Shown: in pieces, positions 1 to 64,000 of the stretch
Layout of the letters: every line of letters starts with the position of its first letter
Numbering within the stretch: position 1 is the first letter of the stretch
Assembly: GCA_965242695.1 (NCBI GenBank)
Contig: CBDESU010000001.1
Span: 1,248,001 to 1,312,000, forward strand
Reading direction: 5' to 3'
Source: Cenarchaeum sp.
GTDB taxonomy: Archaea > Thermoproteota > Nitrososphaeria > Nitrososphaerales > Nitrosopumilaceae
Length of the DNA: 64,000 nucleotides
Made by a program: the position numbers and the translations under genes
Notes under the pieces: generated by a model
Told to the model about the DNA's origin: nothing
The model's database searches: none
What the model saw: only the letters and a program-made list of their open reading frames with translations

Positions 1-297
1 GCGCACGTCGAGGTTGCCAGGGACGTGCGCGTGTATGCTGCTGCGGCTGCGCGCATACCTCTTGAACTTTGTAAAGTAGACGGGCGACTCCTTCTCAATG
101 ACGACCGTGCCGCGCGCCTTTGCGCTCACCACGGTCCCCTCGAAGAGCTTGCCGCGTATGCGCAGCGAGCCGTTGAACGGGTTGGCCGCCTCGGACGGGT
201 CGGCCGCGCGCGGCGGATCCGCCACGTCGAGTCCGATGTTGGCCGCGCCCCTTTTCGCCCCGGCGCCGCGCCGCGGGCCGCCGTCCCTGTCGGCCAT
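1..297 (-). CDS. rps17: 30S ribosomal protein S17 (runs off window edge)
   Basis: Manual translation from ATG at 297: ...NIGLDVADP...NPFNGSLRIRGKLFEGTVVSAKARGTVVIEKESPVYFTKFKRYARSRSSIHAHVP; TAATG overlap with the upstream gene; expected position after Rpp29. Confidence 0.93.
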   Translation of the reverse strand, partial: MADRDGGPRRGAGAKRGAANIGLDVADPPRAADPSEAANPFNGSLRIRGKLFEGTVVSAKARGTVVIEKESPVYFTKFKRYARSRSSIHAHVPGNLDVR

Positions 298-776
298 TAT
301 GCGCCTGCACCCCCACCAGCCCGCAGGCCCGGCGCGGCTCCCTGCGGCAGCTTTGCGCGCAGCCTGTCCTCGGGCCTGCGCGCGATCAGCGAGCCGTCGA
401 TCTCGGCGCCATCCCGAGCCGCATTCCGCCCGGGGGCGGCCTCGAACCGCCACACCGAGCCGGCCTTCGGGTAGGCCCTGTACGGCCGGCCCCCCCGTCG
501 CTGCCGGCCGCCGCTCGATTCCATGAAGTGATCCTCAATTCCCGCGCCGCCGCCAATGCTGGGGCGCGCTGCGCCGCGCAGGGGCGGTCGCTGGGACAAG
601 ACCAGCATGTTCTTTGTCTCTTCGACCACCATTCCAGAGGCGCCCACTATTCCCCGGTTGCACGAGCGCACTACGCTGGCGCGCAGCCCGACTAGCTCGC
701 CGCGGTACAGGTCGGACAAGGCGTCCAGGGGGGCGCGCTGCGCCGCGCCGGGCCGCCGGGCCGCCGGTTCGATCAT
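297..776 (-). CDS. rnp1: Ribonuclease P protein subunit Rpp29/POP4
   Basis: ELVGLRASVVRSCNRGIVGASGMVVEETKNML...YPKAGSVWRF...IDGSLIARRPEDRL; lies between L29 and S17. Confidence 0.88.
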   Translation of the reverse strand: MIEPAARRPGAAQRAPLDALSDLYRGELVGLRASVVRSCNRGIVGASGMVVEETKNMLVLSQRPPLRGAARPSIGGGAGIEDHFMESSGGRQRRGGRPYRAYPKAGSVWRFEAAPGRNAARDGAEIDGSLIARRPEDRLRAKLPQGAAPGLRAGGGAGA

Positions 777-1045
777 TTGGACCCGCCCCCGCTGCCGGCG
801 CCGTCGGCGGCACGGCCACCACCCCTCCTAGGCCTGCCGGCCTTTTCAATCCTCATCTCGCTGAGCCTTGTCATCATTCTTGCCACGTCGCGGCGCATCG
901 GGCGTATGTTGCCGCTCTCTTTTTTGATCGTGCCCCTGCCGGCCTCGCCCCTTATCTTGACAAGGTCGGAGCGGGCCTCTTGGAGGCGCGAGCGCAGATC
1001 CTTTTCGCTCATGGCCCTGATGGCGCTCATGCTCTTGCGGGCCAC
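773..1045 (-). CDS. rpl29: 50S ribosomal protein L29
   Basis: IRAMSEKDLRSRLQEARSDL...NIRPMRRDVARMMT; operon position. Confidence 0.92.
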   Translation of the reverse strand: MARKSMSAIRAMSEKDLRSRLQEARSDLVKIRGEAGRGTIKKESGNIRPMRRDVARMMTRLSEMRIEKAGRPRRGGGRAADGAGSGGGSK

Positions 1046-2052
1046 TACGCGCCGCCCTCCTGGATTCCGGTCGCATCGCCGGCGGGCGAGGGTGAGTGCG
1101 AGTCGCCGGCGGACGAGGGTGCGGGTGCGGATGATGGTGCGCTCGAGTCGCCGGCGTGCGAGGGCGAGTGCGAGTCGCCGGCGGATGAGGGTGCGGATGA
1201 GGGTGCACTCGAGTCGCCGGCGGACGAGGGTGCGGGTGCGGATGATGGTGCGCTCGAGTCGCCGGCGCCCCCGCCGCGGCCGCCCCTCTTTTTGCCGCCG
1301 CGGCCGCCGGCGGCGCCGTTCGTCGTTCCCGCTCCGGCGGCGCGCACGCGGCTAGACTGCTCGCGGTGCCGCTCGCGCGCCTCGCGCTGCTCGCGCTCCC
1401 TCTGCTCTCGGTCGCGCTTGCGCCTCTCGCGCTCGCGCTCGCGCCGGGCCACCTCCCTGGCATCCTTCATGTCGAACTCGGGCTCGTAGCGGTCGGCAAG
1501 CGCTATGCGTATGCGTATTCCGATCAGCCCCATGGGGGTCTTTACGTCGATTACATCCTCGCGGACGACGCGGTCGGCGTGGTCGCCGGCGCGCGGCAGT
1601 ATCCCGGCCGTCTGCTTCTCGAACGCAGACCTGTCGCCGCGCAGCTTGCCGGACACGGTAATCTGGACCCCGCGCGCGCCGGCCTCCATTACCTGCTGCA
1701 GCGTCCACATCATGGCGCGGCGGAACGCCGTCCCCCTCTCGAGGTGCGAGGCCATGCGGCTGCACATCACGCTCGGCGACAGGTCGGGCCTGTCGATCTC
1801 CTGCACCGACACCTGCGGCCTGTTCATTCCGTGGTCGCGCTCCAGGCTCTCGGTCAGCTCGCGTATGGAAGAGCCCTTGCGGCCGATCACGATGCCCGGC
1901 TTTGTGACGCGCAGCGTCACCTCGTGCGATCCGTCAGACTTTAGCCGGATCTCGGCCGCGTCGAGCCCCGCATCGCGTATCCTCTCGCGCAGAAAGTCCT
2001 GCAGGAGCATGCGCTCGTACTTGTCGTTGATCACCTGCTGCACTATCGACAC
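1045..2052 (-). CDS. rps3: 30S ribosomal protein S3 with long Arg/Glu-rich and Ser/Ala/Pro-repeat C-terminal tail
   Basis: KH motif [16 protein letters not shown]; ERGTAFRRA; [15 protein letters not shown]. Confidence 0.96.
1075..1270 (-). repeat. Imperfect tandem repeats encoding [10 protein letters not shown](AP)SSA / GDSHSPS in the S3 tail
   Basis: gagtcgccggcg recurs near 1100, 1145, 1172, 1211 and 1256; all spacings are multiples of 3. Confidence 0.85.
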
Positions 2053-2056
2053 GCCG

Positions 2057-2518
2057 TCACACCTCCCTTGCGACGACTTCTACGTGCGTCATGACGTCGT
2101 TGCGCGGCGTGGCCCGCCCCTGAGCGCGCGGTATGAACCGCTTTACCGAGACGCCCTTGTGCGCGGCGATCCCGACTATGCGGAGCCGTGCGCCGTCGAG
2201 CCCCTTTACGTCCGCGTTGTGCTCTAGGTTGTCGAGGAGCTTGTTCACCTCGCCGGCGGCCTTTACTGGGTAGCGGCCGGCCATCACGCCGGTGTCCGAG
2301 CGGTGCCCGACCTGGTTCTTGAACCGGCGGAACGGTACGGCGCGCTCCTTCTTGATGACGGCGCTCAGGAAGTCGCGGGCATCCTCGATCTGCATGCCGC
2401 GCAGGGCGCTGGCGATCTCGCGCGCGTGCTTGTGCGATATCTTGACCTCGCGGAGGGAGGCGCGGACGTGCACCGACGGGTCGTATCCCTGAAAGGCGTA
2501 CCCGAACCTACCGCACAT
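2057..2518 (-). CDS. rpl22: 50S ribosomal protein L22
   Basis: [16 protein letters not shown]...[13 protein letters not shown]...GRYPVKAA...[12 protein letters not shown]; start could be 2527. Confidence 0.95.
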
Positions 2519-2526
2519 GGCAACCA

Positions 2527-2958
2527 CTACTTTAGGGGCACGTACAGGCTAGAGCGCGATGCGCCGACGCCCGGAGCGCCGTGCGAGACGCGCCTTCCGC
2601 TGAGCGAATATTCTCCTATATAGTGCCCAATCATCTCGGGCTTTATCTCGACCTCCTTGAACTCCTTGCCGTTGTACACGTGGGCCGTGGTGCCGACCAT
2701 GAACGGCAGTATGATGAGGTCTCGCAGGTGGGTGCGTATGCGGGGCGGCGGCGCCCCTCCGGCGCCCTCCTTTGCCCCGCCTCCGCCAGCGGCGGCCCTT
2801 GCCGCGCGCATCCGGGCGATCACCTTGCGCTTGCCGTCGGTGACGCCCCTCTTGAGCGACCGGCGCTGGCGCGCGCTGAGCAGGCCGCGCAGCTTGTCGA
2901 TGGGCATCTTTTCCAAGTCGGCCTGTGCGACCCCCCTGTACTCGAACTCCTTTACCAT
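2527..2958 (-). CDS. rps19: 30S ribosomal protein S19
   Basis: MVKEFEYRG...IRTHLRDLIILPFMVG...PEMIGHYIGEYS...HGAPGVGASRSSLYVPLK. Confidence 0.96.
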   Translation of the reverse strand: MVKEFEYRGVAQADLEKMPIDKLRGLLSARQRRSLKRGVTDGKRKVIARMRAARAAAGGGGAKEGAGGAPPPRIRTHLRDLIILPFMVGTTAHVYNGKEFKEVEIKPEMIGHYIGEYSLSGRRVSHGAPGVGASRSSLYVPLK

Positions 2959-3011
2959 TTGCGCGTTCCTCGCACGCGCGCGCCAATCTAGGGGCCTATT
3001 ATAGGGTTGCA

Positions 3012-3027
3012 GTATGTATATAAAGAG
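3012..3027 (-). promoter_or_regulatory. Putative archaeal TATA box upstream of rps19
   Basis: TTTATATA on the minus strand in GC-rich context, about 60 bp upstream of the ATG. Confidence 0.5.
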
Positions 3028-3092
3028 GAGGGGCTATCGGAGGGCAGCGGCTGTGAAAACGGGCATCATTGGAGGCACGGCACAATCCGCAG

Positions 3093-3267
3093 CCTGGCAG
3101 GCGGGCCGCTGCGATCGCCGTACGCAGTGCGATCCGCGGCCAGGCTGCCGACATGGCTCCCCTGGCAGCAGGCTAGCGATCGCCGTGCACAGGGCGGCTT
3201 GAACTCGGTGCGGCCCTCGTCGTCGAGCTCGCTCTGGCAGCAGGCTAGCGATCGCCGTGCACAGGGC
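3093..3267. repeat. Repeat-spacer-repeat locus A: exact 34-bp repeats at 3162-3195 and 3234-3267, 38-bp spacer, degenerate third copy at about 3093-3130
   Basis: ctggcagcaggctagcgatcgccgtgcacagggc twice, period 72. Confidence 0.9.
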
Positions 3268-3620
3268 AGCGCTTCCGCCGTGCCAGGGGACGGCCGAGGG
3301 GCAGGCCAGCAGCCGTGACGGAGCGCAGGTCCGACTGTGGCATCGGCAGGCCGGGCGGCTCCCGCCGCCGCAGCGTGAAAGGCGCGCCGTCCCCAAAGGA
3401 GCCGAGCCGTACGGCCGGCATCCGGCCCCTCTCCCTCCCCCAGGCATCAGGCCCTGTCCAATGCCACGAGGCGCGGGCAGGGGCGGCCGGGGCGCTGCCA
3501 GGCACGGAGCCAGGTCCGATCGCAACTCCCCGCGCATGGCGGCCCCTGTGCCGCCCGCCGCTGCGCCGATCTGCGCCCGCGCGAGGACGGCGGCAGGGCG
3601 GCGGGCGCGAGCCGCTGCCC

Positions 3621-3732
3621 CCCCCCCCCCAGGCCGGCATCCCTGCCCCGCGGCCGCCCGGAGGCTCGCAGTACCACAAGGAGCCGGACGGCACCCCCCC
3701 CCCAGGCCGGCATCCCTGCCCCGCGGCCGCCC
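3621..3732. repeat. Repeat-spacer-repeat locus B: 39-bp repeats (including a C run), 34-bp spacer
   Basis: C10-aggccggcatccctgccccgcggccgccc at 3621-3659 and 3694-3732, period 73. Confidence 0.88.
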
Positions 3733-3761
3733 CAAGGCGGCGCGGCGGCCGCAGTACGCAG

Positions 3762-4139
3762 TCAGAGCATCCCCATGTCGCTGGCCAGGTCCTTTGCCTT
3801 TTCGGCCGTCTCGAACTTTACAAACGCCTTTTTGCCGTAGATAGTCCGCGACGTATTGACCGACGCAGAGCGCTGCCCGTACAGGACCGACACGGCCTCG
3901 GCTATGTCGGCCTTTGAGGCCGTCCGCTCCACTATAAAGCACACCTTGGCCTCCCCCTCTACCATTGCAAACGTGCGCTCCGTGTTGTACGGGCGCAGCA
4001 CGATCGTGTGCGCCCTATCGACCGTCATTGGCGGGCGGCGGGATCGGCCCGAGGGCCGCCCGGCGGAACTTCCGGCCCTGCCGGCGGCGCCCCTGCCGCG
4101 CGAGAGGCGCGAGCCGAGCGAGCCGAGCGACGGCTTCAC
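3762..4139 (-). CDS. rpl23: 50S ribosomal protein L23 (start may be ATG at 4028)
   Basis: PYNTERTFAMVEGEAKVCFIVERTASKADIAEAVSVLY...VNTSRTIYGKKAFVKF; GTGA overlap with the L4 stop. Confidence 0.93.
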   Translation of the reverse strand: MKPSLGSLGSRLSRGRGAAGRAGSSAGRPSGRSRRPPMTVDRAHTIVLRPYNTERTFAMVEGEAKVCFIVERTASKADIAEAVSVLYGQRSASVNTSRTIYGKKAFVKFETAEKAKDLASDMGML

Positions 4140-5239
4140 TGCGGGCCGCCCTCCTCGCCGTCCCGACCCGCCTTTCCGGCCGCATCCGCTCCAGCCTCCG
4201 CGGCCGCCGGCGCCGCCTCCGCGGCCGCCGGCGCCGCCTCCGCCCCGCGGCCGCCGGCGCCGCCTCCGCCCCGCGGCCGCCGCCCGCCGCGCCTCCTTTC
4301 GCGCACCCTGCCGGCCAGGGCCGAGGATGTCGTCCTTCCGATCACGTCGAGCGCATCGGGTGTGTACACGACAAGGCGGCCCGGCTCGGAGCCGGGCGCG
4401 AGGTCCAGCACGCTCAGGTCGCCGGCTCGCACGACGTCGACGCCCGGTATCGAGCCGGCCGCCCGCGAGAGCGCGGGCGGAGGCGCCGGCCGCCCCGGCA
4501 TGGCCTCCTGCCCCCCGCCGTCTTCCGCTCCGCCCCGGGCGGCATCCGGGCCGGCAGCAGAGCCTCCGTTCTCGCCTCCCCCGACCACAAACAGGACGCT
4601 CTTGCCCGCCTTTTTCGGCCTGCCGCGCAGCGCCGAGCGGCCCGACCGCGAGCGCCGGCGCGCAAGGCGGTCCGCGTCAGGCCGCAGCCCAAGGGCACCG
4701 AGCACGCCTGCCAGCTCCGAGGCGCGCGCGATTCCCTCGACCTCGCCCGAGACCACAATCGGCAGGTCCCTGCCGTCCGGCAGGCGGTGGCCGCGCCCCT
4801 CGACTACGCCGCGCATGGCGGTAGCCGCTATTGCGGACCGGAGCGCAAGGCGCCGCTCTGTCCTGTTTATCCTCTTGTAGATGCGCTTGCTGGACCTTGG
4901 CGGGTGCGCCTGCCTGCCGCCCCTCGTCGATGCAACCTCGCCGCCCTCGCCGCCGCGCCCGCCGGCGCCGTTCGCATTCATGCGCGCCACGCGGGACCTC
5001 CCGTGGCCCGTCGGCGGGTCGAGCGAGTCTGCAGAGTTGTCCATGCCCGCCGTCGGGTGGACGCCCTTTGGCTGGTACCTGTGCGAGTCGAGTATCGTGT
5101 ACGCCTTGTGGACAAGGTCGCGCCTGAACGGCGACGAGAAGGCGTCGGGCAGCGCGGCCGTCCGGCCGGCCGCCGGCGAGCCGTCGAGCCCCAGGACCGC
5201 GACCTCGGACGGCGGCGCGCCGCCCCCGGCATCGCTCAT
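4136..5239 (-). CDS. rpl4: 50S ribosomal protein L4
   Basis: FRRDLVHKAY...QPKGVHPTAGMDNSA...TGHGRSRVAR...GGRQAHPP...LDLAPGSEPGRL; ATG at 5239 overlaps the L3 stop. Confidence 0.95.
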   Translation of the reverse strand: MSDAGGGAPPSEVAVLGLDGSPAAGRTAALPDAFSSPFRRDLVHKAYTILDSHRYQPKGVHPTAGMDNSADSLDPPTGHGRSRVARMNANGAGGRGGEGGEVASTRGGRQAHPPRSSKRIYKRINRTERRLALRSAIAATAMRGVVEGRGHRLPDGRDLPIVVSGEVEGIARASELAGVLGALGLRPDADRLARRRSRSGRSALRGRPKKAGKSVLFVVGGGENGGSAAGPDAARGGAEDGGGQEAMPGRPAPPPALSRAAGSIPGVDVVRAGDLSVLDLAPGSEPGRLVVYTPDALDVIGRTTSSALAGRVRERRRGGRRPRGGGGAGGRGAEAAPAAAEAAPAAAEAGADAAGKAGRDGEEGGPQ

Positions 5240-6507
5240 GCAATGACCTCCAGTATGTTCGGCCGCGCCGCCTTTTTGGGCGCGTTGCGCACCTGCGCGC
5301 GCATCTTTACGAGGCGCCGGTACGTGCCGGGAACCGATCCCCCGAGCACGACATAGTCGCCGCGCACTATACCAAAGTGCTTGTACCCGCCGGGCGGGTT
5401 GATCGCGGTGCGCGCCGCCTCGGCGGCGGCCGCCGCGGCGGCCGACACGGCCGTGCTGCGGCGCGGCTTGCCCCGGCCGCGGCGGCCCTTGCCCTTGCGC
5501 CCGCCCTTGCCGGCGGCAGCGGCCTCTTCGGCCACGGCCTCGGCGGCGGCGGCCTTTGCCGCGGCGGCCTCGTCGGCCTCGCGGGCCTCGGCGGCGGCCT
5601 TTTCGGCCCTGGCCCGCTCCTCGTCGGCGTTGCCGACGGCCATCACCCTCTTGTTGTACTCGACGCGCTGGTGGAACCCCATCTGGCCGGCGCGCGGAAC
5701 CGTGTACATGACGTACTGCGGCGATATGGGGCCGAGCGAGCCGATCTCGCGGACGGTCTTGCGCGACTTGTGCTGCTTGCGCTTTGCGCCCATGCGCTGT
5801 ATGACGCCCTGCCATCCCTTGCCCTTTGTGATGGCCGCCACGTCCACCCCCGAGCCGGCATCGAGCACGTCGCCGACGCGCACGTACCGGCCAAGGTTGT
5901 CCAAGAGGTACTCGAACTTTGCGGCCGCATCGCCGCCGTCGACTGCCGACTCGAATATGTACGGCCTCTTCTGCTCCAGGCCGGCGGCCCTGGGCGAGAC
6001 GGCCAGCACGGCGACGACATCCTCGACGCCCCCCAGCATGGCCCTGGCCCTCTCGAGCGGCGCCGCGGCGGCGCCCGCTCCGCCGTCCTCGCCCTTGGCC
6101 GGAACCGCCACGTGCCTGGGCATGTACTTTGAGAATTCCTTTGGCACGTCCTCGGCATACACGTCAAACGCGGCGCGGCGCCCGCCGTTGTCCCTCCCGT
6201 ACCCGCGAATGCCCAGGACGAACACGGGCGGCGTCACGATTACGGTGGCCGCGCTTACCAGCTGCTTGCCGGCGTTCGGCGTGTGCTCGCGATCGTCGAT
6301 CGTGACGAGCTGGACGCAGCCGGCCTTGAACCCCGCGTGCGCGAGCAGGCGCGGCTTGGGAGCGCCCTTTTTGTCCCCCCCGCGCGGCGCGCGCGTAGAG
6401 GCCGATGCGGGCCACCCGCGTATGCGCGCCTCCATGCTCTTTGCGCGCTTGCGCGGATAGTACGCCATGCTCCCGCGGCGCGGCTGGCTGTGCTTGCGGT
6501 GGCCCAT
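5236..6507 (-). CDS. rpl3: 50S ribosomal protein L3 with an internal Ala/Glu/Lys/Arg-rich insertion
   Basis: MGHRKHSQPRRGSMAYYPRKRA...GFKAG...TKGKGWQGVIQR...PRAGQMGFHQRVEYNKR...GSVPG. Confidence 0.97.
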   Translation of the reverse strand: MGHRKHSQPRRGSMAYYPRKRAKSMEARIRGWPASASTRAPRGGDKKGAPKPRLLAHAGFKAGCVQLVTIDDREHTPNAGKQLVSAATVIVTPPVFVLGIRGYGRDNGGRRAAFDVYAEDVPKEFSKYMPRHVAVPAKGEDGGAGAAAAPLERARAMLGGVEDVVAVLAVSPRAAGLEQKRPYIFESAVDGGDAAAKFEYLLDNLGRYVRVGDVLDAGSGVDVAAITKGKGWQGVIQRMGAKRKQHKSRKTVREIGSLGPISPQYVMYTVPRAGQMGFHQRVEYNKRVMAVGNADEERARAEKAAAEAREADEAAAAKAAAAEAVAEEAAAAGKGGRKGKGRRGRGKPRRSTAVSAAAAAAAEAARTAINPPGGYKHFGIVRGDYVVLGGSVPGTYRRLVKMRAQVRNAPKKAARPNILEVIA

Positions 6508-6587
6508 CGCCCGTCACGCTCCCCGCGGCGCGGCGGCCTGACCGTGCGGCGGCGCAACCGTGCGGTTCATCGGCGCGGCGGCCGAGC

Positions 6588-6601
6588 GTTTTAATATATA
6601 C
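6588..6601 (-). promoter_or_regulatory. Putative TATA box of the ribosomal operon
   Basis: TATATATTAAAA on the minus strand upstream of rpl3. Confidence 0.5.
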
Positions 6602-6764
6602 CAATCCTTCCTATTCGGGACGCAGGCGCGATCGCGGCCGCCGGGCCGGTCCTGCCCCGCGCCGCATCCCGCTTTCCAGCCCCCGCGCCCCGAATTTCCC
6701 CCTCTTCCACGGCCCGGCGGCGGGCAGGCCAACCCATAAAGCGCCCGCGCCCGCGCCGCCGTCC

Positions 6765-7061
6765 GTGGCGTCGGCCCTGGTAATCCCCATACTGATCGCC
6801 GCCGCAGCCGGCCTGGCGGCCTACCTGCTGTACAGGCTCGTCATATACGACATGGCGTGCGCCAGGTCGGTGAGGTCCACCCTAAAGCACCACGGCATAC
6901 CCGAGACGCCCCTGCAGATCATACTAGAGTTCCACCGCGCCGCCGGCAGGCCGATCGCCCGCGAAGAGGCCGAGCGGCTCGAAAAGGAGTACCGGCAGGC
7001 CGATCCCGGCAGGTTCCTGGCCATGTACGACGAGATCCGCGAGGGGCGCGCCCGGCAGTGA
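6765..7061 (+). CDS. Small protein with an N-terminal transmembrane helix
   Basis: In-frame GTG at 6765; VIPILIAAAAGLAAYLLY hydrophobic stretch; typical codon usage. Confidence 0.7.
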   Translation: MASALVIPILIAAAAGLAAYLLYRLVIYDMACARSVRSTLKHHGIPETPLQIILEFHRAAGRPIAREEAERLEKEYRQADPGRFLAMYDEIREGRARQ

Positions 7062-7073
7062 CGGCGCCCGGCC

Positions 7074-7949
7074 TCAGCGATCGCCGTTGTCCGCGATCGG
7101 TATCTGCACGAACGGCGTTGCGCCGCTCTCGCCGACCACAAGCGGCAGCTTGCCGTCCCACTCCTTGGTCTTGAGCCACTCCATGTAGTGGGGGTTCTCC
7201 GAGAGCGCCTTGTTTATCGTCGAGATCGCCTCGGCCTCGCCGCGAGCCTCGGCTATGTTGGCGTTGGCCCGGCCGGTCGCCTGCGCCTCGAGCTGCCTCG
7301 CCTCGACCTCTATGCGGAGCAGGTCGTTCTCTGCCTTTAGCGCCTTTTGCTCGGCCTCGACCTTTGACTCGATGGCCTTGGCGAAGAGCGGCGAGAACTC
7401 GAAGTTTGTGATCGAGATGACCTCGGTCACGACGTTGAACTGCGCGAGGCGATTGCTTATGGACGACTCTATGTCCTCCTTGACCAGCGGCCTCTTCGTG
7501 ATCAGCTCCTCGGCGTTGTAGTTGGCAGTGACCTGCTTTACCGTCTCCTCAATGGCCGGCTGTATGACGCGGTTCTCGTAGTCTAGGCCGAGCTCCTTGT
7601 ACAGGACGTGCACAGAGTCCCTGGCCGGGTAGTAGTTTACCGTGACGGTCGTCTCGACCGTCTGGAGGTCCTTTGACGCGCTGCGCGTGTTCTTGTCGTA
7701 CTTTAGGGTGCGCACCTCGATGGGAACCACGTCGTCCTGGAAGGGGACGACAAAGTGGAGGCCCTCGTCTAGCGGCGGCTGCGACAGGTCGACCGCATTC
7801 CAGTGGAGCAGGACGCCCTTGTGTCCCGCGTCCACTATCTTTACGGACGCGAACGCGACGACGCCGATTATGATGATCGCGACGATGCCGATGGCGATCC
7901 CACGGGCCACGCCCGCGCGGACGGGCCGTGGCGACTCGTACCTAGACAC
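7074..7949 (-). CDS. SPFH/Band 7 (prohibitin-like) membrane protein
   Basis: N-terminal TM; VDAGHKGVL...EGLHFVVPF...SKDLQ...FSPLFAKAIESKVEAEQ...WDGKLP. Confidence 0.93.
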   Translation of the reverse strand: MSRYESPRPVRAGVARGIAIGIVAIIIIGVVAFASVKIVDAGHKGVLLHWNAVDLSQPPLDEGLHFVVPFQDDVVPIEVRTLKYDKNTRSASKDLQTVETTVTVNYYPARDSVHVLYKELGLDYENRVIQPAIEETVKQVTANYNAEELITKRPLVKEDIESSISNRLAQFNVVTEVISITNFEFSPLFAKAIESKVEAEQKALKAENDLLRIEVEARQLEAQATGRANANIAEARGEAEAISTINKALSENPHYMEWLKTKEWDGKLPLVVGESGATPFVQIPIADNGDR

Positions 7950-8206
7950 GGCGGCGCGCCGGCAGGCCCCCTATTATACCATGCAGGGCGGCGCAGATCC
8001 GGCCCCGCGGCTGCCTCGGAGCGGCCCAAGGCCCCCGTCCGGCCGCGCCCCCTCCCGTGAACGCCGCTGGCGATCCGCCGCTCACCCCCTCCCCGGCGGC
8101 GGGTGGCCCGCGGCCCGCTCGTGGCCCCGAGCCTCCCTTCCCCAAAGCGGCGGCGGACGACCCCCTGTGGCCCGCCTGCCGCGGCCGCCCGCCCCCGGCG
8201 GCGCCT

Positions 8207-8422
8207 CTACACGACCTCTACCATCGTCTCGGTGCGCTCGACGCCCCGTATCGCGTGGATCTCGGCGGCGACGTCCTTTATCTGTGCCAGGCTCTCGACT
8301 CGTATGACGGCGACTGCGTCAAACTGCCCGCTCACCGGGAACGAGTCCTCGACCGAGCCGACCTTGCGCAGGCGGGCGGCGATGAGCTTCTTTGGCGACT
8401 TTACCAGCATGACCGCCCTCAC
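8207..8422 (-). CDS. Lrp/AsnC ligand-binding (RAM) domain protein
   Basis: VRAVMLVK...VSGQFDAVAVIRVESLAQIKDVAAEIHAIRGVERTETMVEV; GTGA overlap with the upstream paralog. Confidence 0.82.
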   Translation of the reverse strand: MRAVMLVKSPKKLIAARLRKVGSVEDSFPVSGQFDAVAVIRVESLAQIKDVAAEIHAIRGVERTETMVEVV

Positions 8423-8658
8423 CAACCCATGTTCACCTCCACCTCGATCATGGTCTCCGTCGTGACGATCCCCTTGATCCTCTTGAAGTCGATGATCGCC
8501 GAGTTGATCTCGTCGATCGACCCGTGCAGCAGCACGCACACGTCGGCCCTGCCCGTCACGACCAGCGTGTCCTTGACGGGGCGGCGCTTGCGGCGCAGCA
8601 CGGCGGTCACCTCGTCGACGAGGCCCGGCCCGACCGTCACCATGCACAGCGCCCGCAC
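8419..8658 (-). CDS. Lrp/AsnC ligand-binding (RAM) domain protein
   Basis: VRALCMVTVGPG...VVTGRADVCVLL...IKGIVTTETMIEV. Confidence 0.82.
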   Translation of the reverse strand: MRALCMVTVGPGLVDEVTAVLRRKRRPVKDTLVVTGRADVCVLLHGSIDEINSAIIDFKRIKGIVTTETMIEVEVNMGW

Positions 8659-9357
8659 GCCCGCGGGCCAAGCCCTGATGTAGATAAGGGTTTTTGCGCA
8701 TGCTGCGGCCAGCCCGCTGAATGCACACGGCAGGCCTTTGCGGGCGCTGTCAGCCCCGCCTCCCCCCCCCCCCCCCCTTGCTACCAAGGCCGCCGTGCAG
8801 TGTGTCCCTGCGCCGCCCGTGTCCAAAGCCGATCGCCGCGCGGTGCGCAGGGACGACATCCTCGAAGCGGCCCGCGTCCGAATGCCAGGCGGCCCGGAGC
8901 GGGCGCGCTTCCGCATCGCGAGAATCGAGAGCGCGGCCCCGCGGTGCACCTAGACGGCCGCATCCCGCCGCCCGACGATTGCCTGCATCCCTGCCGCGCA
9001 GCATGCTCGTCAATGCCGTCGGCGTCAAGGCCAGCCATCTCCCTACAGTACGCCGGCGCCCCGTTGCGCCGTCCCGCCCGCGACAAGACGGCGGGCAGGC
9101 CCAAGCATGCAGGCACGGCACCGAGTCCGCACCCCAAGCGGGGCGTCCTGCACATCCGGGATCCCGCCGGTGTGATCCCGATCCTACGCTCCCGCCCCAC
9201 GCCTCGATATGACAGTGCACATCCATGCCACCTCCGCATCGCGTCCCAATGCCACCGTTGCGTGCTAGGGCACCACACAATGCGCCCTGCCGCCAAGGTC
9301 AACGCCGGTCGTCACATGCGGGAGAGGAGGCAGAGTAGCGCAACGCATGCCAGCGTC

Positions 9358-9816
9358 CTACTTGGGCAGTTTGTAGCCGCATTGATGCATCTGGAGGGCA
9401 TGCGCCTTGCCATCTATTGGCCACCTGTATTTTTTTACGGTTTGATACGACGATCTATGCTTAAAAGTTTTAGCCAAGAGAATCAATCGGACGCGTGGGT
9501 GTGTTCGCGGGATCAGCGTGCGCGCCCATTCTAGCGCACGTTCCAGTGTATTGTCAAATTTCTCTTTGATAGATGACTGGTTTATTTTTGAGCTTTTAAG
9601 CTCTACGATTACAATATTGAGCATGCTTGTGTAGTAAAATACAACGCAATCGCATGCCTTTTTGTCTACTATCACGCCGTCTGCCTTTATTATTAGGCGG
9701 TTGTCTATGTTCGGCAGGGCCAGCTTGCAGTTTTGCTCACAACATTCCTTGACCACGTGCCTCGCCAGTCCAAGTTCCATAGCCATGGCTTCAAGCCTTC
9801 GAGTCATCCCACGCAT
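9358..9816 (-). CDS. Hypothetical protein with PD-(D/E)XK-like motif; partner of the upstream ATPase
   Basis: CDCVVFY...IVIVELKS; clearly lower GC than its flanks; overlaps the ATPase stop. Confidence 0.65.
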   Translation of the reverse strand: MRGMTRRLEAMAMELGLARHVVKECCEQNCKLALPNIDNRLIIKADGVIVDKKACDCVVFYYTSMLNIVIVELKSSKINQSSIKEKFDNTLERALEWARTLIPRTHPRVRLILLAKTFKHRSSYQTVKKYRWPIDGKAHALQMHQCGYKLPK

Positions 9817-11341
9817 CTCCTATTATCGACGACTTGATGTCCTCCATCCTAGCCGCCTCGTCGTGGAGTTCCTCGTGGACCCGGATAAACTCGCCCTCGT
9901 CTATGCCATCGTCCCCCGAGTGCTGTATCTCCCTTGCCGTGCTCCAGCCCCTGTCGTCCATCGAAAAGGAGTAGGGGGCGACCTCCCCGGGGAGCAGGTA
10001 TGCCAGCGGATCGCCAAAAATAGTGCGCTTAGAGTCGTCTGAAAGCTGCCCCGCCTCGAGGCACTTGCTGAACTCCTCAAGCAGGATCTCGCTGTGCGTC
10101 GTGGCAAGTACGTAGAGGCCGGCGCGGACCATTCTTACTATGAATTTGGCAAGCAGTGCCTGGCTCGCCGGATGCAGGTGGGCCTCCGGCTCCTCTATTA
10201 CGAGCAGATCGGACGGCTGCACGGCGTGCTTGAGATACAAGATCAGGGGCGCCAGTTCGGATACCGACGACGATGCGGATTGGATTGGCACGCTGCTCCC
10301 TCTGTACTTGAACACTATTTCCGGAGCCGCGATTTTGGATGCTTTCCGCATGCCGATGCGGCCGCGCAGGATCGATTGCTCCATTTCCTCGCCGAGTGCG
10401 AAAAGCGCCCCCTCCTCCTCCGTCATTTTAACAATGTCGGCCAGGAAATCGACGGTGGTTCCCGGCATGGATCCTGTGCCGGTGTGATCTCCGGCGGCGC
10501 CCGACAGCGACCGGATCGCCCCGTCCAAGACCGTCCTGTAGGCGTTTAGTACGCCCGATCGCGATGCGGGCAGGTAGTACGAGGCCTCCGGCATGTCCGA
10601 AAAAATTTTTCGTGTTATGGGCACATAGCACACCTGAGGCAGATGCCTTCTTAGCTGGTTGTTGGCCATCCAATTGGACATCGTGTACTCAATTGGATCC
10701 TCAGGATCACGCGGCATCCGTGCAAGGGGGGGATCGATGCCCGGCCCCTCGTCTTCGACAAGGGTCTGCACAATTGGCGAGATGGCCCGTATGCTTACGC
10801 CAGTAGTCTTTCCCCACTTCAGCACGGACGCGTGTGATCCGTTGGCAACGTCGATCTGCATCGACTTGCATCCGAACCGGACCAGCCCCTGCGGGCCAGA
10901 GGGCATGTTACGGGTAATTTCGGACGTCAGTCCGTCTGCAAGTATGCTCGTCAGGCAGTGGCGCGCGATAGCGTCCGACATTCGGGCAGGCACGGAGGCC
11001 GACTGGTCTGCGTTGAAGGCGTCGAGTACGGCGCCGAGCCCCGCGTCTATCGATTTTTTGCATGCGGCAAGCGTGCGCATCGAGGCCGGTCCCGGCCCGG
11101 CGTCGAAGCCCGCGGCCGTGCCCGCCGACAAAAGGCGCTTTTCTCTGCCGACGGCCCGGATTAGCGAGTGCGCCGCGGTTGCGGCGTACGACTTGCCCGT
11201 GTTGCCGGGGCCTATGAACACGGTCAGGGGGGCAATCCTGATGGCCGCCTCCCTGACAGGACCGAGGTTTCGCAGTGTCATTCTAAGCCCGGCCTCGCCT
11301 GATCTATCAGGGCGTCGGAGGCGCCGCTTCGTTGTGCTCAC
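9791..11341 (-). CDS. ABC-superfamily ATPase (AAA_21/AbiEii-like)
   Basis: NLGPVREA; Walker A GPGNTGKS; signature SASSSVSEL; Walker B IEEPEAHLHP; H-loop TTHSE. Confidence 0.9.
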   Translation of the reverse strand: MSTTKRRLRRPDRSGEAGLRMTLRNLGPVREAAIRIAPLTVFIGPGNTGKSYAATAAHSLIRAVGREKRLLSAGTAAGFDAGPGPASMRTLAACKKSIDAGLGAVLDAFNADQSASVPARMSDAIARHCLTSILADGLTSEITRNMPSGPQGLVRFGCKSMQIDVANGSHASVLKWGKTTGVSIRAISPIVQTLVEDEGPGIDPPLARMPRDPEDPIEYTMSNWMANNQLRRHLPQVCYVPITRKIFSDMPEASYYLPASRSGVLNAYRTVLDGAIRSLSGAAGDHTGTGSMPGTTVDFLADIVKMTEEEGALFALGEEMEQSILRGRIGMRKASKIAAPEIVFKYRGSSVPIQSASSSVSELAPLILYLKHAVQPSDLLVIEEPEAHLHPASQALLAKFIVRMVRAGLYVLATTHSEILLEEFSKCLEAGQLSDDSKRTIFGDPLAYLLPGEVAPYSFSMDDRGWSTAREIQHSGDDGIDEGEFIRVHEELHDEAARMEDIKSSIIGDAWDDSKA

Positions 11342-11490
11342 GGCGCATCCGCGCGGCGGGGCGCCTTAAGCGTTGCCACAGCGGTCAAGACGGCGCGCGG
11401 AACCAGCGCCGCGCCTGCCCGCCCCGAGCGATGCCAAGGGTCGGGCGGCGCCCCGCCAGGGCGGGCGCGCGGGCGGCGCCCGGGCGCTGA

Positions 11491-14400
11491 TCAGCCGCAC
11501 GAGACCTCGTACGCGACGGTCTGCTCCATGGCGCCCGGCGAGACGCCCGGCGGCAGATCGTCCATGCCGGTCAGGTCGAGCCGGTAGTCGATTGCAAGGG
11601 ACGCGGCCGGCTCGAGCGCATCGCCGCCGGACAGCAGGGGCGATCCGGGCTCGAGCGGGGCGAACCGCCCCTCCCCGCCGCCGCCCGCGGGCGCGGCCAT
11701 GAACGACGTCGCGTTCGCCGGCAGGCCGCCGCTCCACGCCGTCGCGCTGATCGCAACGCCCGCGATCGGCGCGCTGCCCGAATTCGAGAGCATCTGGCGC
11801 CGCGGCTCGCCGGCCTGTCCGGGCCCCGCGCTGCCAAGGTCGAGCATGTCAGACGCCAGCGAGGCGCTGCACGTCGCGGCAGCGTCCGCCCCCGAGGTCT
11901 CGACTATTGCCCACTTGCGCGTCTCCGGCGAGACCGTCCATGTCGAAAAGGTCGCCGGACTGGCCAGGTCGCCGTTGCCGTCGAACGCGATCCCGCCGAG
12001 GGCCCCGCCTGGCAGCCCCGCGGCCGCCAGGCCGTGCAGGTTCGATGCGAACGGGCCGGCCGTCGAGTGGCCGGCCGCGATCGCGCTCCCGAGCAGCAGC
12101 ACTGCATCGTGGGCAGAGTACGCGTACCCTATCCTCGGATCCCCGACGTCGCCTCCGCCTGGCCTGGCCGCAATGGCCGAATCGACGGCGCGCGTCGCCG
12201 CGCTCGGCTCGATGCCGAACACGACGGCCCTCAGGCCCGTCGACAGGGCCAGGTCGAGCGCCGCATCGCCGCCGGTGACGACCGAGCTGCCGGCAAGGTC
12301 CGTCGAGTACCACTGCGCGCCGGCCAGGGCGGGGTACCGCAGGGCCTCGGCGGCCGCGCCGGCGAACGGCGGGTCGAACCCGATGTACAGGACGGCCGCG
12401 CCCCGCTCCGGGTCAGAGGCGGACGCCGCGGACACCATCGCGTTGGCCCTCGCCATTGCGGGCCCCCACCCGCCCGGCTCGATCGAGGCGTCAAACGGCA
12501 CCTTTGGCAGGACCGACCCCGGCGAGAGGCCGTCAAACTCGGCGCGTATCCGCTCGTACGCGGCGTTTCCGTACGCGTCGTCCTGCACGATGGCGACCAC
12601 GTCGCGCGCCCCGCCGCCGGCCATCACCTCGGCGATGCGCGGCGCGCGCAGGTCGTCGTTGGGAGCCATGCGGTACACCGCATCCGGCAGGGCCAGGTCG
12701 GGCGAGAGCGACGAGGGCGAGACAAGGACTAGGCCGGCCTCGCCGGCGTACCCGCGGACGGCCTCTACGCTCGAGCTCGCCGACGGGCCTACCGAGAGCG
12801 GCACGGGGCGCGGATAGTAGCCGGCTCCGAGGATCAGGTCGTCGGACCTGTCGGCGGTCCCGAGATCGTGCAGGGCGAGTAGCGAGCGCTTGGACTCGAC
12901 GGGCTGCCCCTCGTGGACAAAGTTGCGGATGCGGTAGTCGTACCACGCGTCGGCTCTGGCCGGCGCCGCATCAAGCTCCCCGAGCAGGCTCGCGAACGGG
13001 ACGGGGTTGTCGCCCGAGGCGATCGGCGAGACGACGCCGACCCTGTCTGGGTTTGCCCCGTTGGCCTGGACGTGCCCCGTGCGGTTGAGGATGAACGGAT
13101 AGTGCTCCTGCGGGCTGGCAAGCGACCTTATGGCCTGCACGGCCGCATCGGCCCCCTGCGCGTCGATCGCATCCCTCATCGAGGCGATCTGGCTTGCCAG
13201 TATTGGATAGTACCTCGCATCGTCGAGGCCGGTCGCAAGGGCCGACACGGCCGCGAGGGGGTCGGCCAGGCGGATGTCGTGTCGGACGATCTCTAGGGAT
13301 CGGTTCCCGCCCGCCTCGGCCTGGCCGAGGCTGAACCGCACGGCCGCGTCGAGCACGGCCGCGTCGAGCACGACGCCGTCAAAGTAGGGCAGGTCGGTCG
13401 CCGCCAAGAGGGCCCCTACGCGCGACGGGGCCGAGCCGGCAGGCATCGCCGCATCGCCGCCGGCTGCGCCGGCGAGCCTGGACGGATCCGGCTCGTATCC
13501 AGGATAGTAGTTGGCCCGCGCATCGACGGCGCCGGGAGCGGCATCGCTCGCTATCAAGGCTCCCTCGTTCGAGGCGTGCAGCGTGTTGTGGTGGAAGCGG
13601 ACGGCGGGCTGCGCGGCATCGCCGGCCGCCACTTCGACCTCGGAGGCGCCGGCCTCGCACCGCCCGGCGCACACGGACAGCGCGCCGGCGCTCTCCGAGA
13701 TGCGGTTGCCCACGATCACCACGTCCGCCGAGTCGGCCCACACCGAAAGGGCCGGCGCCGCCGCGCCGATCACCGTGTTGTATGCGATGCGGACGTTCGA
13801 CGAGTTCGACGTGACCAGGACGGCGCTCGACCCCGAGCCCTCCACGTGGTTGTGCACGACGCCAAGGCCGCGCGCGCCCGACGCCTGCACCGCCGCCCCC
13901 CTCAGGTCGAACATGTAGTTTGACGAGACCAGCGAGTCGGCCACCTGCACTCCGGACGGCATCTGCGCCGGCATGCCGAGCCGCACCGCCGGGGGCGGCG
14001 GAGCGTCGCCGGGGGCGGCGGCCCCGATGTCGCGGAACGTGTTTCCCGACACGTCCACGTCGGATGCGGGCGGCGCCGGCGCCGTGCCGTTGGCGGCCGC
14101 GGCAGGGGCCGCCGACACGGCCGCGGCGCACGTGCCGTCGAACGTGTTGTTCAGTACGGAGACCGTCCCGGCCCCCGCGCCGCCGGGCCGCGCCTCCACC
14201 GTGACGACGGCGGCGCCGCCGGGGCCGCCCGCCGGGCATGCGATATCGCGAAATACGAGGCCCGTGAGGGCCACGGGGCCGCCCGGGCCCTGCCGGACGA
14301 CTACGCTCGAGTTGCCCGTGAGGACGGCCGCGCCCGGCGGGTCGGACGCGAGCGTGAGCGGCTTGTCGATCGTGACGGACACGTTGGCGTACGTTCCGGG

Positions 14401-14556
14401 AGCGACGAGGACGGTGCTGCCCGCATCGGCGCCGTCCACCTGTCCCTGTATCGTCGCGGCGCCACCTCCAGCGTCCTGGGCATAGGCGGCGTTCGGGGCG
14501 CATGCGATCGCAACGGCGGCCGCAAGCGCCAAGATCGCGCCCGGTGCACTGCGCAT
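11491..14556 (-). CDS. Secreted multidomain protein: right-handed beta-helix, type 1 substrate-binding domain with an inserted Cache-like domain, and a C-terminal Cys-bounded domain
   Basis: Signal peptide MRSAPGAILALAAAVAIACAPNAAYA; GSTVLVAPGTY and N-x-F/HN repeats; VGPSASSS...LVSPSS...YRMAPNDD...DDAYG (PBP1); YPFILN...ANGANP...KRS...ILGAGYY (Cache). Confidence 0.8.
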   Translation of the reverse strand: MRSAPGAILALAAAVAIACAPNAAYAQDAGGGAATIQGQVDGADAGSTVLVAPGTYANVSVTIDKPLTLASDPPGAAVLTGNSSVVVRQGPGGPVALTGLVFRDIACPAGGPGGAAVVTVEARPGGAGAGTVSVLNNTFDGTCAAAVSAAPAAAANGTAPAPPASDVDVSGNTFRDIGAAAPGDAPPPPAVRLGMPAQMPSGVQVADSLVSSNYMFDLRGAAVQASGARGLGVVHNHVEGSGSSAVLVTSNSSNVRIAYNTVIGAAAPALSVWADSADVVIVGNRISESAGALSVCAGRCEAGASEVEVAAGDAAQPAVRFHHNTLHASNEGALIASDAAPGAVDARANYYPGYEPDPSRLAGAAGGDAAMPAGSAPSRVGALLAATDLPYFDGVVLDAAVLDAAVRFSLGQAEAGGNRSLEIVRHDIRLADPLAAVSALATGLDDARYYPILASQIASMRDAIDAQGADAAVQAIRSLASPQEHYPFILNRTGHVQANGANPDRVGVVSPIASGDNPVPFASLLGELDAAPARADAWYDYRIRNFVHEGQPVESKRSLLALHDLGTADRSDDLILGAGYYPRPVPLSVGPSASSSVEAVRGYAGEAGLVLVSPSSLSPDLALPDAVYRMAPNDDLRAPRIAEVMAGGGARDVVAIVQDDAYGNAAYERIRAEFDGLSPGSVLPKVPFDASIEPGGWGPAMARANAMVSAASASDPERGAAVLYIGFDPPFAGAAAEALRYPALAGAQWYSTDLAGSSVVTGGDAALDLALSTGLRAVVFGIEPSAATRAVDSAIAARPGGGDVGDPRIGYAYSAHDAVLLLGSAIAAGHSTAGPFASNLHGLAAAGLPGGALGGIAFDGNGDLASPATFSTWTVSPETRKWAIVETSGADAAATCSASLASDMLDLGSAGPGQAGEPRRQMLSNSGSAPIAGVAISATAWSGGLPANATSFMAAPAGGGGEGRFAPLEPGSPLLSGGDALEPAASLAIDYRLDLTGMDDLPPGVSPGAMEQTVAYEVSCG

Positions 14557-14749
14557 GCAAGGCGGCGAACCGCGTTGCGTTAAAAGAGTTGCGCCGCCCC
14601 CACATGCCGGGTGGGGGCGTGCGTGTGTGCGCCCTTCCCCCCAACCGCGCAGCCGCCAGCGCCTACACCGCTCCCGGATGCCCGCGTTGTTCGTCGCCTC
14701 TTGAGCGCGGAGGCGAACAGCCGGGCACGAGAGGACGCCGCAGGCGCCC

Positions 14750-14853
14750 GCTGAGGGGGTCGCAGGCGCCCGTCTCACGGAGGCTCCATGACCCTGATGC
14801 GCGTTCGGGCCCATCCAGCTGAGTGGAGTCGCAGGCGCCCGTCTCACGAAGGC
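14750..14853. repeat. Repeat-spacer-repeat locus C: about 35-bp near-identical repeats, 33-bp spacer
   Basis: gctgagggggtcgcaggcgcccgtctcacggaggc (14750-14784) versus gctgagtggagtcgcaggcgcccgtctcacgaaggc (14818-14853). Confidence 0.85.
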
Positions 14854-15179
14854 GGCATGCCCCGTCAGTGGACGGCGTTGCGTCCCGCGACGCGGCTTGC
14901 CATCGGTAGCGCGGCATGTCGCCGCCTTGCGCGGCATCCCGCACCGGCGCTGGCACGCACTACGCCTGCCGTCGTCGCCACGACTGCCGATTCCAGTCCA
15001 GGTCTGAGCCCAGTCCGTCCGCGATTGGACACCATGCACGTCACTGTAAGATTTTTGGAAAAATATGCTCGTAGACAGCAAATTTAGCGCCCAGCGTCAT
15101 GCCATCCAGCCGGAAGTTTGACGGGAAAGCGGCACACCGCGACCGAATGTTTATGAGTGCGGCAGGGGCCGGCTCTCCA

Positions 15180-15374
15180 ATGGACAAGAGTCCCAAGTGC
15201 CCGTACTGTGGCAAGAGTGCATGGGACGGCCCATTTCAGCTCGGCATGGCGGCATCGAGGGGAAAGGACGACAAGCCCACGAGCGACATAACGGAGGGGG
15301 AGAGCGGCATTTGTTTGCTGAAGTCTTGGGCATGCACCTCATGCGGTCATGTCAGGCTAAACAAGGAAGCATAG
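15180..15374 (+). CDS. Small zinc-ribbon protein
   Basis: CPYC...CTSCGHV; ATG at 15180 (in-frame starts further upstream are possible). Confidence 0.65.
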   Translation: MDKSPKCPYCGKSAWDGPFQLGMAASRGKDDKPTSDITEGESGICLLKSWACTSCGHVRLNKEA

Positions 15375-15407
15375 CGGGCAGCCATGCAGCTGTCGGCGAT
15401 GCCAAGA

Positions 15408-15511
15408 GCTGCATCAGGGGCGCGCCTCGTTAGGCGGTCACTTGCGGTTCCGCGCCTGGGAAGAGTTCGACGTCGACGCTGCATCAGGGGCGCGCCTCGT
15501 TAGGCGGTCAC
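15408..15511. repeat. Repeat-spacer-repeat locus D: exact 34-bp repeats, 36-bp spacer
   Basis: gctgcatcaggggcgcgcctcgttaggcggtcac at 15408-15441 and 15478-15511, period 70. Confidence 0.92.
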
Positions 15512-15597
15512 CTGGTAAGAGTTATCGGCCTTGTGACGTGCGCCGCGGCGGGGGATCGTAGGGGGCCGCGAGCATGAGCAACCCGCGCCGCCCCTCC

Positions 15598-18567
15598 TCA
15601 AGGACGACCTCGAGGGCGCCGCGCGGGGCGCGGTCGGCCGCCAGAGGGCACGGCGGCCCACCACTTCCAAGTGCCTCGTAGCGCACCGGCGTGTGCCTGA
15701 CGGCCGCGGCTGCCCTCTGGCGACAGAGGCGCAGCGACAAAAGTCATCGCCTCAAATGAGTAGAATTCCTGCGCGGCATCGGGATCGGCAAGCAGGGCAT
15801 CGGCCGATCCGGCATCCCCGAGGCGGTCGGCGTCCAGCCCAAGCGGAGGCGAATCGCACTGCGGCGAGATTTCACGCAGCCTAGGGGCCGCCGCCGCCAG
15901 GCGACTCATGAGGAACTCGGCCCTTTCGCGCTCCGTTTTGGCAGCGCAGCGCGCTAGAAGGGGTGCGGCGGCTCCAAAGGAATTAGACATGCACCGTACT
16001 GCAGCGCGGCTCACCGCCTCGCATGCGCCGCCTGCAGGCTCCGGCATGCCGTTCAAGAGATCTGCCAGTCCCAGGAGCATGCGCGCCGAGGCAACGGCCT
16101 CGGACTTTGCCGCAACCAGCCGCGACGGGTGCGCACCGCCCCCTGCTTTTGTATCGCAGGAAGTGCGTTGATCCGGCGATGGGCAGGCGCTGGATCCCAT
16201 CCCCCCGAGAGCCAGATCCGAACAGAGTTGGAGCGCAGGTGCATCATCATCATCCCGGATACCCCTCAATTTTCGAACGGTGCTGGCGGCATGTAGGACA
16301 GGCAGGTGCGACTCGCACACCAAGTTGCCGAAATCGGTGGGCCTGTAGATGTGGCCGGCGCTCGTGCCGCGGGCATCGCGGACCACAAGATCCAGTGCAA
16401 CCAGTTCGTCTAGCAACCCACGGATCGTCTCGTCCAGTGCCGCCTTGTCCGAGGCGCTCGACGATGCCCAGAACCATGTCGCAGATATGCGGGACGCCAT
16501 GTCGCCCGGCGTGGCCCCACCCAGCTCCTTGACCATGCGGATAAGGTGCAACGCGATGCGGGGGCGTAGATCATCCCGACTGCCGCCCAGTCCGGAAGTC
16601 ACCGAGGGGGCGACATCCCACAGGCTGCGGCGCAGCACATCGTACTCGGCCTGTGATGCGGCAGCTACGATTGTCTCGCCCTTCCTGTCAAGGCCCGCCC
16701 TGCCCGCCATTTCCGTCGCCCGCGCGTACTCGAAGGCGGTGGGAATTTCTCCGCTGGCGGCGGGACGGCACAGTAGCACCGTCTTGAACGGCGAGGGGGC
16801 ATCCCTTGTGCAGGGGACGGAGGACGACACGAGGGCGCTGATCGCACCGCCTTCGACCCCCCTCATGACTGCTTTTCTGAACGCCGGCGGCAGTCGTTCG
16901 TCGTCAAACGCGACGCCCGATGCAAGCGGCGATTCGGATCCCGTGCCGCAGTACTCGATGCCGGCCCCGATCGCGGGCCGCCCCACAAGGCTTTGCCGCA
17001 AGGCCGCTTTTTTCCCAGCGGCTTCCCCCATGTCCAGGTCGTCGCCCTCGATGCGACGCAGTTGCGATGCGACTTCGCTGGCAAATCCGATCACATCCGA
17101 GCCTGGGGGGACGGAGATCAGCACGGGAGAGTCGTCAACCACGGCCCTCCTGGCAAATCTTGCGCACAGGGAGGCGGCATCCGGCCTTCCGGCGTCCCCG
17201 CCACCGCAACGCAGGTCGCGCGGAAGCGGCTCGTGGCTTCCGGGCGCCGATCTGAAGTACAGCATTCCGTTGTGGCAGACAGATTCGCGGGTGCCGATCA
17301 CGGCGCATCCCGGCCGCCCCTCCGCCCCGCACGCATCAACCACCTTTGCCCCGAGCCAAGAAGCCATTTTTTTGGCGACGTCCGCCGAGGCCAGGGTTGT
17401 GAGCGCCACGATCTGTGGGCAGGAGGATCCTGCCGACCGCAGGCGTGCAATGAGCATCTCCAGGTCCAGGGCGCCGTTCCCACCACAATCTTCGTCCAAG
17501 TCGCAGGCCTCGTCGATAATGACCGCAGCCAGGTCGGACACCTCGATCGACCCTGCAGACAGCCGCGTGCCCAGCTCTTCGTACGTGGCGACAAAATGCC
17601 CGCCGCTGCCGAGGCCGTCCCGATGCAAGCCGTGCGGGCCGTCATCCCGCCGCTCATCGCCGCCGCCACGGTCGGCCCCGATCAGCCCGACGATCCCGCC
17701 GTAGGCCCGTTCGACGGCCTGCTCGTTGGCAGCCAAGTACGCCACACGCCCCCCGCCGTTTGACGGGGCGGCGAGGCACAGGCACGAAAGCAGGGCCTTT
17801 TCGTGGCCGGCCGGCAGCCGGCATACCATGCTTGCCCGCCCGATCAGTCCTGCCTCGACTGCCGCCTCCTCGGGCGGCGTTAGCGCGTACCTGCCCGACA
17901 TCCACAGTGCCGCTCCCATACCGTCCGCCAAGCCCAGCCGGGACACCGAGTGATCGTACGTGGCTTCGACAAGCCTCAGGTACAGGCTCACCATGAACCC
18001 CAGGGGCGGATCGGGAAAGTACCGCAGCAGGTCATTGTAGAACCGGCCCGCCCTCTCGGCCAGGTCCTTGGCGCTTCCGTCGGAACCGCGGCGGCCGGGC
18101 GCCCCGAAAAAGCGGCAGAGGAGGTTGAGCAGGGCAAAAAAGAGCTTGTAGTCATCGGGCGAGTCGTGGTCAATCCCCCTTTCAGGGGATGCCTTGGCAT
18201 GCAGCCACCTGCTCGTCTCGTCGAGTGCCGACGCGAGGAGGCCGCTCCCGCCGCCCACGCCAAGCAGCGCCAGGCCCTCCACCAGGCGCCGCGAATGCGC
18301 CGGCGAGCCCACAATGTACTCGAATTCGCCCGAGTATCTTTGCTCAAGCAGCCGGTACATGCGCACCGCATCGCACCTCATTCGCGCCATATCGTAGCAC
18401 AGGGCCGAGCATATCGTTGCGTAGAATTCGTCGCCGCGCGGCAGCTCGCCGGCATCGGCCATATCCTCGAGTGCCACGGCGGCCTCCTCGTACGACGCTC
18501 TGTTCCCGGTCAAGGTCCCGTCAATGATCGACTGCATCGCATCCGTGTGCCTGTCTGCAGGGGCCAT
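15598..18567 (-). CDS. Ski2-like SF2 helicase, HamB-like, with degenerate motif I
   Basis: LTPPEEAAV (Q-motif region); LPAGHEKAL in place of a Walker A; FVATYEEL (Ib); IIDEAC (II); EMAGRAG (VI); YRPTDFG (winged helix). Confidence 0.72.
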   Translation of the reverse strand: MAPADRHTDAMQSIIDGTLTGNRASYEEAAVALEDMADAGELPRGDEFYATICSALCYDMARMRCDAVRMYRLLEQRYSGEFEYIVGSPAHSRRLVEGLALLGVGGGSGLLASALDETSRWLHAKASPERGIDHDSPDDYKLFFALLNLLCRFFGAPGRRGSDGSAKDLAERAGRFYNDLLRYFPDPPLGFMVSLYLRLVEATYDHSVSRLGLADGMGAALWMSGRYALTPPEEAAVEAGLIGRASMVCRLPAGHEKALLSCLCLAAPSNGGGRVAYLAANEQAVERAYGGIVGLIGADRGGGDERRDDGPHGLHRDGLGSGGHFVATYEELGTRLSAGSIEVSDLAAVIIDEACDLDEDCGGNGALDLEMLIARLRSAGSSCPQIVALTTLASADVAKKMASWLGAKVVDACGAEGRPGCAVIGTRESVCHNGMLYFRSAPGSHEPLPRDLRCGGGDAGRPDAASLCARFARRAVVDDSPVLISVPPGSDVIGFASEVASQLRRIEGDDLDMGEAAGKKAALRQSLVGRPAIGAGIEYCGTGSESPLASGVAFDDERLPPAFRKAVMRGVEGGAISALVSSSVPCTRDAPSPFKTVLLCRPAASGEIPTAFEYARATEMAGRAGLDRKGETIVAAASQAEYDVLRRSLWDVAPSVTSGLGGSRDDLRPRIALHLIRMVKELGGATPGDMASRISATWFWASSSASDKAALDETIRGLLDELVALDLVVRDARGTSAGHIYRPTDFGNLVCESHLPVLHAASTVRKLRGIRDDDDAPALQLCSDLALGGMGSSACPSPDQRTSCDTKAGGGAHPSRLVAAKSEAVASARMLLGLADLLNGMPEPAGGACEAVSRAAVRCMSNSFGAAAPLLARCAAKTERERAEFLMSRLAAAAPRLREISPQCDSPPLGLDADRLGDAGSADALLADPDAAQEFYSFEAMTFVAAPLSPEGSRGRQAHAGALRGTWKWWAAVPSGGRPRPARRPRGRP

Positions 18568-18577
18568 CGTATCCAAG

Positions 18578-19336
18578 TCAGCAGTACCTCCCAACCATCC
18601 TGACGGTCGCATCATGGAGACCATCGATGCTGGTTATGACGGCCTCTACAGGGTTCGCTATGCCTCGCAGCATGCCAGGGCCGAGGCTGCCGCGGATCGA
18701 CCCCGCATCGACCCCGTGCCGCGCGTCGAGTGCCACTACCGCGTTGGCCGATACGCTCCATTCGGACAGGGCCTTTTTCAGGACCTCCGCCATGCGGAGC
18801 AGGGCGGCTGTCCCGGCGGGGGACAGGTGCGTTGCGCCGCCGAGCCTTGCCGCCTCGACACAGCGCCTGCGCAGCCACAGGAGCCATTCCCGCGTGTGGC
18901 GATCGGGGCTCTGCCGGAACGCGGCGGCGATCGCTGCCGATACGCCGGACGAAGCGCCCCTTCCGGGGCGCAGCGCATGCAGGTGCTTTGACTCGTTGAC
19001 CGAAAGCATGCCCCCCTTGCGCATGACAATGTCGATCCCCTTGGAGGCGCTAGTGCCCGCATGCCGCCACTTCGAGTAGAACGGCTCGCCGTAGCCACAC
19101 GCTTCCAGGACCGCTTCGGCCACGATCTCTCCTATGAGCCCCTTCAGATCGGCCGCAGAGATGCCGCGCCGATCTCCCTCTATTGGCATCCGGCCTAGGA
19201 AGAAGGACACCTCGTCTTCCGCATTCGCCTCGCTGCGCATGGTCCGCGTTGCGAGGGCTTCCTCCACTAGCGATCCTAGCCAATCCCCTATGCTGCGGCC
19301 ATCCCTCCTTGCCGCACCGCCTACATGCACCACCAT
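18578..19336 (-). CDS. HamA/DUF1837-like PD-(D/E)XK nuclease
   Basis: DLKGLIGEIVAE...KWRH...SKGIDIV...NESK; directly upstream of the helicase. Confidence 0.65.
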   Translation of the reverse strand: MVVHVGGAARRDGRSIGDWLGSLVEEALATRTMRSEANAEDEVSFFLGRMPIEGDRRGISAADLKGLIGEIVAEAVLEACGYGEPFYSKWRHAGTSASKGIDIVMRKGGMLSVNESKHLHALRPGRGASSGVSAAIAAAFRQSPDRHTREWLLWLRRRCVEAARLGGATHLSPAGTAALLRMAEVLKKALSEWSVSANAVVALDARHGVDAGSIRGSLGPGMLRGIANPVEAVITSIDGLHDATVRMVGRYC

Positions 19337-20034
19337 AAGCCGGCCGTCTAGGCAGTGTCCGCTACCGATCGTGCCGCATGCAAGGAATGCTCCCACGCCT
19401 AGCCCTGACAGCGGCCTTCTAATGTATGTTGCCCCAGCCGCAGGCGTGCGCTGACCGCCCGTCGCATGCTCCAGACCAGGGCAACACCATCGGCCCCTCG
19501 CATGGCACGCAACCCCCGCACGTGCTGGCCGCGCAGAACCCGCAGGCACCTGCAATCCGACGGCTTCTGCCCCTTTTTTCCTGAACGGGAGGCAGCGGCG
19601 CATCCGCGGGCCCGACCACGATCTCGCGTGCGATATTCTGCCCTGCCCGCATGCGTGAGCAGTCTTCAAGGACGGCTCCCGAGCCGCCGGTGCACCCGAC
19701 GGGGAGGCTGTGAAAATCGGGCGCAGGCCATGACATGAATCTCGCGGCCGCATGCTGCCCGTCGCCTGCCGGCCGGCGCGCCTGTCCATTTCACCGCGTC
19801 TCCCGCAGGTGGCGCGACGGCGCAGGTGGCGCCACACAGCTGCAACCCCAAGGCAAAAAAAAAGCCTTCGGCGAGTCTTGGGAGCCGCGCCCGTCGGGGG
19901 CCGGCACCCCTACAGGCGTGCGCAGTGTCATGGCCGCATGCCGCCCGGCCGCACCGGGAGGCGCCCTACCCGCCCATGCGAGCAGGGGCGCGGCGCAGGC
20001 GCACGCTGTCGTCCCCGCCGGTCGGAGGGCGCCC

Positions 20035-20427
20035 CTAGTCGAGCGCGTCGGCATCCTGCGAGCGGGCCTCTTCAAGGTACGCGCGGCGCTCGGCGTTCAC
20101 CCGATCCTGGTCGATGCGCATGTCGTCGTCGACTATGACAATGCTGTTGTTTGAAAAAGAATCGGTTCGCGGACGCGCCCTTGTCTTGGAGCGCGCCCGC
20201 GGCCGCTTCGTCGTAGATCCGGAGGCCGCCTTTGGCTTTGCCTTCGGCTTGGCCTTGGGCTTTGCCGCGGCCTTTGCCTTGGGCTTTGCCGCGGCCTTTG
20301 CCTTCGGCTTGGCCTTGGGCTTTGCCGCGGCCTTTGCCTTCGGCTTGGCCTTGGGCTTTGCCTTGGCCTTGGGTTTGGTGGCGGTCTTGGCCTTCTTGGC
20401 CCGGCCGCCCGCCTTGGCTGCTGCCAT
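20035..20427 (-). CDS. Lys/Ala/Pro-rich (histone H1-like) protein with an acidic C-terminus
   Basis: KPKAKA(AA) repeats followed by IVIVDDDMRIDQDRVNAERRAYLEEARSQ; TTTAAG/CTTAAA TATA-like box just upstream. Confidence 0.75.
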   Translation of the reverse strand: MAAAKAGGRAKKAKTATKPKAKAKPKAKPKAKAAAKPKAKPKAKAAAKPKAKAAAKPKAKPKAKPKAASGSTTKRPRARSKTRARPRTDSFSNNSIVIVDDDMRIDQDRVNAERRAYLEEARSQDADALD

Positions 20428-20497
20428 TGTTGCGCGGCAAAATCGCGTGGATTTAAGGCTAGCGGGGGCAGCGATCGCAGGCAAGTTGCGGCCGGTC

Positions 20498-20560
20498 GGC
20501 GGCGCGGTCAGGGGCGGCGGCGCGGTCAGGGGCGGCGGCGCGGTCAGGGGCGGCGGCGCG
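20498..20560. repeat. 18-bp intergenic tandem repeat, about 3.5 copies
   Basis: ggcggcgcggtcaggggc repeated head to tail. Confidence 0.8.
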
Positions 20561-20643
20561 GGCAGGCCCGGCGGCGGGACGGGCCGGCCCCCGCCCCCGC
20601 CCCCACGCCGCGGCGCGCCCCTGGCGCGCCCGGTTTCCCTCCG

Positions 20644-21054
20644 ATGCCCGGCGGCGCCAGCGTCGGGGGCGCCGCAAAGGCAATTAAGTGCGCGGGGCGG
20701 GGGCGGTGCACGGCGCCACACGGGTATCGCGACAGGATCTTCATTCGCAAGGACATCATACTCACCCTTGCAGAGTACGGAAGGCTCAACGCCACGAACC
20801 TGGCATCGAGTTGCGGCCTGAACATGCTAAAGCACAGGGGCATACTCGATGACCTCGAGGAAAAGGGCATCATCGGTTCGTCCGTCGAGAAGGGCAGGGG
20901 AAGGGACGTCACGTACTACCACGTGACCGAAAAGGGCCTAGAGTTCTGCTCGCGCGTGCTCGACCCGTACGAGGAGATGTTCCCAAGGAGGGGCAGGGGC
21001 GGGAGGGGTTTTAATCCCGGAGGGGGTGGCGACGGTGGGAGGGAGCGGGAATGA
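20644..21054 (+). CDS. Winged-helix DNA-binding protein (start uncertain)
   Basis: YRDRIFIRKDIILTLAEYGRLNATNLASSCGLN...ILDDLEEKGII...YYHVTEKG. Confidence 0.8.
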   Translation: MPGGASVGGAAKAIKCAGRGRCTAPHGYRDRIFIRKDIILTLAEYGRLNATNLASSCGLNMLKHRGILDDLEEKGIIGSSVEKGRGRDVTYYHVTEKGLEFCSRVLDPYEEMFPRRGRGGRGFNPGGGGDGGRERE

Positions 21055-22118
21055 CGCAGGCTGACGGGGGCGGGCAGCGCGGCGGCGGGACCGAGGGCGG
21101 GTCCGGCCGCGCCGGCATCACCGAGTCCATCGACAGCCTGATCGCGCACATGAACGCAAGCCGGCGCCTGTACATGGTCCTCATCGCCGCCGCGTTCGTC
21201 ATCGGGCCGGTCTCGGCGGTGTTTGCCGCCGTCGTTCTCCTCCCCGGGATAGCCACCGAGGTAGGCCCCGGCTACGAGCTGAGCGTGGAGTTCGACGAGG
21301 TCACCGGCGACATGTGGGAGTACTACGGCCTGCCGGCCAACCACACGATCGGCACGTACAGCGGCCCGTTCACCGGCAAGATGCTCGGCCACCACACCGA
21401 CGTGGACGGCAACCTGATAACAGGCGCGGGCATGGAGGACGGCGAGTACGGCGTGTTCTACGGCGAGTTCGTCGGCGACTTCGGCGGCGAGCGCGCCGTT
21501 CTGACCGGCGAGATGCTCGGCGAGTTCACCGGCGAGGTGCACAGCATCGCCGACGAGGGCAGGATGCCGGTGACCGACACGGACGACCACCTATACTACG
21601 TCTCGATCGGCGTGTACGAGGGCAGGTTCGACGGCGACTTTCTCGGCATGTTCTTCGGGGCGGCCAACCAGACGGCGCTCGAGGCGGTCGTCGACGGGGG
21701 CAACTTTGGCGAGTACCTGGACGACGGCGCCGCCGGGTCGTACAGCGTCTCGTACGTGCCGGACGGGGAGATCGCGGGGCTGGACGGCGGCGGCGGGGAC
21801 GAAGACTACGAGCCGCGCTTTGCCGCGTACGGGGTCGACGGGGACGGCGTGCACAGGCACACGGACATTACGGCCGCCGTCACGGCCCTCGTCGTGGCTG
21901 TAGCCGGCGCATCGGCCGTCGTCCTGTACGTCGGGATGCGCGAGGCAAGGTTCTACAGGAAGTGGGGCGAGCGGTTCGAGAGGTACGTCAGGACAAGGGA
22001 AGAGGCAGACAGGGAGATGCGCCTCGAGCTGGGCGGCGGAGATGACGAGAACAGGGATGCGGCGGCCGGGGAGGCCACGGCGGCGGCCGGGGAGGCCGAT
22101 GCCGGCAGGCGGCAGTAG
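21051..22118 (+). CDS. Membrane protein with a large acidic Gly-rich loop between TM segments
   Basis: TM LYMVLIAAAFVIGPVSAVFAAVVLL; repeated G-x-F-x-G motifs; second TM followed by REARFYRKWGERFERY; ATGA overlap with the wHTH gene. Confidence 0.78.
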   Translation: MTQADGGGQRGGGTEGGSGRAGITESIDSLIAHMNASRRLYMVLIAAAFVIGPVSAVFAAVVLLPGIATEVGPGYELSVEFDEVTGDMWEYYGLPANHTIGTYSGPFTGKMLGHHTDVDGNLITGAGMEDGEYGVFYGEFVGDFGGERAVLTGEMLGEFTGEVHSIADEGRMPVTDTDDHLYYVSIGVYEGRFDGDFLGMFFGAANQTALEAVVDGGNFGEYLDDGAAGSYSVSYVPDGEIAGLDGGGGDEDYEPRFAAYGVDGDGVHRHTDITAAVTALVVAVAGASAVVLYVGMREARFYRKWGERFERYVRTREEADREMRLELGGGDDENRDAAAGEATAAAGEADAGRRQ

Positions 22119-22124
22119 CGTATA

Positions 22125-22201
22125 TGGTGCCAGGGGCGGGATTTGAACGCGCGACAGCTCGGTCTTCAGCCGAGTGCTCTCCCGGGCTGAGCTACCCTGG
22201 C
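22125..22201 (-). tRNA. tRNA-Phe (GAA), CCA encoded
   Basis: Reverse complement GCCAGGGTAGCTCAGCCCGGGAGAGCACTCGGCTGAAGACCGAGCTGTCGCGCGTTCAAATCCCGCCCCTGGCACCA forms a cloverleaf with anticodon GAA. Confidence 0.96.
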
Positions 22202-22227
22202 ACGGCGCGCCCCGGCCCCGATCCCGA

Positions 22228-22776
22228 TTAAAGGGTATCTTTGGGGCGCCACGGCACGTCGGGCACGCCGGCGCGCGCGTTGGCCGCGCGCGCCATCGCA
22301 AACAGCAGGTCCGAGAGGCGGTTGACATACGGCAGGCAGCAGGGGCCGACGTGCCCGTCGATCGACGCAATGTGCGTCTCGGCGCGGCGCACGGCCGCGC
22401 GCGCAAGGTGCAGCGCGGCCGCGGCGCGCGATCCCCCGGGCAGGACGAACGAGGAGAGCGGCTCGAGCGACTCGTCTAGCGCATCAATGTCGCGCTCGAG
22501 CCGATCCACGTCGCCGGCGGACATACGGACCGGCGCGGCGCTGCCGGGGTCGGGATCGGACAGGTCGGCGCCGACCGAGAACAGCTCGGACTGGAGCCGG
22601 GCCGCGATGGCGGCAAGCGGGCCGCCGGCATCGAGCTCGCATGCGGCCAGGCCGAGCGCGCAGTTGGCCTCGTCGATCGCGCCGTACGCCATTATGCGCG
22701 CGTCCGACTTTGCAACGCGCCGCCCGCCCTGCAGCCCCGTCTCTCCCCCGTCGCCCGTCCTCGTGTAGATTTTCAC
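22228..22776 (-). CDS. Cob(I)alamin adenosyltransferase (PduO type)
   Basis: MKIYTRTGDGGETGL...RVAK...AYGAIDEAN...FVLPGG...ARAAVRRAE...YVNRLSDLLF. Confidence 0.95.
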   Translation of the reverse strand: MKIYTRTGDGGETGLQGGRRVAKSDARIMAYGAIDEANCALGLAACELDAGGPLAAIAARLQSELFSVGADLSDPDPGSAAPVRMSAGDVDRLERDIDALDESLEPLSSFVLPGGSRAAAALHLARAAVRRAETHIASIDGHVGPCCLPYVNRLSDLLFAMARAANARAGVPDVPWRPKDTL

Positions 22777-22891
22777 GGCGGCGGGGCGGCGGGCGGCCCC
22801 GTATATCTGCGGCGCAGGGCGCGCCCTGCATGCGCCCGCCTCCGCGCCCGGGGGGCGCAGGGGGCAAGCGCCGCGGCAGGAGCGCGGCGCC

Positions 22892-22990
22892 CTGCCCGGC
22901 GGCCCGCCCCGGCCCCGCCGCCATTTGCGGCCCCGCCGGCCACCCTGCGCAGGTCGTTTCTGCCCGGCGGCCCGCCCCGGCCCCGCCGCC
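22892..22990. repeat. Repeat-spacer-repeat locus E: exact 31-bp repeats, 37-bp spacer
   Basis: ctgcccggcggcccgccccggccccgccgcc at 22892-22922 and 22960-22990, period 68. Confidence 0.88.
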
Positions 22991-22991
22991 G

Positions 22992-24473
22992 CTATCCCAT
23001 CAGCAGGTACAGCCAGAGCGGAACGACAGCCGTCCTGTCCCCGATCAGGCCCGTCGTGTCGCGCGAGACGGCCACCGACAGCGGCGGGTCAAAGCGGCGC
23101 GAAAATCGCGACAGGCCGTCCAGATCCTGCTTGTCTACCCGCCGCCTGTACTTGATCTCTATCGGGACGGGGCCCCCGCGCAGCCTTATGACCTGGTCGA
23201 CCTCGGCCTTGCCGCCGTCGTGCCAGTGGTACGGCATGGTATTGGCCGATGAGGGGGCAAGCAGCCTCCACAGCAGCCGCGTGTGCTGGCCGGCCACCGT
23301 CTCGGCCATCATCCCCGTCTCCGCGGGATCGTCGACTTCGTCGGGCCCCGCCGGATGCGCCGTGACGTTGCGCAGACCGACGTCGTTTATGTACACCTTG
23401 TGCGCCTTGCGGTATCGTATTGCAGGGCTGGGGGTGTAAAATCTCGAGTACGACGCAAGGAACGCATGCTCCAAGAGGGCGCAGTACAGGTCGACGGTGT
23501 TTTTTTTGACCCCGAGATCGCTCGACATTCCGTCCTTGTTGATCATGTGCGGGGACCTCCATGAGAGTTGGTAAAAGAGGGCGTCGAGGACGTCTAGGTG
23601 CCTCACTCCGCCGACCCTCGACACGTCCTTGTAGAGGGCGAGGTCCCTGTGCATTCTGATCGTCTCGGCCTTGTCTGCATGGTCCGCTCTGCCGGCCGCC
23701 TTTGGGTATCCCCCGTACAGCATGTATTCGGAAAGGTGCCGCAGGAGATCGTCCTTGGCCGCAGCAAGGTCGAGCGAGGCGCGCCGGACGCCCTCGTAGA
23801 AGGGCCGCGCATCGCCCGCCGCGGCAGACTCGCCGAGGCTCTTGCGCATGCCCGATCCGGCCGCCTCCAGGGCCTCGGCATGCCCGGGATCCCTGAACTC
23901 GACATAGTCGGCAAACCTCATAGTGGGCACCGTCTGGTGCCATACGCGCCCTACGAGTGACTCGGACGAGCCGGCAAATATGTCAGCGCTCGACGATCCA
24001 GACACGACGAATTTTATTGGATGCGACTGGTCCACAATGTTCTTGACTGTGCGCTGCCAGTTGTGGACCAGGTGAATCTCGTCGAGGATGGCATGCACCT
24101 TCCCCCCAAGCTCGTAGAGTGACTCGCCGAGGATGTCGCTAACATACAGCTCAAGCAGGCGCAGCATGTTTCCCTCTTCAGGGACCAGGCCGCGCGCATC
24201 AAAGGTGAGGAACAGTATCCGCTTGGGATCAGTGCCGGACGAGAGAAGATGCTCAATCAGCTGGTACAGCATGGTCGTCTTGCCGACCTGCCGTGCGCCC
24301 AGGATGCCTTGGACGGGCCACTTGCCCAAGTGGCCCACCATGACATGGTAGTCGCGCAGCTTGAACGGGTGCTGCAGTTGCGACGGCATTACTCTCGTCC
24401 TCCACCACGGGTTCAATTGCCGCATAGCCTGCAGCAGTCTTTCGTCGTCAACGCTGTCGCCGTTAAGAGCCAT
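22992..24473 (-). CDS. AAA_14 ATPase with DUF4143 / C-terminal PD-(D/E)XK domain
   Basis: NPWW; GARQVGKTT; ILDEIH; SGSS; YMLYGGYP; KVYINDVGL; EVDQV...PIEIKY. Confidence 0.9.
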   Translation of the reverse strand: MALNGDSVDDERLLQAMRQLNPWWRTRVMPSQLQHPFKLRDYHVMVGHLGKWPVQGILGARQVGKTTMLYQLIEHLLSSGTDPKRILFLTFDARGLVPEEGNMLRLLELYVSDILGESLYELGGKVHAILDEIHLVHNWQRTVKNIVDQSHPIKFVVSGSSSADIFAGSSESLVGRVWHQTVPTMRFADYVEFRDPGHAEALEAAGSGMRKSLGESAAAGDARPFYEGVRRASLDLAAAKDDLLRHLSEYMLYGGYPKAAGRADHADKAETIRMHRDLALYKDVSRVGGVRHLDVLDALFYQLSWRSPHMINKDGMSSDLGVKKNTVDLYCALLEHAFLASYSRFYTPSPAIRYRKAHKVYINDVGLRNVTAHPAGPDEVDDPAETGMMAETVAGQHTRLLWRLLAPSSANTMPYHWHDGGKAEVDQVIRLRGGPVPIEIKYRRRVDKQDLDGLSRFSRRFDPPLSVAVSRDTTGLIGDRTAVVPLWLYLLMG

Positions 24474-24686
24474 ACTGCATGCCCGACCCCATAGCAGTAT
24501 TTAAGTCCTCTATGAAGTCTTTAACAACGAAATAGCTTGTCTGTATGAAGAGTTTAACAGCAAGTATTTTATACCATACTATAGGCTTAATAATGCCAAT
24601 AATAGCTTATATAAAGTCTTAATCGTAGCCATAAACAAAGTTTACAACATTCTTACCAGGATTTGGGCGGATTTGAAATCACATGG

Positions 24687-24783
24687 GGCTTAAAACTGGG
24701 TATTTATGCCCTTATCAATGGCTTAAAACTGGGCATTTATGCCCTTATCAATGGCTTAAAACTGGGCATTTATGCCCTTATCA
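24687..24783. repeat. 33-bp AT-rich tandem repeat, about 3 copies, in a divergent promoter region
   Basis: ggcttaaaactggg(t/c)atttatgcccttatcaat starting at 24687, 24720 and 24753. Confidence 0.92.
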
Positions 24784-24855
24784 GGCTCATACACAGTATT
24801 TTCACCGGCCCGCTGTTCGCAGGCCCGACGCCGATCCCACGTCAAAACCCGTTAT

Positions 24856-26133
24856 ATGGCCGGATTGCGGCGGCAATCCGTGCAGGGATACGGCAGAAGC
24901 GGCGGGACGGCCGAGGATTGCCACCGGCACGGCCTAGAGCAGGCCAAGAAGGGCGACTTTGCAGGCGCCGCGGCCAGCCACGCCGATGCCGTGCGGCTCG
25001 ACCCCTCGCATGCCGCCGCCCACGAGGAGCGCGGCATGGCGCTGCTCGAGATCAAGAGGTACGCGACGGCGCGCAGGTCGCTTGCGGCGGCCATGCGCCT
25101 TGGCGGGCCCACTCCCGGCCTGTGCATGGCAAGGGGCAGGGCCATGGCGGGGCTGAGCCGGCACAGGGAGGCCGTCAGGTGGTACCGCAGGGCCGCCAAG
25201 ATGGATCCCGCCCTCGTCGAGGCGTACGCAGAGGCGGCGCGCGGGCTGGAGGCGATGGGCATGGTTGACGAGGCAAAGAGGGAGTGCGACAGGGCCATCA
25301 AGGCGCGCCCGTCGAGCGCGGCCGCGTGCCTGATGAAGGCCGACATGCTGGTCCGCTACGAGCGCGACGGCGGGGCGTCCGAGCTGTACGACAGGGCCAT
25401 CGCGCTGGATCCGTCAAGCGCCGAAGCGCATGCGGGTCGGAGCCGCATGCTGTGGAGGGGCGGCGGCGACGAGGAGGGGGCCCTCGCGTCGATTCGCGAG
25501 GCGATCAGGCTGCGCCCCGACAGCGCAGAGCTGCGCCGCATCGAGGGCAGGATGCTGGCAGCGCTTGGCAGGGGTGGCGAGGTGTCCGAGCACCTCGGCC
25601 GCGTGCGCGAGATCTACGCGGGCGACCCGGAGACGCTGTGCGAGATGGCAGAGGCGCTCGAGAAGGACGGGCGTCCGGACGAGGCGCTTGCGGCCTACGG
25701 CGAGGCGGCGGCAGTGTCGGACAACGGCATTGCGCACCTGCTGCGCGGCGAGCTGCACGCAAAGATGGGCAGGCACCGCGAGGCAGTGGCGGACTTTGAC
25801 GAGTCGCTTCGGAGGGGCGAGGGCGGCATCGACGCGCACCTCTACAAGGGGAACTCGCTCAGGGCGCTCGGGGATGTGCTCGGCGCGGCCAGGTCGTACA
25901 AGAGGGCCCTCCGCATGTTTCCCGAATCGGCGGATCTGTGCGAGGGCATGGCCGCGGCGCTCGGCGATCTTGGCAGGGAAGAGGGCGCCGCCAAGTACAG
26001 GGCAAGGGCAAAGACCCGCGCCGCAAGGACGGCGAGCATGATCGAAGGCTTCAAGGGGATGCTCCAGGGCGAGGAAAAGGAAGAGATGTGTGCCGTGGTG
26101 AGGGACTGGACGTTTGACAGGCCGTGGAAGTAG
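24856..26133 (+). CDS. Tetratricopeptide repeat protein
   Basis: Many 34-aa units such as AAAHEERGMALLEIKRYATARRSLAAAMRLG and DAHLYKGNSLRALGDVLGAARSYKRALRMFP. Confidence 0.88.
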   Translation: MAGLRRQSVQGYGRSGGTAEDCHRHGLEQAKKGDFAGAAASHADAVRLDPSHAAAHEERGMALLEIKRYATARRSLAAAMRLGGPTPGLCMARGRAMAGLSRHREAVRWYRRAAKMDPALVEAYAEAARGLEAMGMVDEAKRECDRAIKARPSSAAACLMKADMLVRYERDGGASELYDRAIALDPSSAEAHAGRSRMLWRGGGDEEGALASIREAIRLRPDSAELRRIEGRMLAALGRGGEVSEHLGRVREIYAGDPETLCEMAEALEKDGRPDEALAAYGEAAAVSDNGIAHLLRGELHAKMGRHREAVADFDESLRRGEGGIDAHLYKGNSLRALGDVLGAARSYKRALRMFPESADLCEGMAAALGDLGREEGAAKYRARAKTRAARTASMIEGFKGMLQGEEKEEMCAVVRDWTFDRPWK

Positions 26134-26210
26134 ACGGACGGCCGCGGGCGGCAGGTGCGCCGCGGCCGCGGCGCGCCGTCCGTGCATAAAAAACAGAGCA
26201 GGAGTGCTTC

Positions 26211-26978
26211 CTACTTGGATGTGCTCTGTTCGATGGTCCTGAGAAGCTCGTTGTTGGCCTTTAGGAGGCTGTTGTTCTCGCGGAGCATGCCGTCCTCCTT
26301 TGTCAGGACGCTGTTGTTCTCGCGAAGAATCTTGTTGTTCTCCCTGAGAAGCCCGTCCTCCTGTGTCAGGACGCCGTTGTTCTCCTTGAGCATGGCATAG
26401 TTCTCCTTGAGCAGCGAGTTGTTCTCCACGAGTAGGCCGTCCTCCCTCGTCAGGACGCCGTTGTTCTCGCGAAGGATCTTGTTGTTCTCGCGGAGCAGGC
26501 CGTCCTCCTTTGTCAGGACGCCGTTGTTCTCGCGGAGCATCGCGTGGTTCTCCTTGAGGAGCGCGTTGTTCTCGCGGAGCATGCCGTCCTCCTTTGTCAA
26601 GACGCCGTTGTTCTCCTTGAGGAGCGCGTTGTTCTCGGCGAGCGTCGACGAGTCATCCTTGAGGATGCCGTTGTTCTGCACAAGTATGCCGTTGTTCTCC
26701 TTGAGGAGTCCGTTGTTCTGGGTGAGGATGCCGTTGTTGTCCTTTAGCATGCCGTTGTTCTGGGTGAGGATGCCGTTGTTCTCCTTGAGGATGCCGTTGT
26801 TCTCGGTCAAGAGACCGTCCTCCTGCTTGAGCATGCCGTTGTTCTCGGTGAGCAGGCCGTTGTTCTCGCGCAGGATGGCGGCGCTGTCGCTGACGGCCCT
26901 AGCTAGGGCCTTGATGTCCTTGTCCTGCTGGTCGAGCTTCTGTAGGATGGTTGCCAGTGCATCAGATTCTGCTGACAT
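26211..26978 (-). CDS. Heptad-repeat coiled-coil protein, about 30 x L-x-E-N-N-G-[ILMV]
   Basis: MSAESDALATILQKLD then LRENNGL LTENNGM LKQEDGL...; 21-bp DNA period. Confidence 0.85.
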   Translation of the reverse strand: MSAESDALATILQKLDQQDKDIKALARAVSDSAAILRENNGLLTENNGMLKQEDGLLTENNGILKENNGILTQNNGMLKDNNGILTQNNGLLKENNGILVQNNGILKDDSSTLAENNALLKENNGVLTKEDGMLRENNALLKENHAMLRENNGVLTKEDGLLRENNKILRENNGVLTREDGLLVENNSLLKENYAMLKENNGVLTQEDGLLRENNKILRENNSVLTKEDGMLRENNSLLKANNELLRTIEQSTSK

Positions 26979-27638
26979 TGATGCGGCGGGGCGCCATGGG
27001 GCTATTATACCATGCGCGCATGCGCGATGCGTGCTAGGGGGCGGCAGGGTTCCCGCGCCGCCGCGGGGCCGCCGGCCGCCCGCGGCAGGCGTTGGATGCC
27101 CGTTGCATGGAGCGCGGCGAGGGGCGGGCTGCGCTTCCGCGCCGCGCCGCGCCGCCCGGTGCGGTCCTGCGCGCCTCTGCGCGCGCGGGCCGTGCCCGCC
27201 CTCCGGCCTTGCGCATGCTGCATGCGGCCGGCCATTCCCGCGTCCAGGCGCCCGCCCTGTGCGGCCCGTCCGGCCTCGGGGCATGCAGGGACGGCGCGGC
27301 GGCCGCCCCGATCCACCGCCGGGCGAACCGGCCGCCGCCACGCCCTCTCAGCCTTCCGCTGCGCGCCCCCGAGCGCAGGCGCGAGCGGACTAGGTCGGCG
27401 CGTCCGGCATGCGGGCCGCGAGCGTGCCATGGGTGGGATCGGGCATGCATGCCGGGGCGCCCCCGCGTCCGGATGCGGCGCGGCGCGCGGCCAACGGCGG
27501 CGGCCCCCAATCCCCGGCATCCCTCCACGGTTCCCCACGGCGAGCGTGCAGCCGATCCCGCCGGCCAGATCCGCATCCCGCGCCGGCGCAGCGGGCGGCC
27601 GCGCCACCGCCCCGCATCCAGGGGCGAGCCGTCCCCCG

Positions 27639-29648
<2,010 letters not shown>

Positions 29649-30021
29649 GCCGGCGCCGCCCCGCCGCATGCCATTAAACCGTTCGGCCGCCCGCCTGCGG
29701 GGCCTGCTCCCGTCCCCGGCGCCGCAGGGCATGCACGGATGCTGCGCGCAGGGCGGCATCAACCGCGGCCCCGCTGCCGGCACCGGCGCAGCCGGGCTGC
29801 CCGCCTGCGCGCCCGCAGGCCGTCGCAGGGCAACCTGCGCGGCCCGAGGCGGCATCGACAGGCGCGATCGGATCCCTGGCAGGGTAGGATATGATTGGAA
29901 GGGCTACAAATCGTTATACGCGGCGCCTGCGCGGCGCCGGCATGAAGTCGCCCTGGCAGGAGGCCGCCGCATGGGGCCCCCGAGGCCGCCCATAGACGAT
30001 TCGTGCGGAGGTCGTCGAAAA

Positions 30022-33000
30022 ATGCAGGCGGATCAGGGGGCCGCCGAGCGGGACGGCGGCCCGCGGCAGGCGGGTGCGGCCCCGCTCGGGGATGCACTGG
30101 GCGTGCTGATCCGCAGGTACCACAGCCTTTCCCCGGACAGGCGGGGCGGCATGACCGAGCAGGAGACGTGCACAATGTTCGTCCTGCCGATGCTTAGGGC
30201 GCTCGGCTGGGACGCGGAATTCACAGGCGGGGAGGGGGAGCGGGGGAGCGGCGCCTGCTGGTGCGAGCTCCGAACCGGCGGCGCGGCCAGGATTGTCGTC
30301 ATGGTGAGGAGGCCGTCGGACGGCCTAGATGCCCCCCGGCGCGCGGCGCCCGGGAAGGGATCGTCGTGCCCGGCGCAGGCGGTCGATCGCGCTTGGAACC
30401 TGCGGGCGGACTGGGCGGTGCTTACAAACTTCGAGGAAACCAGGCTGTACTACGCCCTGGCAGGGACCCCCGAGGAGGGGCTGGTGTTCGCCGTGCCGCT
30501 GGTCGACATGCCAGGCCGCCTCGACGACCTGTCGCTCCTGGCAAAAGAGTCGGCCGAGTCTGGGCGGCTGGGAGCGCTGAGGCTGCGCGCGCGGCGCGGG
30601 ACCGTAGACAGGCAGGTCGTCGACGACATGGGCGCCGTACGCCGCGAAATGCGCGACGACATGCTAAAAGGCGGCGCGGCGGCCGGCAGCGGCGGCGAAG
30701 GGCTGCTCGCCATGGCGCAGACGCTCATAGACCGCCTTGTCGTCATGCGCATCGCCGAGGACAGGGGGCTGATCGAGGCGGGCACGCTGCGCGGCGATCT
30801 GGATCGCTGGCGCAGGGCAGGACTGAGGTCGTCCTTTGCAAGGCACCTCCGCATGCGGTTCGGCGAGTTCGAGGAGGCCTACGGCATGGACCTGTTCAGG
30901 CCCGGCCCCGTCGACGGCGTCGCGCTGTCGAACGGCGTCCTTGCGCGGGCCATCGACCGGCTCTACGCCTACGACTTTTCCCTGATCGGCTCGGACGTGC
31001 TCGGCGGCATGTACGAGGACTACCTGGAGGCCTCGCCCGCGGGCGGCGGCCGGGCGCGGGCGTCCGCGGCCGGCGGCAGGGAGCGCAGGAGGCTCGGGAT
31101 ATACTACACCCCCGCGCACCTCGTATCGCACATACTGGACAGGACCCTTGGCAGGAAGCTTGCAGGGTGCAGGACCCCAGAGGACGTCTCGAGGATCAGG
31201 GTGCTCGATCCCTCGTGCGGGTCCGGATCGTTCCTGACAGGGGCGTTCGATTTTTTTCTCGAGTGGTACCGCGAGTACAACCGGAGGGCGGCCGAGGGAG
31301 GGGGCGAAGCCACGGCGACGGGAGGCGATGGGCCAGGGGACGGCGGCGGTGCGCCCGGCGGCGGCCTCGAGGCGGTCGAGGATCCAGGGCGCAGGATCCT
31401 GCGCGACAACCTGTTCGGCATCGACATAGACCCGCGGGCGGCCGGCGTTGCGGCGCTGAACCTGACGCTGAAGGCGATGACTAGGGGCGAAAAGCCGGAC
31501 GAGATACTCGGAACCAGCATACTGGTCGGCAACGCCCTTGTGACAGGGAGTGAGGCCGGCTGCGAGCAGCTCGATCCGGGCGAGCGGGCCGCCCTGCGGC
31601 CGCTCGATGCGGCGCGGCTTCCGCACGACCGGTTCGACGTGGTAGTCGGAAACCCGCCGTACTACGCGGTGCGCGGGGGCGACCCGATCCGGGTGTCGGA
31701 GGCGTTCGAGGCCGTCAGAGGGGGCGGCACGGTCAACGCCGCAATGATGTTCATCAAGCGCTCGATCGATCTGCTCGACGGCGACGGCGGCCGCCTCGGC
31801 CTGGTGATCCCAAAGGCATGCGCGTACGCAAGGGGCTGGTCCGGCGCGCGGGGCCTGCTGTTTGATCGGGTGAGGCTCACCGGAGTCGTCGACTGCAGGG
31901 AGGCGTTCCGCGGCGTCGACCTGGAGCAGATCGTCGTAGTGTGCGAAAAGGACAAAGGCGGCGCGCGGGGCGGCGACGGCGGCTCGTACGAGGCAGGGCT
32001 CGCGGGGCCCGACTCTGTGCAGGCGGGAGGCGCGATAGGCAGGGGGGTGTCCCGGGACGACGGCATGATCCACGTCGAGTCCGATCCCGCGTCGTGGTCG
32101 ATCGCCGAAAAGATGAGGTCGACCGGGGCAAGGCTCGGCGACCTGCTGCGGGGCGACGGCTGCCTGATCACGACCGGCGAGTACATGCAGGGGCTGGACT
32201 GCTGGATCAAGGACAGGCCGAAAGGGGGATTGCGCATGCTATCCGGCGACGACATTGCCAGGTACAGGATAAGCGCCTCGCGGTACTACCGGCGAGGCGA
32301 GAAGGCCGTCGAGTCCAGGAGCGCCAAGTCCAGGGCCGCGCTCGCGCCGCACGTCGTCGGGCAGCGAATCGTGGCGCACATAGGCAGCCCCGCGCCCCAC
32401 ATAGCGATGGCGTTTGCGTACGACGAGGAGGGATCGCGCGCGTTCGACACCGTAACGCACATAGTGCCGGGAAAGAGGATCGACGCGCACGCCCTTGTCG
32501 CCATACTCAACAGCCGCGCCGTCTCGTGGTATGCGCACCGGTTCGTGTTCTGCAACGCGGTGCGGGGCATGGACATGAGGCCTTGGTACGCGGAAAGGAT
32601 CGTCGTCCCGAGCCCGGATGCGGGAGCCGAGAAGGCGCTGGCCACGCTGGGGCGAACGATGGCCTCGCTCGCGGCCTCGAGGGATGCGAGCAGGCCCCGG
32701 CTGCGCGACTACCTTGCCGAGCGCGCCCAGGGCGCGCTGAGGCTGCGCGACTACGTTGGGGACGCCGCGGCATGCGATCGCCGCATACACGACAAGGCCA
32801 CGGTTGGCACGGCAAGCCGCCTAGAGGCCGTCGACGAGGGCGGCGGGTGGCTTGGATTTTTTGCAGACTATTCCCCGCCGCGCACGAGGATCGCGCGGCG
32901 CAGGAGGATCGTGAGCCTGCGCGTGCGCGACAGGGGGATCCGCGACTACATCCGTGCAGAGGCCGGCAGGGGCGGGGCGCTCCGCCCGGCGCGCGGAGCG

Positions 33001-33252
33001 ACCCTGTACGAGCAGGCCGCAGATGCGAGGATCGGGTCGTACGGCAAGAGCGCCGCAGAAAGCGCCAAGGCGCTCGGGTCGATGCTGAGGCCGTACGCCA
33101 GGGATGCCGCGAGGCACGATGCCTGGAGGGCCAGGTTTGCGGCCGCCGATGCCGAGATAGACGGGATCGTCTGCCGCGCGTTCGGGCTTTCGGACGCCGA
33201 TGAGCGGCGGATCAACGAGTCGTCGCGGCCGCCGGGGCGGAGCAGATACTAG
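30022..33252 (+). CDS. Type IIG-like restriction-modification protein (amino-methyltransferase plus TRD; nuclease motif degenerate)
   Basis: GIYYTP; VLDPSCGSGSFL; GIDID; VVGNPPY; N-terminal PMLRALGWD...LTNFEE. Confidence 0.88.
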   Translation: MQADQGAAERDGGPRQAGAAPLGDALGVLIRRYHSLSPDRRGGMTEQETCTMFVLPMLRALGWDAEFTGGEGERGSGACWCELRTGGAARIVVMVRRPSDGLDAPRRAAPGKGSSCPAQAVDRAWNLRADWAVLTNFEETRLYYALAGTPEEGLVFAVPLVDMPGRLDDLSLLAKESAESGRLGALRLRARRGTVDRQVVDDMGAVRREMRDDMLKGGAAAGSGGEGLLAMAQTLIDRLVVMRIAEDRGLIEAGTLRGDLDRWRRAGLRSSFARHLRMRFGEFEEAYGMDLFRPGPVDGVALSNGVLARAIDRLYAYDFSLIGSDVLGGMYEDYLEASPAGGGRARASAAGGRERRRLGIYYTPAHLVSHILDRTLGRKLAGCRTPEDVSRIRVLDPSCGSGSFLTGAFDFFLEWYREYNRRAAEGGGEATATGGDGPGDGGGAPGGGLEAVEDPGRRILRDNLFGIDIDPRAAGVAALNLTLKAMTRGEKPDEILGTSILVGNALVTGSEAGCEQLDPGERAALRPLDAARLPHDRFDVVVGNPPYYAVRGGDPIRVSEAFEAVRGGGTVNAAMMFIKRSIDLLDGDGGRLGLVIPKACAYARGWSGARGLLFDRVRLTGVVDCREAFRGVDLEQIVVVCEKDKGGARGGDGGSYEAGLAGPDSVQAGGAIGRGVSRDDGMIHVESDPASWSIAEKMRSTGARLGDLLRGDGCLITTGEYMQGLDCWIKDRPKGGLRMLSGDDIARYRISASRYYRRGEKAVESRSAKSRAALAPHVVGQRIVAHIGSPAPHIAMAFAYDEEGSRAFDTVTHIVPGKRIDAHALVAILNSRAVSWYAHRFVFCNAVRGMDMRPWYAERIVVPSPDAGAEKALATLGRTMASLAASRDASRPRLRDYLAERAQGALRLRDYVGDAAACDRRIHDKATVGTASRLEAVDEGGGWLGFFADYSPPRTRIARRRRIVSLRVRDRGIRDYIRAEAGRGGALRPARGATLYEQAADARIGSYGKSAAESAKALGSMLRPYARDAARHDAWRARFAAADAEIDGIVCRAFGLSDADERRINESSRPPGRSRY

Positions 33253-33510
33253 GCGGGATCCGCCGGCCTAGGCGCGCTGCGGTGCTTTTGCGCAGTTCTG
33301 TCCTCCAAAGCCGCCAAGGTCCCCCCCCCCCCTCCTCGCCCGCATCATGTGGGAGGAGACGGTCTGGATCATGCAATGCGTACGGCGAGGCCAGATCCTT
33401 CTCGTGCGTCATTCAAGCCCGGCACGAGGAGGCGGCCGCGCGGCAGGACGGGCGGATCGCGCCGATGCGTCCGCCGCAACCTGGGCCGCGGCGCCTGGAA
33501 GTGCAGGGGC

Positions 33511-36500
33511 CTACCCGGCGCCGGCGCACTCTGCCGTGTACTCGACGCGCTGGGCCAGCTCGGCTTCATCCACCTGGGCGTGCCCCGTCAGGTTGAGCAT
33601 GAACCACAGCGGCGCCTCTAGGCCGCCGCCGAGATTGCGCGCGACGGAAGCGCCTCCCGCCGGCAGCGGGGCGAATCCCGCATCCGATCCGGCCGCGCTC
33701 AGCAGCGTAGCATTGGCCGGAATCTGCGACAAGGTGGCGTTCAAGACGGGCGCGCCCGGAAGCGGAGTGACGGACCACGGTGTCGCATCGAGCTCGACGC
33801 GCGCAAACGGCAGCGATCCCAAGTTTACCACCGCCTGCTCGGCCGCATCGGAATAGTCGCCGGGCCTAGCCTGCGCGGCCAGGCGCTCCGAGCCGAGGCG
33901 CATCGAGCACGTGTGGTCGACGGGCGGCGGCGTGCCGCGCTCGGATGCGGCGGTGCCGAACCGCGTCAGGTGGTACGTGTGGACGACCATGTCGCCTCCC
34001 GACTCGATCCGGCACTCGCCCGAGCCGCCGAGCTGGCGGTGGACCCTCTCCGTGTCGTCGGCAGCGCATGCCAAGTCGATCGGCACGATCGCGCCGTCCT
34101 CTCCCTCGATGTAGAACGCGCGGCCGCCGGCCTGGCCGTCAAGGGATATGCGGACGGGTATGTCGAACGTGATGCGGCCGTCGCCGTTGCCGCCGGCCTC
34201 GACGATCGTTCGCAGGATCATTCCGCCAGAGCTGGGATATGCCAGGGCGGCCGTGGCAGCCTCGTTGGAGACCTCTCCGCCGTCCACGTACAGGTAGAGC
34301 GTGCCGGCGGCGGGGACGGACATTGCTGTGACGCCCGGCGGGAACGTCACCGCGCCGAACGAGGCCGTCAGCGTGACGGCCTCTGCCGGGAACGTGGCAG
34401 TGCCCTGCGCGTCGGGCGTGCGGGCCAGTGCCGTCACGTTGATCGCCAAGCGCGCAGCCTCGCCGGCCGCGGTGCCGTCGACTGCCCGGGTAAAGCCGTC
34501 CGGCTCGATGCTGACGGGCGCCGGCCGCGTCTGCGCAACTAGGACGGTCTCCAGCATCCGTCCGGATGCGACTGGTATGTCCCCGGCCGCAAACCGCGGC
34601 GGGTCTACTCCCTGTCCGCCCGTCCCCTCCAGGTCGACTGCAAGTGTGATCGCCCCCGACTGGTTGCGGCCCACGCCGTCCCCGCCGAACGCGACGGTGT
34701 GGACCGCCGTGCCCAGCCCCTCCACACCCGATACGGCGCGCGTGCCGCCACCGCCTCCGTCTTCTGCGTCGATCTCAACCGCAGCGTACACGGGGCCGTC
34801 GTGTCCCGCCGGCGGCCCGAGCGCCGCCGAGTACGTTATTGTCACGGCGTTGCGGGCGGTGAATGCGGCCCTGGCCGTCGCGTTGCCCTGCGGCGGCGCC
34901 GCCCCGGCCAGATCGAGCGGGAGTGCGGCGTCCGTCCCGAGCGGAAGCCGGGCCGCATCGATCACCGCCGTCTCGTCCATCTCGAGCACGCCCGTCGCCC
35001 CAGGCCCTGCCGGGTCGCCGCCGAATGCCACCGTGTGCACGGCGGTTCCGTTGCCCGTCAGGCTGGAGACCACACGCAGGCCGCCTCCCGAGGACAGCGT
35101 GACGGACGCGTACGCGCCGGGCGCGGCCCATACGGGCTCCGTGTACTGGATCTCGGCCGCGTTCGGCCCCGCAACACGGGCGGATCGTACCCCTGGGGCG
35201 ATCCCGTCTCCGACGCTCGTCGACGAGGCGGCAGGCTCGTTGCCGGCCGGATCGGCAACGTTGCCGCCCGCCGGATCGTACGAGATCACCACCCCGTCGG
35301 GGGCCGTATCGGGCAGATCGCCGTCAAGGGTAAGATCGAGCGAGGTAGACGGCTCCGCAATGTCCTGGCTCAAGGCGACATCCAGCCCCTCGGCGTCGCG
35401 GCCCGACACGGACCAGCCGCCGGCGCCGGCGCCCGGGGCCAGCACGGGCTCGCTGAACAAGACCCGCATCGTGTCGAGCGATACGGCCGTTGCGCTGCGC
35501 ACCGACGGCGACTGGCCGTCGTCAAGATCGATCGCCCCGTCCGCGCCGAGCGCGTGACCCGCCGCATCGCGCACCGCCGCAGGATCCATTTCGAGTACGC
35601 CCGTAGCGGCCGGCCCGGCGGGGTCGCCGCCGAATGCCACCGTGTGCACGGCCGTCCCGTTGCCCTCGAGTCCGTCGACCGCACGCGGGGCCCCGCCCGA
35701 GGCCAGCGTCACGGACGCGTACGCTCCGGGCTCGGCCCACATGGGCTCCGTGTACCGGATCTCGGCCGAGTCGGGGCCCGCAATGGCGGCCGACCTGATC
35801 TCTGGGACGATCCCGTCTCCGACGCTCGTCGACGAGGCGACAAGGCCGTTTCCGGCCGCATCCTCGACGCTGCCGCCGGCCGGGCGGTACGAGAGGGTTA
35901 TCGCGTCCGGAGCGGTGTCGGGCAGATCGCCTCCCAGTGTGAGATCGAGCGAGGCGGACGGCCCTGCAAGATCCTGGCTCGATGCGACGGCAAGCCCCAC
36001 TGCGTCGCGGCCCGAGATCGCCCAGCCGCCGGCGCCCGTGCCCGGGGCCACCACGGGCTCGGTGAACGAGACGCGAATCGTGTCGAGCGAGACGGCCGTG
36101 GCGGCGAGCACCAACGGCGACTGGCCGTCGTCGAGCGTGCGCTGGATCGTGCCGTCGCCGAGCAGCATGTCCGATCCGTCCGATCCCGGCGACACGACGG
36201 CCGCCCCGTCAATCTCCACGCTGCCGGTCGCGTTCGGCTGCGCGTCGCCCGGGGTGAACGTGAGCGTGTGGAAGTGGCTGCCGCCACCGTCTCCCCCGTC
36301 CAGCCCCGTTATCGTCCTGTTCTGCCCGCCGACCGCGAGCGACGAGTACGCCTCGAGTGGGGCCTCTGCGTTTCTGGTGTACGCAATGACGGCCGTGTCG
36401 GGCCCCGTAATCCTCGACGAGAATACGTCCAGCACCCTCCCGTCTAGGATGTCCACGGTCAAGACGTCGTCGCCGAGCGGGTTTGCCGGGTCTGCCTCGT

Positions 36501-39225
36501 CGAGTACGGCCGTGCCGTCGACGGCCATGCTGCTAGGCGGCTCGGGGACGGGGGCCGGCTCGCCGGCAAAGCCGATCACGTGCTGGCGGAGGGCGGCCGT
36601 GTCGTGGGGACTGATCGTGCGGGAAGTCCCTCCGATCTCGAGCCCCGAGTAGGCTCCCTGCGATGCGGCGACCGGCTCTGTATAGTCGATTGTAATCTCC
36701 AGGTTCCCCGTGATCAGCGCCTCGTCAATGCTCGGCCGTATGCGGTCGGCCACGGCTATGCCCGTCCTGTCCTGCAGCTGGTTGCCGGCCTCGTCCCTAA
36801 TGCCGCCCTCGCTGGCGTCGTATGACAGCTCGAGATCGGGGGCCGTGTCAGGCAGGGTGTCGTTGAACGCAAAGACGATCTCGGTCTTCGGCGCCGACGC
36901 ATTGACGGGCCCGAGGGCGGCTATGGAAAGGTTGGCCGCGCTGGGCCCCGATATGGACCAGCCGGCCGAGGCGTTCATCGAGCCCGACGTGACGGGCCCG
37001 TCAAAAGTGACGCGTATGCGGTCCAGGGACTCGGCCTCGGCCAACCGCACCTTGGGCGCCACGGTGTCGACTGCAATGTCCTTGCGCTCTCCGAGCGTGT
37101 CATCGAAGCCCCATCCCGGCAGCTCCAGGTCGGCGTCGTTGCCGGCCGCGTCCCGTATGGTCCCGCCGTTGGCGGACAGGGCCGCCGTGCCCGTATAGTT
37201 CAGGTCGTCCGTCTCGTCGCCCTGCCGCACCGTGTACGAGAATACCAGCGTGTCGGAGTTGTTGCCTCCGGCAAGCGTTGCATTCCTGTCGGTCGCGCCC
37301 GTCTCGAGCCGTATGGACGGCGTGCCGCTTGCGTTGCTGAAGACGACGATCTCGCTAAGTTTCACCCGCACGTCGATCGTGGTGCCGACGGGGTGCAGGC
37401 CGTCGTCCGTTTCCGAGTAGACATACTCTACCTCTGGGCTGACCGTATCGAGTGTGATCATGCCAGAGTCGAGCAGGCCGTCCGTGCCAGGCTGGGGCAG
37501 GGCCAGGTCGGTGGCCCTGTTGCCGACCGCGTCCCGTATGATCGCGCCGTTCTCGGTCAGGGCCGTTGTGCCCGCATAGTCCAGGTCGGCCGTGTCGTCG
37601 CCATCCGTCACACTGTAGGAAAACTCCAGCGTCCGGCCGGTGCTCGCGGCCGCGTCGTACTCGGCGTAGCGGGCAACTGCCGCCCCCGTGCTCAGCTCGA
37701 TCCGCGGCGTGCCGCCCGTTTCGTCGACGACGACATCCTCGCTGAAGGTTACCGTGACGACTATGCGCGAATCGATGCCGTACGTGCCGTTGGGGGTCGT
37801 CGACGAGACCGACTCGACGGTCGGTCGCGTTGTGTCAAGGCGGATTGGCCCCAAGGCGCCGAACGGCCCGGCCATGACGGGATCGGGCAGGGCCAGGTCG
37901 GTGGCCCTGTTGCCGACCGCGTCCCGTATGATCGCGCCGTTCTCGGTCAGGGCCGTTGTGCCCGCATAGTCCAGGTCGGCCGTGTCGTCGCCATCCGTCA
38001 CACTGTAGGAAAACTCCAGCGTCCGGCCGGTGCTCGCGGCCGCGTCGTACTCGGCGTAGCGGGCAACTGCCGCCCCCGTGCTCAGCTCGATCCACGGCGT
38101 GCCGCCGGCGGTGTCGACATCTACGTTCTCGCTGAACAGGGCCCTGACTGCGATGATCGAGCCCTCCCTGTGCGGGCCCGTCCCGTTCGGGGACGTGACG
38201 TTCAGGACGGTCGGCCGGGTTGCATCTATCGGAACGGGCCCCGAGCGGCCGAGCGGGCCCGATGCGGACAGGGTCAGGTTGGCAGGGTTGCCTGGCTTGT
38301 CTGTCATGTTGCCGGCCGTTGTCAGCGCCATCGTGCCGTTGTAGCCTACGTCGGACGCATCGTCGCCGCCCTGCACCTCGTAGGCGAACGTGAACCTGTT
38401 TGTGTTGTTTCCCCCCGTGTAGCTGGCGTTGCGCGTCTCCCCGCTGCTCAGGTTGAGCATTAGAATGGGCGCGGCGCCCGAATAGACGACTGTATCGTCA
38501 AAGTTGACGCCGAATTCGATGCCGTCGCCCAGGCCGTATCCCCCGCTGGGGGGAGACACGGTGACGTTGGCCACGCGCGGCGCGATGCCGTCGAGTCTTA
38601 TGTCTGCCTGGGCCGACAGGGATCCTGGGCCCCTCGGCTGCGGTAGGTAGCATTTCATGGGATTATTATTGCCATCCTCAATTCTTGTGGTGGTCGAACC
38701 GTGTGTGACGACGAAGTACATCGCCCTTGTCGAGTCGTAGTCTAGGTCGCTGGTGTTGTCGCCGGCCCGCACCGTGTAGCGCCACTCGGCCCAGTGTCCA
38801 GAGTTTGGGGCCTCTGTGAAATTGGCATACCCCTCGGACTCGCCGCCCGTCTCGAGCCTGATGTGGGTGTGCCCTAGGAGATGAAGGGCGCTCTCGGTTG
38901 TATCGAAGCCCCCGCTGTCCGAACCAAAGTCGTAGGCGGAACTGGCGCGAATGTCGATCGTGTCGCCGATCTTGTACGTGCCGTTGGGCGAGCGGAATTC
39001 GATCGAGTTTATATTACTGGATCCCGATCTGTCGCACGGCCCCGCGGTGGCCGATCCTGCATGGGCATCGAGAGGCGCGGCCGCTACGGCAAGCGCGAGT
39101 ATGACGGCGGCCGCGGCAAGCGCGGCCATGGCGGAGGTCAGGCGGCGGCGGGCCGCTGTTCCGCGCCGCACCCCCCCCCCCAGGCCCTGCCGCGTGGGCT
39201 CCCGTGCGGCCGGCCCATGCCGCAT
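33511..39225 (-). CDS. Very large secreted or surface protein with tandem Ig-like repeats (start may be about 39130)
   Basis: Signal-like AMAALAAAAVILALAVAAAPLDAHA; repeats P-x-V-x-x-V...V-x-FSE-x-V...L-x-F-x-Y-x-V-x-x-GD...L-x-Y...NG-x-x-IRD-x-x-GN; second repeat class SLDTIRVxFxEPV. Confidence 0.85.
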   Translation of the reverse strand: MRHGPAAREPTRQGLGGGVRRGTAARRRLTSAMAALAAAAVILALAVAAAPLDAHAGSATAGPCDRSGSSNINSIEFRSPNGTYKIGDTIDIRASSAYDFGSDSGGFDTTESALHLLGHTHIRLETGGESEGYANFTEAPNSGHWAEWRYTVRAGDNTSDLDYDSTRAMYFVVTHGSTTTRIEDGNNNPMKCYLPQPRGPGSLSAQADIRLDGIAPRVANVTVSPPSGGYGLGDGIEFGVNFDDTVVYSGAAPILMLNLSSGETRNASYTGGNNTNRFTFAYEVQGGDDASDVGYNGTMALTTAGNMTDKPGNPANLTLSASGPLGRSGPVPIDATRPTVLNVTSPNGTGPHREGSIIAVRALFSENVDVDTAGGTPWIELSTGAAVARYAEYDAAASTGRTLEFSYSVTDGDDTADLDYAGTTALTENGAIIRDAVGNRATDLALPDPVMAGPFGALGPIRLDTTRPTVESVSSTTPNGTYGIDSRIVVTVTFSEDVVVDETGGTPRIELSTGAAVARYAEYDAAASTGRTLEFSYSVTDGDDTADLDYAGTTALTENGAIIRDAVGNRATDLALPQPGTDGLLDSGMITLDTVSPEVEYVYSETDDGLHPVGTTIDVRVKLSEIVVFSNASGTPSIRLETGATDRNATLAGGNNSDTLVFSYTVRQGDETDDLNYTGTAALSANGGTIRDAAGNDADLELPGWGFDDTLGERKDIAVDTVAPKVRLAEAESLDRIRVTFDGPVTSGSMNASAGWSISGPSAANLSIAALGPVNASAPKTEIVFAFNDTLPDTAPDLELSYDASEGGIRDEAGNQLQDRTGIAVADRIRPSIDEALITGNLEITIDYTEPVAASQGAYSGLEIGGTSRTISPHDTAALRQHVIGFAGEPAPVPEPPSSMAVDGTAVLDEADPANPLGDDVLTVDILDGRVLDVFSSRITGPDTAVIAYTRNAEAPLEAYSSLAVGGQNRTITGLDGGDGGGSHFHTLTFTPGDAQPNATGSVEIDGAAVVSPGSDGSDMLLGDGTIQRTLDDGQSPLVLAATAVSLDTIRVSFTEPVVAPGTGAGGWAISGRDAVGLAVASSQDLAGPSASLDLTLGGDLPDTAPDAITLSYRPAGGSVEDAAGNGLVASSTSVGDGIVPEIRSAAIAGPDSAEIRYTEPMWAEPGAYASVTLASGGAPRAVDGLEGNGTAVHTVAFGGDPAGPAATGVLEMDPAAVRDAAGHALGADGAIDLDDGQSPSVRSATAVSLDTMRVLFSEPVLAPGAGAGGWSVSGRDAEGLDVALSQDIAEPSTSLDLTLDGDLPDTAPDGVVISYDPAGGNVADPAGNEPAASSTSVGDGIAPGVRSARVAGPNAAEIQYTEPVWAAPGAYASVTLSSGGGLRVVSSLTGNGTAVHTVAFGGDPAGPGATGVLEMDETAVIDAARLPLGTDAALPLDLAGAAPPQGNATARAAFTARNAVTITYSAALGPPAGHDGPVYAAVEIDAEDGGGGGTRAVSGVEGLGTAVHTVAFGGDGVGRNQSGAITLAVDLEGTGGQGVDPPRFAAGDIPVASGRMLETVLVAQTRPAPVSIEPDGFTRAVDGTAAGEAARLAINVTALARTPDAQGTATFPAEAVTLTASFGAVTFPPGVTAMSVPAAGTLYLYVDGGEVSNEAATAALAYPSSGGMILRTIVEAGGNGDGRITFDIPVRISLDGQAGGRAFYIEGEDGAIVPIDLACAADDTERVHRQLGGSGECRIESGGDMVVHTYHLTRFGTAASERGTPPPVDHTCSMRLGSERLAAQARPGDYSDAAEQAVVNLGSLPFARVELDATPWSVTPLPGAPVLNATLSQIPANATLLSAAGSDAGFAPLPAGGASVARNLGGGLEAPLWFMLNLTGHAQVDEAELAQRVEYTAECAGAG
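37495..38092. repeat. Apparently identical ~208-bp intragenic duplication (37495-37702 and 37885-38092)
   Basis: Both copies encode IELSTGAAVARYAEYDAAASTGRTLEFSYSVTDGDDTADLDYAGTTALTENGAIIRDAVGNRATDLALP; offset 390 bp. Confidence 0.9.
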
Positions 39226-39308
39226 GCAGGGGATGTACCTTGCGCCATTGCTGTCCGCCTGTCGCCCAAATGGGGCCTATAAAAGCATGCGCTCGGGTCG
39301 ACAAGCTG

Positions 39309-39418
39309 GATGGCGCCCAGGGCGCCCGGTGAGGTCGGCTGGAGACCTTGCGCTCACTGTGGGCCACGACGTCGGGGGCGATGGCGCCCAGGGCGCCCGA
39401 TGAGGCGAGCCGGAGACC
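39309..39418. repeat. Repeat-spacer-repeat locus F: 39-bp diverged repeats, 32-bp spacer
   Basis: gatggcgcccagggcgcccggtgaggtcggctggagacc versus gatggcgcccagggcgcccgatgaggcgagccggagacc, period 71. Confidence 0.85.
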
Positions 39419-39597
39419 CCTGCAGGAGGCCTCGGAGATTCCGCGGGGCCACGCCGGGGCGATCGCAGGCGCCTAGAATCTTTGACAAGCTTGCAGATGG
39501 GTTTGCGCGCATGCCACAGTAGCCGCGCCCGCCGCCGGATTGCGGCGGATGCGATCGCCGCCAAGCCCTTTTATTACAGGCGCGGGCCGGCGCGCCC

Positions 39598-40218
39598 GTG
39601 TCCTACATGTACATGCCCGGCGCTACGGCCGTCGGCATGGCGTACTCTGACGGGATCGTCCTGGCCAGCGAGAAGCGCATCGCGTACGGCAACTTTCTCG
39701 TCAGCAAGACGACCCGCAAGACGTTTCAGATCACGCCGCGCGTCGGGGCGGCCTGCGCGGGGCTCGTCGCCGACATGCAGATACTCTCGCTGCAGGTGTC
39801 GGCGCTCGCAAAGATACGCCGCATGGACCTTCGCCGCGACATCCCCCCCAACTCGATCGCAAAGATGATGTCCAACATGATGTACGAGAGGCGGTTCTTT
39901 CCGCTGCTCACGCAGGTCATCGTGGGCGGGGTAGTCGGAAAGCCGGTCATCTACACGCTCGACCCGCTCGGATCGGTGCTGCCCGACGAGTACGCAGCCG
40001 TCGGGACCGGCGCCGAGGCGGCCCTCGGCGTGATGGATCCCGCGCTCGGGGGCGACGGCGGCAGGGCATCGTCGATGTCGCGGGACGATGCCGTGGGGCT
40101 TGCCGTAAAGGCCGTCAGGGCGGCGACCCTGAGGGACTCCTTCAGCGGCGACGGCATCGACGTCATGGTAATCGACAAGGACGGATCCTCGTCCGAGACG
40201 GCGCCCGCATCCGGCTAG
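39598..40218 (+). CDS. psmB: Proteasome beta subunit
   Basis: PGATAVG...GIVLASEKR...AGLVADMQ...DPLGS...AVGTG...RDSFSGDGIDV. Confidence 0.93.
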   Translation: MSYMYMPGATAVGMAYSDGIVLASEKRIAYGNFLVSKTTRKTFQITPRVGAACAGLVADMQILSLQVSALAKIRRMDLRRDIPPNSIAKMMSNMMYERRFFPLLTQVIVGGVVGKPVIYTLDPLGSVLPDEYAAVGTGAEAALGVMDPALGGDGGRASSMSRDDAVGLAVKAVRAATLRDSFSGDGIDVMVIDKDGSSSETAPASG

Positions 40219-40235
40219 GCGCGCGGAGGCCAGGA

Positions 40236-40778
40236 TCAGCGCCCGAGAACAGGGCGGGCCGACTCCCAGTGCCTGTCCGAGATGTAGTGCATCGTGGCGA
40301 CGACCTGGCCGCGCTGCGACGACGATGCCTCGGCGCTCGACATTGTCGACACCCCCACCGCGATGTACTTGCCGCGCGACTCTTCGCGCACGCATACGAT
40401 GCGGCCGGACCCGAATTCGCCCATGCCCGTAATGCCTGGGCGCATTATGTTGGCGCCCTTGCAGACGAACCGGACGGCGCCCATGTCGACCGTGACGGCT
40501 GGGAACCTGGCGAGCAGCCCATCCTCCGAGAGGAAGGGCAGGTAGGGCGGCCTTTCCGGCGGCGGCTCCCGATCCGCCCTTTCGGAATCTCCGGCGCCGT
40601 CCCGCGCGGCGGGGCCGAGCCGGAGCGCCTTGAACCCGGCGCCGTCCACGAGCGATGCGCCGCCGCCGAGGTCGTACACCCGGAGGTTCTTGGTGCGGGG
40701 CAGATCCAGCCCCCACGCCCCCGACACGTCGGCGAGCAGGGAGGCAGACTCGCTCTTTGAGAGCAGGTGGGACTTCAT
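40236..40778 (-). CDS. PUA-domain RNA-binding protein
   Basis: MKSHLLSKSE...YLPFL...VTVDMGAVRFVCKGANIMRPGI...HYISD. Confidence 0.9.
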   Translation of the reverse strand: MKSHLLSKSESASLLADVSGAWGLDLPRTKNLRVYDLGGGASLVDGAGFKALRLGPAARDGAGDSERADREPPPERPPYLPFLSEDGLLARFPAVTVDMGAVRFVCKGANIMRPGITGMGEFGSGRIVCVREESRGKYIAVGVSTMSSAEASSSQRGQVVATMHYISDRHWESARPVLGR

Positions 40779-41830
40779 GGGTCCCTCGACATCTCCTTTC
40801 GTATGTCTATGAGGTCGCGGAGGATCGAGCTCGCCGTCTCGGTCCCGCCGGCGCCCTTGCCGATTATCGTCTGCGTGCCAGAGTGCTCGGACGTGAACGA
40901 GACGGCGTTGAGCGTCCCGTTGACGCACACGGGGTCGTCGAGGGCCACGTCGCGCGGCCCGACGGCCAGGTCGCGCCCGCTCTGCTCGCACGATGCGACC
41001 AGCTTTACGGCGCAGCTCTTGGCGGCGGCCCTCTTGGCGTCGCGCGCCGTCACCCTGCGTATGCCCGTGCGCGAGACGTCCGGCAGCGTGACCTTCATGC
41101 CCATGGCCCAGTTGGCGAGTATGACGAGCTTTGCGGCCGCATCGACGCCGTCCAGGTCGAGCGACTCGTCGGCCTCTACGTACCCGCGCCCGCGCGCGTC
41201 GCGCAGCGCCGCCGCGTACGACCTGCCGCCGGCGATGCTCGTCAGTATGTAGTTTGTCGTCCCGTTGAGTATGCCGGCAAACGACGTGATCCTCTCGCCG
41301 CGCAGCCCGTTGCGCGCATAGTCCAGGACTGGCGTGCCGCCGCCGACGGTCCCGCTGAACCGCAGCAGCACGCGGTTGTACGCGGCAAGCTCGGTCAGGG
41401 ACGGCAGCGCCAGGGCCAGCGGCCCCTTGTTGACCGAGACGACGTGCATGCCGCGCCGCATCGCCGATATGATGTGCGACATGCCCGGCTCGGCGTCGGC
41501 ATAGTTGCTCGACGTCGTCTCGACGAGCACGTCCGCATCCACCTCGTCTATCATGCTCGGGCCGCGCGCGGCATCGGGGGCGGGCCGCGCGGCGGCACTG
41601 CCGCCTCCGCCGCCGCCGCCGTACCCGCCGACCGTGCCGCGCCGCGCCTTGGCCGCAACGAGCCGCTCCAGGTCCAGGCCCGAGGGATCGGATGCGGCGC
41701 CGCGGCTGTCGAACGCGCCGACGACGCGCGGCTTCAGGCCGTACCGCGCGTACAGGTCGTCGGACCTGGACTCGAACAGCTTTGCAAGGCTCCTGCCGAC
41801 CACGCCGAACCCGCAGAGTATGATCCTCAC
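40775..41830 (-). CDS. hom: Homoserine dehydrogenase
   Basis: GFGVVG Rossmann motif; HVVSVNKGP; TVGGGTP; GILNGTTNYIL; GYVEADESLDLDGVDAAAK; GKGAGGTETAS. Confidence 0.95.
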   Translation of the reverse strand: MRIILCGFGVVGRSLAKLFESRSDDLYARYGLKPRVVGAFDSRGAASDPSGLDLERLVAAKARRGTVGGYGGGGGGGSAAARPAPDAARGPSMIDEVDADVLVETTSSNYADAEPGMSHIISAMRRGMHVVSVNKGPLALALPSLTELAAYNRVLLRFSGTVGGGTPVLDYARNGLRGERITSFAGILNGTTNYILTSIAGGRSYAAALRDARGRGYVEADESLDLDGVDAAAKLVILANWAMGMKVTLPDVSRTGIRRVTARDAKRAAAKSCAVKLVASCEQSGRDLAVGPRDVALDDPVCVNGTLNAVSFTSEHSGTQTIIGKGAGGTETASSILRDLIDIRKEMSRDP

Positions 41831-42093
41831 GGCGGGCGCCGGGCGGCGGCGCTATTTAATCAAGGTGGGGGGCGGTGCGAAGAGCCGCATCGCAGTGGCT
41901 TTGTACCCGGCGCAGGCGAGTCGGCCCGGCGGGAGGGCGGCTGCGCCGTGCCAGGGATCCGATCCGGCTCGTCGCGGCAGGCGGGCGGCGGCCGCCTGTG
42001 CATCGGGCCGCAGGGCAGCGCTCCATGCCCCGCCTTGAACCGTCGCATCAGGGGGGCAAAAGCTATAAACGGCGCCGCCGCGCCCGCATTGCG

Positions 42094-43488
42094 TTGGCGC
42101 AGGAGGCCGAGCAGGAGCGCAGGGCGGCGCCTCGAGACGGGGCCAGGGCGGCCCTGCAAGAGCGGGAGCAGGAGGCAGAGGCCGCGCCCTGGCAGATCGA
42201 CCCCGAGCTGATCGACGACTACACGTCTGTCCCCCCCGTGGCGACCATCCACAGCATACTGTTCGAGCTCGACCCGAGGTACGACACGTGGGGCATACAC
42301 AGGGGCATCAAGCACGGCGGGTACCGCATGGCCCTAGAGGAGATCTCGAAGGATCCGCCCCCGCGCGATGCATACGGAATGCGCGCCGAGTGCAACCGCT
42401 CGCGCATGCTCGAGCGCCTCGGCAGGTACGGGGAGTCCGAGGAGACGTACCGCGAGCTGGACCGCAAGGATCCTGGCCGCAGCAACGCCGACCTGGACAT
42501 GGCAAGGGTGCTCGAGCATCTCGGCCGCAGCGACGAGTCGGCGGCGGCGCTGTCCCGCGCAGGCAGGCTCGATCCCCGTTCCCGCAGGGCGTTCGAGGCC
42601 GGCATGCGGCCGGACCCGCGCCAGCTGGATCCCGCCGCCGTCCCCCTCCGCCTGATCATCCCAATGTCCGTAATCGCGGCGGCCGGAACCGTTCGCTCGC
42701 GGGCCGAGCTCTCCGCCATGTCGCGCCTAGTGCAGGCCGAGTGCGGGCTGGACATGTACCCCCCGTCGGCATCGCGCCTGCCCGGCTGCGCGGGGCTCGG
42801 CGCCGACATGGAAAGGTTTTATCACCTTGTCGTCGAGGACGTCCTCCTGTCGTGCGGCGGATCTGGCGAGCAGCCGTACTACTACGATCTTACAGACACG
42901 GGAATCGAGATGATCGGCAGGCTCGGCGAGCGGCTCGGCGGGGACGGGGATGCCGCATCCCGCATCGGCGCATCGGCGCGGCGCGTGGCCGGCATCGGCG
43001 CGCATGCCGCCCTTGAAGAGGCCTGCCGCGGCGCGGGGGAGGCGGAGCAGCAGGCGGACTCTGGCCGCGCCGAGGCGCTGGCGGATATTCGCGGGACGGC
43101 GGACCGCATAAGGCGCGAGATCGGGAACGACATTGCGTTTGGCGAGGCGCATGCTGTCACGCTTGGGGCCAAGGCCAAGCGCGTGCCCGACATGCTCTCG
43201 CAGGCATGCGATGCGCCCGACGCGCAGTGGGCCGTCGCCGCTGCCCTAGGAAGGGACATACTCGGCCTGTGCGCATGCGTCGCGTTCGACCAGAGGCCGC
43301 ACCCGAGGACGGCATCGCTGGGACCCCCGTACCCCGATATCCAGGACCTCTACGCGCTGCTCGTCAGGTACTGCGTGGACAGGGGCATGGCGGAGCCCAG
43401 GGCAGAGGTGCCTGCCATTAGGAAGCTTGCGCCCGATGAGATCGAGGAGACGGCCCGGGACATGCTCAGGGTGATATCCGAGTCTTGA
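42094..43488 (+). CDS. TPR-containing protein with a wHTH/SocA-like central region (start uncertain)
   Basis: NRSRMLERLGRYGESEETYREL and DMARVLEHLGRSDESAAALSRA (TPR); YYYDLTDTG; overlaps the downstream PIN gene. Confidence 0.62.
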   Translation: MAQEAEQERRAAPRDGARAALQEREQEAEAAPWQIDPELIDDYTSVPPVATIHSILFELDPRYDTWGIHRGIKHGGYRMALEEISKDPPPRDAYGMRAECNRSRMLERLGRYGESEETYRELDRKDPGRSNADLDMARVLEHLGRSDESAAALSRAGRLDPRSRRAFEAGMRPDPRQLDPAAVPLRLIIPMSVIAAAGTVRSRAELSAMSRLVQAECGLDMYPPSASRLPGCAGLGADMERFYHLVVEDVLLSCGGSGEQPYYYDLTDTGIEMIGRLGERLGGDGDAASRIGASARRVAGIGAHAALEEACRGAGEAEQQADSGRAEALADIRGTADRIRREIGNDIAFGEAHAVTLGAKAKRVPDMLSQACDAPDAQWAVAAALGRDILGLCACVAFDQRPHPRTASLGPPYPDIQDLYALLVRYCVDRGMAEPRAEVPAIRKLAPDEIEETARDMLRVISES

Positions 43489-44093
43489 TCGTGCCAGATA
43501 CGAACGCCCTGTACGCGTACTACATGGGCTTTTCGGCAAGGCGTCGGGACGGGCGGCTCGTCCCGGTGCGGCGCCGCAACAGGGATGCGGTCGTCGCCGA
43601 GGTCGACGGGGCGATAGAGGCAGGAAGTCTCAAGATTCCCGGCATGGCCGCAGTCGAGATGCTTAACGGCCTGGAAAAAACGTTCAGGTCGGCGGCCAAG
43701 TCGGCCGGTGCCGCGGCCGAACCCGACGACGGCATCATAGAAGGCGTGCGGGAAAGATTCAGCCTCCTGTACGATCGCTTCGGAGTTCCCGACTACAGAT
43801 GGTACTTGGAGAAGGTCGACCGCATGTACGCCGACATATGGAGCGACCCGCGGCTGGCCCATCTGGTGGCCCGGTGGCGGCGCATCAAGGAGAGGCGCGG
43901 AAAGGCTGCAGGGCGGCCCTCGCTAGAGACGCACCAGGCGGACTTCTTGATACTGTCGACGGCCGCCGCCCTGGCCGCGCAGGGTCACTCGGTCAGGCTG
44001 CCCACGAACGGCCACGACTTTGTGGCGTTCGCAGGTGTAATCCTCGAGCGGTTCGGCGTCGTCGTAGTCGAATGCGGCAGCCTGCGCCGGTGA
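43485..44093 (+). CDS. PIN-domain protein
   Basis: MIVPDTNAL; E in MAAVEM; ADFLILSTAAAL; LPTNGHDF. Confidence 0.72.
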   Translation: MIVPDTNALYAYYMGFSARRRDGRLVPVRRRNRDAVVAEVDGAIEAGSLKIPGMAAVEMLNGLEKTFRSAAKSAGAAAEPDDGIIEGVRERFSLLYDRFGVPDYRWYLEKVDRMYADIWSDPRLAHLVARWRRIKERRGKAAGRPSLETHQADFLILSTAAALAAQGHSVRLPTNGHDFVAFAGVILERFGVVVVECGSLRR

Positions 44094-44315
44094 TCCCAGA
44101 GGCGGCGGGGGAGGGACCGCGTCGACAGGGGTGGAGGCAGCCCGCCGGCGCCGGGAGATATCCGCGCCGGGCGCAGGGCATCGCGCTGCGCCAGGGCCCG
44201 CCCGGGCGCGGCCGCCGGGCGCCTGGCGCCCTTCCCGCCGCGGCGGGCCCTGCGCGGCCGCGGCGGGGCGGGCGCGCGCGCAAGGGGTTTTATGGGCGCC
44301 CGTCCACGGCCGGCC

Positions 44316-45632
44316 GTGATCGGCACCGAGCTCGGCGCGACGAGGCGAACGCACTACTCGTCCGAGATAGCGGCGGGCCTAGACGGGACGGATGCGACCG
44401 TAATGGGGTGGGTGTCGGCGGTGCGCGGGCACGGCGCCATCTCGTTCATGACGGTGCGCGACAGGGACGGAGAGGTGCAGGTCGTGGCAAAGGCCGGATC
44501 GTGCCCCGACGACATACGCGAGAGGATCGCCGGCATCAAGGTGCACTCGTCGGTCGGCGTAAGGGGCACGGTAAGGGCGTCCCCAAAGTCGCCGTCGGGA
44601 GCCGAGATCGTCCCGTCCGCGCTCTACGTGTACTCGGACGCGCAGAGGATCGCGCCGTTCGAGCCGCAGGCAAGGACGGTCAAGAACATCGACACGCGCC
44701 TCGAGGCGAGGCCCATCGACCTGCGGCGCGATGCCCTCTGGCACCTGTTCAGGGCGAGGGATGCGGCGCTGGCCGCGGTGCGGTCCCTCCTCCGCGCCGA
44801 GGGGTTCACCGAGGTGAGCACGCCCAAGATCATCGCGACGGCGACCGAGGGCGGCGCCGCGCTGTTCCCCGTGTTCTACTACGACAGGAGCGCGTTCCTC
44901 GCGCAGAGCCCGCAGCTGTACAAGGAGCAGCTCACGATGAGCTTTGAAAAGGTCTTCGAGATAGCCCCCATATTCAGGGCCGAGGCGTCCAGGACGAGCC
45001 GGCACCTGTCCGAGGCCGTGTCGATCGACATCGAGGAGGCGTTCGTCGACTACGGCGAGGCCATGGGCGCGGCGGGCCGCATCGTCGGCGCCGCGGCCGC
45101 GGCCGTCTCCGAGTACGCGGCCAAGAATGCCGGCTGCGGGATCGAGGTGCCGGACGTGCCCCGCGAGATACCGCGGTACACGTACGCGGACATGGTCGAG
45201 AGGCTGCGCTCGGCCGGCGCGTTCGCAAGGTGGGGCGAGGACCTGCACCCGCAGTCGCTGAAAAAGGCCGGCCCCGAGGGGTTCTACTTTGTGACCGACT
45301 GGCCGGCCGGCCCAAAGCCGTTCTACGTAAAGGCATCCCGCGACGCGCAGGGCAGGGACGTGTCCGAGTCGTTCGACCTCATGTTCGGCGACCTCGAGGT
45401 GTCGTCGGGCAGCACGAGGATTGCGGCGCGCGCCGAGCTCGAGGAGCGCATGCGCGCAAAGGGGATGAACGTCGGCGACTTTGGCCACCACCTGGCCGCG
45501 TTCGACTACGGCATGCCGCCGCACGCAGGCTGCGGGATCGGGCTCGAGAGGCTGATGATGGCCCTTACCGGCGCGCAGAACATACGCGACCTGTCGTTCT
45601 ACCCGCGCGATGCCGACAGGCTCACGCCGTGA
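44316..45632 (+). CDS. aspS: Aspartate-tRNA(Asp/Asn) ligase, archaeal type
   Basis: RTHYS...GWV OB fold; TEGGAALF; LAQSPQLYKEQL; FRAE...RHLSE; YGMPPHAGCGIGLERL; adjacent to gatCAB. Confidence 0.96.
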   Translation: MIGTELGATRRTHYSSEIAAGLDGTDATVMGWVSAVRGHGAISFMTVRDRDGEVQVVAKAGSCPDDIRERIAGIKVHSSVGVRGTVRASPKSPSGAEIVPSALYVYSDAQRIAPFEPQARTVKNIDTRLEARPIDLRRDALWHLFRARDAALAAVRSLLRAEGFTEVSTPKIIATATEGGAALFPVFYYDRSAFLAQSPQLYKEQLTMSFEKVFEIAPIFRAEASRTSRHLSEAVSIDIEEAFVDYGEAMGAAGRIVGAAAAAVSEYAAKNAGCGIEVPDVPREIPRYTYADMVERLRSAGAFARWGEDLHPQSLKKAGPEGFYFVTDWPAGPKPFYVKASRDAQGRDVSESFDLMFGDLEVSSGSTRIAARAELEERMRAKGMNVGDFGHHLAAFDYGMPPHAGCGIGLERLMMALTGAQNIRDLSFYPRDADRLTP

Positions 45633-45642
45633 GGGGCGGAGC

Positions 45643-46026
45643 ATGAGCGCCGGCGGAAAAGAGGGGGCCGCGGGGCGCGCGGCGGCCGGCCAGGCCGCCG
45701 ACGTCGGCGAGGACGAGATAAGGCGCGTCGCATCCCTCATGAGGATCGACATCGGGGAAGATGGCGGGGAAGAGGCGCGCTCCCACATAGAAAAGGTGCG
45801 CACGATGATCGGCTACTTTGACATGCTCGACAGGGCCGGCGGCGCGGAGGCGGCAGGGGCCGGGGCGGCCGGCGCGGGGCTGGCAGGCGCCGTGCAGCTA
45901 GGCGACCTGCGCGAGGACGAGCCCGAGGACGGGGGCGCAGGGGCCGGGGCGGCCGATGCGGGGCGCTACGCCAGGGTGCAGACGGAGGGCGGGACGTACG
46001 TGCGTGCGCCCGCGATGTCGCCGTGA
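45643..46026 (+). CDS. gatC: Asp/Glu-tRNA amidotransferase subunit C
   Basis: EDEIRRVASLMRIDI...IGYFDMLD...LREDE...YVRAP. Confidence 0.85.
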   Translation: MSAGGKEGAAGRAAAGQAADVGEDEIRRVASLMRIDIGEDGGEEARSHIEKVRTMIGYFDMLDRAGGAEAAGAGAAGAGLAGAVQLGDLREDEPEDGGAGAGAADAGRYARVQTEGGTYVRAPAMSP

Positions 46027-47534
46027 CCGGCCAGGGCGGCGGCGCGCCTGCAGCGCCCGTCCTGCCGACCATACGGCGGTACCTCGAGGACGTCGGGACG
46101 GGTTCGGTCACGTGCGAGGAGTACATGTGCAGGATACGCGAGAGGATCGAGCGCCACGAGGGCGCGCTGCACGCGTACATTGCGGTCAACGGGGATGCGG
46201 TCGAGCAGGCGCGCGGCGTCGACAGGCGCGCAAGGGAGGGCGGCGCGGGGGCGGCCGGGCCGCTCCTCGGCCTGCCCGTGGCCGTAAAGGACAACATCTG
46301 CGTCTCGTCGATGCCGACGACGTGCGCGTCGAGGATGCTCGAGGGGTACGTGCCGCCGTACGACGCTACGGCCGCGGCGCGCCTGCTCGGCGCCGGCGCG
46401 ATCATAGCCGGCAAGACCAACATGGACGAGTTCGCCATGGGGCTGACGACCGAGTTCAGCGCGTTCGGGCCGAGCCGCAACCCGTGGGACACGGGGTACG
46501 CGCCAGGCGGGTCGTCGGGCGGCAGCGCCGTGGCCGTGAGCGCATGCGAGTGCATGGCCGCCCTCGGGTCGGACACGGGCGGGTCGGTGAGGAACCCGGC
46601 GAGCTTTTGCGGCATAGTCGGCCACAAGCCGACGTACGGCCTGGTCAGCAGGTACGGGCTCGTCTCGTACTCGAACAGCATCGAGCAGATCGGGCCCATG
46701 GGCCGCACCGTCGAGGATGCTGCGATCATCCTCGGCATCATAGCCGGCCGCGACCCGCGGGACGACACGACGATCGGGGCGGCCGGCAGGGGGGGCGATC
46801 CCTGGGCGTACGCGGGCGGCCTCGGCGGCGGCATAGAGGGCGTGCGGGTCGGCGTCGTCTCCGAGATGGTCGACGGCGGGGCGGCCGAGCCGGACGTTGC
46901 GGCGGCCGTGCGCCGCGCCGCATCGGCCGCCGAGCGGGCCGGCGCCACATGCGGGGACGCCTCGCTCGGCATGGCCGAGTTTGCCGTGGCCGCCTACTAT
47001 ACGATAACGTCGGCCGAGGCAGGCAGCAACCTTGCAAGGTACGACGGCATAAGGTACGGCGCGGGCGGGGGCGACCCGGACGCGTACGAGTTCAACGCGT
47101 ACGTCAGGCGCGCCCGCTCGCTGCTCGGCCCCGAGGTGAAGCGGCGCATGATCCTCGGCGGGTTCGTCCCGTCTGCGGGGCACGCCGGCAGGTACTACCT
47201 CAAGGCCGTCGGGATCAGGGAGCGCCTCACTAGGCAGGTCGACGAGGCGCTCTCGCGCTTCGACGTCCTGCTCGCCCCGACGGTGCCCGTCCCCCCGTTC
47301 AGGCTCGGCGAGGTGATCGACGATCCCGTCCGCATGTTCGCCGTCGACTATGCGACCGTCCTTGCAAACCTCACGGGCAAGCCGGCCGTGTCGGTGCCGT
47401 TCGGCAGGGCCGGCCCGAGTGCGATGCCCGTCGGCGTGCAGGTCATAGGCGGCGCGATGCGCGACGAGCTCGTGCTGCGCGTGGCCGCCGCCCTAGAGGC
47501 CGCGGCGGGCCCCGTGGAGGCGCCGGCGCTATGA
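46023..47534 (+). CDS. gatA: Asp/Glu-tRNA amidotransferase subunit A
   Basis: VAVKDNI; GKTNMDEFAMG; GGSSGGSA; GSDTGGSVRNPA; SNLARYDG; GPEVKRR. Confidence 0.97.
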   Translation: MTGQGGGAPAAPVLPTIRRYLEDVGTGSVTCEEYMCRIRERIERHEGALHAYIAVNGDAVEQARGVDRRAREGGAGAAGPLLGLPVAVKDNICVSSMPTTCASRMLEGYVPPYDATAAARLLGAGAIIAGKTNMDEFAMGLTTEFSAFGPSRNPWDTGYAPGGSSGGSAVAVSACECMAALGSDTGGSVRNPASFCGIVGHKPTYGLVSRYGLVSYSNSIEQIGPMGRTVEDAAIILGIIAGRDPRDDTTIGAAGRGGDPWAYAGGLGGGIEGVRVGVVSEMVDGGAAEPDVAAAVRRAASAAERAGATCGDASLGMAEFAVAAYYTITSAEAGSNLARYDGIRYGAGGGDPDAYEFNAYVRRARSLLGPEVKRRMILGGFVPSAGHAGRYYLKAVGIRERLTRQVDEALSRFDVLLAPTVPVPPFRLGEVIDDPVRMFAVDYATVLANLTGKPAVSVPFGRAGPSAMPVGVQVIGGAMRDELVLRVAAALEAAAGPVEAPAL

Positions 47535-49048
47535 GCGGGAGCCCGGCGGCAGGCGCCGCATCCGATGCCCCGGCGCGGATCGGCCTAGAGGTGCACTGCC
47601 AGCTCACGAGCCTTGCGACAAAGCTGTTCTGCCCGTGCCCGTCGGCGTACCGCGGAAGGGAGCCGAATACGAACGTGTGCCCCGTGTGCATGGGGCTGCC
47701 CGGCACGCTGCCGCGCCTGAACCGGCGCGCCGTCGAAAAGGCCGCGATGGTCGCATCCTCGCTCGGCTGCGCGGCGCCCGAGCGCATCGCGTTCTTCCGC
47801 AAGAACTACTTCTATCCCGACCTGCCAAAGAACTTCCAGATCACGCAGCTCGACGCGTACGGGCCGAGCAGCATAGGCGGCGCGGGCGGAAGCGTCGACA
47901 TTGGCGGCGGGGCCGCGGTGCGCGTGCGCCGCGTCCAGCTCGAGGAGGACCCGGGGAGGATCGCGTACGGCGGGGGCGGGAGGGGATCTGGGCCGCGCCC
48001 GACCCTCGTCGACTACAACAGGGCCGGCACCGCCCTCGTCGAGATCGTGACCGAGCCGGACATGGACAGCCCGCGCCAGGCAAGGCGGTTCCTCAACGTC
48101 CTCTCCGACGCGGTCGCAAACCTCGGGGCGGCCGACCCGTCCCTCGAGGGGGCTATGAGGGCAGACGGCAACGTCTCGGTCGGCGGCGGGCCGAGGGTCG
48201 AGGTCAAGAACGTCGGATCGTTCCACGACCTTGAAAAGGCCCTGCACTTTGAGATTGCAAGGCAGCGCAGCCTTGCGGGCCGCGGCATCGCGATCGGGCA
48301 GGAGACGCGGCACTGGGACCAGGGCCGGCGCGTCACCGTTCCTGCAAGGAAAAAAGAGGCCGACATGGACTACCGCTACCTCTTGGAGGCGGACATACCC
48401 CCCGTTGCGATGGGCGCCGAGGCGGCGGCGGGGCTCGCCGGCGGCATGCCCGAGGGGATCGCCGCGCGCCGCGCGCGGTACGCGTCCGGGATCGGGCTGC
48501 CCGCCCAGGTCGCCGACGTCCTCTCCGCGGACAGGTTCTACTCGGACCTGTTCGACGGCGCGCGCGCCCTGCCCGGCGGCGGCGGGGCGGCGGCCGCCCG
48601 GGAGATCGCCAACATGGTGACGACCGACCTGATGGGGATTGCCGACACGCGCGAAAAGCGCGATGCGCTGAAGGTGACCGCGGTGCACCTTGCCGACCTG
48701 GCAGGCGCCGTCGTGTCCGGCTCGATAACGAGGGCGTCGGCCCGGGACGCGCTGCACGAGGCCGCGCGCACGGGCAGGCCGGCCGCCGAGATCATAGAGG
48801 AGAGGGGGCTGAAGGCCGTTGGGGCGGGGGCGGGGGGCGGCGGAGGTGGCGAGCTTGCAGGGGTCGTTCGGGACGTGCTTGCGGCCGAAAAAAAGGCCGC
48901 CGAGCAGGCCCGCTCCGACCCAAAGGCCGTAAACTACCTGGTCGGCAAGGTCATGGCGGCCACGTCCGGCAGGGCCCACCCGCAGCAGACCCTGCGGCTG
49001 ATCAGGGAGGGCCTCGATGCCATGGGCGGCGCAGGCGGGGAAGGCTAG
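47531..49048 (+). CDS. gatB: Asp/Glu-tRNA amidotransferase subunit B
   Basis: IGLEVHCQL; RKNYFYPDLPKNFQITQ; DYNRAG; EIVTEPD; RVEVKN; DYRY. Confidence 0.97.
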   Translation: MSGSPAAGAASDAPARIGLEVHCQLTSLATKLFCPCPSAYRGREPNTNVCPVCMGLPGTLPRLNRRAVEKAAMVASSLGCAAPERIAFFRKNYFYPDLPKNFQITQLDAYGPSSIGGAGGSVDIGGGAAVRVRRVQLEEDPGRIAYGGGGRGSGPRPTLVDYNRAGTALVEIVTEPDMDSPRQARRFLNVLSDAVANLGAADPSLEGAMRADGNVSVGGGPRVEVKNVGSFHDLEKALHFEIARQRSLAGRGIAIGQETRHWDQGRRVTVPARKKEADMDYRYLLEADIPPVAMGAEAAAGLAGGMPEGIAARRARYASGIGLPAQVADVLSADRFYSDLFDGARALPGGGGAAAAREIANMVTTDLMGIADTREKRDALKVTAVHLADLAGAVVSGSITRASARDALHEAARTGRPAAEIIEERGLKAVGAGAGGGGGGELAGVVRDVLAAEKKAAEQARSDPKAVNYLVGKVMAATSGRAHPQQTLRLIREGLDAMGGAGGEG

Positions 49049-49051
49049 CGC

Positions 49052-51094
49052 ATGGCAGGCAGCGCGGCGGCGGCGGGGACGGGGGACAGGGGGCGCGATG
49101 CCCCGTACGACTACGTCCCGCGCCCCGGGCAGTACGAGGGCTCTAACGTGCACGCGTTCATGCGGGCGCACGGGATAGGCTCGCTCGACGGGCTGAGGGC
49201 GCGCGCCGCGGCCGACCTCGAGTGGTACTGGGGCGCGGTCGCCGTCGACGTCGGGATACGCTGGAGCCGCCCGTACGAGAGGGTCCTCGATGCGAGCGGC
49301 GGGAGTGCGTGGCCGAGGTGGTTTCCGGGCGGGAGGACCAACATCGTGACGTCGTCGCTCGACAGGTTTGCCGCCGAGTCGCCCGGCGCGCCGGCGTACC
49401 GGCTAGAGTCCGAGGAGGGCGGGGCCGGAGAGGTCGTGACGTACGGCGGCCTAAAGGAAGAGGTCGATGCGGTGGCGGCCGCCCTGTCGGCGCCGCCGCT
49501 GTCGGTCGGGGCGGGCGACGCCGTGGCAGTCTGCATGCCGGCCGTCAAGGAGGCCGTAGTGGCCATACTCGCTGCCGCCCGGATCGGCGCCGTCCAGGCC
49601 ACCATATTCTCGGGGTACGGGCCCGGGGCTGTCCTGCAGAGGGTGCGCGGCTGCGGCGCCCGCGCGCTGTTCGTCTCGGACGGGTACCGCAGGGGAGGGC
49701 GCGACGTCTCGCAGGCGGCCGCCGCGCGCAGGTGCAGCAGCGCATGCGGGGAGGGCGGGACGATCCCGCCCGAGCGGATAGTCGTGGCCGAGCGCGGCGG
49801 GACGGACCGGCGCGCGGGCGGCTCGCCGTCGTACGCCGACGTGGCCGGCGCGGGGCGCGACCTGATCGCCGGGGGCGGGGGCCGCCAAGAGGCGACGCAG
49901 GTCGACTCGTCGCACCCGCTGTTCGCGCTGTACACGTCCGGGACGACCGGCCGGCCAAAGGGCGCCGTGCACACGCACGGCGCATTCTCGGCGTTTGCCG
50001 GCCACCAGGCCGCGTACCTGCTCGACCTGCGCGCCGGCGAGACGCTGTTCTGGCCGGCCGACATCGGGTGGATAACCGGCCTGGTGTGGAACGTGTACGG
50101 GCTGCTCCTGACGGGGGCCGCCGCCGTCCTGTACGACGGGGCGATCGACAGGCCTGGCCCCGGCAGGTTCTGGGAGATCGCAAGGCGGCACGATGCGACC
50201 GTCCTCGGCACGTCGCCGACGGCGGTGCGCATGATGAGGGCGTCGGGGGAGCTTGACGGGGAAGGGGGCGCGCTAGCGCCTCCCCGCGCGCGCATGATCG
50301 CGACCACGGGCGAGCCGATCGACGAGGCGTCGTGGCGGTGGCTGTTTGAGAGGGGCGGCGGGCGGCGCATTCCGATAGCCAACCTTGCCGGCGGGACCGA
50401 GGCCGGCGGGGCCCTGCTGTCGGTCCTGCCCGGCATGCCGCTGCGCGCCTGCACGGTCGGCGCGCCGTGCCCCGGCATCGATGCCGACTCGCTCGGCGAG
50501 GACGGGAGTTCGGCGACCGGAGAGAGGGGCTACCTCGTGGTGAGGGGGCCGTGGCCGGGCATGACGGCCGGCCTGCTCGGCGACCGCGACGGGTACGTCC
50601 GCGCGTACTGGTCGCGGTTCGGAGGATCGGTGTGGTTCCACGGCGACTACGTCGAGCGCGCGGCCGACGGGCTGTGGTACATGCGCGGGCGCGCCGACGA
50701 CGTCGTCAACGTGTCCGGCCACCGCCTGGGCACGGCCGAGATGGAGCAGGCGGCGGCATCGCATGCGGACGTGGCAGAGGCCGCCGCGGTCGCCGTCCCC
50801 GACCGCACGCGCGGCGAGGCCGTCGTCGTGTTTGTCGTGCCGCGGCGCGGCGCGGCCAGGGGGGCCGCGGCCGCCGGCGCCAGGCGGCGCGTAGAGGACG
50901 AGATAGGGCGCATAGCTGCGCCGAGGGCCGTCGTCGAGATGCCCGGCCTGCCGCGCACGCACACGGGCAAGATCGTCAGGAGGGCCCTCAGGGCAAGGCT
51001 TCTCGGCGAGGATGCGGGCGACCTGTCGACGGTCGAGAACCCCGGGGTTCTCGACGCCGTCCCGCGCGGCGCAAGGGGAGGGGAGGGGGCATGA
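49052..51094 (+). CDS. AMP-forming acyl-CoA synthetase (Acs-like)
   Basis: LYTSGTTGRPKG; ADIGWITG; TTGEPI; GGTE; GRADDVVNVSGHRLGTAE; LPRTHTGKIVRR. Confidence 0.92.
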   Translation: MAGSAAAAGTGDRGRDAPYDYVPRPGQYEGSNVHAFMRAHGIGSLDGLRARAAADLEWYWGAVAVDVGIRWSRPYERVLDASGGSAWPRWFPGGRTNIVTSSLDRFAAESPGAPAYRLESEEGGAGEVVTYGGLKEEVDAVAAALSAPPLSVGAGDAVAVCMPAVKEAVVAILAAARIGAVQATIFSGYGPGAVLQRVRGCGARALFVSDGYRRGGRDVSQAAAARRCSSACGEGGTIPPERIVVAERGGTDRRAGGSPSYADVAGAGRDLIAGGGGRQEATQVDSSHPLFALYTSGTTGRPKGAVHTHGAFSAFAGHQAAYLLDLRAGETLFWPADIGWITGLVWNVYGLLLTGAAAVLYDGAIDRPGPGRFWEIARRHDATVLGTSPTAVRMMRASGELDGEGGALAPPRARMIATTGEPIDEASWRWLFERGGGRRIPIANLAGGTEAGGALLSVLPGMPLRACTVGAPCPGIDADSLGEDGSSATGERGYLVVRGPWPGMTAGLLGDRDGYVRAYWSRFGGSVWFHGDYVERAADGLWYMRGRADDVVNVSGHRLGTAEMEQAAASHADVAEAAAVAVPDRTRGEAVVVFVVPRRGAARGAAAAGARRRVEDEIGRIAAPRAVVEMPGLPRTHTGKIVRRALRARLLGEDAGDLSTVENPGVLDAVPRGARGGEGA

Positions 51095-51198
51095 TCCGCC
51101 ATTACCCAACCCATATTAACCAATGTGGGAGGCGCCACCATGGGCCGCACTAGAGGCGCACGGGTGGGGGCGAGCGGTCCGATGCGGTCGCGGTTCCC

Positions 51199-51966
51199 AT
51201 GAACAGGCAACCGGTCGATCTCGGCTACGTCCTCAGGCAATTTCCCCGGTTCAAGTTCGGCATGCACGACTTTGATCACAGGCTTCGCATCCAAAAATTC
51301 GTGTACCTACTCCAGTCGTTCGACGTCTACCTGGGCTACGACTACTCGTGGTACCTGCGCGGCCCGTACTGCTCGATGCTGGCCGCCTCGGGGTTTGCAT
51401 TGGCAGAGTTCTACGCAAGCATTCCGCCCGGCGTGCGCATGACCTTTTCCAGCCCCGCAGTGAACGATCGCTTCAAGGGCTTCAAAGGGTTCATAGGCGG
51501 CTACGAAAGCGACGCCGGCTTTTTAGAAATTGCCTCCACTTTCCATTTTCTGGAGACAGTAGGCAACCTCGGTCGCAGTGAAGTGCTGCAGAGGGTCGCC
51601 AGCAAGCGCCCGCAGTTTACCGAGGCAAGTTGCAGGGACATCCGCTCATACTTGGAAGGATCGGGCATTCTCGACAACGGCACCGCGAGTAATGAGCGGC
51701 CGGAGGGCGGCCGCGAAGGCGACTGCGCATACGGCTCCAAGCTGGAGTGCGAACCGGCAACATTTGTCCCACAGGTGCCAGACGACATGAGTCGGAGGCC
51801 CTACGACCAGGGAATCTACCACATGCTGGTCGACTCGAGGGAGAGCGGCGAAAAGATCTCCCTGGTGGGCAGGGACGTGTTTAGGCCACACCAAAGGCAC
51901 CCCCATGTGGATGAAATAACGGTGGACGGCGCAGAGCTCTTGGTGCGCTTGCTGCGCCGGAGTTGA
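51199..51966 (+). CDS. YwgA/SocA (Panacea)-like antitoxin-family protein
   Basis: RLRIQKFVYLLQ...LGYDYSWYLRGPYCSML...FLEIASTFHFL. Confidence 0.7.
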   Translation: MNRQPVDLGYVLRQFPRFKFGMHDFDHRLRIQKFVYLLQSFDVYLGYDYSWYLRGPYCSMLAASGFALAEFYASIPPGVRMTFSSPAVNDRFKGFKGFIGGYESDAGFLEIASTFHFLETVGNLGRSEVLQRVASKRPQFTEASCRDIRSYLEGSGILDNGTASNERPEGGREGDCAYGSKLECEPATFVPQVPDDMSRRPYDQGIYHMLVDSRESGEKISLVGRDVFRPHQRHPHVDEITVDGAELLVRLLRRS

Positions 51967-52068
51967 GCCGCCTCGCACGCATGTCTTTCATCCCAGCCCG
52001 AGATCGCGCCGCCGGCTGCAGTAGGATGGGCGTCAAACGGAACTGCCGATCACACCGTACCATTCGGC

Positions 52069-52707
52069 ATGTTCAACGATCCAATGTCAGCCATATTGTC
52101 AATCGTCGTGGCCATATCCAGCGTTCTTTTGTTGATCTCCATACAAGCTGTCAAAGAATGGGTGGACATGATGTCAAAAACCTACCGGAGCTCTGTCGCA
52201 CTTGAAATCGAGATCTCGCTGATTGCCGAGGCGCTTTACAATACAGGCTGGCAAAAAGCATCCGTCGGAGCGCTTTACGAGCAGCGCCCCATGCCGAGGA
52301 GTGTGTATGAGGGGCTGGGATGCTCTGGCATACTGAGCGAGCTGGACACAAAAACGCAAGAGCTGCTCTATAGGTTCTACTGGATGGTGTCGCTTGAAAG
52401 GCACGATGACATCAACAGTATGATCGAGGAGACGGCGGCGGTTGCGCAGATCAAGCGCTCACACGCCCCAGGATGTATCCCACGGACGAGGCTGGTGTTC
52501 GGCCTCGCGCCTGCAAGATCTCGGCCGGCTGTGAAAAAGAGTTCTGGTACATCCCGCCAAGCGGTCAAGGCAGACGCGGATCTGCGGCCCGACGGAAGCG
52601 GTGCACTTGGCCTAGATGCAACCTCGCGCATGCCCGGTGGAAGCGGACGATCCAGCACGTCTCAAGATGGTCCATCCGCCGGCGCACCCATAAGGCGGCC
52701 GCCATGA
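52069..52707 (+). CDS. Hypothetical protein with an N-terminal TM helix
   Basis: AILSIVVAISSVLLLISI; lower GC; no recognisable motif. Confidence 0.5.
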   Translation: MFNDPMSAILSIVVAISSVLLLISIQAVKEWVDMMSKTYRSSVALEIEISLIAEALYNTGWQKASVGALYEQRPMPRSVYEGLGCSGILSELDTKTQELLYRFYWMVSLERHDDINSMIEETAAVAQIKRSHAPGCIPRTRLVFGLAPARSRPAVKKSSGTSRQAVKADADLRPDGSGALGLDATSRMPGGSGRSSTSQDGPSAGAPIRRPP

Positions 52708-53210
52708 TCGCCACGGGGCGGAGGGGGCCCGCGTATCGGAGGTCTCCACGCATTGCCCGCTCCTCTCCCCCCATCCCACATGCACAGCACTGTCCAAGGG
52801 CCGCAACACAGGGTGCCGGCCGCGGCTTCCTAGCGGCATCCCCGATCGGCATGCTGCGGGCGATCGGTGGGAATATAGGGCGGCCGCCGGGCGACGGGGC
52901 GGGACACGATGGCATCAAGTACACGGGAAGGCGCCCGCAAAGGGGCGCATGCGAGGGACGACGGGGCGTCGGGCGGACGGCGCGGCAGGGATGCCGCATC
53001 GCCCGGAACGCCGGGCGCTGTGCGGCTCGCGATCGCACATCTCCTTTGGATGTCGCCCGGATGCCGCATCGCCAGGAGCTCCGGGCGCTGTGTGGCCTGC
53101 TGGCCGCCCCGCCTGGCCGGGCGCATCGGCGGCATCGGGCGCCGCCGCGGCCGCAGGCCCGCATCCCGCGGGGGCGCCGCCGCCCCGCGGCCACGGAGGT
53201 TCGAGGCCGC

Positions 53211-54863
53211 ATGAGGGGGCCCTTTGACGTGAGGCGCTCCGACCTGGAAAGGCACGGAGGCGAGGCCGCAGTCGACCTCGTCGGGGACATCGTGCGAATG
53301 GATGCGATCGAGTCGGGGATCGGACTGAACCTTGTCAACATGCCGGCGCCCACACGCGCCGGCGGATCCTGGCGGATCGACGGCGAAGTCGACGGCGCCG
53401 CCATCGACGGCAGGTACGGGATAGTCAAGAGGGGGATCACCAGGTACATGGTAAGGTCCGAGAGGCGCAGGCCAAGCAGATCGTCCATGGAGAAGATGCT
53501 GCTGGCGGGGCCCGGGGAGGTAAAGAGTGGGATCAGGCGCTGCCTCGACAGCGGCGGGACTCTGGTCGTGGCCCTTGCAGGGTGGGACGATCCCCGCGCC
53601 GCAGAGTCGGAGGCCGCCGACGGGTTCAGGGAGGTGCTGAAATGCGCATCGGGCACGTACGGGACGGCCAGTGTCGAGGTCTGGAGCCAGAACACCATAA
53701 TTGGTTTCCTAGAGAGCCTGCCCGCCCTGCGGCTCGAGGTGACGTCCGCCCCCCGCGGCTCGTACTACACACTCGACGAGTGGTCGGGGCATGCCGACAT
53801 GGGCATGACGCTGCACCTCGGTGCCGGGCAGAGAGGGTTTGTCGACGACCTGCGGGGCCGCATCCGCGGCGGCTCCGGCCCCGCTCATGTCAGGGTGCTG
53901 GGCGAGCCCGGCATCGGAAAGACCCGCCTCGTGCTAGAGGCCTGCAGGGCCCCCGACATCGCGAGGCTCGTCGTGTACGTCGAGGAGCCGGCGCGCCTGG
54001 AGGGCGGCGGCCTTCTCGCATGGCTCGCGGGCCGGATCTCGGACGGCGGAGGGGCCGTACTGGTAGTCGACGAGTGCGACCGCTGGGCGGGCGAGCGCAT
54101 CTGGAGCGCGGTCAGGCAGCACGGCCCGCGCGCAAGGTTGGTCACCTTGCACAACGAGCCCGGCGAGGGCGGCCGCGTGGGGCGGGAAGTCGCGAGGGTG
54201 CCGCCGCTGCCTGGTGCAGAGGTAGGCCGGATACTGTCAGAGTACGGCATCGCCGGGCCAGAGTGTCTGAAGTGGACAGATCTCTGCGCGCCGTCCCCCC
54301 GCGCGGCGCACATGGTAGGGGAGAGCCTGGCGCAGGACCGCGGCAACCCGTTCATGGAATCGGACATCGTAAGCGGCTGGGAGAGGCTCACGGCAAGCAG
54401 GCCGGCGATCGACTCGCCCGAGCACAAGTCCAGAAAGGCCGTGCTGTCGTGGCTGAGCATATTCGGGGGGTTTGTGTACGACGGCGGGCGCGGGGAGGAG
54501 TACGAGGCGATCCGCGGCCTGGTCCGCAGGTTCGAGGACATGCGCAGCGGCGAGTTTCGCAGGATCGTGGAAGAGTCGAGGAGGATGGGAATATTGAGAG
54601 GGTCGCATACGCTGCGCATAGCGCCAAAGGTGCTGAGCGTCTACCTATGCCGCGACTGGTGGAGGACGTACGGCGACTTCGACCTGCCCGAGGTCCTCAA
54701 AGTCATAGGGCGGCCCGAGGAGGGAGGAGGTGCACGGGGCGGGGATGCGCAGGGCCTGGCTGGGCGGCTCTGCCGCACGGTCTGCTACGCGGGCGATCCG
54801 GAGGCGGCCGGCAGGGCGCTCCGGACGGCGCTCGATGCGGACGGCCTCCCTGCAGGGGAGTAG
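53211..54863 (+). CDS. STAND/NACHT-like P-loop NTPase, probably C-terminally truncated
   Basis: VRVLGEPGIGKTRL (Walker A); VLVVDEC (Walker B); N-terminal IDGEVD nuclease-like region; EVWSQNTI. Confidence 0.68.
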   Translation: MRGPFDVRRSDLERHGGEAAVDLVGDIVRMDAIESGIGLNLVNMPAPTRAGGSWRIDGEVDGAAIDGRYGIVKRGITRYMVRSERRRPSRSSMEKMLLAGPGEVKSGIRRCLDSGGTLVVALAGWDDPRAAESEAADGFREVLKCASGTYGTASVEVWSQNTIIGFLESLPALRLEVTSAPRGSYYTLDEWSGHADMGMTLHLGAGQRGFVDDLRGRIRGGSGPAHVRVLGEPGIGKTRLVLEACRAPDIARLVVYVEEPARLEGGGLLAWLAGRISDGGGAVLVVDECDRWAGERIWSAVRQHGPRARLVTLHNEPGEGGRVGREVARVPPLPGAEVGRILSEYGIAGPECLKWTDLCAPSPRAAHMVGESLAQDRGNPFMESDIVSGWERLTASRPAIDSPEHKSRKAVLSWLSIFGGFVYDGGRGEEYEAIRGLVRRFEDMRSGEFRRIVEESRRMGILRGSHTLRIAPKVLSVYLCRDWWRTYGDFDLPEVLKVIGRPEEGGGARGGDAQGLAGRLCRTVCYAGDPEAAGRALRTALDADGLPAGE

Positions 54864-55258
54864 AGCCGCATGCGGCAAGGCGCCCCGGCCGCCTGCCGCG
54901 GCGCCGAGCGGGGCCGCCCGCAACACCGCCCTTTCGCGCGCAGTAGAGCGGCCGGAATGCTGGCGCCGAAGCCCAGGCATCTCAAGGAGGCACGGGAGGC
55001 GATGCGCGGCCCCGAGCGCGTCGTCAGGCATGCCGGCCGCGCTGCCGGATCCGATGCCGCTGCACAGCGCCGCCCCGTGGATGAGTCCCACGGGGCTATG
55101 CTAATATGCACACCGGGAGGCGCCAAGCCGTGGAATACGCAACGCGAAAAGATGCGACGCATGCCGGTCCCGCGCCTGGCGGGCAGTGCGATCTCGGCTG
55201 CACGGTACGCCCGGCCGCAAGCTCGCGCGACGGCCCCGGCACAGCCAACGCCCCTCCC

Positions 55259-55945
55259 TTGCCAGGGCCGCACGAAAGGCTCACCGAGGATCAAATGGGC
55301 GGGAGGTTTGGAGTTCCGCCGTTTGGCGGCATACGGACAAGCAAGACGTCGACCGACATAATTCTTGTCAGCCGCGCAGACGTTCCCACCAGCCGCGACG
55401 ACAAGGACTCGGCTAAATACATCTACTATGATGGCTATTCCGAAGGACGCGCCGGCCAGATGTCGGACTGGCGCAACAGGGCGCTGAGTGAATCGAGAAG
55501 AAACGCCAGCCGCGTGTTGTTTTTTGTCAAGGAGCACGGCAAGCTTGCATTCCACGGCCGTGTCGAATGCGTGGGGTGGGAGTACAAGGACGATATGGCC
55601 CGCGGCAGAGTAGCCACCTTCAAGCTGAGGAGGGTCGACGACACAGCGGCGCAGACATCCGGTCCTGCAAGGTATGCCACTGCAGTGAGCATCGTTGAGG
55701 ATGAAGATGGCTGGTACGTTGCCACCGCACCCGCGCTGCAGGGCTGCATATCCCAGGGCGAGACGAGGGCAAAGGCCCGGGAAAACCTCGAGGAGGCCAT
55801 ATCGCTGTACCTAGAGCACATTTTGGAAACAGGCGAGGCGCTTCCTCCCAGCCTGGCTACGGCCTTTGGCGTTGCGGACATCAACGTGGTAGGCGAGAGC
55901 GTCAGCGCAAAAATCAACGCCGTGTCGGGATGCATGCAGACGTGA
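55259..55945 (+). CDS. SRA/PUA-like domain fused to HicB antitoxin (start uncertain)
   Basis: FGVPPFGGIRTS...IILVS...IYYDG...GQM...NRAL...VLFFVK...FHGRVE...TFKL, then IVEDEDGWYVATAPALQGCISQGETRAKARENLEEAISLYLE. Confidence 0.75.
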   Translation: MPGPHERLTEDQMGGRFGVPPFGGIRTSKTSTDIILVSRADVPTSRDDKDSAKYIYYDGYSEGRAGQMSDWRNRALSESRRNASRVLFFVKEHGKLAFHGRVECVGWEYKDDMARGRVATFKLRRVDDTAAQTSGPARYATAVSIVEDEDGWYVATAPALQGCISQGETRAKARENLEEAISLYLEHILETGEALPPSLATAFGVADINVVGESVSAKINAVSGCMQT

Positions 55946-55947
55946 GA

Positions 55948-56130
55948 ATGCCGGTCGTCTCCGGGAGGAACATGGTCAGGGTACGGGGGCGGGTATGCTT
56001 CAAACCGGCACGGTGAAAAGGCAATCACCTAATACTGATGCATGGAGATCCCATCTCATCCTCCCCACCTCACCCCAACTCGCCGAATCACGGTTACAAA
56101 GCATCCCGAGATAAAGCGCGGCATGGTGTG
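55948..56130 (+). pseudogene. Degenerate HicA toxin remnant
   Basis: Fragments in shifting frames: MPVVSGRNMVRV / KGNHLILMH / LILPTSPQLAESRLQSI, directly after hicB. Confidence 0.6.
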
Positions 56131-56550
56131 CGAGTTCATAAGAGAAGGCTGGGCCGAGCAGGGACGGCGTCCTTGACCTGTACCGTATGCATCAGCGCCC
56201 GGGACGGGCAAAATCTAGTATGACCCGCATGGCATGGCAGGCACTCCGCGCCCGCGTCGTGATCGATACCCAGCATGGACGGCCCAAAAGGATCCGACGA
56301 GTGCCGTGGCGCCAAGCCCGCAGCCGAGGGATCGCCCGGCAGGCCCGGGGGGCCCAGCGCACAGCTGTCCAGTACCAGGTTCGCGGTATACAGAGCGCCC
56401 GCCCCTCCCGCAACCTGCAGGATAATGACCACAGAGGCTTGGACAGGCATCTGCTGCCGCGTGCCGCAAGCTGTCGGCGGCAAGGCCCGCGGCGGCCGTC
56501 CCGTAAGACTCCTACAAGGTTTTATAAGACGGCGGTTTGCGGTGTCGGCA

Positions 56551-56781
56551 ATGGCGGACATGGGAGAGATCAAGGCTGTTCACATCGCCGATCTCGCAGA
56601 CATCCTCGGCAGGCACGGACAGCTTGAAGATTTTGAGTGTGGTCGGATGACCTGCTCCGTGTGCTCCGACACGATAACCCTGGACAACGCGGGTAGCCTG
56701 CGGTTCATTGACGGCAAGCTCGTCTTTGCATGCCGCAAGTTCTCATGCCATGACGAGATGGTCAGAATCGCTGCACGTTAG
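56551..56781 (+). CDS. Small Cys-rich (zinc-binding) protein
   Basis: IKAVHIADL...CSVC...ITLDN...CRKFSC; TTTTATAA about 30 bp upstream. Confidence 0.72.
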   Translation: MADMGEIKAVHIADLADILGRHGQLEDFECGRMTCSVCSDTITLDNAGSLRFIDGKLVFACRKFSCHDEMVRIAAR

Positions 56782-56871
56782 CCGACCCTCAGAGGTGATG
56801 TTCCCTGTCAAGCGTCGAAGCGATCATCGAGGGGCTGAAGGGGGAAGCAGGCTGGGTTGTAGCTACAGGGC

Positions 56872-58396
56872 CAGTCAACCCAACTCTGGGCGTTGACGGT
56901 GGGTTGAGCCCCTCGATCTTTTTGTATTAGATCTGCATCCGCGGCAAAAATTATCCAGATCAATCGTCTGTCCTAAAAGTATGACTTAAGATGAAAAGAT
57001 CTATAAGTACCCGCGCGGGCGGCCCCCCGGAGTGGCGCAGAAATGGAGGCCGCGCAGGGTCGGCGGCGGGAAAAAAAGGATCTCACAAAGTCCCAGCGAA
57101 AGTTCATGGGGAAAAAGTCGACCAGGAAGATGTCGCAAAAGTTCGGGCAGATCAGGAAGGCCGGCTTTGCCATCAAGAAGATGACCGACAAAATGACCGA
57201 GGGGGAGCAGTTCGTGGACTTTTCCGGCGACTCGCGGGCAAAGTACGGCGCCCGAGTTCCACAAGAACACGCTCAACGGGACACTCCTCAACGCATCGAG
57301 CACCACCTGCGCCGAGCTGTCCAAGATCAAGGCAAAGGAGGAGGGCGGCAGGTCTAGCGGCTGCGAGTGGCAGCGCCTCAAGATCAACTCGGCCGACGAC
57401 GAGCGCAGCATGCGCGTGCTCGAGAACGAGGCGCGCGAGACGATCGAGCGGCTGCGGCGCGACGGCCGCCTGCCGCACACCCCCAACTTTGCCGTCGACA
57501 TACACGTTGAGGAGCGCTGGGACGGGGGACGCCTGGTCACGCGGGGCGTGTCCGAGGCGCAGGCCAAGATCAACAGGGAGGCGCGCAGGCGCATTGCAAA
57601 GGAGAGGGGGCTTGTCAGGTCGAAGTCTAGGCGTGGAACGACCTACTTTGAGGCGTACATCGTGCTGCAGTGCGTCGACAAGGGGGTGCAGATCGTGGTG
57701 GCTTGCCTGCGCGTCGACGACCTGTCGAACCTTTCAAGGTTCATCCCCACCCTGGCAGACAAGATCAAGGCGCTGGGGATAAACCGCGCCAGGCTGCTCC
57801 TTGACAGGGAGTTCTTCAACGAGGCCGGCATATACGAGCTGATAAGGACAGGGTTCCGCTGGATCACGCCCTGCCGCAACACCCCGGCGGTCAAGAAGGC
57901 GCTCGCCAAGTTTGCCGAGACCGGAAAGAAGACGGGCGTCGTGCGCATGACCATCACGGGCGAGGACGGCAGGCAGTCCAAGTACTGGATGCGCATCGAG
58001 CTGCGCAAGAAGGGCGAGGAGGACGATGAGGACGGCGGAGGCTCGAGGAATGGCGGGAGGCTCGAGCCGCACGAGAGGTTCATCGGGTTCGCGGTCAGCC
58101 ACCGGTCCGCAAAGCCCCGCCACTACAAGAAGCGGTGGGGCATCGAGACGCGGTTCAAGATGGTGTCGAACAGGCGGAACAAGACGTCGAGCACCCTGCC
58201 GAACGCCCGGTTTCTCTGCTTCATCTACTCCCTGTTCGCCAGCAACGTGTGGGTCGTGATCAATTCCGTGTTCTGGCGGCGGCCGTCGGACTACGTTCCG
58301 CGGATATCGCTGGCGGCCGTGCTCTCCATGAGCGTCAGAATGCTGGAAATCCGCGAGCCAAAACCGCCCCCGTGAGGCCCAGAGTTGGGTTGACTG
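56872..58396 (+). mobile_element. ISH3-like (IS4-related) insertion sequence, 1525 bp
   Basis: Perfect 20-bp TIR cagtcaacccaactctgggc (56872-56891) / gcccagagttgggttgactg (58377-58396); 5-bp TSD agggc on both sides. Confidence 0.93.
57043..58375 (+). pseudogene. DDE transposase, frameshifted near 57250
   Basis: AVDIH, LLLDREFF and YKKRWGIETRFK motifs; ...AKYGA continues as EFHKNTLNG... in another frame. Confidence 0.85.
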
Positions 58397-58415
58397 AGGG
58401 CTAGTCGGCATCCTC

Positions 58416-59354
58416 GTGTACTTCTTGAAGAATCCATCCAAGGTGGCGCAGTGGGCGTCCATGATCACGAGTATCCTTGAAAAGATCAGCAAGCGCGCTG
58501 CCCGACACAGCGCGGCGGTAGACATCCAAGGAAAAGTTGCGGCGTTCATAAAATCTGCCCACATGGACGTCATAATGCCGTACGGTCTCAAGATTAAGTG
58601 GATCGTAAAGGGTAATGATGAGTCATACACAGACAAATCTGATGTCGTGATAATTATGGAGTATCGTGTAAATAGCGACCGGAATTTTATCGTCGCCTCA
58701 CGTCACTACACATCAAGAGCGCTTTTGGCGAGCATTAGGCACGACTTGCCGCATGAGCTGATTGACGCGGCCGAACTTGTGGTGCAAGAAAATATGATCA
58801 GATCACAGCGCCCCAATGCGCTGGGCATATTCAAGGACGAGGTAGTCCCGACAACAATACAGGGTAACGAAACAACGCGACGCTTGCACAAGTCACTGTG
58901 CAGAGTGGACAGGCTTGGGTTCTTTGCCAACATTTTCCTCAACGAAATCACACTACGGGGAAAGGCCCTCTCAGATCTTGATGCAAACGCACTTGCTGAC
59001 GAGGTGCATAACTTGGCCATGTTCCTAGAAAGATTCTGGGACAGGGCATCAAGAGAGGATGTTCCGCTGACGTACAATGGCAAAGTGTTCAAAGTCAACA
59101 TAATCCTTGTTGCACGACCAGAAACAAAGGCAGAATTTGGCACGGATCCATATGTCAGCAGGGCAAAAAGGGCCTTGTCGCAGGGATTCCATTCCGTCTA
59201 CGTGACAGGAAGATCTGAAGATGGAGGGTTTATGATGCACGTCATAAAAGAGCTAAAAAACAACATGCCGGAAAAGTTCGTATGGGTGCGCAAGTATAGG
59301 TCAAGACGGCAGTCAGCAAGTTACGGTGCCACAATCGCGTTCTTCCAGCGCTAG
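58416..59354 (+). CDS. Hypothetical protein (3' portion of the IS-interrupted gene)
   Basis: 312-aa open frame with lower GC than the core genes. Confidence 0.65.
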   Translation: MYFLKNPSKVAQWASMITSILEKISKRAARHSAAVDIQGKVAAFIKSAHMDVIMPYGLKIKWIVKGNDESYTDKSDVVIIMEYRVNSDRNFIVASRHYTSRALLASIRHDLPHELIDAAELVVQENMIRSQRPNALGIFKDEVVPTTIQGNETTRRLHKSLCRVDRLGFFANIFLNEITLRGKALSDLDANALADEVHNLAMFLERFWDRASREDVPLTYNGKVFKVNIILVARPETKAEFGTDPYVSRAKRALSQGFHSVYVTGRSEDGGFMMHVIKELKNNMPEKFVWVRKYRSRRQSASYGATIAFFQR

Positions 59355-59711
59355 CAACCAGCGGAATCCGGTGGGCGGTACAATGTCCCATCACCCGTAG
59401 ACGCCACACGAGTGGCGGCCCGACTCGTGTAGCATTCGGCATACGCTGTCGCAGACCGAATGCGGCCCGTTATCCTACGGTAGACTCTGCGCCGTCTCGT
59501 CACGGCAGCAAGATCCACCATCGTGATACAGCTGTGCCGCCTACGCGACACGGCGCCGCCCCTTCCCGCCAGAGCGTAGACCGACCCGGCGGCAGGGAGG
59601 ACAACCCCTTGTCGTATGCAGTGCAGAGCGGGCGGGGCTAGCGGTAGAAGCACGGCGCGGCTCGACGCGGCATCGATAGAATCGAGAGTCAAAGCGCCGC
59701 ACCGCGCCGCC

Positions 59712-60356
59712 TCACGTCATCACCCTGAACCGCATCCCCCTCGCCTCGAGGCGGCGCACAGGCTCTTCGGCGTTGTCCCGCCCGTCCGTCTCGAGGCTGA
59801 GCGTCACCCCGGCCGATCCCGCGTCGATGTCGCGGCTGAACCGGTCGTGGACCACCTCCACTATGTTTGCGCGCGCGGACGTGATCTCGTCGACGACCTC
59901 CTTTAGCGCGCCAGGCCGGTCGGGCAGCAGTATGAAGACCTTTAGGAGGCGCCCCATCCGCGCAAGCCCCTTGTCGACGATCTGCCCGAGCAGGTACATG
60001 TCGACGTTGCCGCCTGCCAGGACGACTGCCACCTTCTTGCCCGGCGACGGCCTTGCGGCGAGCAGGTGCGCCAGCCCGACGGCTCCGGCCGGCTCGACGA
60101 CCGCCTTCATCCTCTCCATGAGCAGGAACATGGCCTCTATGATCTCCGAGTCGTCGACGAGCACGATGTCGTCGATCATGTCGCGTATTATGGAGAATGT
60201 GAGCTCGCCGGGCGCCTTTACGGATATGCCGTCGGCTATGGTCCTGGCAGGGGCCTGCCCGCCGGCGCCGCCCGCGGAGAGCGGCACGGGCCTGCCCGCG
60301 TCTAGCGAGCGCCTCATCGACGGGAACGAGCTGGACTGCACCCCGACGACCCGCAC
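59712..60356 (-). CDS. ilvA: Threonine ammonia-lyase, C-terminal part with ACT domain
   Basis: VVGVQ...TIADGISVKAPG...VVEPAGA...GGNVD...LPDRPGAL...ANIVEVVHDR. Confidence 0.85.
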   Translation of the reverse strand: MRVVGVQSSSFPSMRRSLDAGRPVPLSAGGAGGQAPARTIADGISVKAPGELTFSIIRDMIDDIVLVDDSEIIEAMFLLMERMKAVVEPAGAVGLAHLLAARPSPGKKVAVVLAGGNVDMYLLGQIVDKGLARMGRLLKVFILLPDRPGALKEVVDEITSARANIVEVVHDRFSRDIDAGSAGVTLSLETDGRDNAEEPVRRLEARGMRFRVMT

Positions 60357-60359
60357 GTC

Positions 60360-60510
60360 AGAAGTTGAAAATGTACTCTGCCGGGCGCCGATCGCGGCCA
60401 GCAGGCGCCGATCGCGGCCAGCAGGCGCCGATCGCGGCCAGCAGGCGCCGATCGCGGCCAGCAGGCGCCGATCGCGGCATCGGCGCGGCCGCCCGCGCCC
60501 CCGTGCTCAA
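60360..60510. mobile_element. 151-bp insertion in ilvA flanked by a 5-bp duplication; contains about 4.75 copies of a 20-bp repeat
   Basis: acgtc at 60355-60359 and 60511-60515; ggcgccgatcgcggccagca tandem at 60384-60478. Confidence 0.75.
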
Positions 60511-61121
60511 ACGTCGGGGCGCCGCGCCTTTATCGCGATCAGCACCCCGGCGGCCAGGCCGCCCCCTCCGATCGGCACGTACACCTCGTCGACGTCGGGC
60601 AGGTCCTCGAGTATCTCCAGTCCGACCACCCCCTGGGCGGCGATCACGTGCGGGTCGTCAAAGGCATGCACTATGGTCGCGCCGGTCCGCTCTGATATCT
60701 CCCTGGCCCTGGCCCACGACTCCTCGTAGCTTGCCCCGTGCAGTACGACGGTAGCGCCGTACCCGCGCGTGGCGGCCACCTTTGCCGGCGAGGCCGACTG
60801 CGGCATCACTATCGTGCAGGGTATGCCCTCGGCCGAGGCCGCGTACGCGACGCCCTGCGCGTGGTTGCCGGCAGAGGCGGCCACGACGCCGTTGCGCCTC
60901 TCGGCCTCTGATAGCGAGCGCACCTTGTAGTAGGCGCCGCGTATCTTGAACGAGCCGGTCTTTTGCCGGTACTCGGCCTTTAGGTACACCTCCGAGCCGG
61001 TCATGCGGCTGAACATGGGCGAGTGCACGAGGTCGGTGCGGCGGATGTCGTCCGCCCCGCCGCCGCCCCGCCGCCCCGCCTCGGATGCGCGCACCACGTC
61101 GTCGTACGTCGGCCTCTGCAT
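60507..61121 (-). CDS. ilvA: Threonine ammonia-lyase, N-terminal part (terminated by a TGA in the insertion)
   Basis: LKAEYRQKTGSFKIRGA (PLP Lys); ASAGNHAQGVA; VPIGGGGLAAG. Confidence 0.87.
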   Translation of the reverse strand: MQRPTYDDVVRASEAGRRGGGGADDIRRTDLVHSPMFSRMTGSEVYLKAEYRQKTGSFKIRGAYYKVRSLSEAERRNGVVAASAGNHAQGVAYAASAEGIPCTIVMPQSASPAKVAATRGYGATVVLHGASYEESWARAREISERTGATIVHAFDDPHVIAAQGVVGLEILEDLPDVDEVYVPIGGGGLAAGVLIAIKARRPDV

Positions 61122-61324
61122 GCGCCGGCGGCGCGCCGCCAAACCTATTTTGCCCTTTGGGAAAGGCCGGGCGGGGGCGGGTGCTGCCGTGGGGCGCGGC
61201 CGCGCAGCCGCCCGGTGACGGCCCCGCCCGTGCGCATGGCAGGCTCGGCCGCCGCGTCGGATGCCCGCTCCGCCCGCTCCGCCGCGGCCCTCCCGGCGGG
61301 GGCGGCATCGCCGGGCCGCTCGCA

Positions 61325-61640
61325 TGATGCTCGACGGCGGCCGGCACGAGAGTGTGCCGGCAAGGAAGTCCTAGACGAGGCGGACGGGAAGGGCGCGCCG
61401 GCCGCGATCGCCGCCGTCCTGTAGGCGCCGGAGCACCCGCGCGGCGACAAGTTCAGCGGATGCCAGGGTCGGCCGTGTTGCACGTCGCTCGGAATTCCGG
61501 CCGCGATCGACGGAAGGCCCCAGGCGGGCCCATGCCTGCGCATCCTGTCCCTGCTCGCGCACGGGGATTGCGGGACGGGGGCGGCCCCGAGCTTGATGGA
61601 ATAGTGTCGCGCCTGTGCGTGCGCCCGACAGAGGCCGCCG
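61325..61640 (+). pseudogene. Degenerate paralogous fragment of the gene starting at 62816
   Basis: gggcccatgcctgcgcatcctgtccctgctcgcgcacg...gggacgggggcgg(c/t)cccgagcttg is shared with about 63910-63980; upstream gtcct(a/g)gacgag...gaagggcgc also aligns; contains stops and indels. Confidence 0.75.
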
Positions 61641-62148
61641 GCAATGGCGGCGCCGGGGCAGACGGCGGGCGAGCGCGCGAGCGCGCGCCCGAGCGCGCCG
61701 AGGCGCCGGCCATTCCCGCGCAGCCCGCCCCGTTTCGATCGCGGCCTTGCGGCGGGCGGGCGGCATTCAGTTTGCCCCGCCCGGCCTGAACTCCGAGGGC
61801 GCGGAGGGCGATCATCCCGGCCGTCAAGACTTCCCGCCCCGCCCGGCAGTCGCCCGTACAGTGCAACTTTTCGTTCCCTCCCCTCCCCCCGCGTCAAGCT
61901 GCCCGCAAGCAATATAACTAGCAGTAGGCGCCGTGCGGCATTGCAAGTTGTCCAGAAAGCGAAGAATTGGTATGGCCGGCGCGGTTATTCGGTTCAGATG
62001 CACGGAAGGGATATCGGGTCCGCCGCGCCCGCCGCGCGTCGCAGCGCCCGCGCCCATGCGGCCCCAGCGAGTGCCGCAGGGCGCCTGCGGGTCGGCGCCC
62101 TGCGGGGGGAGGGACGGCGCCCGCCCTGCCTCACGGAGGTCCGCGCTG

Positions 62149-62814
62149 TTGACGCTGCTAGTGATAGGTAGCGCCAAGGACTGCATCCTGGCGCTCTCGG
62201 ACCGCAAGGAAAGCGTCGACCAATCCGATCCCAACGAAGTGACAAAGTGCCATCTGGGCGATACTGGAGAAATCTACGTGGCCCTTTCGGGCGACGGAGA
62301 GATGGCAAGGGGCACACTAGACGAGCTTGGGGTCCGCCGGCCCTCGGGAGGCAACGTCTTCAGGGAGATCGACAGGCTGGCGGCCGAGTTGTTCGCAAGG
62401 AGGCCTGAAGGGCAGGTGGCCGGCCACCTGATCCTGCCCGACGGCGGGGAGTTCAAGGTGTACACCATATCCATTGCATTTGGCATCCTAGTGTACGTCC
62501 AGAACTATGATCCCATCCATGTGGAAGGCGACATCGGGGCGGCCGCCATCTACAAGAACCTTGCGAGGGACCTGCACCTGGCTGACATGTCCTGCGAGAC
62601 CGCCGCCAGGTGCATGCATGCCATGGTGAGCCGCATCGCAGAGACGGTCGAAAGCGTAGGAAAGCACGGCCAGTACGGAATCGACGTGGTCGCATTCACG
62701 GCGGCAGGGGCCGCAATGCAGCTTCGGCGGCGCACGGACAGGATGGGGCATATCCGCGTCCAGTTTGAGCCGTCCGGCACGGGGCCGCTATTCGGCCCGG
62801 ACGGAGGGGCATAG
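62149..62814 (+). CDS. Proteasome-beta-like Ntn-hydrolase
   Basis: TTG start gives M-T-LLVIGSAKDCILALSDRK...TK...VALSGDG...ESVG...GIDVVAF. Confidence 0.65.
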   Translation: MTLLVIGSAKDCILALSDRKESVDQSDPNEVTKCHLGDTGEIYVALSGDGEMARGTLDELGVRRPSGGNVFREIDRLAAELFARRPEGQVAGHLILPDGGEFKVYTISIAFGILVYVQNYDPIHVEGDIGAAAIYKNLARDLHLADMSCETAARCMHAMVSRIAETVESVGKHGQYGIDVVAFTAAGAAMQLRRRTDRMGHIRVQFEPSGTGPLFGPDGGA

Positions 62815-62815
62815 C

Positions 62816-64000
62816 ATGGACGACAAGACCTACGAGTCTTCAAGGGCCGCCATATCGGAAAAGGACAACGCGTACTTTGCGGCGCACGGGCTGGCCGATA
62901 TCCTGGGCGAAGTAGGGGCCGAGAGCGGCCGCAGTGCGATCCTCGCACTGGTGCGGCGCCTGGCCGCGGACGACTCGCGCGCGTTCCTGTTCCCCATCTC
63001 GGCGGGCCTGCGCGAGGCCGTCTCTGACGACGACGAGTTTGCGCGCGTAGCCAGCGGCGTGGCCGCCACGATGAGCCATAGGGTGTACCTGAGGCCGGTG
63101 GACGAGGCGCTGGTAGGGATGGGAAAGGACAGCCCGGCGACGGCGGCCGGCGCCGCGGCTCGCCTGGTCGGGCTCGGCGAGGCGTACTTTGCGGCGCACA
63201 TCATCGGCGGGGCGTACGGGGGCACAGGCCCCGAGTGCGACGGCCCGGTCGAGCGGCTATTCTCGTCGGGGAAGCCCCGGGATGCGGCAGCCGCCGTGCG
63301 GGCCCTCAGGATAGCGCGGCTCGAGCACGGCTCGCCGGACGCGGAGCGCATCAAGACCGCCGTCGGGCGCGCGCTGGCCCACGACGATGAAGAGGTGCAA
63401 AGAGAGGCCATGGAGGCCCTCGTAGACCTCTACCGCGGAGGCGATGCCGCCGCAGAGGGTATGATCGAGTCGCTGGTCGCCGGGCGCCGCCATTCCCGCC
63501 CCGCCCTGGCAGCCCACATCTTTGCCGACTCGCCGTTTGACGACGAAAAGAGCCTGCGCTACCTCAGGGCATGCATGGGGTACAAGAGCAGCAGGTACGT
63601 CCTCCACAGCTCGTACTGCGCCCTGGCAAAGATGGCCGAAAGGAGGCCCGGCGACGTGACCAGGATGCTCGTATGGATGTTCGGCAGCGGTTGGCATGAC
63701 GGTGCGTGGGCGGGTCTGGTCCTGGACGAGCTGGGCAGGAAGGGCGCTCCGGCCGCGGTCGCCGCCATCATGGAAGTGCTGCAGCGGCCGCATGACAGCA
63801 GGGTCGGCAGGCTCCTAGAGCCCGCCGTGGTGCGCATCGCGCGGAACGCCGGCCGCGGCGAAGTGGCGGGAATGGTGCTGCGCGCGAACGACGGGCAGCG
63901 GGGCGGGCGGGGCCCATGCCTGCGCATCCTGTCCCTGCTCGCGCACGAGGACTGGCGGGACGGGGGCGGTCCCGAGCTTGTCGAGGAGATAATGTCGCGC
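62816..64000 (+). CDS. Alpha-helical (HEAT/ARM-like) repeat protein, runs off window edge
   Basis: Open frame from ATG 62816: MDDKTYESSRAAISEKDNAYFAAHGLADIL...ALAHDDEEVQREAMEALVDLY. Confidence 0.65.
   Translation, partial: MDDKTYESSRAAISEKDNAYFAAHGLADILGEVGAESGRSAILALVRRLAADDSRAFLFPISAGLREAVSDDDEFARVASGVAATMSHRVYLRPVDEALVGMGKDSPATAAGAAARLVGLGEAYFAAHIIGGAYGGTGPECDGPVERLFSSGKPRDAAAAVRALRIARLEHGSPDAERIKTAVGRALAHDDEEVQREAMEALVDLYRGGDAAAEGMIESLVAGRRHSRPALAAHIFADSPFDDEKSLRYLRACMGYKSSRYVLHSSYCALAKMAERRPGDVTRMLVWMFGSGWHDGAWAGLVLDELGRKGAPAAVAAIMEVLQRPHDSRVGRLLEPAVVRIARNAGRGEVAGMVLRANDGQRGGRGPCLRILSLLAHEDWRDGGGPELVEEIMSR

Follow-up and report, generated by a model that had tools for sequence, protein, structure and literature searches.

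Dispersed repeat-insert-repeat units in a Cenarchaeum genome are probably off-target integrations by the resident type I-G CRISPR system

A 64,000-nucleotide stretch of Cenarchaeum sp. DNA (hereafter, the window) contains short direct repeats that flank inserts at CRISPR-like dimensions, with a different repeat at each site, which raises the question of how such units arose. The original prediction listed six of them, and all six were recovered, with periods of 68-73 bp, by a direct-repeat search and our own scan. The search returned the pairs at 3162/3234 (37 nt, 97% identity, spacing 72), 3621/3694 (45 nt, 96%, spacing 73), 14756/14825 (39 nt, 87%, spacing 69), 15408/15478 (37 nt, 97%, spacing 70), and 39309/39380 (39 nt, 87%, spacing 71). 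The pair at 22892 lay outside the 20 repeat families listed by this search; our scan identified it as a perfect 31-nt duplication with a spacing of 68. We also found a seventh unit, absent from the earlier list, at 52989/53059 (38 nt, 89%, spacing 70). The boundaries of unit C were corrected by alignment from the 14756-based call. The features are as follows:

2527-2958, minus strand: gene for ribosomal protein S19
3111..3270: unit A, three copies; repeat 3162-3198, insert 3199-3233 (35 nt), repeat 3234-3270; period 72
3111-3131: core of the diverged oldest copy of unit A; period of 65 to this copy
3621..3738: unit B; repeat 3621-3659, insert 3660-3693 (34 nt), repeat 3694-3732 (extends to 3738); period 73
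3762-4139, minus strand: gene for ribosomal protein L23
14750..14852: unit C; repeat 14750-14783, insert 14784-14817 (34 nt), repeat 14818-14852; period 68-69
15408..15514: unit D; repeat 15408-15444, insert 15445-15477 (33 nt), repeat 15478-15514; period 70; 36/37 identical
22892..22990: unit E; repeat 22892-22922 (perfect 31 nt), insert 22923-22959 (37 nt), repeat 22960-22990; period 68
39309..39418: unit F; repeat 39309-39347, insert 39348-39379 (32 nt), repeat 39380-39418; period 71; 87% identity
52989..53096: unit G; repeat 52989-53026, insert 53027-53058 (32 nt), repeat 53059-53096; period 70; 89% identity

Units A and B share the noncoding gap between the S19 and L23 genes. The 3162 repeat of unit A has its diverged third copy at 3111, while the repeat of unit B is perfect over 39 nt and 96% identical over 45 nt. 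The second repeat of unit C carries a 1-nt indel near its start. Unit E is flanked by the genes for a cobalamin adenosyltransferase (22228-22776, minus strand) and an AAA/DUF4143 protein (22992-24473, minus strand). Unit F, which at 87% identity is older, separates a 1904-aa Big_5 ORF from the gene for a proteasome subunit. Unit G lies upstream of the onset of codon periodicity in ORF 52473-54863. All seven window units are intergenic, as had been claimed for the original six, and sequence listings of the window and the genome showed that repeats at separate sites are unrelated to each other. A crude gene call placed two of the window units inside long ORFs; we counted them as intergenic because these ORF stretches lack codon periodicity and precede the likely true starts. 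Genome-wide, the same type of call placed 89 of 108 units between genes.

The pattern extends over the whole 3.89-Mb genome, which carries an archaeal SSU rRNA and AmoA and is found in sponge metagenomes. We detected 99 repeat pairs at periods of 67-74 bp versus ~7.4 expected with the same filters for all periods, the expectation being taken from neighboring periods (mean of 0.92 pairs per period at 50-64 and 77-99). No pairs arose when the genome was shuffled with its composition matched (block-wise, first-order Markov), and in a separate genome-wide scan, 86 of 222 isolated pairs fell at 67-73 bp. Thus, the anticipated peak near 70 bp is present and far above chance. The predicted density of about one unit per 10 kb was, however, too high: the genome holds about one per 36-39 kb, and the window is unusually rich, with seven units in 64 kb. 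The periods of the 108 ectopic units were 67 (5 units), 68 (8), 69 (9), 70 (13), 71 (29), 72 (38), 73 (5), and 74 (1), and the inserts ranged from 22 to 46 bp and were noncoding, without terminal repeats. Half of the units (54) are perfect pairs, and 34 of these 54 have a duplication of 34-39 nt. In 17 high-identity units, the duplication spans only 25-32 nt at a normal period, with no residual similarity alongside; this class is unexplained by a simple model of a 36-nt cut and a 36-nt spacer.

Empty sites demonstrated that the units are insertions with target duplication. For 8 of 120 units tested, we found paralogous loci in which both flanks align but only one repeat copy and no insert are present, and which are shorter by 66-74 bp. 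The empty sites that had been foreseen in relatives therefore exist as paralogs within the same genome, and where such paralogs are available, the repeat is native local sequence in single copy. Among four public runs, we found no presence/absence polymorphism of units. Units B and C also occur in contigs of another study (X5, ~0.65% divergent): the contig in record 19 covers 3630-3732 of unit B, and record 21 spans unit C without a loss of ~69 nt. At unit D, both X1 and X5 contigs stop at 15437 and resume at 15482; X5 contigs break within perfect duplications, as X1 contigs do.

Comparison of the inserts with the host genome, as originally proposed, revealed that some have sources elsewhere in it. 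Fourteen of 108 inserts matched distant self DNA over 27-37 nt at ≥88% identity with the homology confined to the insert, versus 16 of 864 flanking control 36-mers with an equally confined match (odds ratio 7.9, p=6e-7). The raw rate of self-matches was not raised (17/108 inserts versus 16/108 and 10/108 flanking 36-mers); the inserts stand out solely in that their homology stays within the insert. In addition to the 14, the insert of unit C was copied from C2:681609-681644 (33/34 matching bases and a 2-nt gap); this source is located ~19 kb from orc1/cdc6. The sources are clustered, as 16 self sources include four pairs within 8 kb versus 0.5 expected (P=0.002). In or flanking the only orc1/cdc6 gene of the genome (C2:700368-701597, beside the PolD genes) lie the sources of a canonical CRISPR spacer (C2:698844) and of two ectopic inserts (C2:700602 and C2:706049). 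Thus, ectopic inserts and canonical spacers have a source hot spot around orc1/cdc6 in common.

The impression that the inserts resemble coding sequence held in aggregate. Their GC 3-periodicity (0.331, n=97) was close to that of canonical spacers (0.332, n=329) and exceeded that of the units' own repeats (0.212, n=88; p=4e-8) and flanks (0.269, n=216; p=7e-6). The search for a shared PAM was negative in that the 14 self sources have no consistent motif: a clean TTN was present in two, and several flanks were T-rich but shifted by 1-3 nt. A weak end signal, T or TT followed by G, was found at 29 of 198 insert ends versus 6.4% of random genome positions. None of the four window insert cores tried had an exact match in a viral contig collection.

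The single type I-G CRISPR-Cas locus of the genome lies ~150 kb away from the window and provides the expected cas1/cas2/cas4 system:

C1:1072687-1096404: canonical array; 330 repeats of 36 nt, 329 spacers, modal period 72
C1:1096696-1096893: Cas2

The only Cas1 of the genome is part of a 653-aa Cas4-Cas1 fusion ORF with conserved catalytic and cysteine residues, and a Cas3-like protein, Cas_GSU0053, and Cas_GSU0054 are encoded on the other side of the array. Canonical spacers measure 36 nt in 121 cases, 35 in 77, 37 in 66, 34 in 30, 38 in 28, and other lengths in 7. These dimensions match those of the ectopic units, whose mean period, by arithmetic on the period counts, is ~1.2 bp below the canonical one (70.8 versus 72.0).

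Next, we compared relatives, of which G004 and G002 belong to the same genus, on 400 kb sampled from each. G004, which has Cas4-Cas1 and an identical CRISPR repeat, had 9 of 26 isolated pairs at 69-73 bp, and G002, with Cas4-Cas1 and an array mode of 71, had 13 of 30 at 67-73 bp (mode 70-71). The unit class is therefore present in three species of the genus. G001 and G003, which lack Cas1, had 1 of 10 and 0 of 6 isolated pairs in the peak; their GC contents (58% and 51%) and genome sizes are different as well, which confounds them as controls. Among these four, the peak is thus associated with Cas4-Cas1: both carriers of the genus show it, and the two species without Cas1 do not. In G017, which has an I-G array, none of 12 pairs fell in the peak; its ~37 sampled array units predict only about one ectopic unit in 400 kb.

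Together, these data led us to conclude, with a probability of roughly 85%, that the units are fixed off-target integrations by the resident type I-G Cas4/1-Cas2. Every proposed check that was run supported the core of the original prediction, a long-running ectopic integration of spacers with duplication of a repeat-length target. Regarding the agent, the casposase or unknown integrase that had been invoked is unneeded, as the resident Cas4-Cas1/Cas2 is the obvious candidate; dimensions, co-occurrence, and the shared source hot spot link it to the units. As it does at the canonical array, the complex would join both 3' ends of a ~33-37-bp prespacer to opposite target strands ~36 bp apart, and gap repair would duplicate the DNA between the cuts. 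The product would be a repeat-insert-repeat unit whose period is close to 71 bp. Every site would have its own repeat because the duplicated sequence is whatever stood at the target. Inserts would be drawn from the normal spacer pool, to which host DNA from around the replication origin contributes, and some sites may have been struck again to form small arrays. The units are probably non-functional, and self-derived inserts would be tolerated because ectopic sites should yield no usable crRNA.

It is improbable that the ~35-bp inserts with ~36-bp duplications stem from another enzymatic activity, such as an integrase, a transposase-like enzyme, or DNA repair, and match CRISPR by coincidence. 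The lack of a clean PAM at the self sources, the short-duplication class, which canonical Cas1-Cas2 geometry does not predict, and the indirect link to Cas1 would fit such an activity. However, spacer length, duplication length, and period all agree with the resident array, and neither the distribution of the peak among the sampled relatives nor the orc1/cdc6 hot spot favors it. The inserts have no terminal repeats or coding capacity, and a casposase is absent because the single Cas1 is CRISPR-linked. Even less likely is a functional role in cis, in which, for example, two protein-binding sites spaced by some seven helical turns would have arisen by local duplication and been kept by selection. 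The tight period, the intergenic location, and the 5-mer GCAGG/CCTGC, present in 44% of repeats versus 22% of background windows, could suggest this; yet the repeats are unrelated from site to site, in at least 14 units the DNA between them is a copy of sequence located far away, and the empty paralogs indicate insertion and duplication. Moreover, the perfect half of the pairs suggests young events rather than conserved elements, and the intergenic bias is the expected residue of purifying selection against insertions in genes. Decayed canonical arrays or assembly and analysis artifacts are scarcely credible: a true orphan mini-array with a canonical-like repeat exists at one locus (C2:312248), but the other repeats, judged by eye from listings, are unlike the CRISPR repeat and are native single-copy sequence where paralogs exist, while the X5 contigs, with breaks like those of X1, the separate assemblies of G002 and G004, and the empty shuffle argue against artifacts.

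Off-target CRISPR integration would thus have left a rare natural record of ~100 units in a sponge-dwelling archaeon, roughly one per three canonical spacers; the literature searched held no natural case at such a scale, with sites growing into small arrays. Casposons are self-synthesizing transposons of many kilobases with their own Cas1-family casposase and polymerase and terminal inverted repeats. They resemble the units in that a Cas1-family integrase produces target-site duplications, but differ from the 22-46-bp inserts and single CRISPR-linked Cas1 described here.

The "ectopic spacer acquisition" described in excerpts on Streptococcus thermophilus and S. mutans (PMC7999890, PMC5338259, PMC8265633) likewise occurs away from the leader-proximal repeat. 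In the two S. thermophilus papers, however, an internal array repeat is targeted and the CRISPR repeat duplicated, whereas our sites are outside any array. In the portions at hand on Pyrococcus furiosus, Cas1-Cas2 integrates in vitro at non-CRISPR sites with repeat-like features (PMC6698737), and self-derived spacers are common, with OriC a hot spot of spacer uptake (PMC5737086), as around orc1/cdc6 here. Those off-target events are plasmid products in vitro rather than fixed genomic insertions (PMC6698737), and the systems are of other types, with repeats and spacers of other sizes.

The closest enzymes are the I-G (formerly I-U) Cas4/1-Cas2 of Geobacter sulfurreducens, with 36-bp spacers and a TTN PAM (PMC6547450), and that of Methanosarcina barkeri, whose spacer-side integration is less accurate than leader-side integration (PMC10504553). 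Both, as excerpted, share the fused Cas4-Cas1, Cas2, and mostly 36-bp spacers with our genome, and these properties fit the units. The repeat here ends, on the minus strand, in ...ATTGAAGC, as does the M. barkeri search string (PMC10504553). In canonical I-G adaptation, the leader-repeat junction is targeted and the CRISPR repeat copied, whereas ordinary intergenic DNA is used here and PAM trimming looks imprecise. The available text of PMC6547450 and PMC10504553 has no occurrence of "off-target", and its passages are silent on integration at other genomic sites.

The nearest precedent, and the idea behind the "neo-arrays" of the original prediction, is the formation of neo-CRISPR loci in E. 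coli overproducing Cas1-Cas2 (Nivala, Shipman and Church 2018, Nat Microbiol 3:310). There, according to the parts consulted, a spacer-sized insert at a non-CRISPR site is likewise flanked by a repeat-length target duplication, with its own repeat per site, and sites are able to gain further spacers. A citing preprint (10.1101/148544), in the portion seen, refers to "circumstantial evidence" of natural occurrence in two other species. The E. coli case concerns a type I-E system under artificial overexpression and rare events in cultures; in contrast, we describe a native archaeal type I-G system with a Cas4-Cas1 fusion and ~100 events fixed in one wild genome. Units of this class occur in three congeneric species, some inserts derive from the host's own DNA, and paralogs of empty sites are present.

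The six one-spacer repeat units of the original prediction proved to be real: five were recovered by a direct-repeat search and the sixth, at 22892, by a separate genome scan, and their repeats differ from site to site, as had been claimed. We use ectopic unit for a repeat-insert-repeat structure outside a CRISPR array. The window contains seven, one of them additional to the earlier six.

Ectopic units in the window (window positions; start of each repeat copy, repeat length, copy-to-copy identity, period)
Unit A, 3111-3270: pair at 3162/3234, 37 nt, 97%, 72 bp, with a diverged third copy at 3111; direct-repeat search
Unit B, 3621-3738: pair at 3621/3694, 45 nt, 96%, 73 bp; direct-repeat search
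Unit C, 14750-14852: pair at 14756/14825, 39 nt, 87%, 69 bp; direct-repeat search, before correction of the boundaries from the insert's source
Unit D, 15408-15514: pair at 15408/15478, 37 nt, 97%, 70 bp; direct-repeat search
Unit E, 22892-22990: perfect 31-nt duplication at 22892, 68 bp; separate genome scan
Unit F, 39309-39418: pair at 39309/39380, 39 nt, 87%, 71 bp; direct-repeat search
Unit G, 52989-53096: pair at 52989/53059, 38 nt, 89%, 70 bp; the additional unit

All seven lie between genes, which agrees with the position first assigned to the units. Two fall inside long open reading frames (ORFs) of a crude gene call; they were counted as intergenic because codon periodicity is absent from these stretches, which come before the likely true starts. 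Units A and B share an 800-bp non-coding gap between the genes for ribosomal proteins S19 and L23 (window 2958-3762), in a cluster ordered S3, L22, S19, gap, L23, L4, L3. L2, which archaea usually carry between L23 and S19, was absent from that place, and the sole Ribosomal_L2_C match in the genome lies on the other contig (G000:C2:151823-152197). The window also holds repeats of other kinds.

Other repeats in the window
24687-24785: a 33-bp unit in three head-to-tail copies with 91-100% identity, far more AT-rich than the surroundings, immediately upstream of ORF 24772-26133
26240-26890: tandem repeats nested at 21, 42, 63, 84, and 147 bp (the 21-bp unit occurs ~16-20 times) in the minus-strand ORF 26211-27341, resembling a repetitive protein motif of 7 residues
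37495-38222: 390-bp unit in 1.9 copies, 86% identical, within the 1904-aa ORF 33511-39225, which carries a bacterial Ig-like Big_5 domain
60384-60478: perfect 20-bp tandem repeat, 4.8 copies (GGCGCCGATCGCGGCCAGCA)

Next, we scanned the whole genome of this Cenarchaeum sp. (G000; 3,887,671 bp in two contigs, C1 and C2, with the window at C1:1248001-1312000) for short-range direct repeats, using 12-nt seeds and ungapped extension. Isolated pairs were those that remained once the CRISPR array and all cases with further repeats nearby had been excluded. Periods of 67-73 bp accounted for 86 of the 222 isolated pairs, while other periods held 0-3 pairs each, except for a peak at 102 bp. With uniform filters over all periods, we found 99 pairs at 67-74 bp against ~7.4 expected from the mean of 0.92 pairs per period at 50-64 and 77-99, and a block-wise first-order Markov shuffle of the genome yielded zero pairs; the predicted genome-wide peak near 70 bp is therefore present. 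The second sharp peak, at 102 bp (60 pairs with uniform filters), probably corresponds to 34-residue TPR repeats, and TPR-rich proteins flank the cas locus.

A slightly different filter gave the core set of 108 units used below, with 66 on C1 and 42 on C2. The two repeat copies are 100% identical in 54 units, 95-99% in 22, 90-95% in 23, and <90% in 9. The density of one unit per 10 kb proposed from the window was too high for the genome, which carries about one per 36 kb; the window, with its seven units, is a rich stretch. Although uncalled sequence makes up only ~35% of the genome, it contains 89 of the 108 units, a count that is approximate because the coding fraction marked by the crude gene caller was only 63-65%. 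Divergent intergenic regions hold 36 units, co-directional ones 39, and convergent ones 20, without strong bias, and 13 units lie inside crudely called genes. AT content showed a flat profile up to 120 bp from the units. Clustering near the CRISPR locus was not notable, with 4 units within 50 kb versus 2.8 expected.

The search for cas genes that had been proposed identified a complete adaptation module. A large CRISPR array at C1:1072687-1096404 contains 330 copies of a 36-nt repeat and 329 spacers, of which 121 are 36 nt long, 77 are 35, 66 are 37, 30 are 34, and 28 are 38; its period has a mode of 72 and is mostly 70-74. The only Cas1 of the genome adjoins this array, in a 653-aa ORF with a Cas4 domain ahead, and Cas2 is located between the Cas4-Cas1 gene and the array. 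On the other side of the array are a Cas3-like helicase-nuclease, Cas_GSU0053, and Cas_GSU0054, a gene content that by sequence identifies the system as type I-G (formerly I-U). Sequence comparison indicated that the catalytic residues of Cas4-Cas1 are conserved, and the module thus appears intact. The canonical repeat on the minus strand ends ...ATTGAAGC, and since the repeats at the low-coordinate end of the array are degenerate, the leader was placed at the cas2 end. The spacer and repeat lengths of this array match those of the ectopic units. Elsewhere in the genome, far from any cas gene, a degenerate orphan mini-array (G000:C2:312248-312420) consists of three copies, two good and one poor, of a canonical-like repeat that ends ...GGCCCCATTGAAG, at 68-bp spacing.

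If the units arose by insertion, some related loci should lack the insert. When a 3.5-kb segment that includes units C and D was compared with 31 genomes, 3 matched, G000 itself among them, and the best relative (G004, same genus) aligned at 77% in coding sequence only. Because orthologous intergenic sites were therefore not comparable, we used paralogs within the genome. For 120 candidate units, we searched for a second locus matching both flanks but about one period shorter. Eight units had such a paralog, with length differences of 66-74 bp.

Units with empty-site paralogs in the same genome
C1:398406: two paralogs
C1:740425: paralog at C1:742020
C1:921088: paralog at C1:2080031
C1:1059970: two paralogs on C2
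C1:1104055: paralog at C1:1123133
C1:1377965: paralog at C1:1380291
C1:1455386: paralog at C1:1445966
C2:665893: paralog at C2:668520

In most of these alignments, the paralog has the repeat sequence once and nothing in the place of the insert, so that the duplicated target is local sequence; the alignments of C1:921088 and C1:1104055 are too diverged for reading the junctions. As read from the alignments, such paralogs carry the signature of insertion with target duplication. The eight sites exclude the alternative that the spacer is ancestral local sequence, and the anticipated empty sites thus exist, as paralogs. The units are spacer-sized insertions with repeat-length target duplications, and their dimensions equal those of the resident array.

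The units are not assembly artefacts. The organism, which has an archaeal SSU rRNA and an archaeal AmoA, is represented by near-identical DNA in sponge metagenome runs from several studies, and contigs of one such public run from a different study (X5, ~0.65% divergent from the window) carry units B and C. Unit C is complete, as an 11,159-nt contig covers window 4272-15437 (an 11,166-nt span), and a contig covering 3630-3732 crosses the insert of unit B. Contigs of X5 and of a further run, X1, end within perfect duplications at identical points (15437/15482 and 22921), and those of X5 additionally break at 3191/3238; assembly graphs built from short words break in this way at repeats. In the parts covered by contigs of four public runs from four studies, we saw no unit-less alleles; one of these runs (X7) does not cover the units. 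The window also contains a homopolymer C run at 8754-8777 (24 bases at 82% purity) and a C10 run at 3621-3630 that opens the unit B repeat; near both, the public runs show contig depth spikes and small length differences.

To trace the inserts, we compared them with the genome by BLAST, as had been suggested. Some had full-length or nearly full-length matches at distant loci, with ends coinciding with the repeat/insert junctions (for example, 32/32, 37/37, 37/37, and 33/33 identical bases). The raw rate of self matches was not diagnostic because the genome is repeat-rich: 17 of 108 inserts matched, compared to 16 and 10 of 108 flanking 36-mers. We therefore considered homology confined to the insert, with both 25-nt flanks below 60% identity. 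This applied to 14 of 108 inserts but to only 16 of 864 control 36-mers (odds ratio 7.9, p=6e-7). The window adds another case with unit C: its insert at 14784-14817 aligns to C2:681609-681644 with 33 of 34 bases identical and a gap of 2 nt, and on this basis the unit was redefined as 34-35-nt repeats around a 34-nt insert. Some inserts are thus copies of sequence elsewhere in the genome. Source-anchored inserts measure 32-38 nt and the canonical spacers 34-38 nt with a mode of 36; there are exceptions among the units, such as a 22-nt insert at C1:740426. The earlier impression that the spacers look like coding sequence held in aggregate: GC 3-periodicity was 0.331 for inserts, equal to that of canonical spacers (0.332) and above that of the inserts' own repeats (0.212) and flanks (0.269), which agrees with an origin mostly from coding DNA. 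A collection of viral contigs gave 0 exact matches for four of the seven window insert cores, a weak test given the exact-match requirement.

The canonical array has only 2 perfect genome matches among its 329 spacers. When these were pooled with the 14 ectopic cases, 4 pairs among the 16 source positions lay within 8 kb of each other, compared to 0.5 expected (P=0.002). The main cluster, formed by a canonical source at C2:698844 and ectopic sources at C2:700602 and C2:706049, lies around the genome's single orc1/cdc6 gene (C2:700368-701597), itself located between the PolD large and small subunit genes; the sources at C2:681609 (unit C) and C2:673297 are within ~30 kb of it. This neighbourhood (G000:C2:692001-712000) is probably the one replication origin, and with a single orc1/cdc6, C1 and C2 are likely pieces of one chromosome. 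Ectopic inserts and canonical spacers have this source hot spot in common and thus appear to draw on the same uptake process. In Pyrococcus furiosus, a passage of PMC5737086 names OriC among the chromosomal protospacer hot spots.

The two self-matching canonical spacers, at C1:1090346 and C1:1095674, derive from C2:698844-698878 and C1:975632-975669. In the transcribed, minus-strand orientation, TAA directly follows both protospacers on the 3' side, equivalent to TTA at the leader-distal end. As a pointer only (n=2), this fits flipped, non-functional spacers taken from a site with a TTN PAM, and the flipped orientation could be the reason they are tolerated. The 14 self sources of ectopic inserts shared no consistent PAM. 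Despite this, T or TT followed by G opened 29 of 198 insert ends versus 6.4% of random genome positions and may represent an untrimmed TTN PAM.

We then evaluated other genomes at 400 kb each.

Isolated direct-repeat pairs in sampled relatives
G002 (same genus): Cas1 present; arrays of ~68, 70, and 390 units, all within 41 kb, in the sample C1:2700001-3100000, mode 71; 13 of 30 isolated pairs at 67-73 bp, mode 70-71
G004 (same genus): Cas1 present, identical repeat; arrays of ~227 and 21 units in the sample C2:2150001-2550000, mode 72-73; 9 of 26 isolated pairs at 69-73 bp
G001 (same genus): no Cas1, 58% GC; no arrays in the sample; 1 of 10 isolated pairs in the peak
G003 (same genus): no Cas1, 51% GC; no arrays in the sample; 0 of 6 isolated pairs in the peak
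G017 (another genus): Cas1 present, 38% GC; ~37 array units, mode 73; 0 of 12 isolated pairs in the peak

The open frame that holds Cas1 is 675 aa long in G002 and 669 aa in G004 (653 and 605 aa when counted from the first start codon), and both align with the G000 Cas4-Cas1 fusion across the Cas4 region. The peak was present in all three Cas4-Cas1-bearing genomes of the genus examined and absent from both Cas1-less ones; units occur only in the species that bear Cas4-Cas1. The Cas1-less comparison is suggestive rather than clean, as G001 and G003 also differ in GC content and genome size. G017 is too weak as a negative control, because its sampled array is small and, at the ectopic-to-canonical ratio of G000, predicts no more than about one ectopic unit. 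Mean ectopic periods in G002, G000, and G004 (70.7, 70.8, and 71.3) rank as the canonical ones do (71.6, 72.0, and 72.4), with differences within sampling error. A defect in Cas4-Cas1 was considered as the cause, but none was seen, and the Cas4-domain insertion of G000 and G004 is missing in G002, which has units. The type I-G arrays of G002 and G004 are very large, and in this high-GC clade adaptation seems to be unusually active. The link between the events and Cas1-Cas2 activity, drawn from co-occurrence across the genomes of the genus, is correlative.

Among perfect pairs, duplications were 34-39 nt long in 34 of 54, 25-33 nt in 18, and ≥45 nt in 2, compared to 36 nt for the canonical repeat. 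The first base of the duplicated segment is G in 53% of units and the last is C in 54%. GCAGG/CCTGC is present in 44% of repeats versus 22% of background windows, at diffuse positions with a loose preference for repeat ends. Where it abuts the first repeat, the leader ends in ...GTCGCAGG, an 8-mer that is also present in unit C. At least four sites hold more than one insert, several of them with 2-4, and spacer-to-spacer identity within multi-unit sites is 0.27-0.34.

Multi-insert sites
C1:2047112: periods 71, 71, and 71, plus a diverged copy
C2:173431: periods 72 and 71
C2:223805: periods 70 and 65
Window unit A: 3111-3270

The period is tighter than its parts. In the 54 perfect pairs, its mean was 70.3-71.2 in every class of duplication length, and the array at C1:2047051 keeps an exact 71-bp period with a conserved core of only 21-31 nt. 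Short duplications might be decayed 36-mers, and two cases, C1:1377966 (via its paralog) and unit C (via its source), indeed resolve to canonical sizes once anchored. This explanation found no support for the class: 17 high-identity units with duplications of ≤32 nt had no residual similarity beside the repeat at shifts of ≤2 nt (0.547 versus 0.527 for random; p=0.44). The paralog-anchored unit at C1:740426 has a 43-nt duplication and a 22-nt insert. Possible causes of the constant period are a measuring step that fixes spacer and repeat together, untrimmed prespacer 5' flaps that replace part of the new repeat copy, or imprecise spacer-side attack with compensating trimming.

Three known kinds of repeat locus were weighed as alternatives. 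A canonical array has one conserved repeat in all units, next to a leader, and is recognised by a Cas6-type nuclease; here the repeat differs at each site, and by eye none of the listed repeats resembled that of the array. Casposons and transposons are mobile elements with their own integrase gene, terminal repeats, and short target-site duplications, while these inserts are 22-46 nt long and differ among the listed sites, and the single Cas1 of the genome is at the CRISPR locus. In a tandem duplication or minisatellite the whole period, spacer included, would recur; here only the repeat part does, and TRF did not report the loci as tandem repeats.

Off-target integration by the resident Cas4/1-Cas2 (the Cas4-Cas1 fusion with Cas2) would proceed by two strand transfers at non-CRISPR targets, with the gaps then filled by host repair. 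The resulting units would be neutral scars surviving mainly between genes, and self-derived inserts would persist because no crRNA is made from them. Type I-G spacers of 36 bp, a TTN PAM, and a spacer length independent of Cas4 activity are given in a passage of PMC6547450, and an excerpt of PMC10504553 describes ~60-70% spacer-side versus 80-90% leader-side integration at the correct site. These published properties fit Cas4/1-Cas2 as the candidate agent. A bolder reading is that off-target integration in this archaeal lineage is a standing mutational process rather than an occasional accident, with ~1 ectopic insert per 3 array spacers, which seeds proto-arrays, and that the integrase fixes the sum of spacer and target (~71 bp) rather than the two lengths separately. 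We consider this bolder reading less likely than not, with a probability of roughly one in four. We know of no description of such a sum rule for Cas1-Cas2.

If this reading is true, the genome would be a natural, selection-free record of Cas4/1-Cas2 capture and integration sites and would give a direct view of how new CRISPR arrays are born. The events matter beyond that reading. They indicate that a wild type I-G system can integrate with so little specificity that genome structure is visibly marked, and the units are natural intermediates in the birth of arrays. Spacer uptake without selection can be read from the ~13% of ectopic inserts that are traceably self-derived, as compared to 2 perfect self matches among 329 canonical spacers, and about a hundred natural target sites are available for reading the sequence preferences and measuring rules of the enzyme. 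CRISPR finders and repeat annotators may mis-score such units. Scanning for isolated direct repeats at a genome's own array period is cheap and applicable to every CRISPR-bearing genome.

Off-target integration had been shown in the laboratory, while its importance in nature had been an open question. P. furiosus Cas1-Cas2 integrates off-target in vitro, according to a passage of PMC6698737. An incomplete literature search found no published natural genome with many such events, and a preprint citing Nivala et al. terms, in one passage, the evidence from natural genomes circumstantial (10.1101/148544). The closest known case is that of Escherichia coli overproducing Cas1-Cas2, in which off-target integration created 'neo-CRISPR' loci (Nivala et al. 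2018, as described in papers that cite it); in outline, the mechanism is the same. In contrast to E. coli, the system here is a native archaeal type I-G Cas4/1 system and the events are fixed. New here are the scale, with about a hundred fixed events in each of three sister species (400 kb sampled from G002 and G004), the self sources that can be traced to the origin, the paralogs with empty sites, the extension of some sites into small arrays, and the unexplained constancy of the period.
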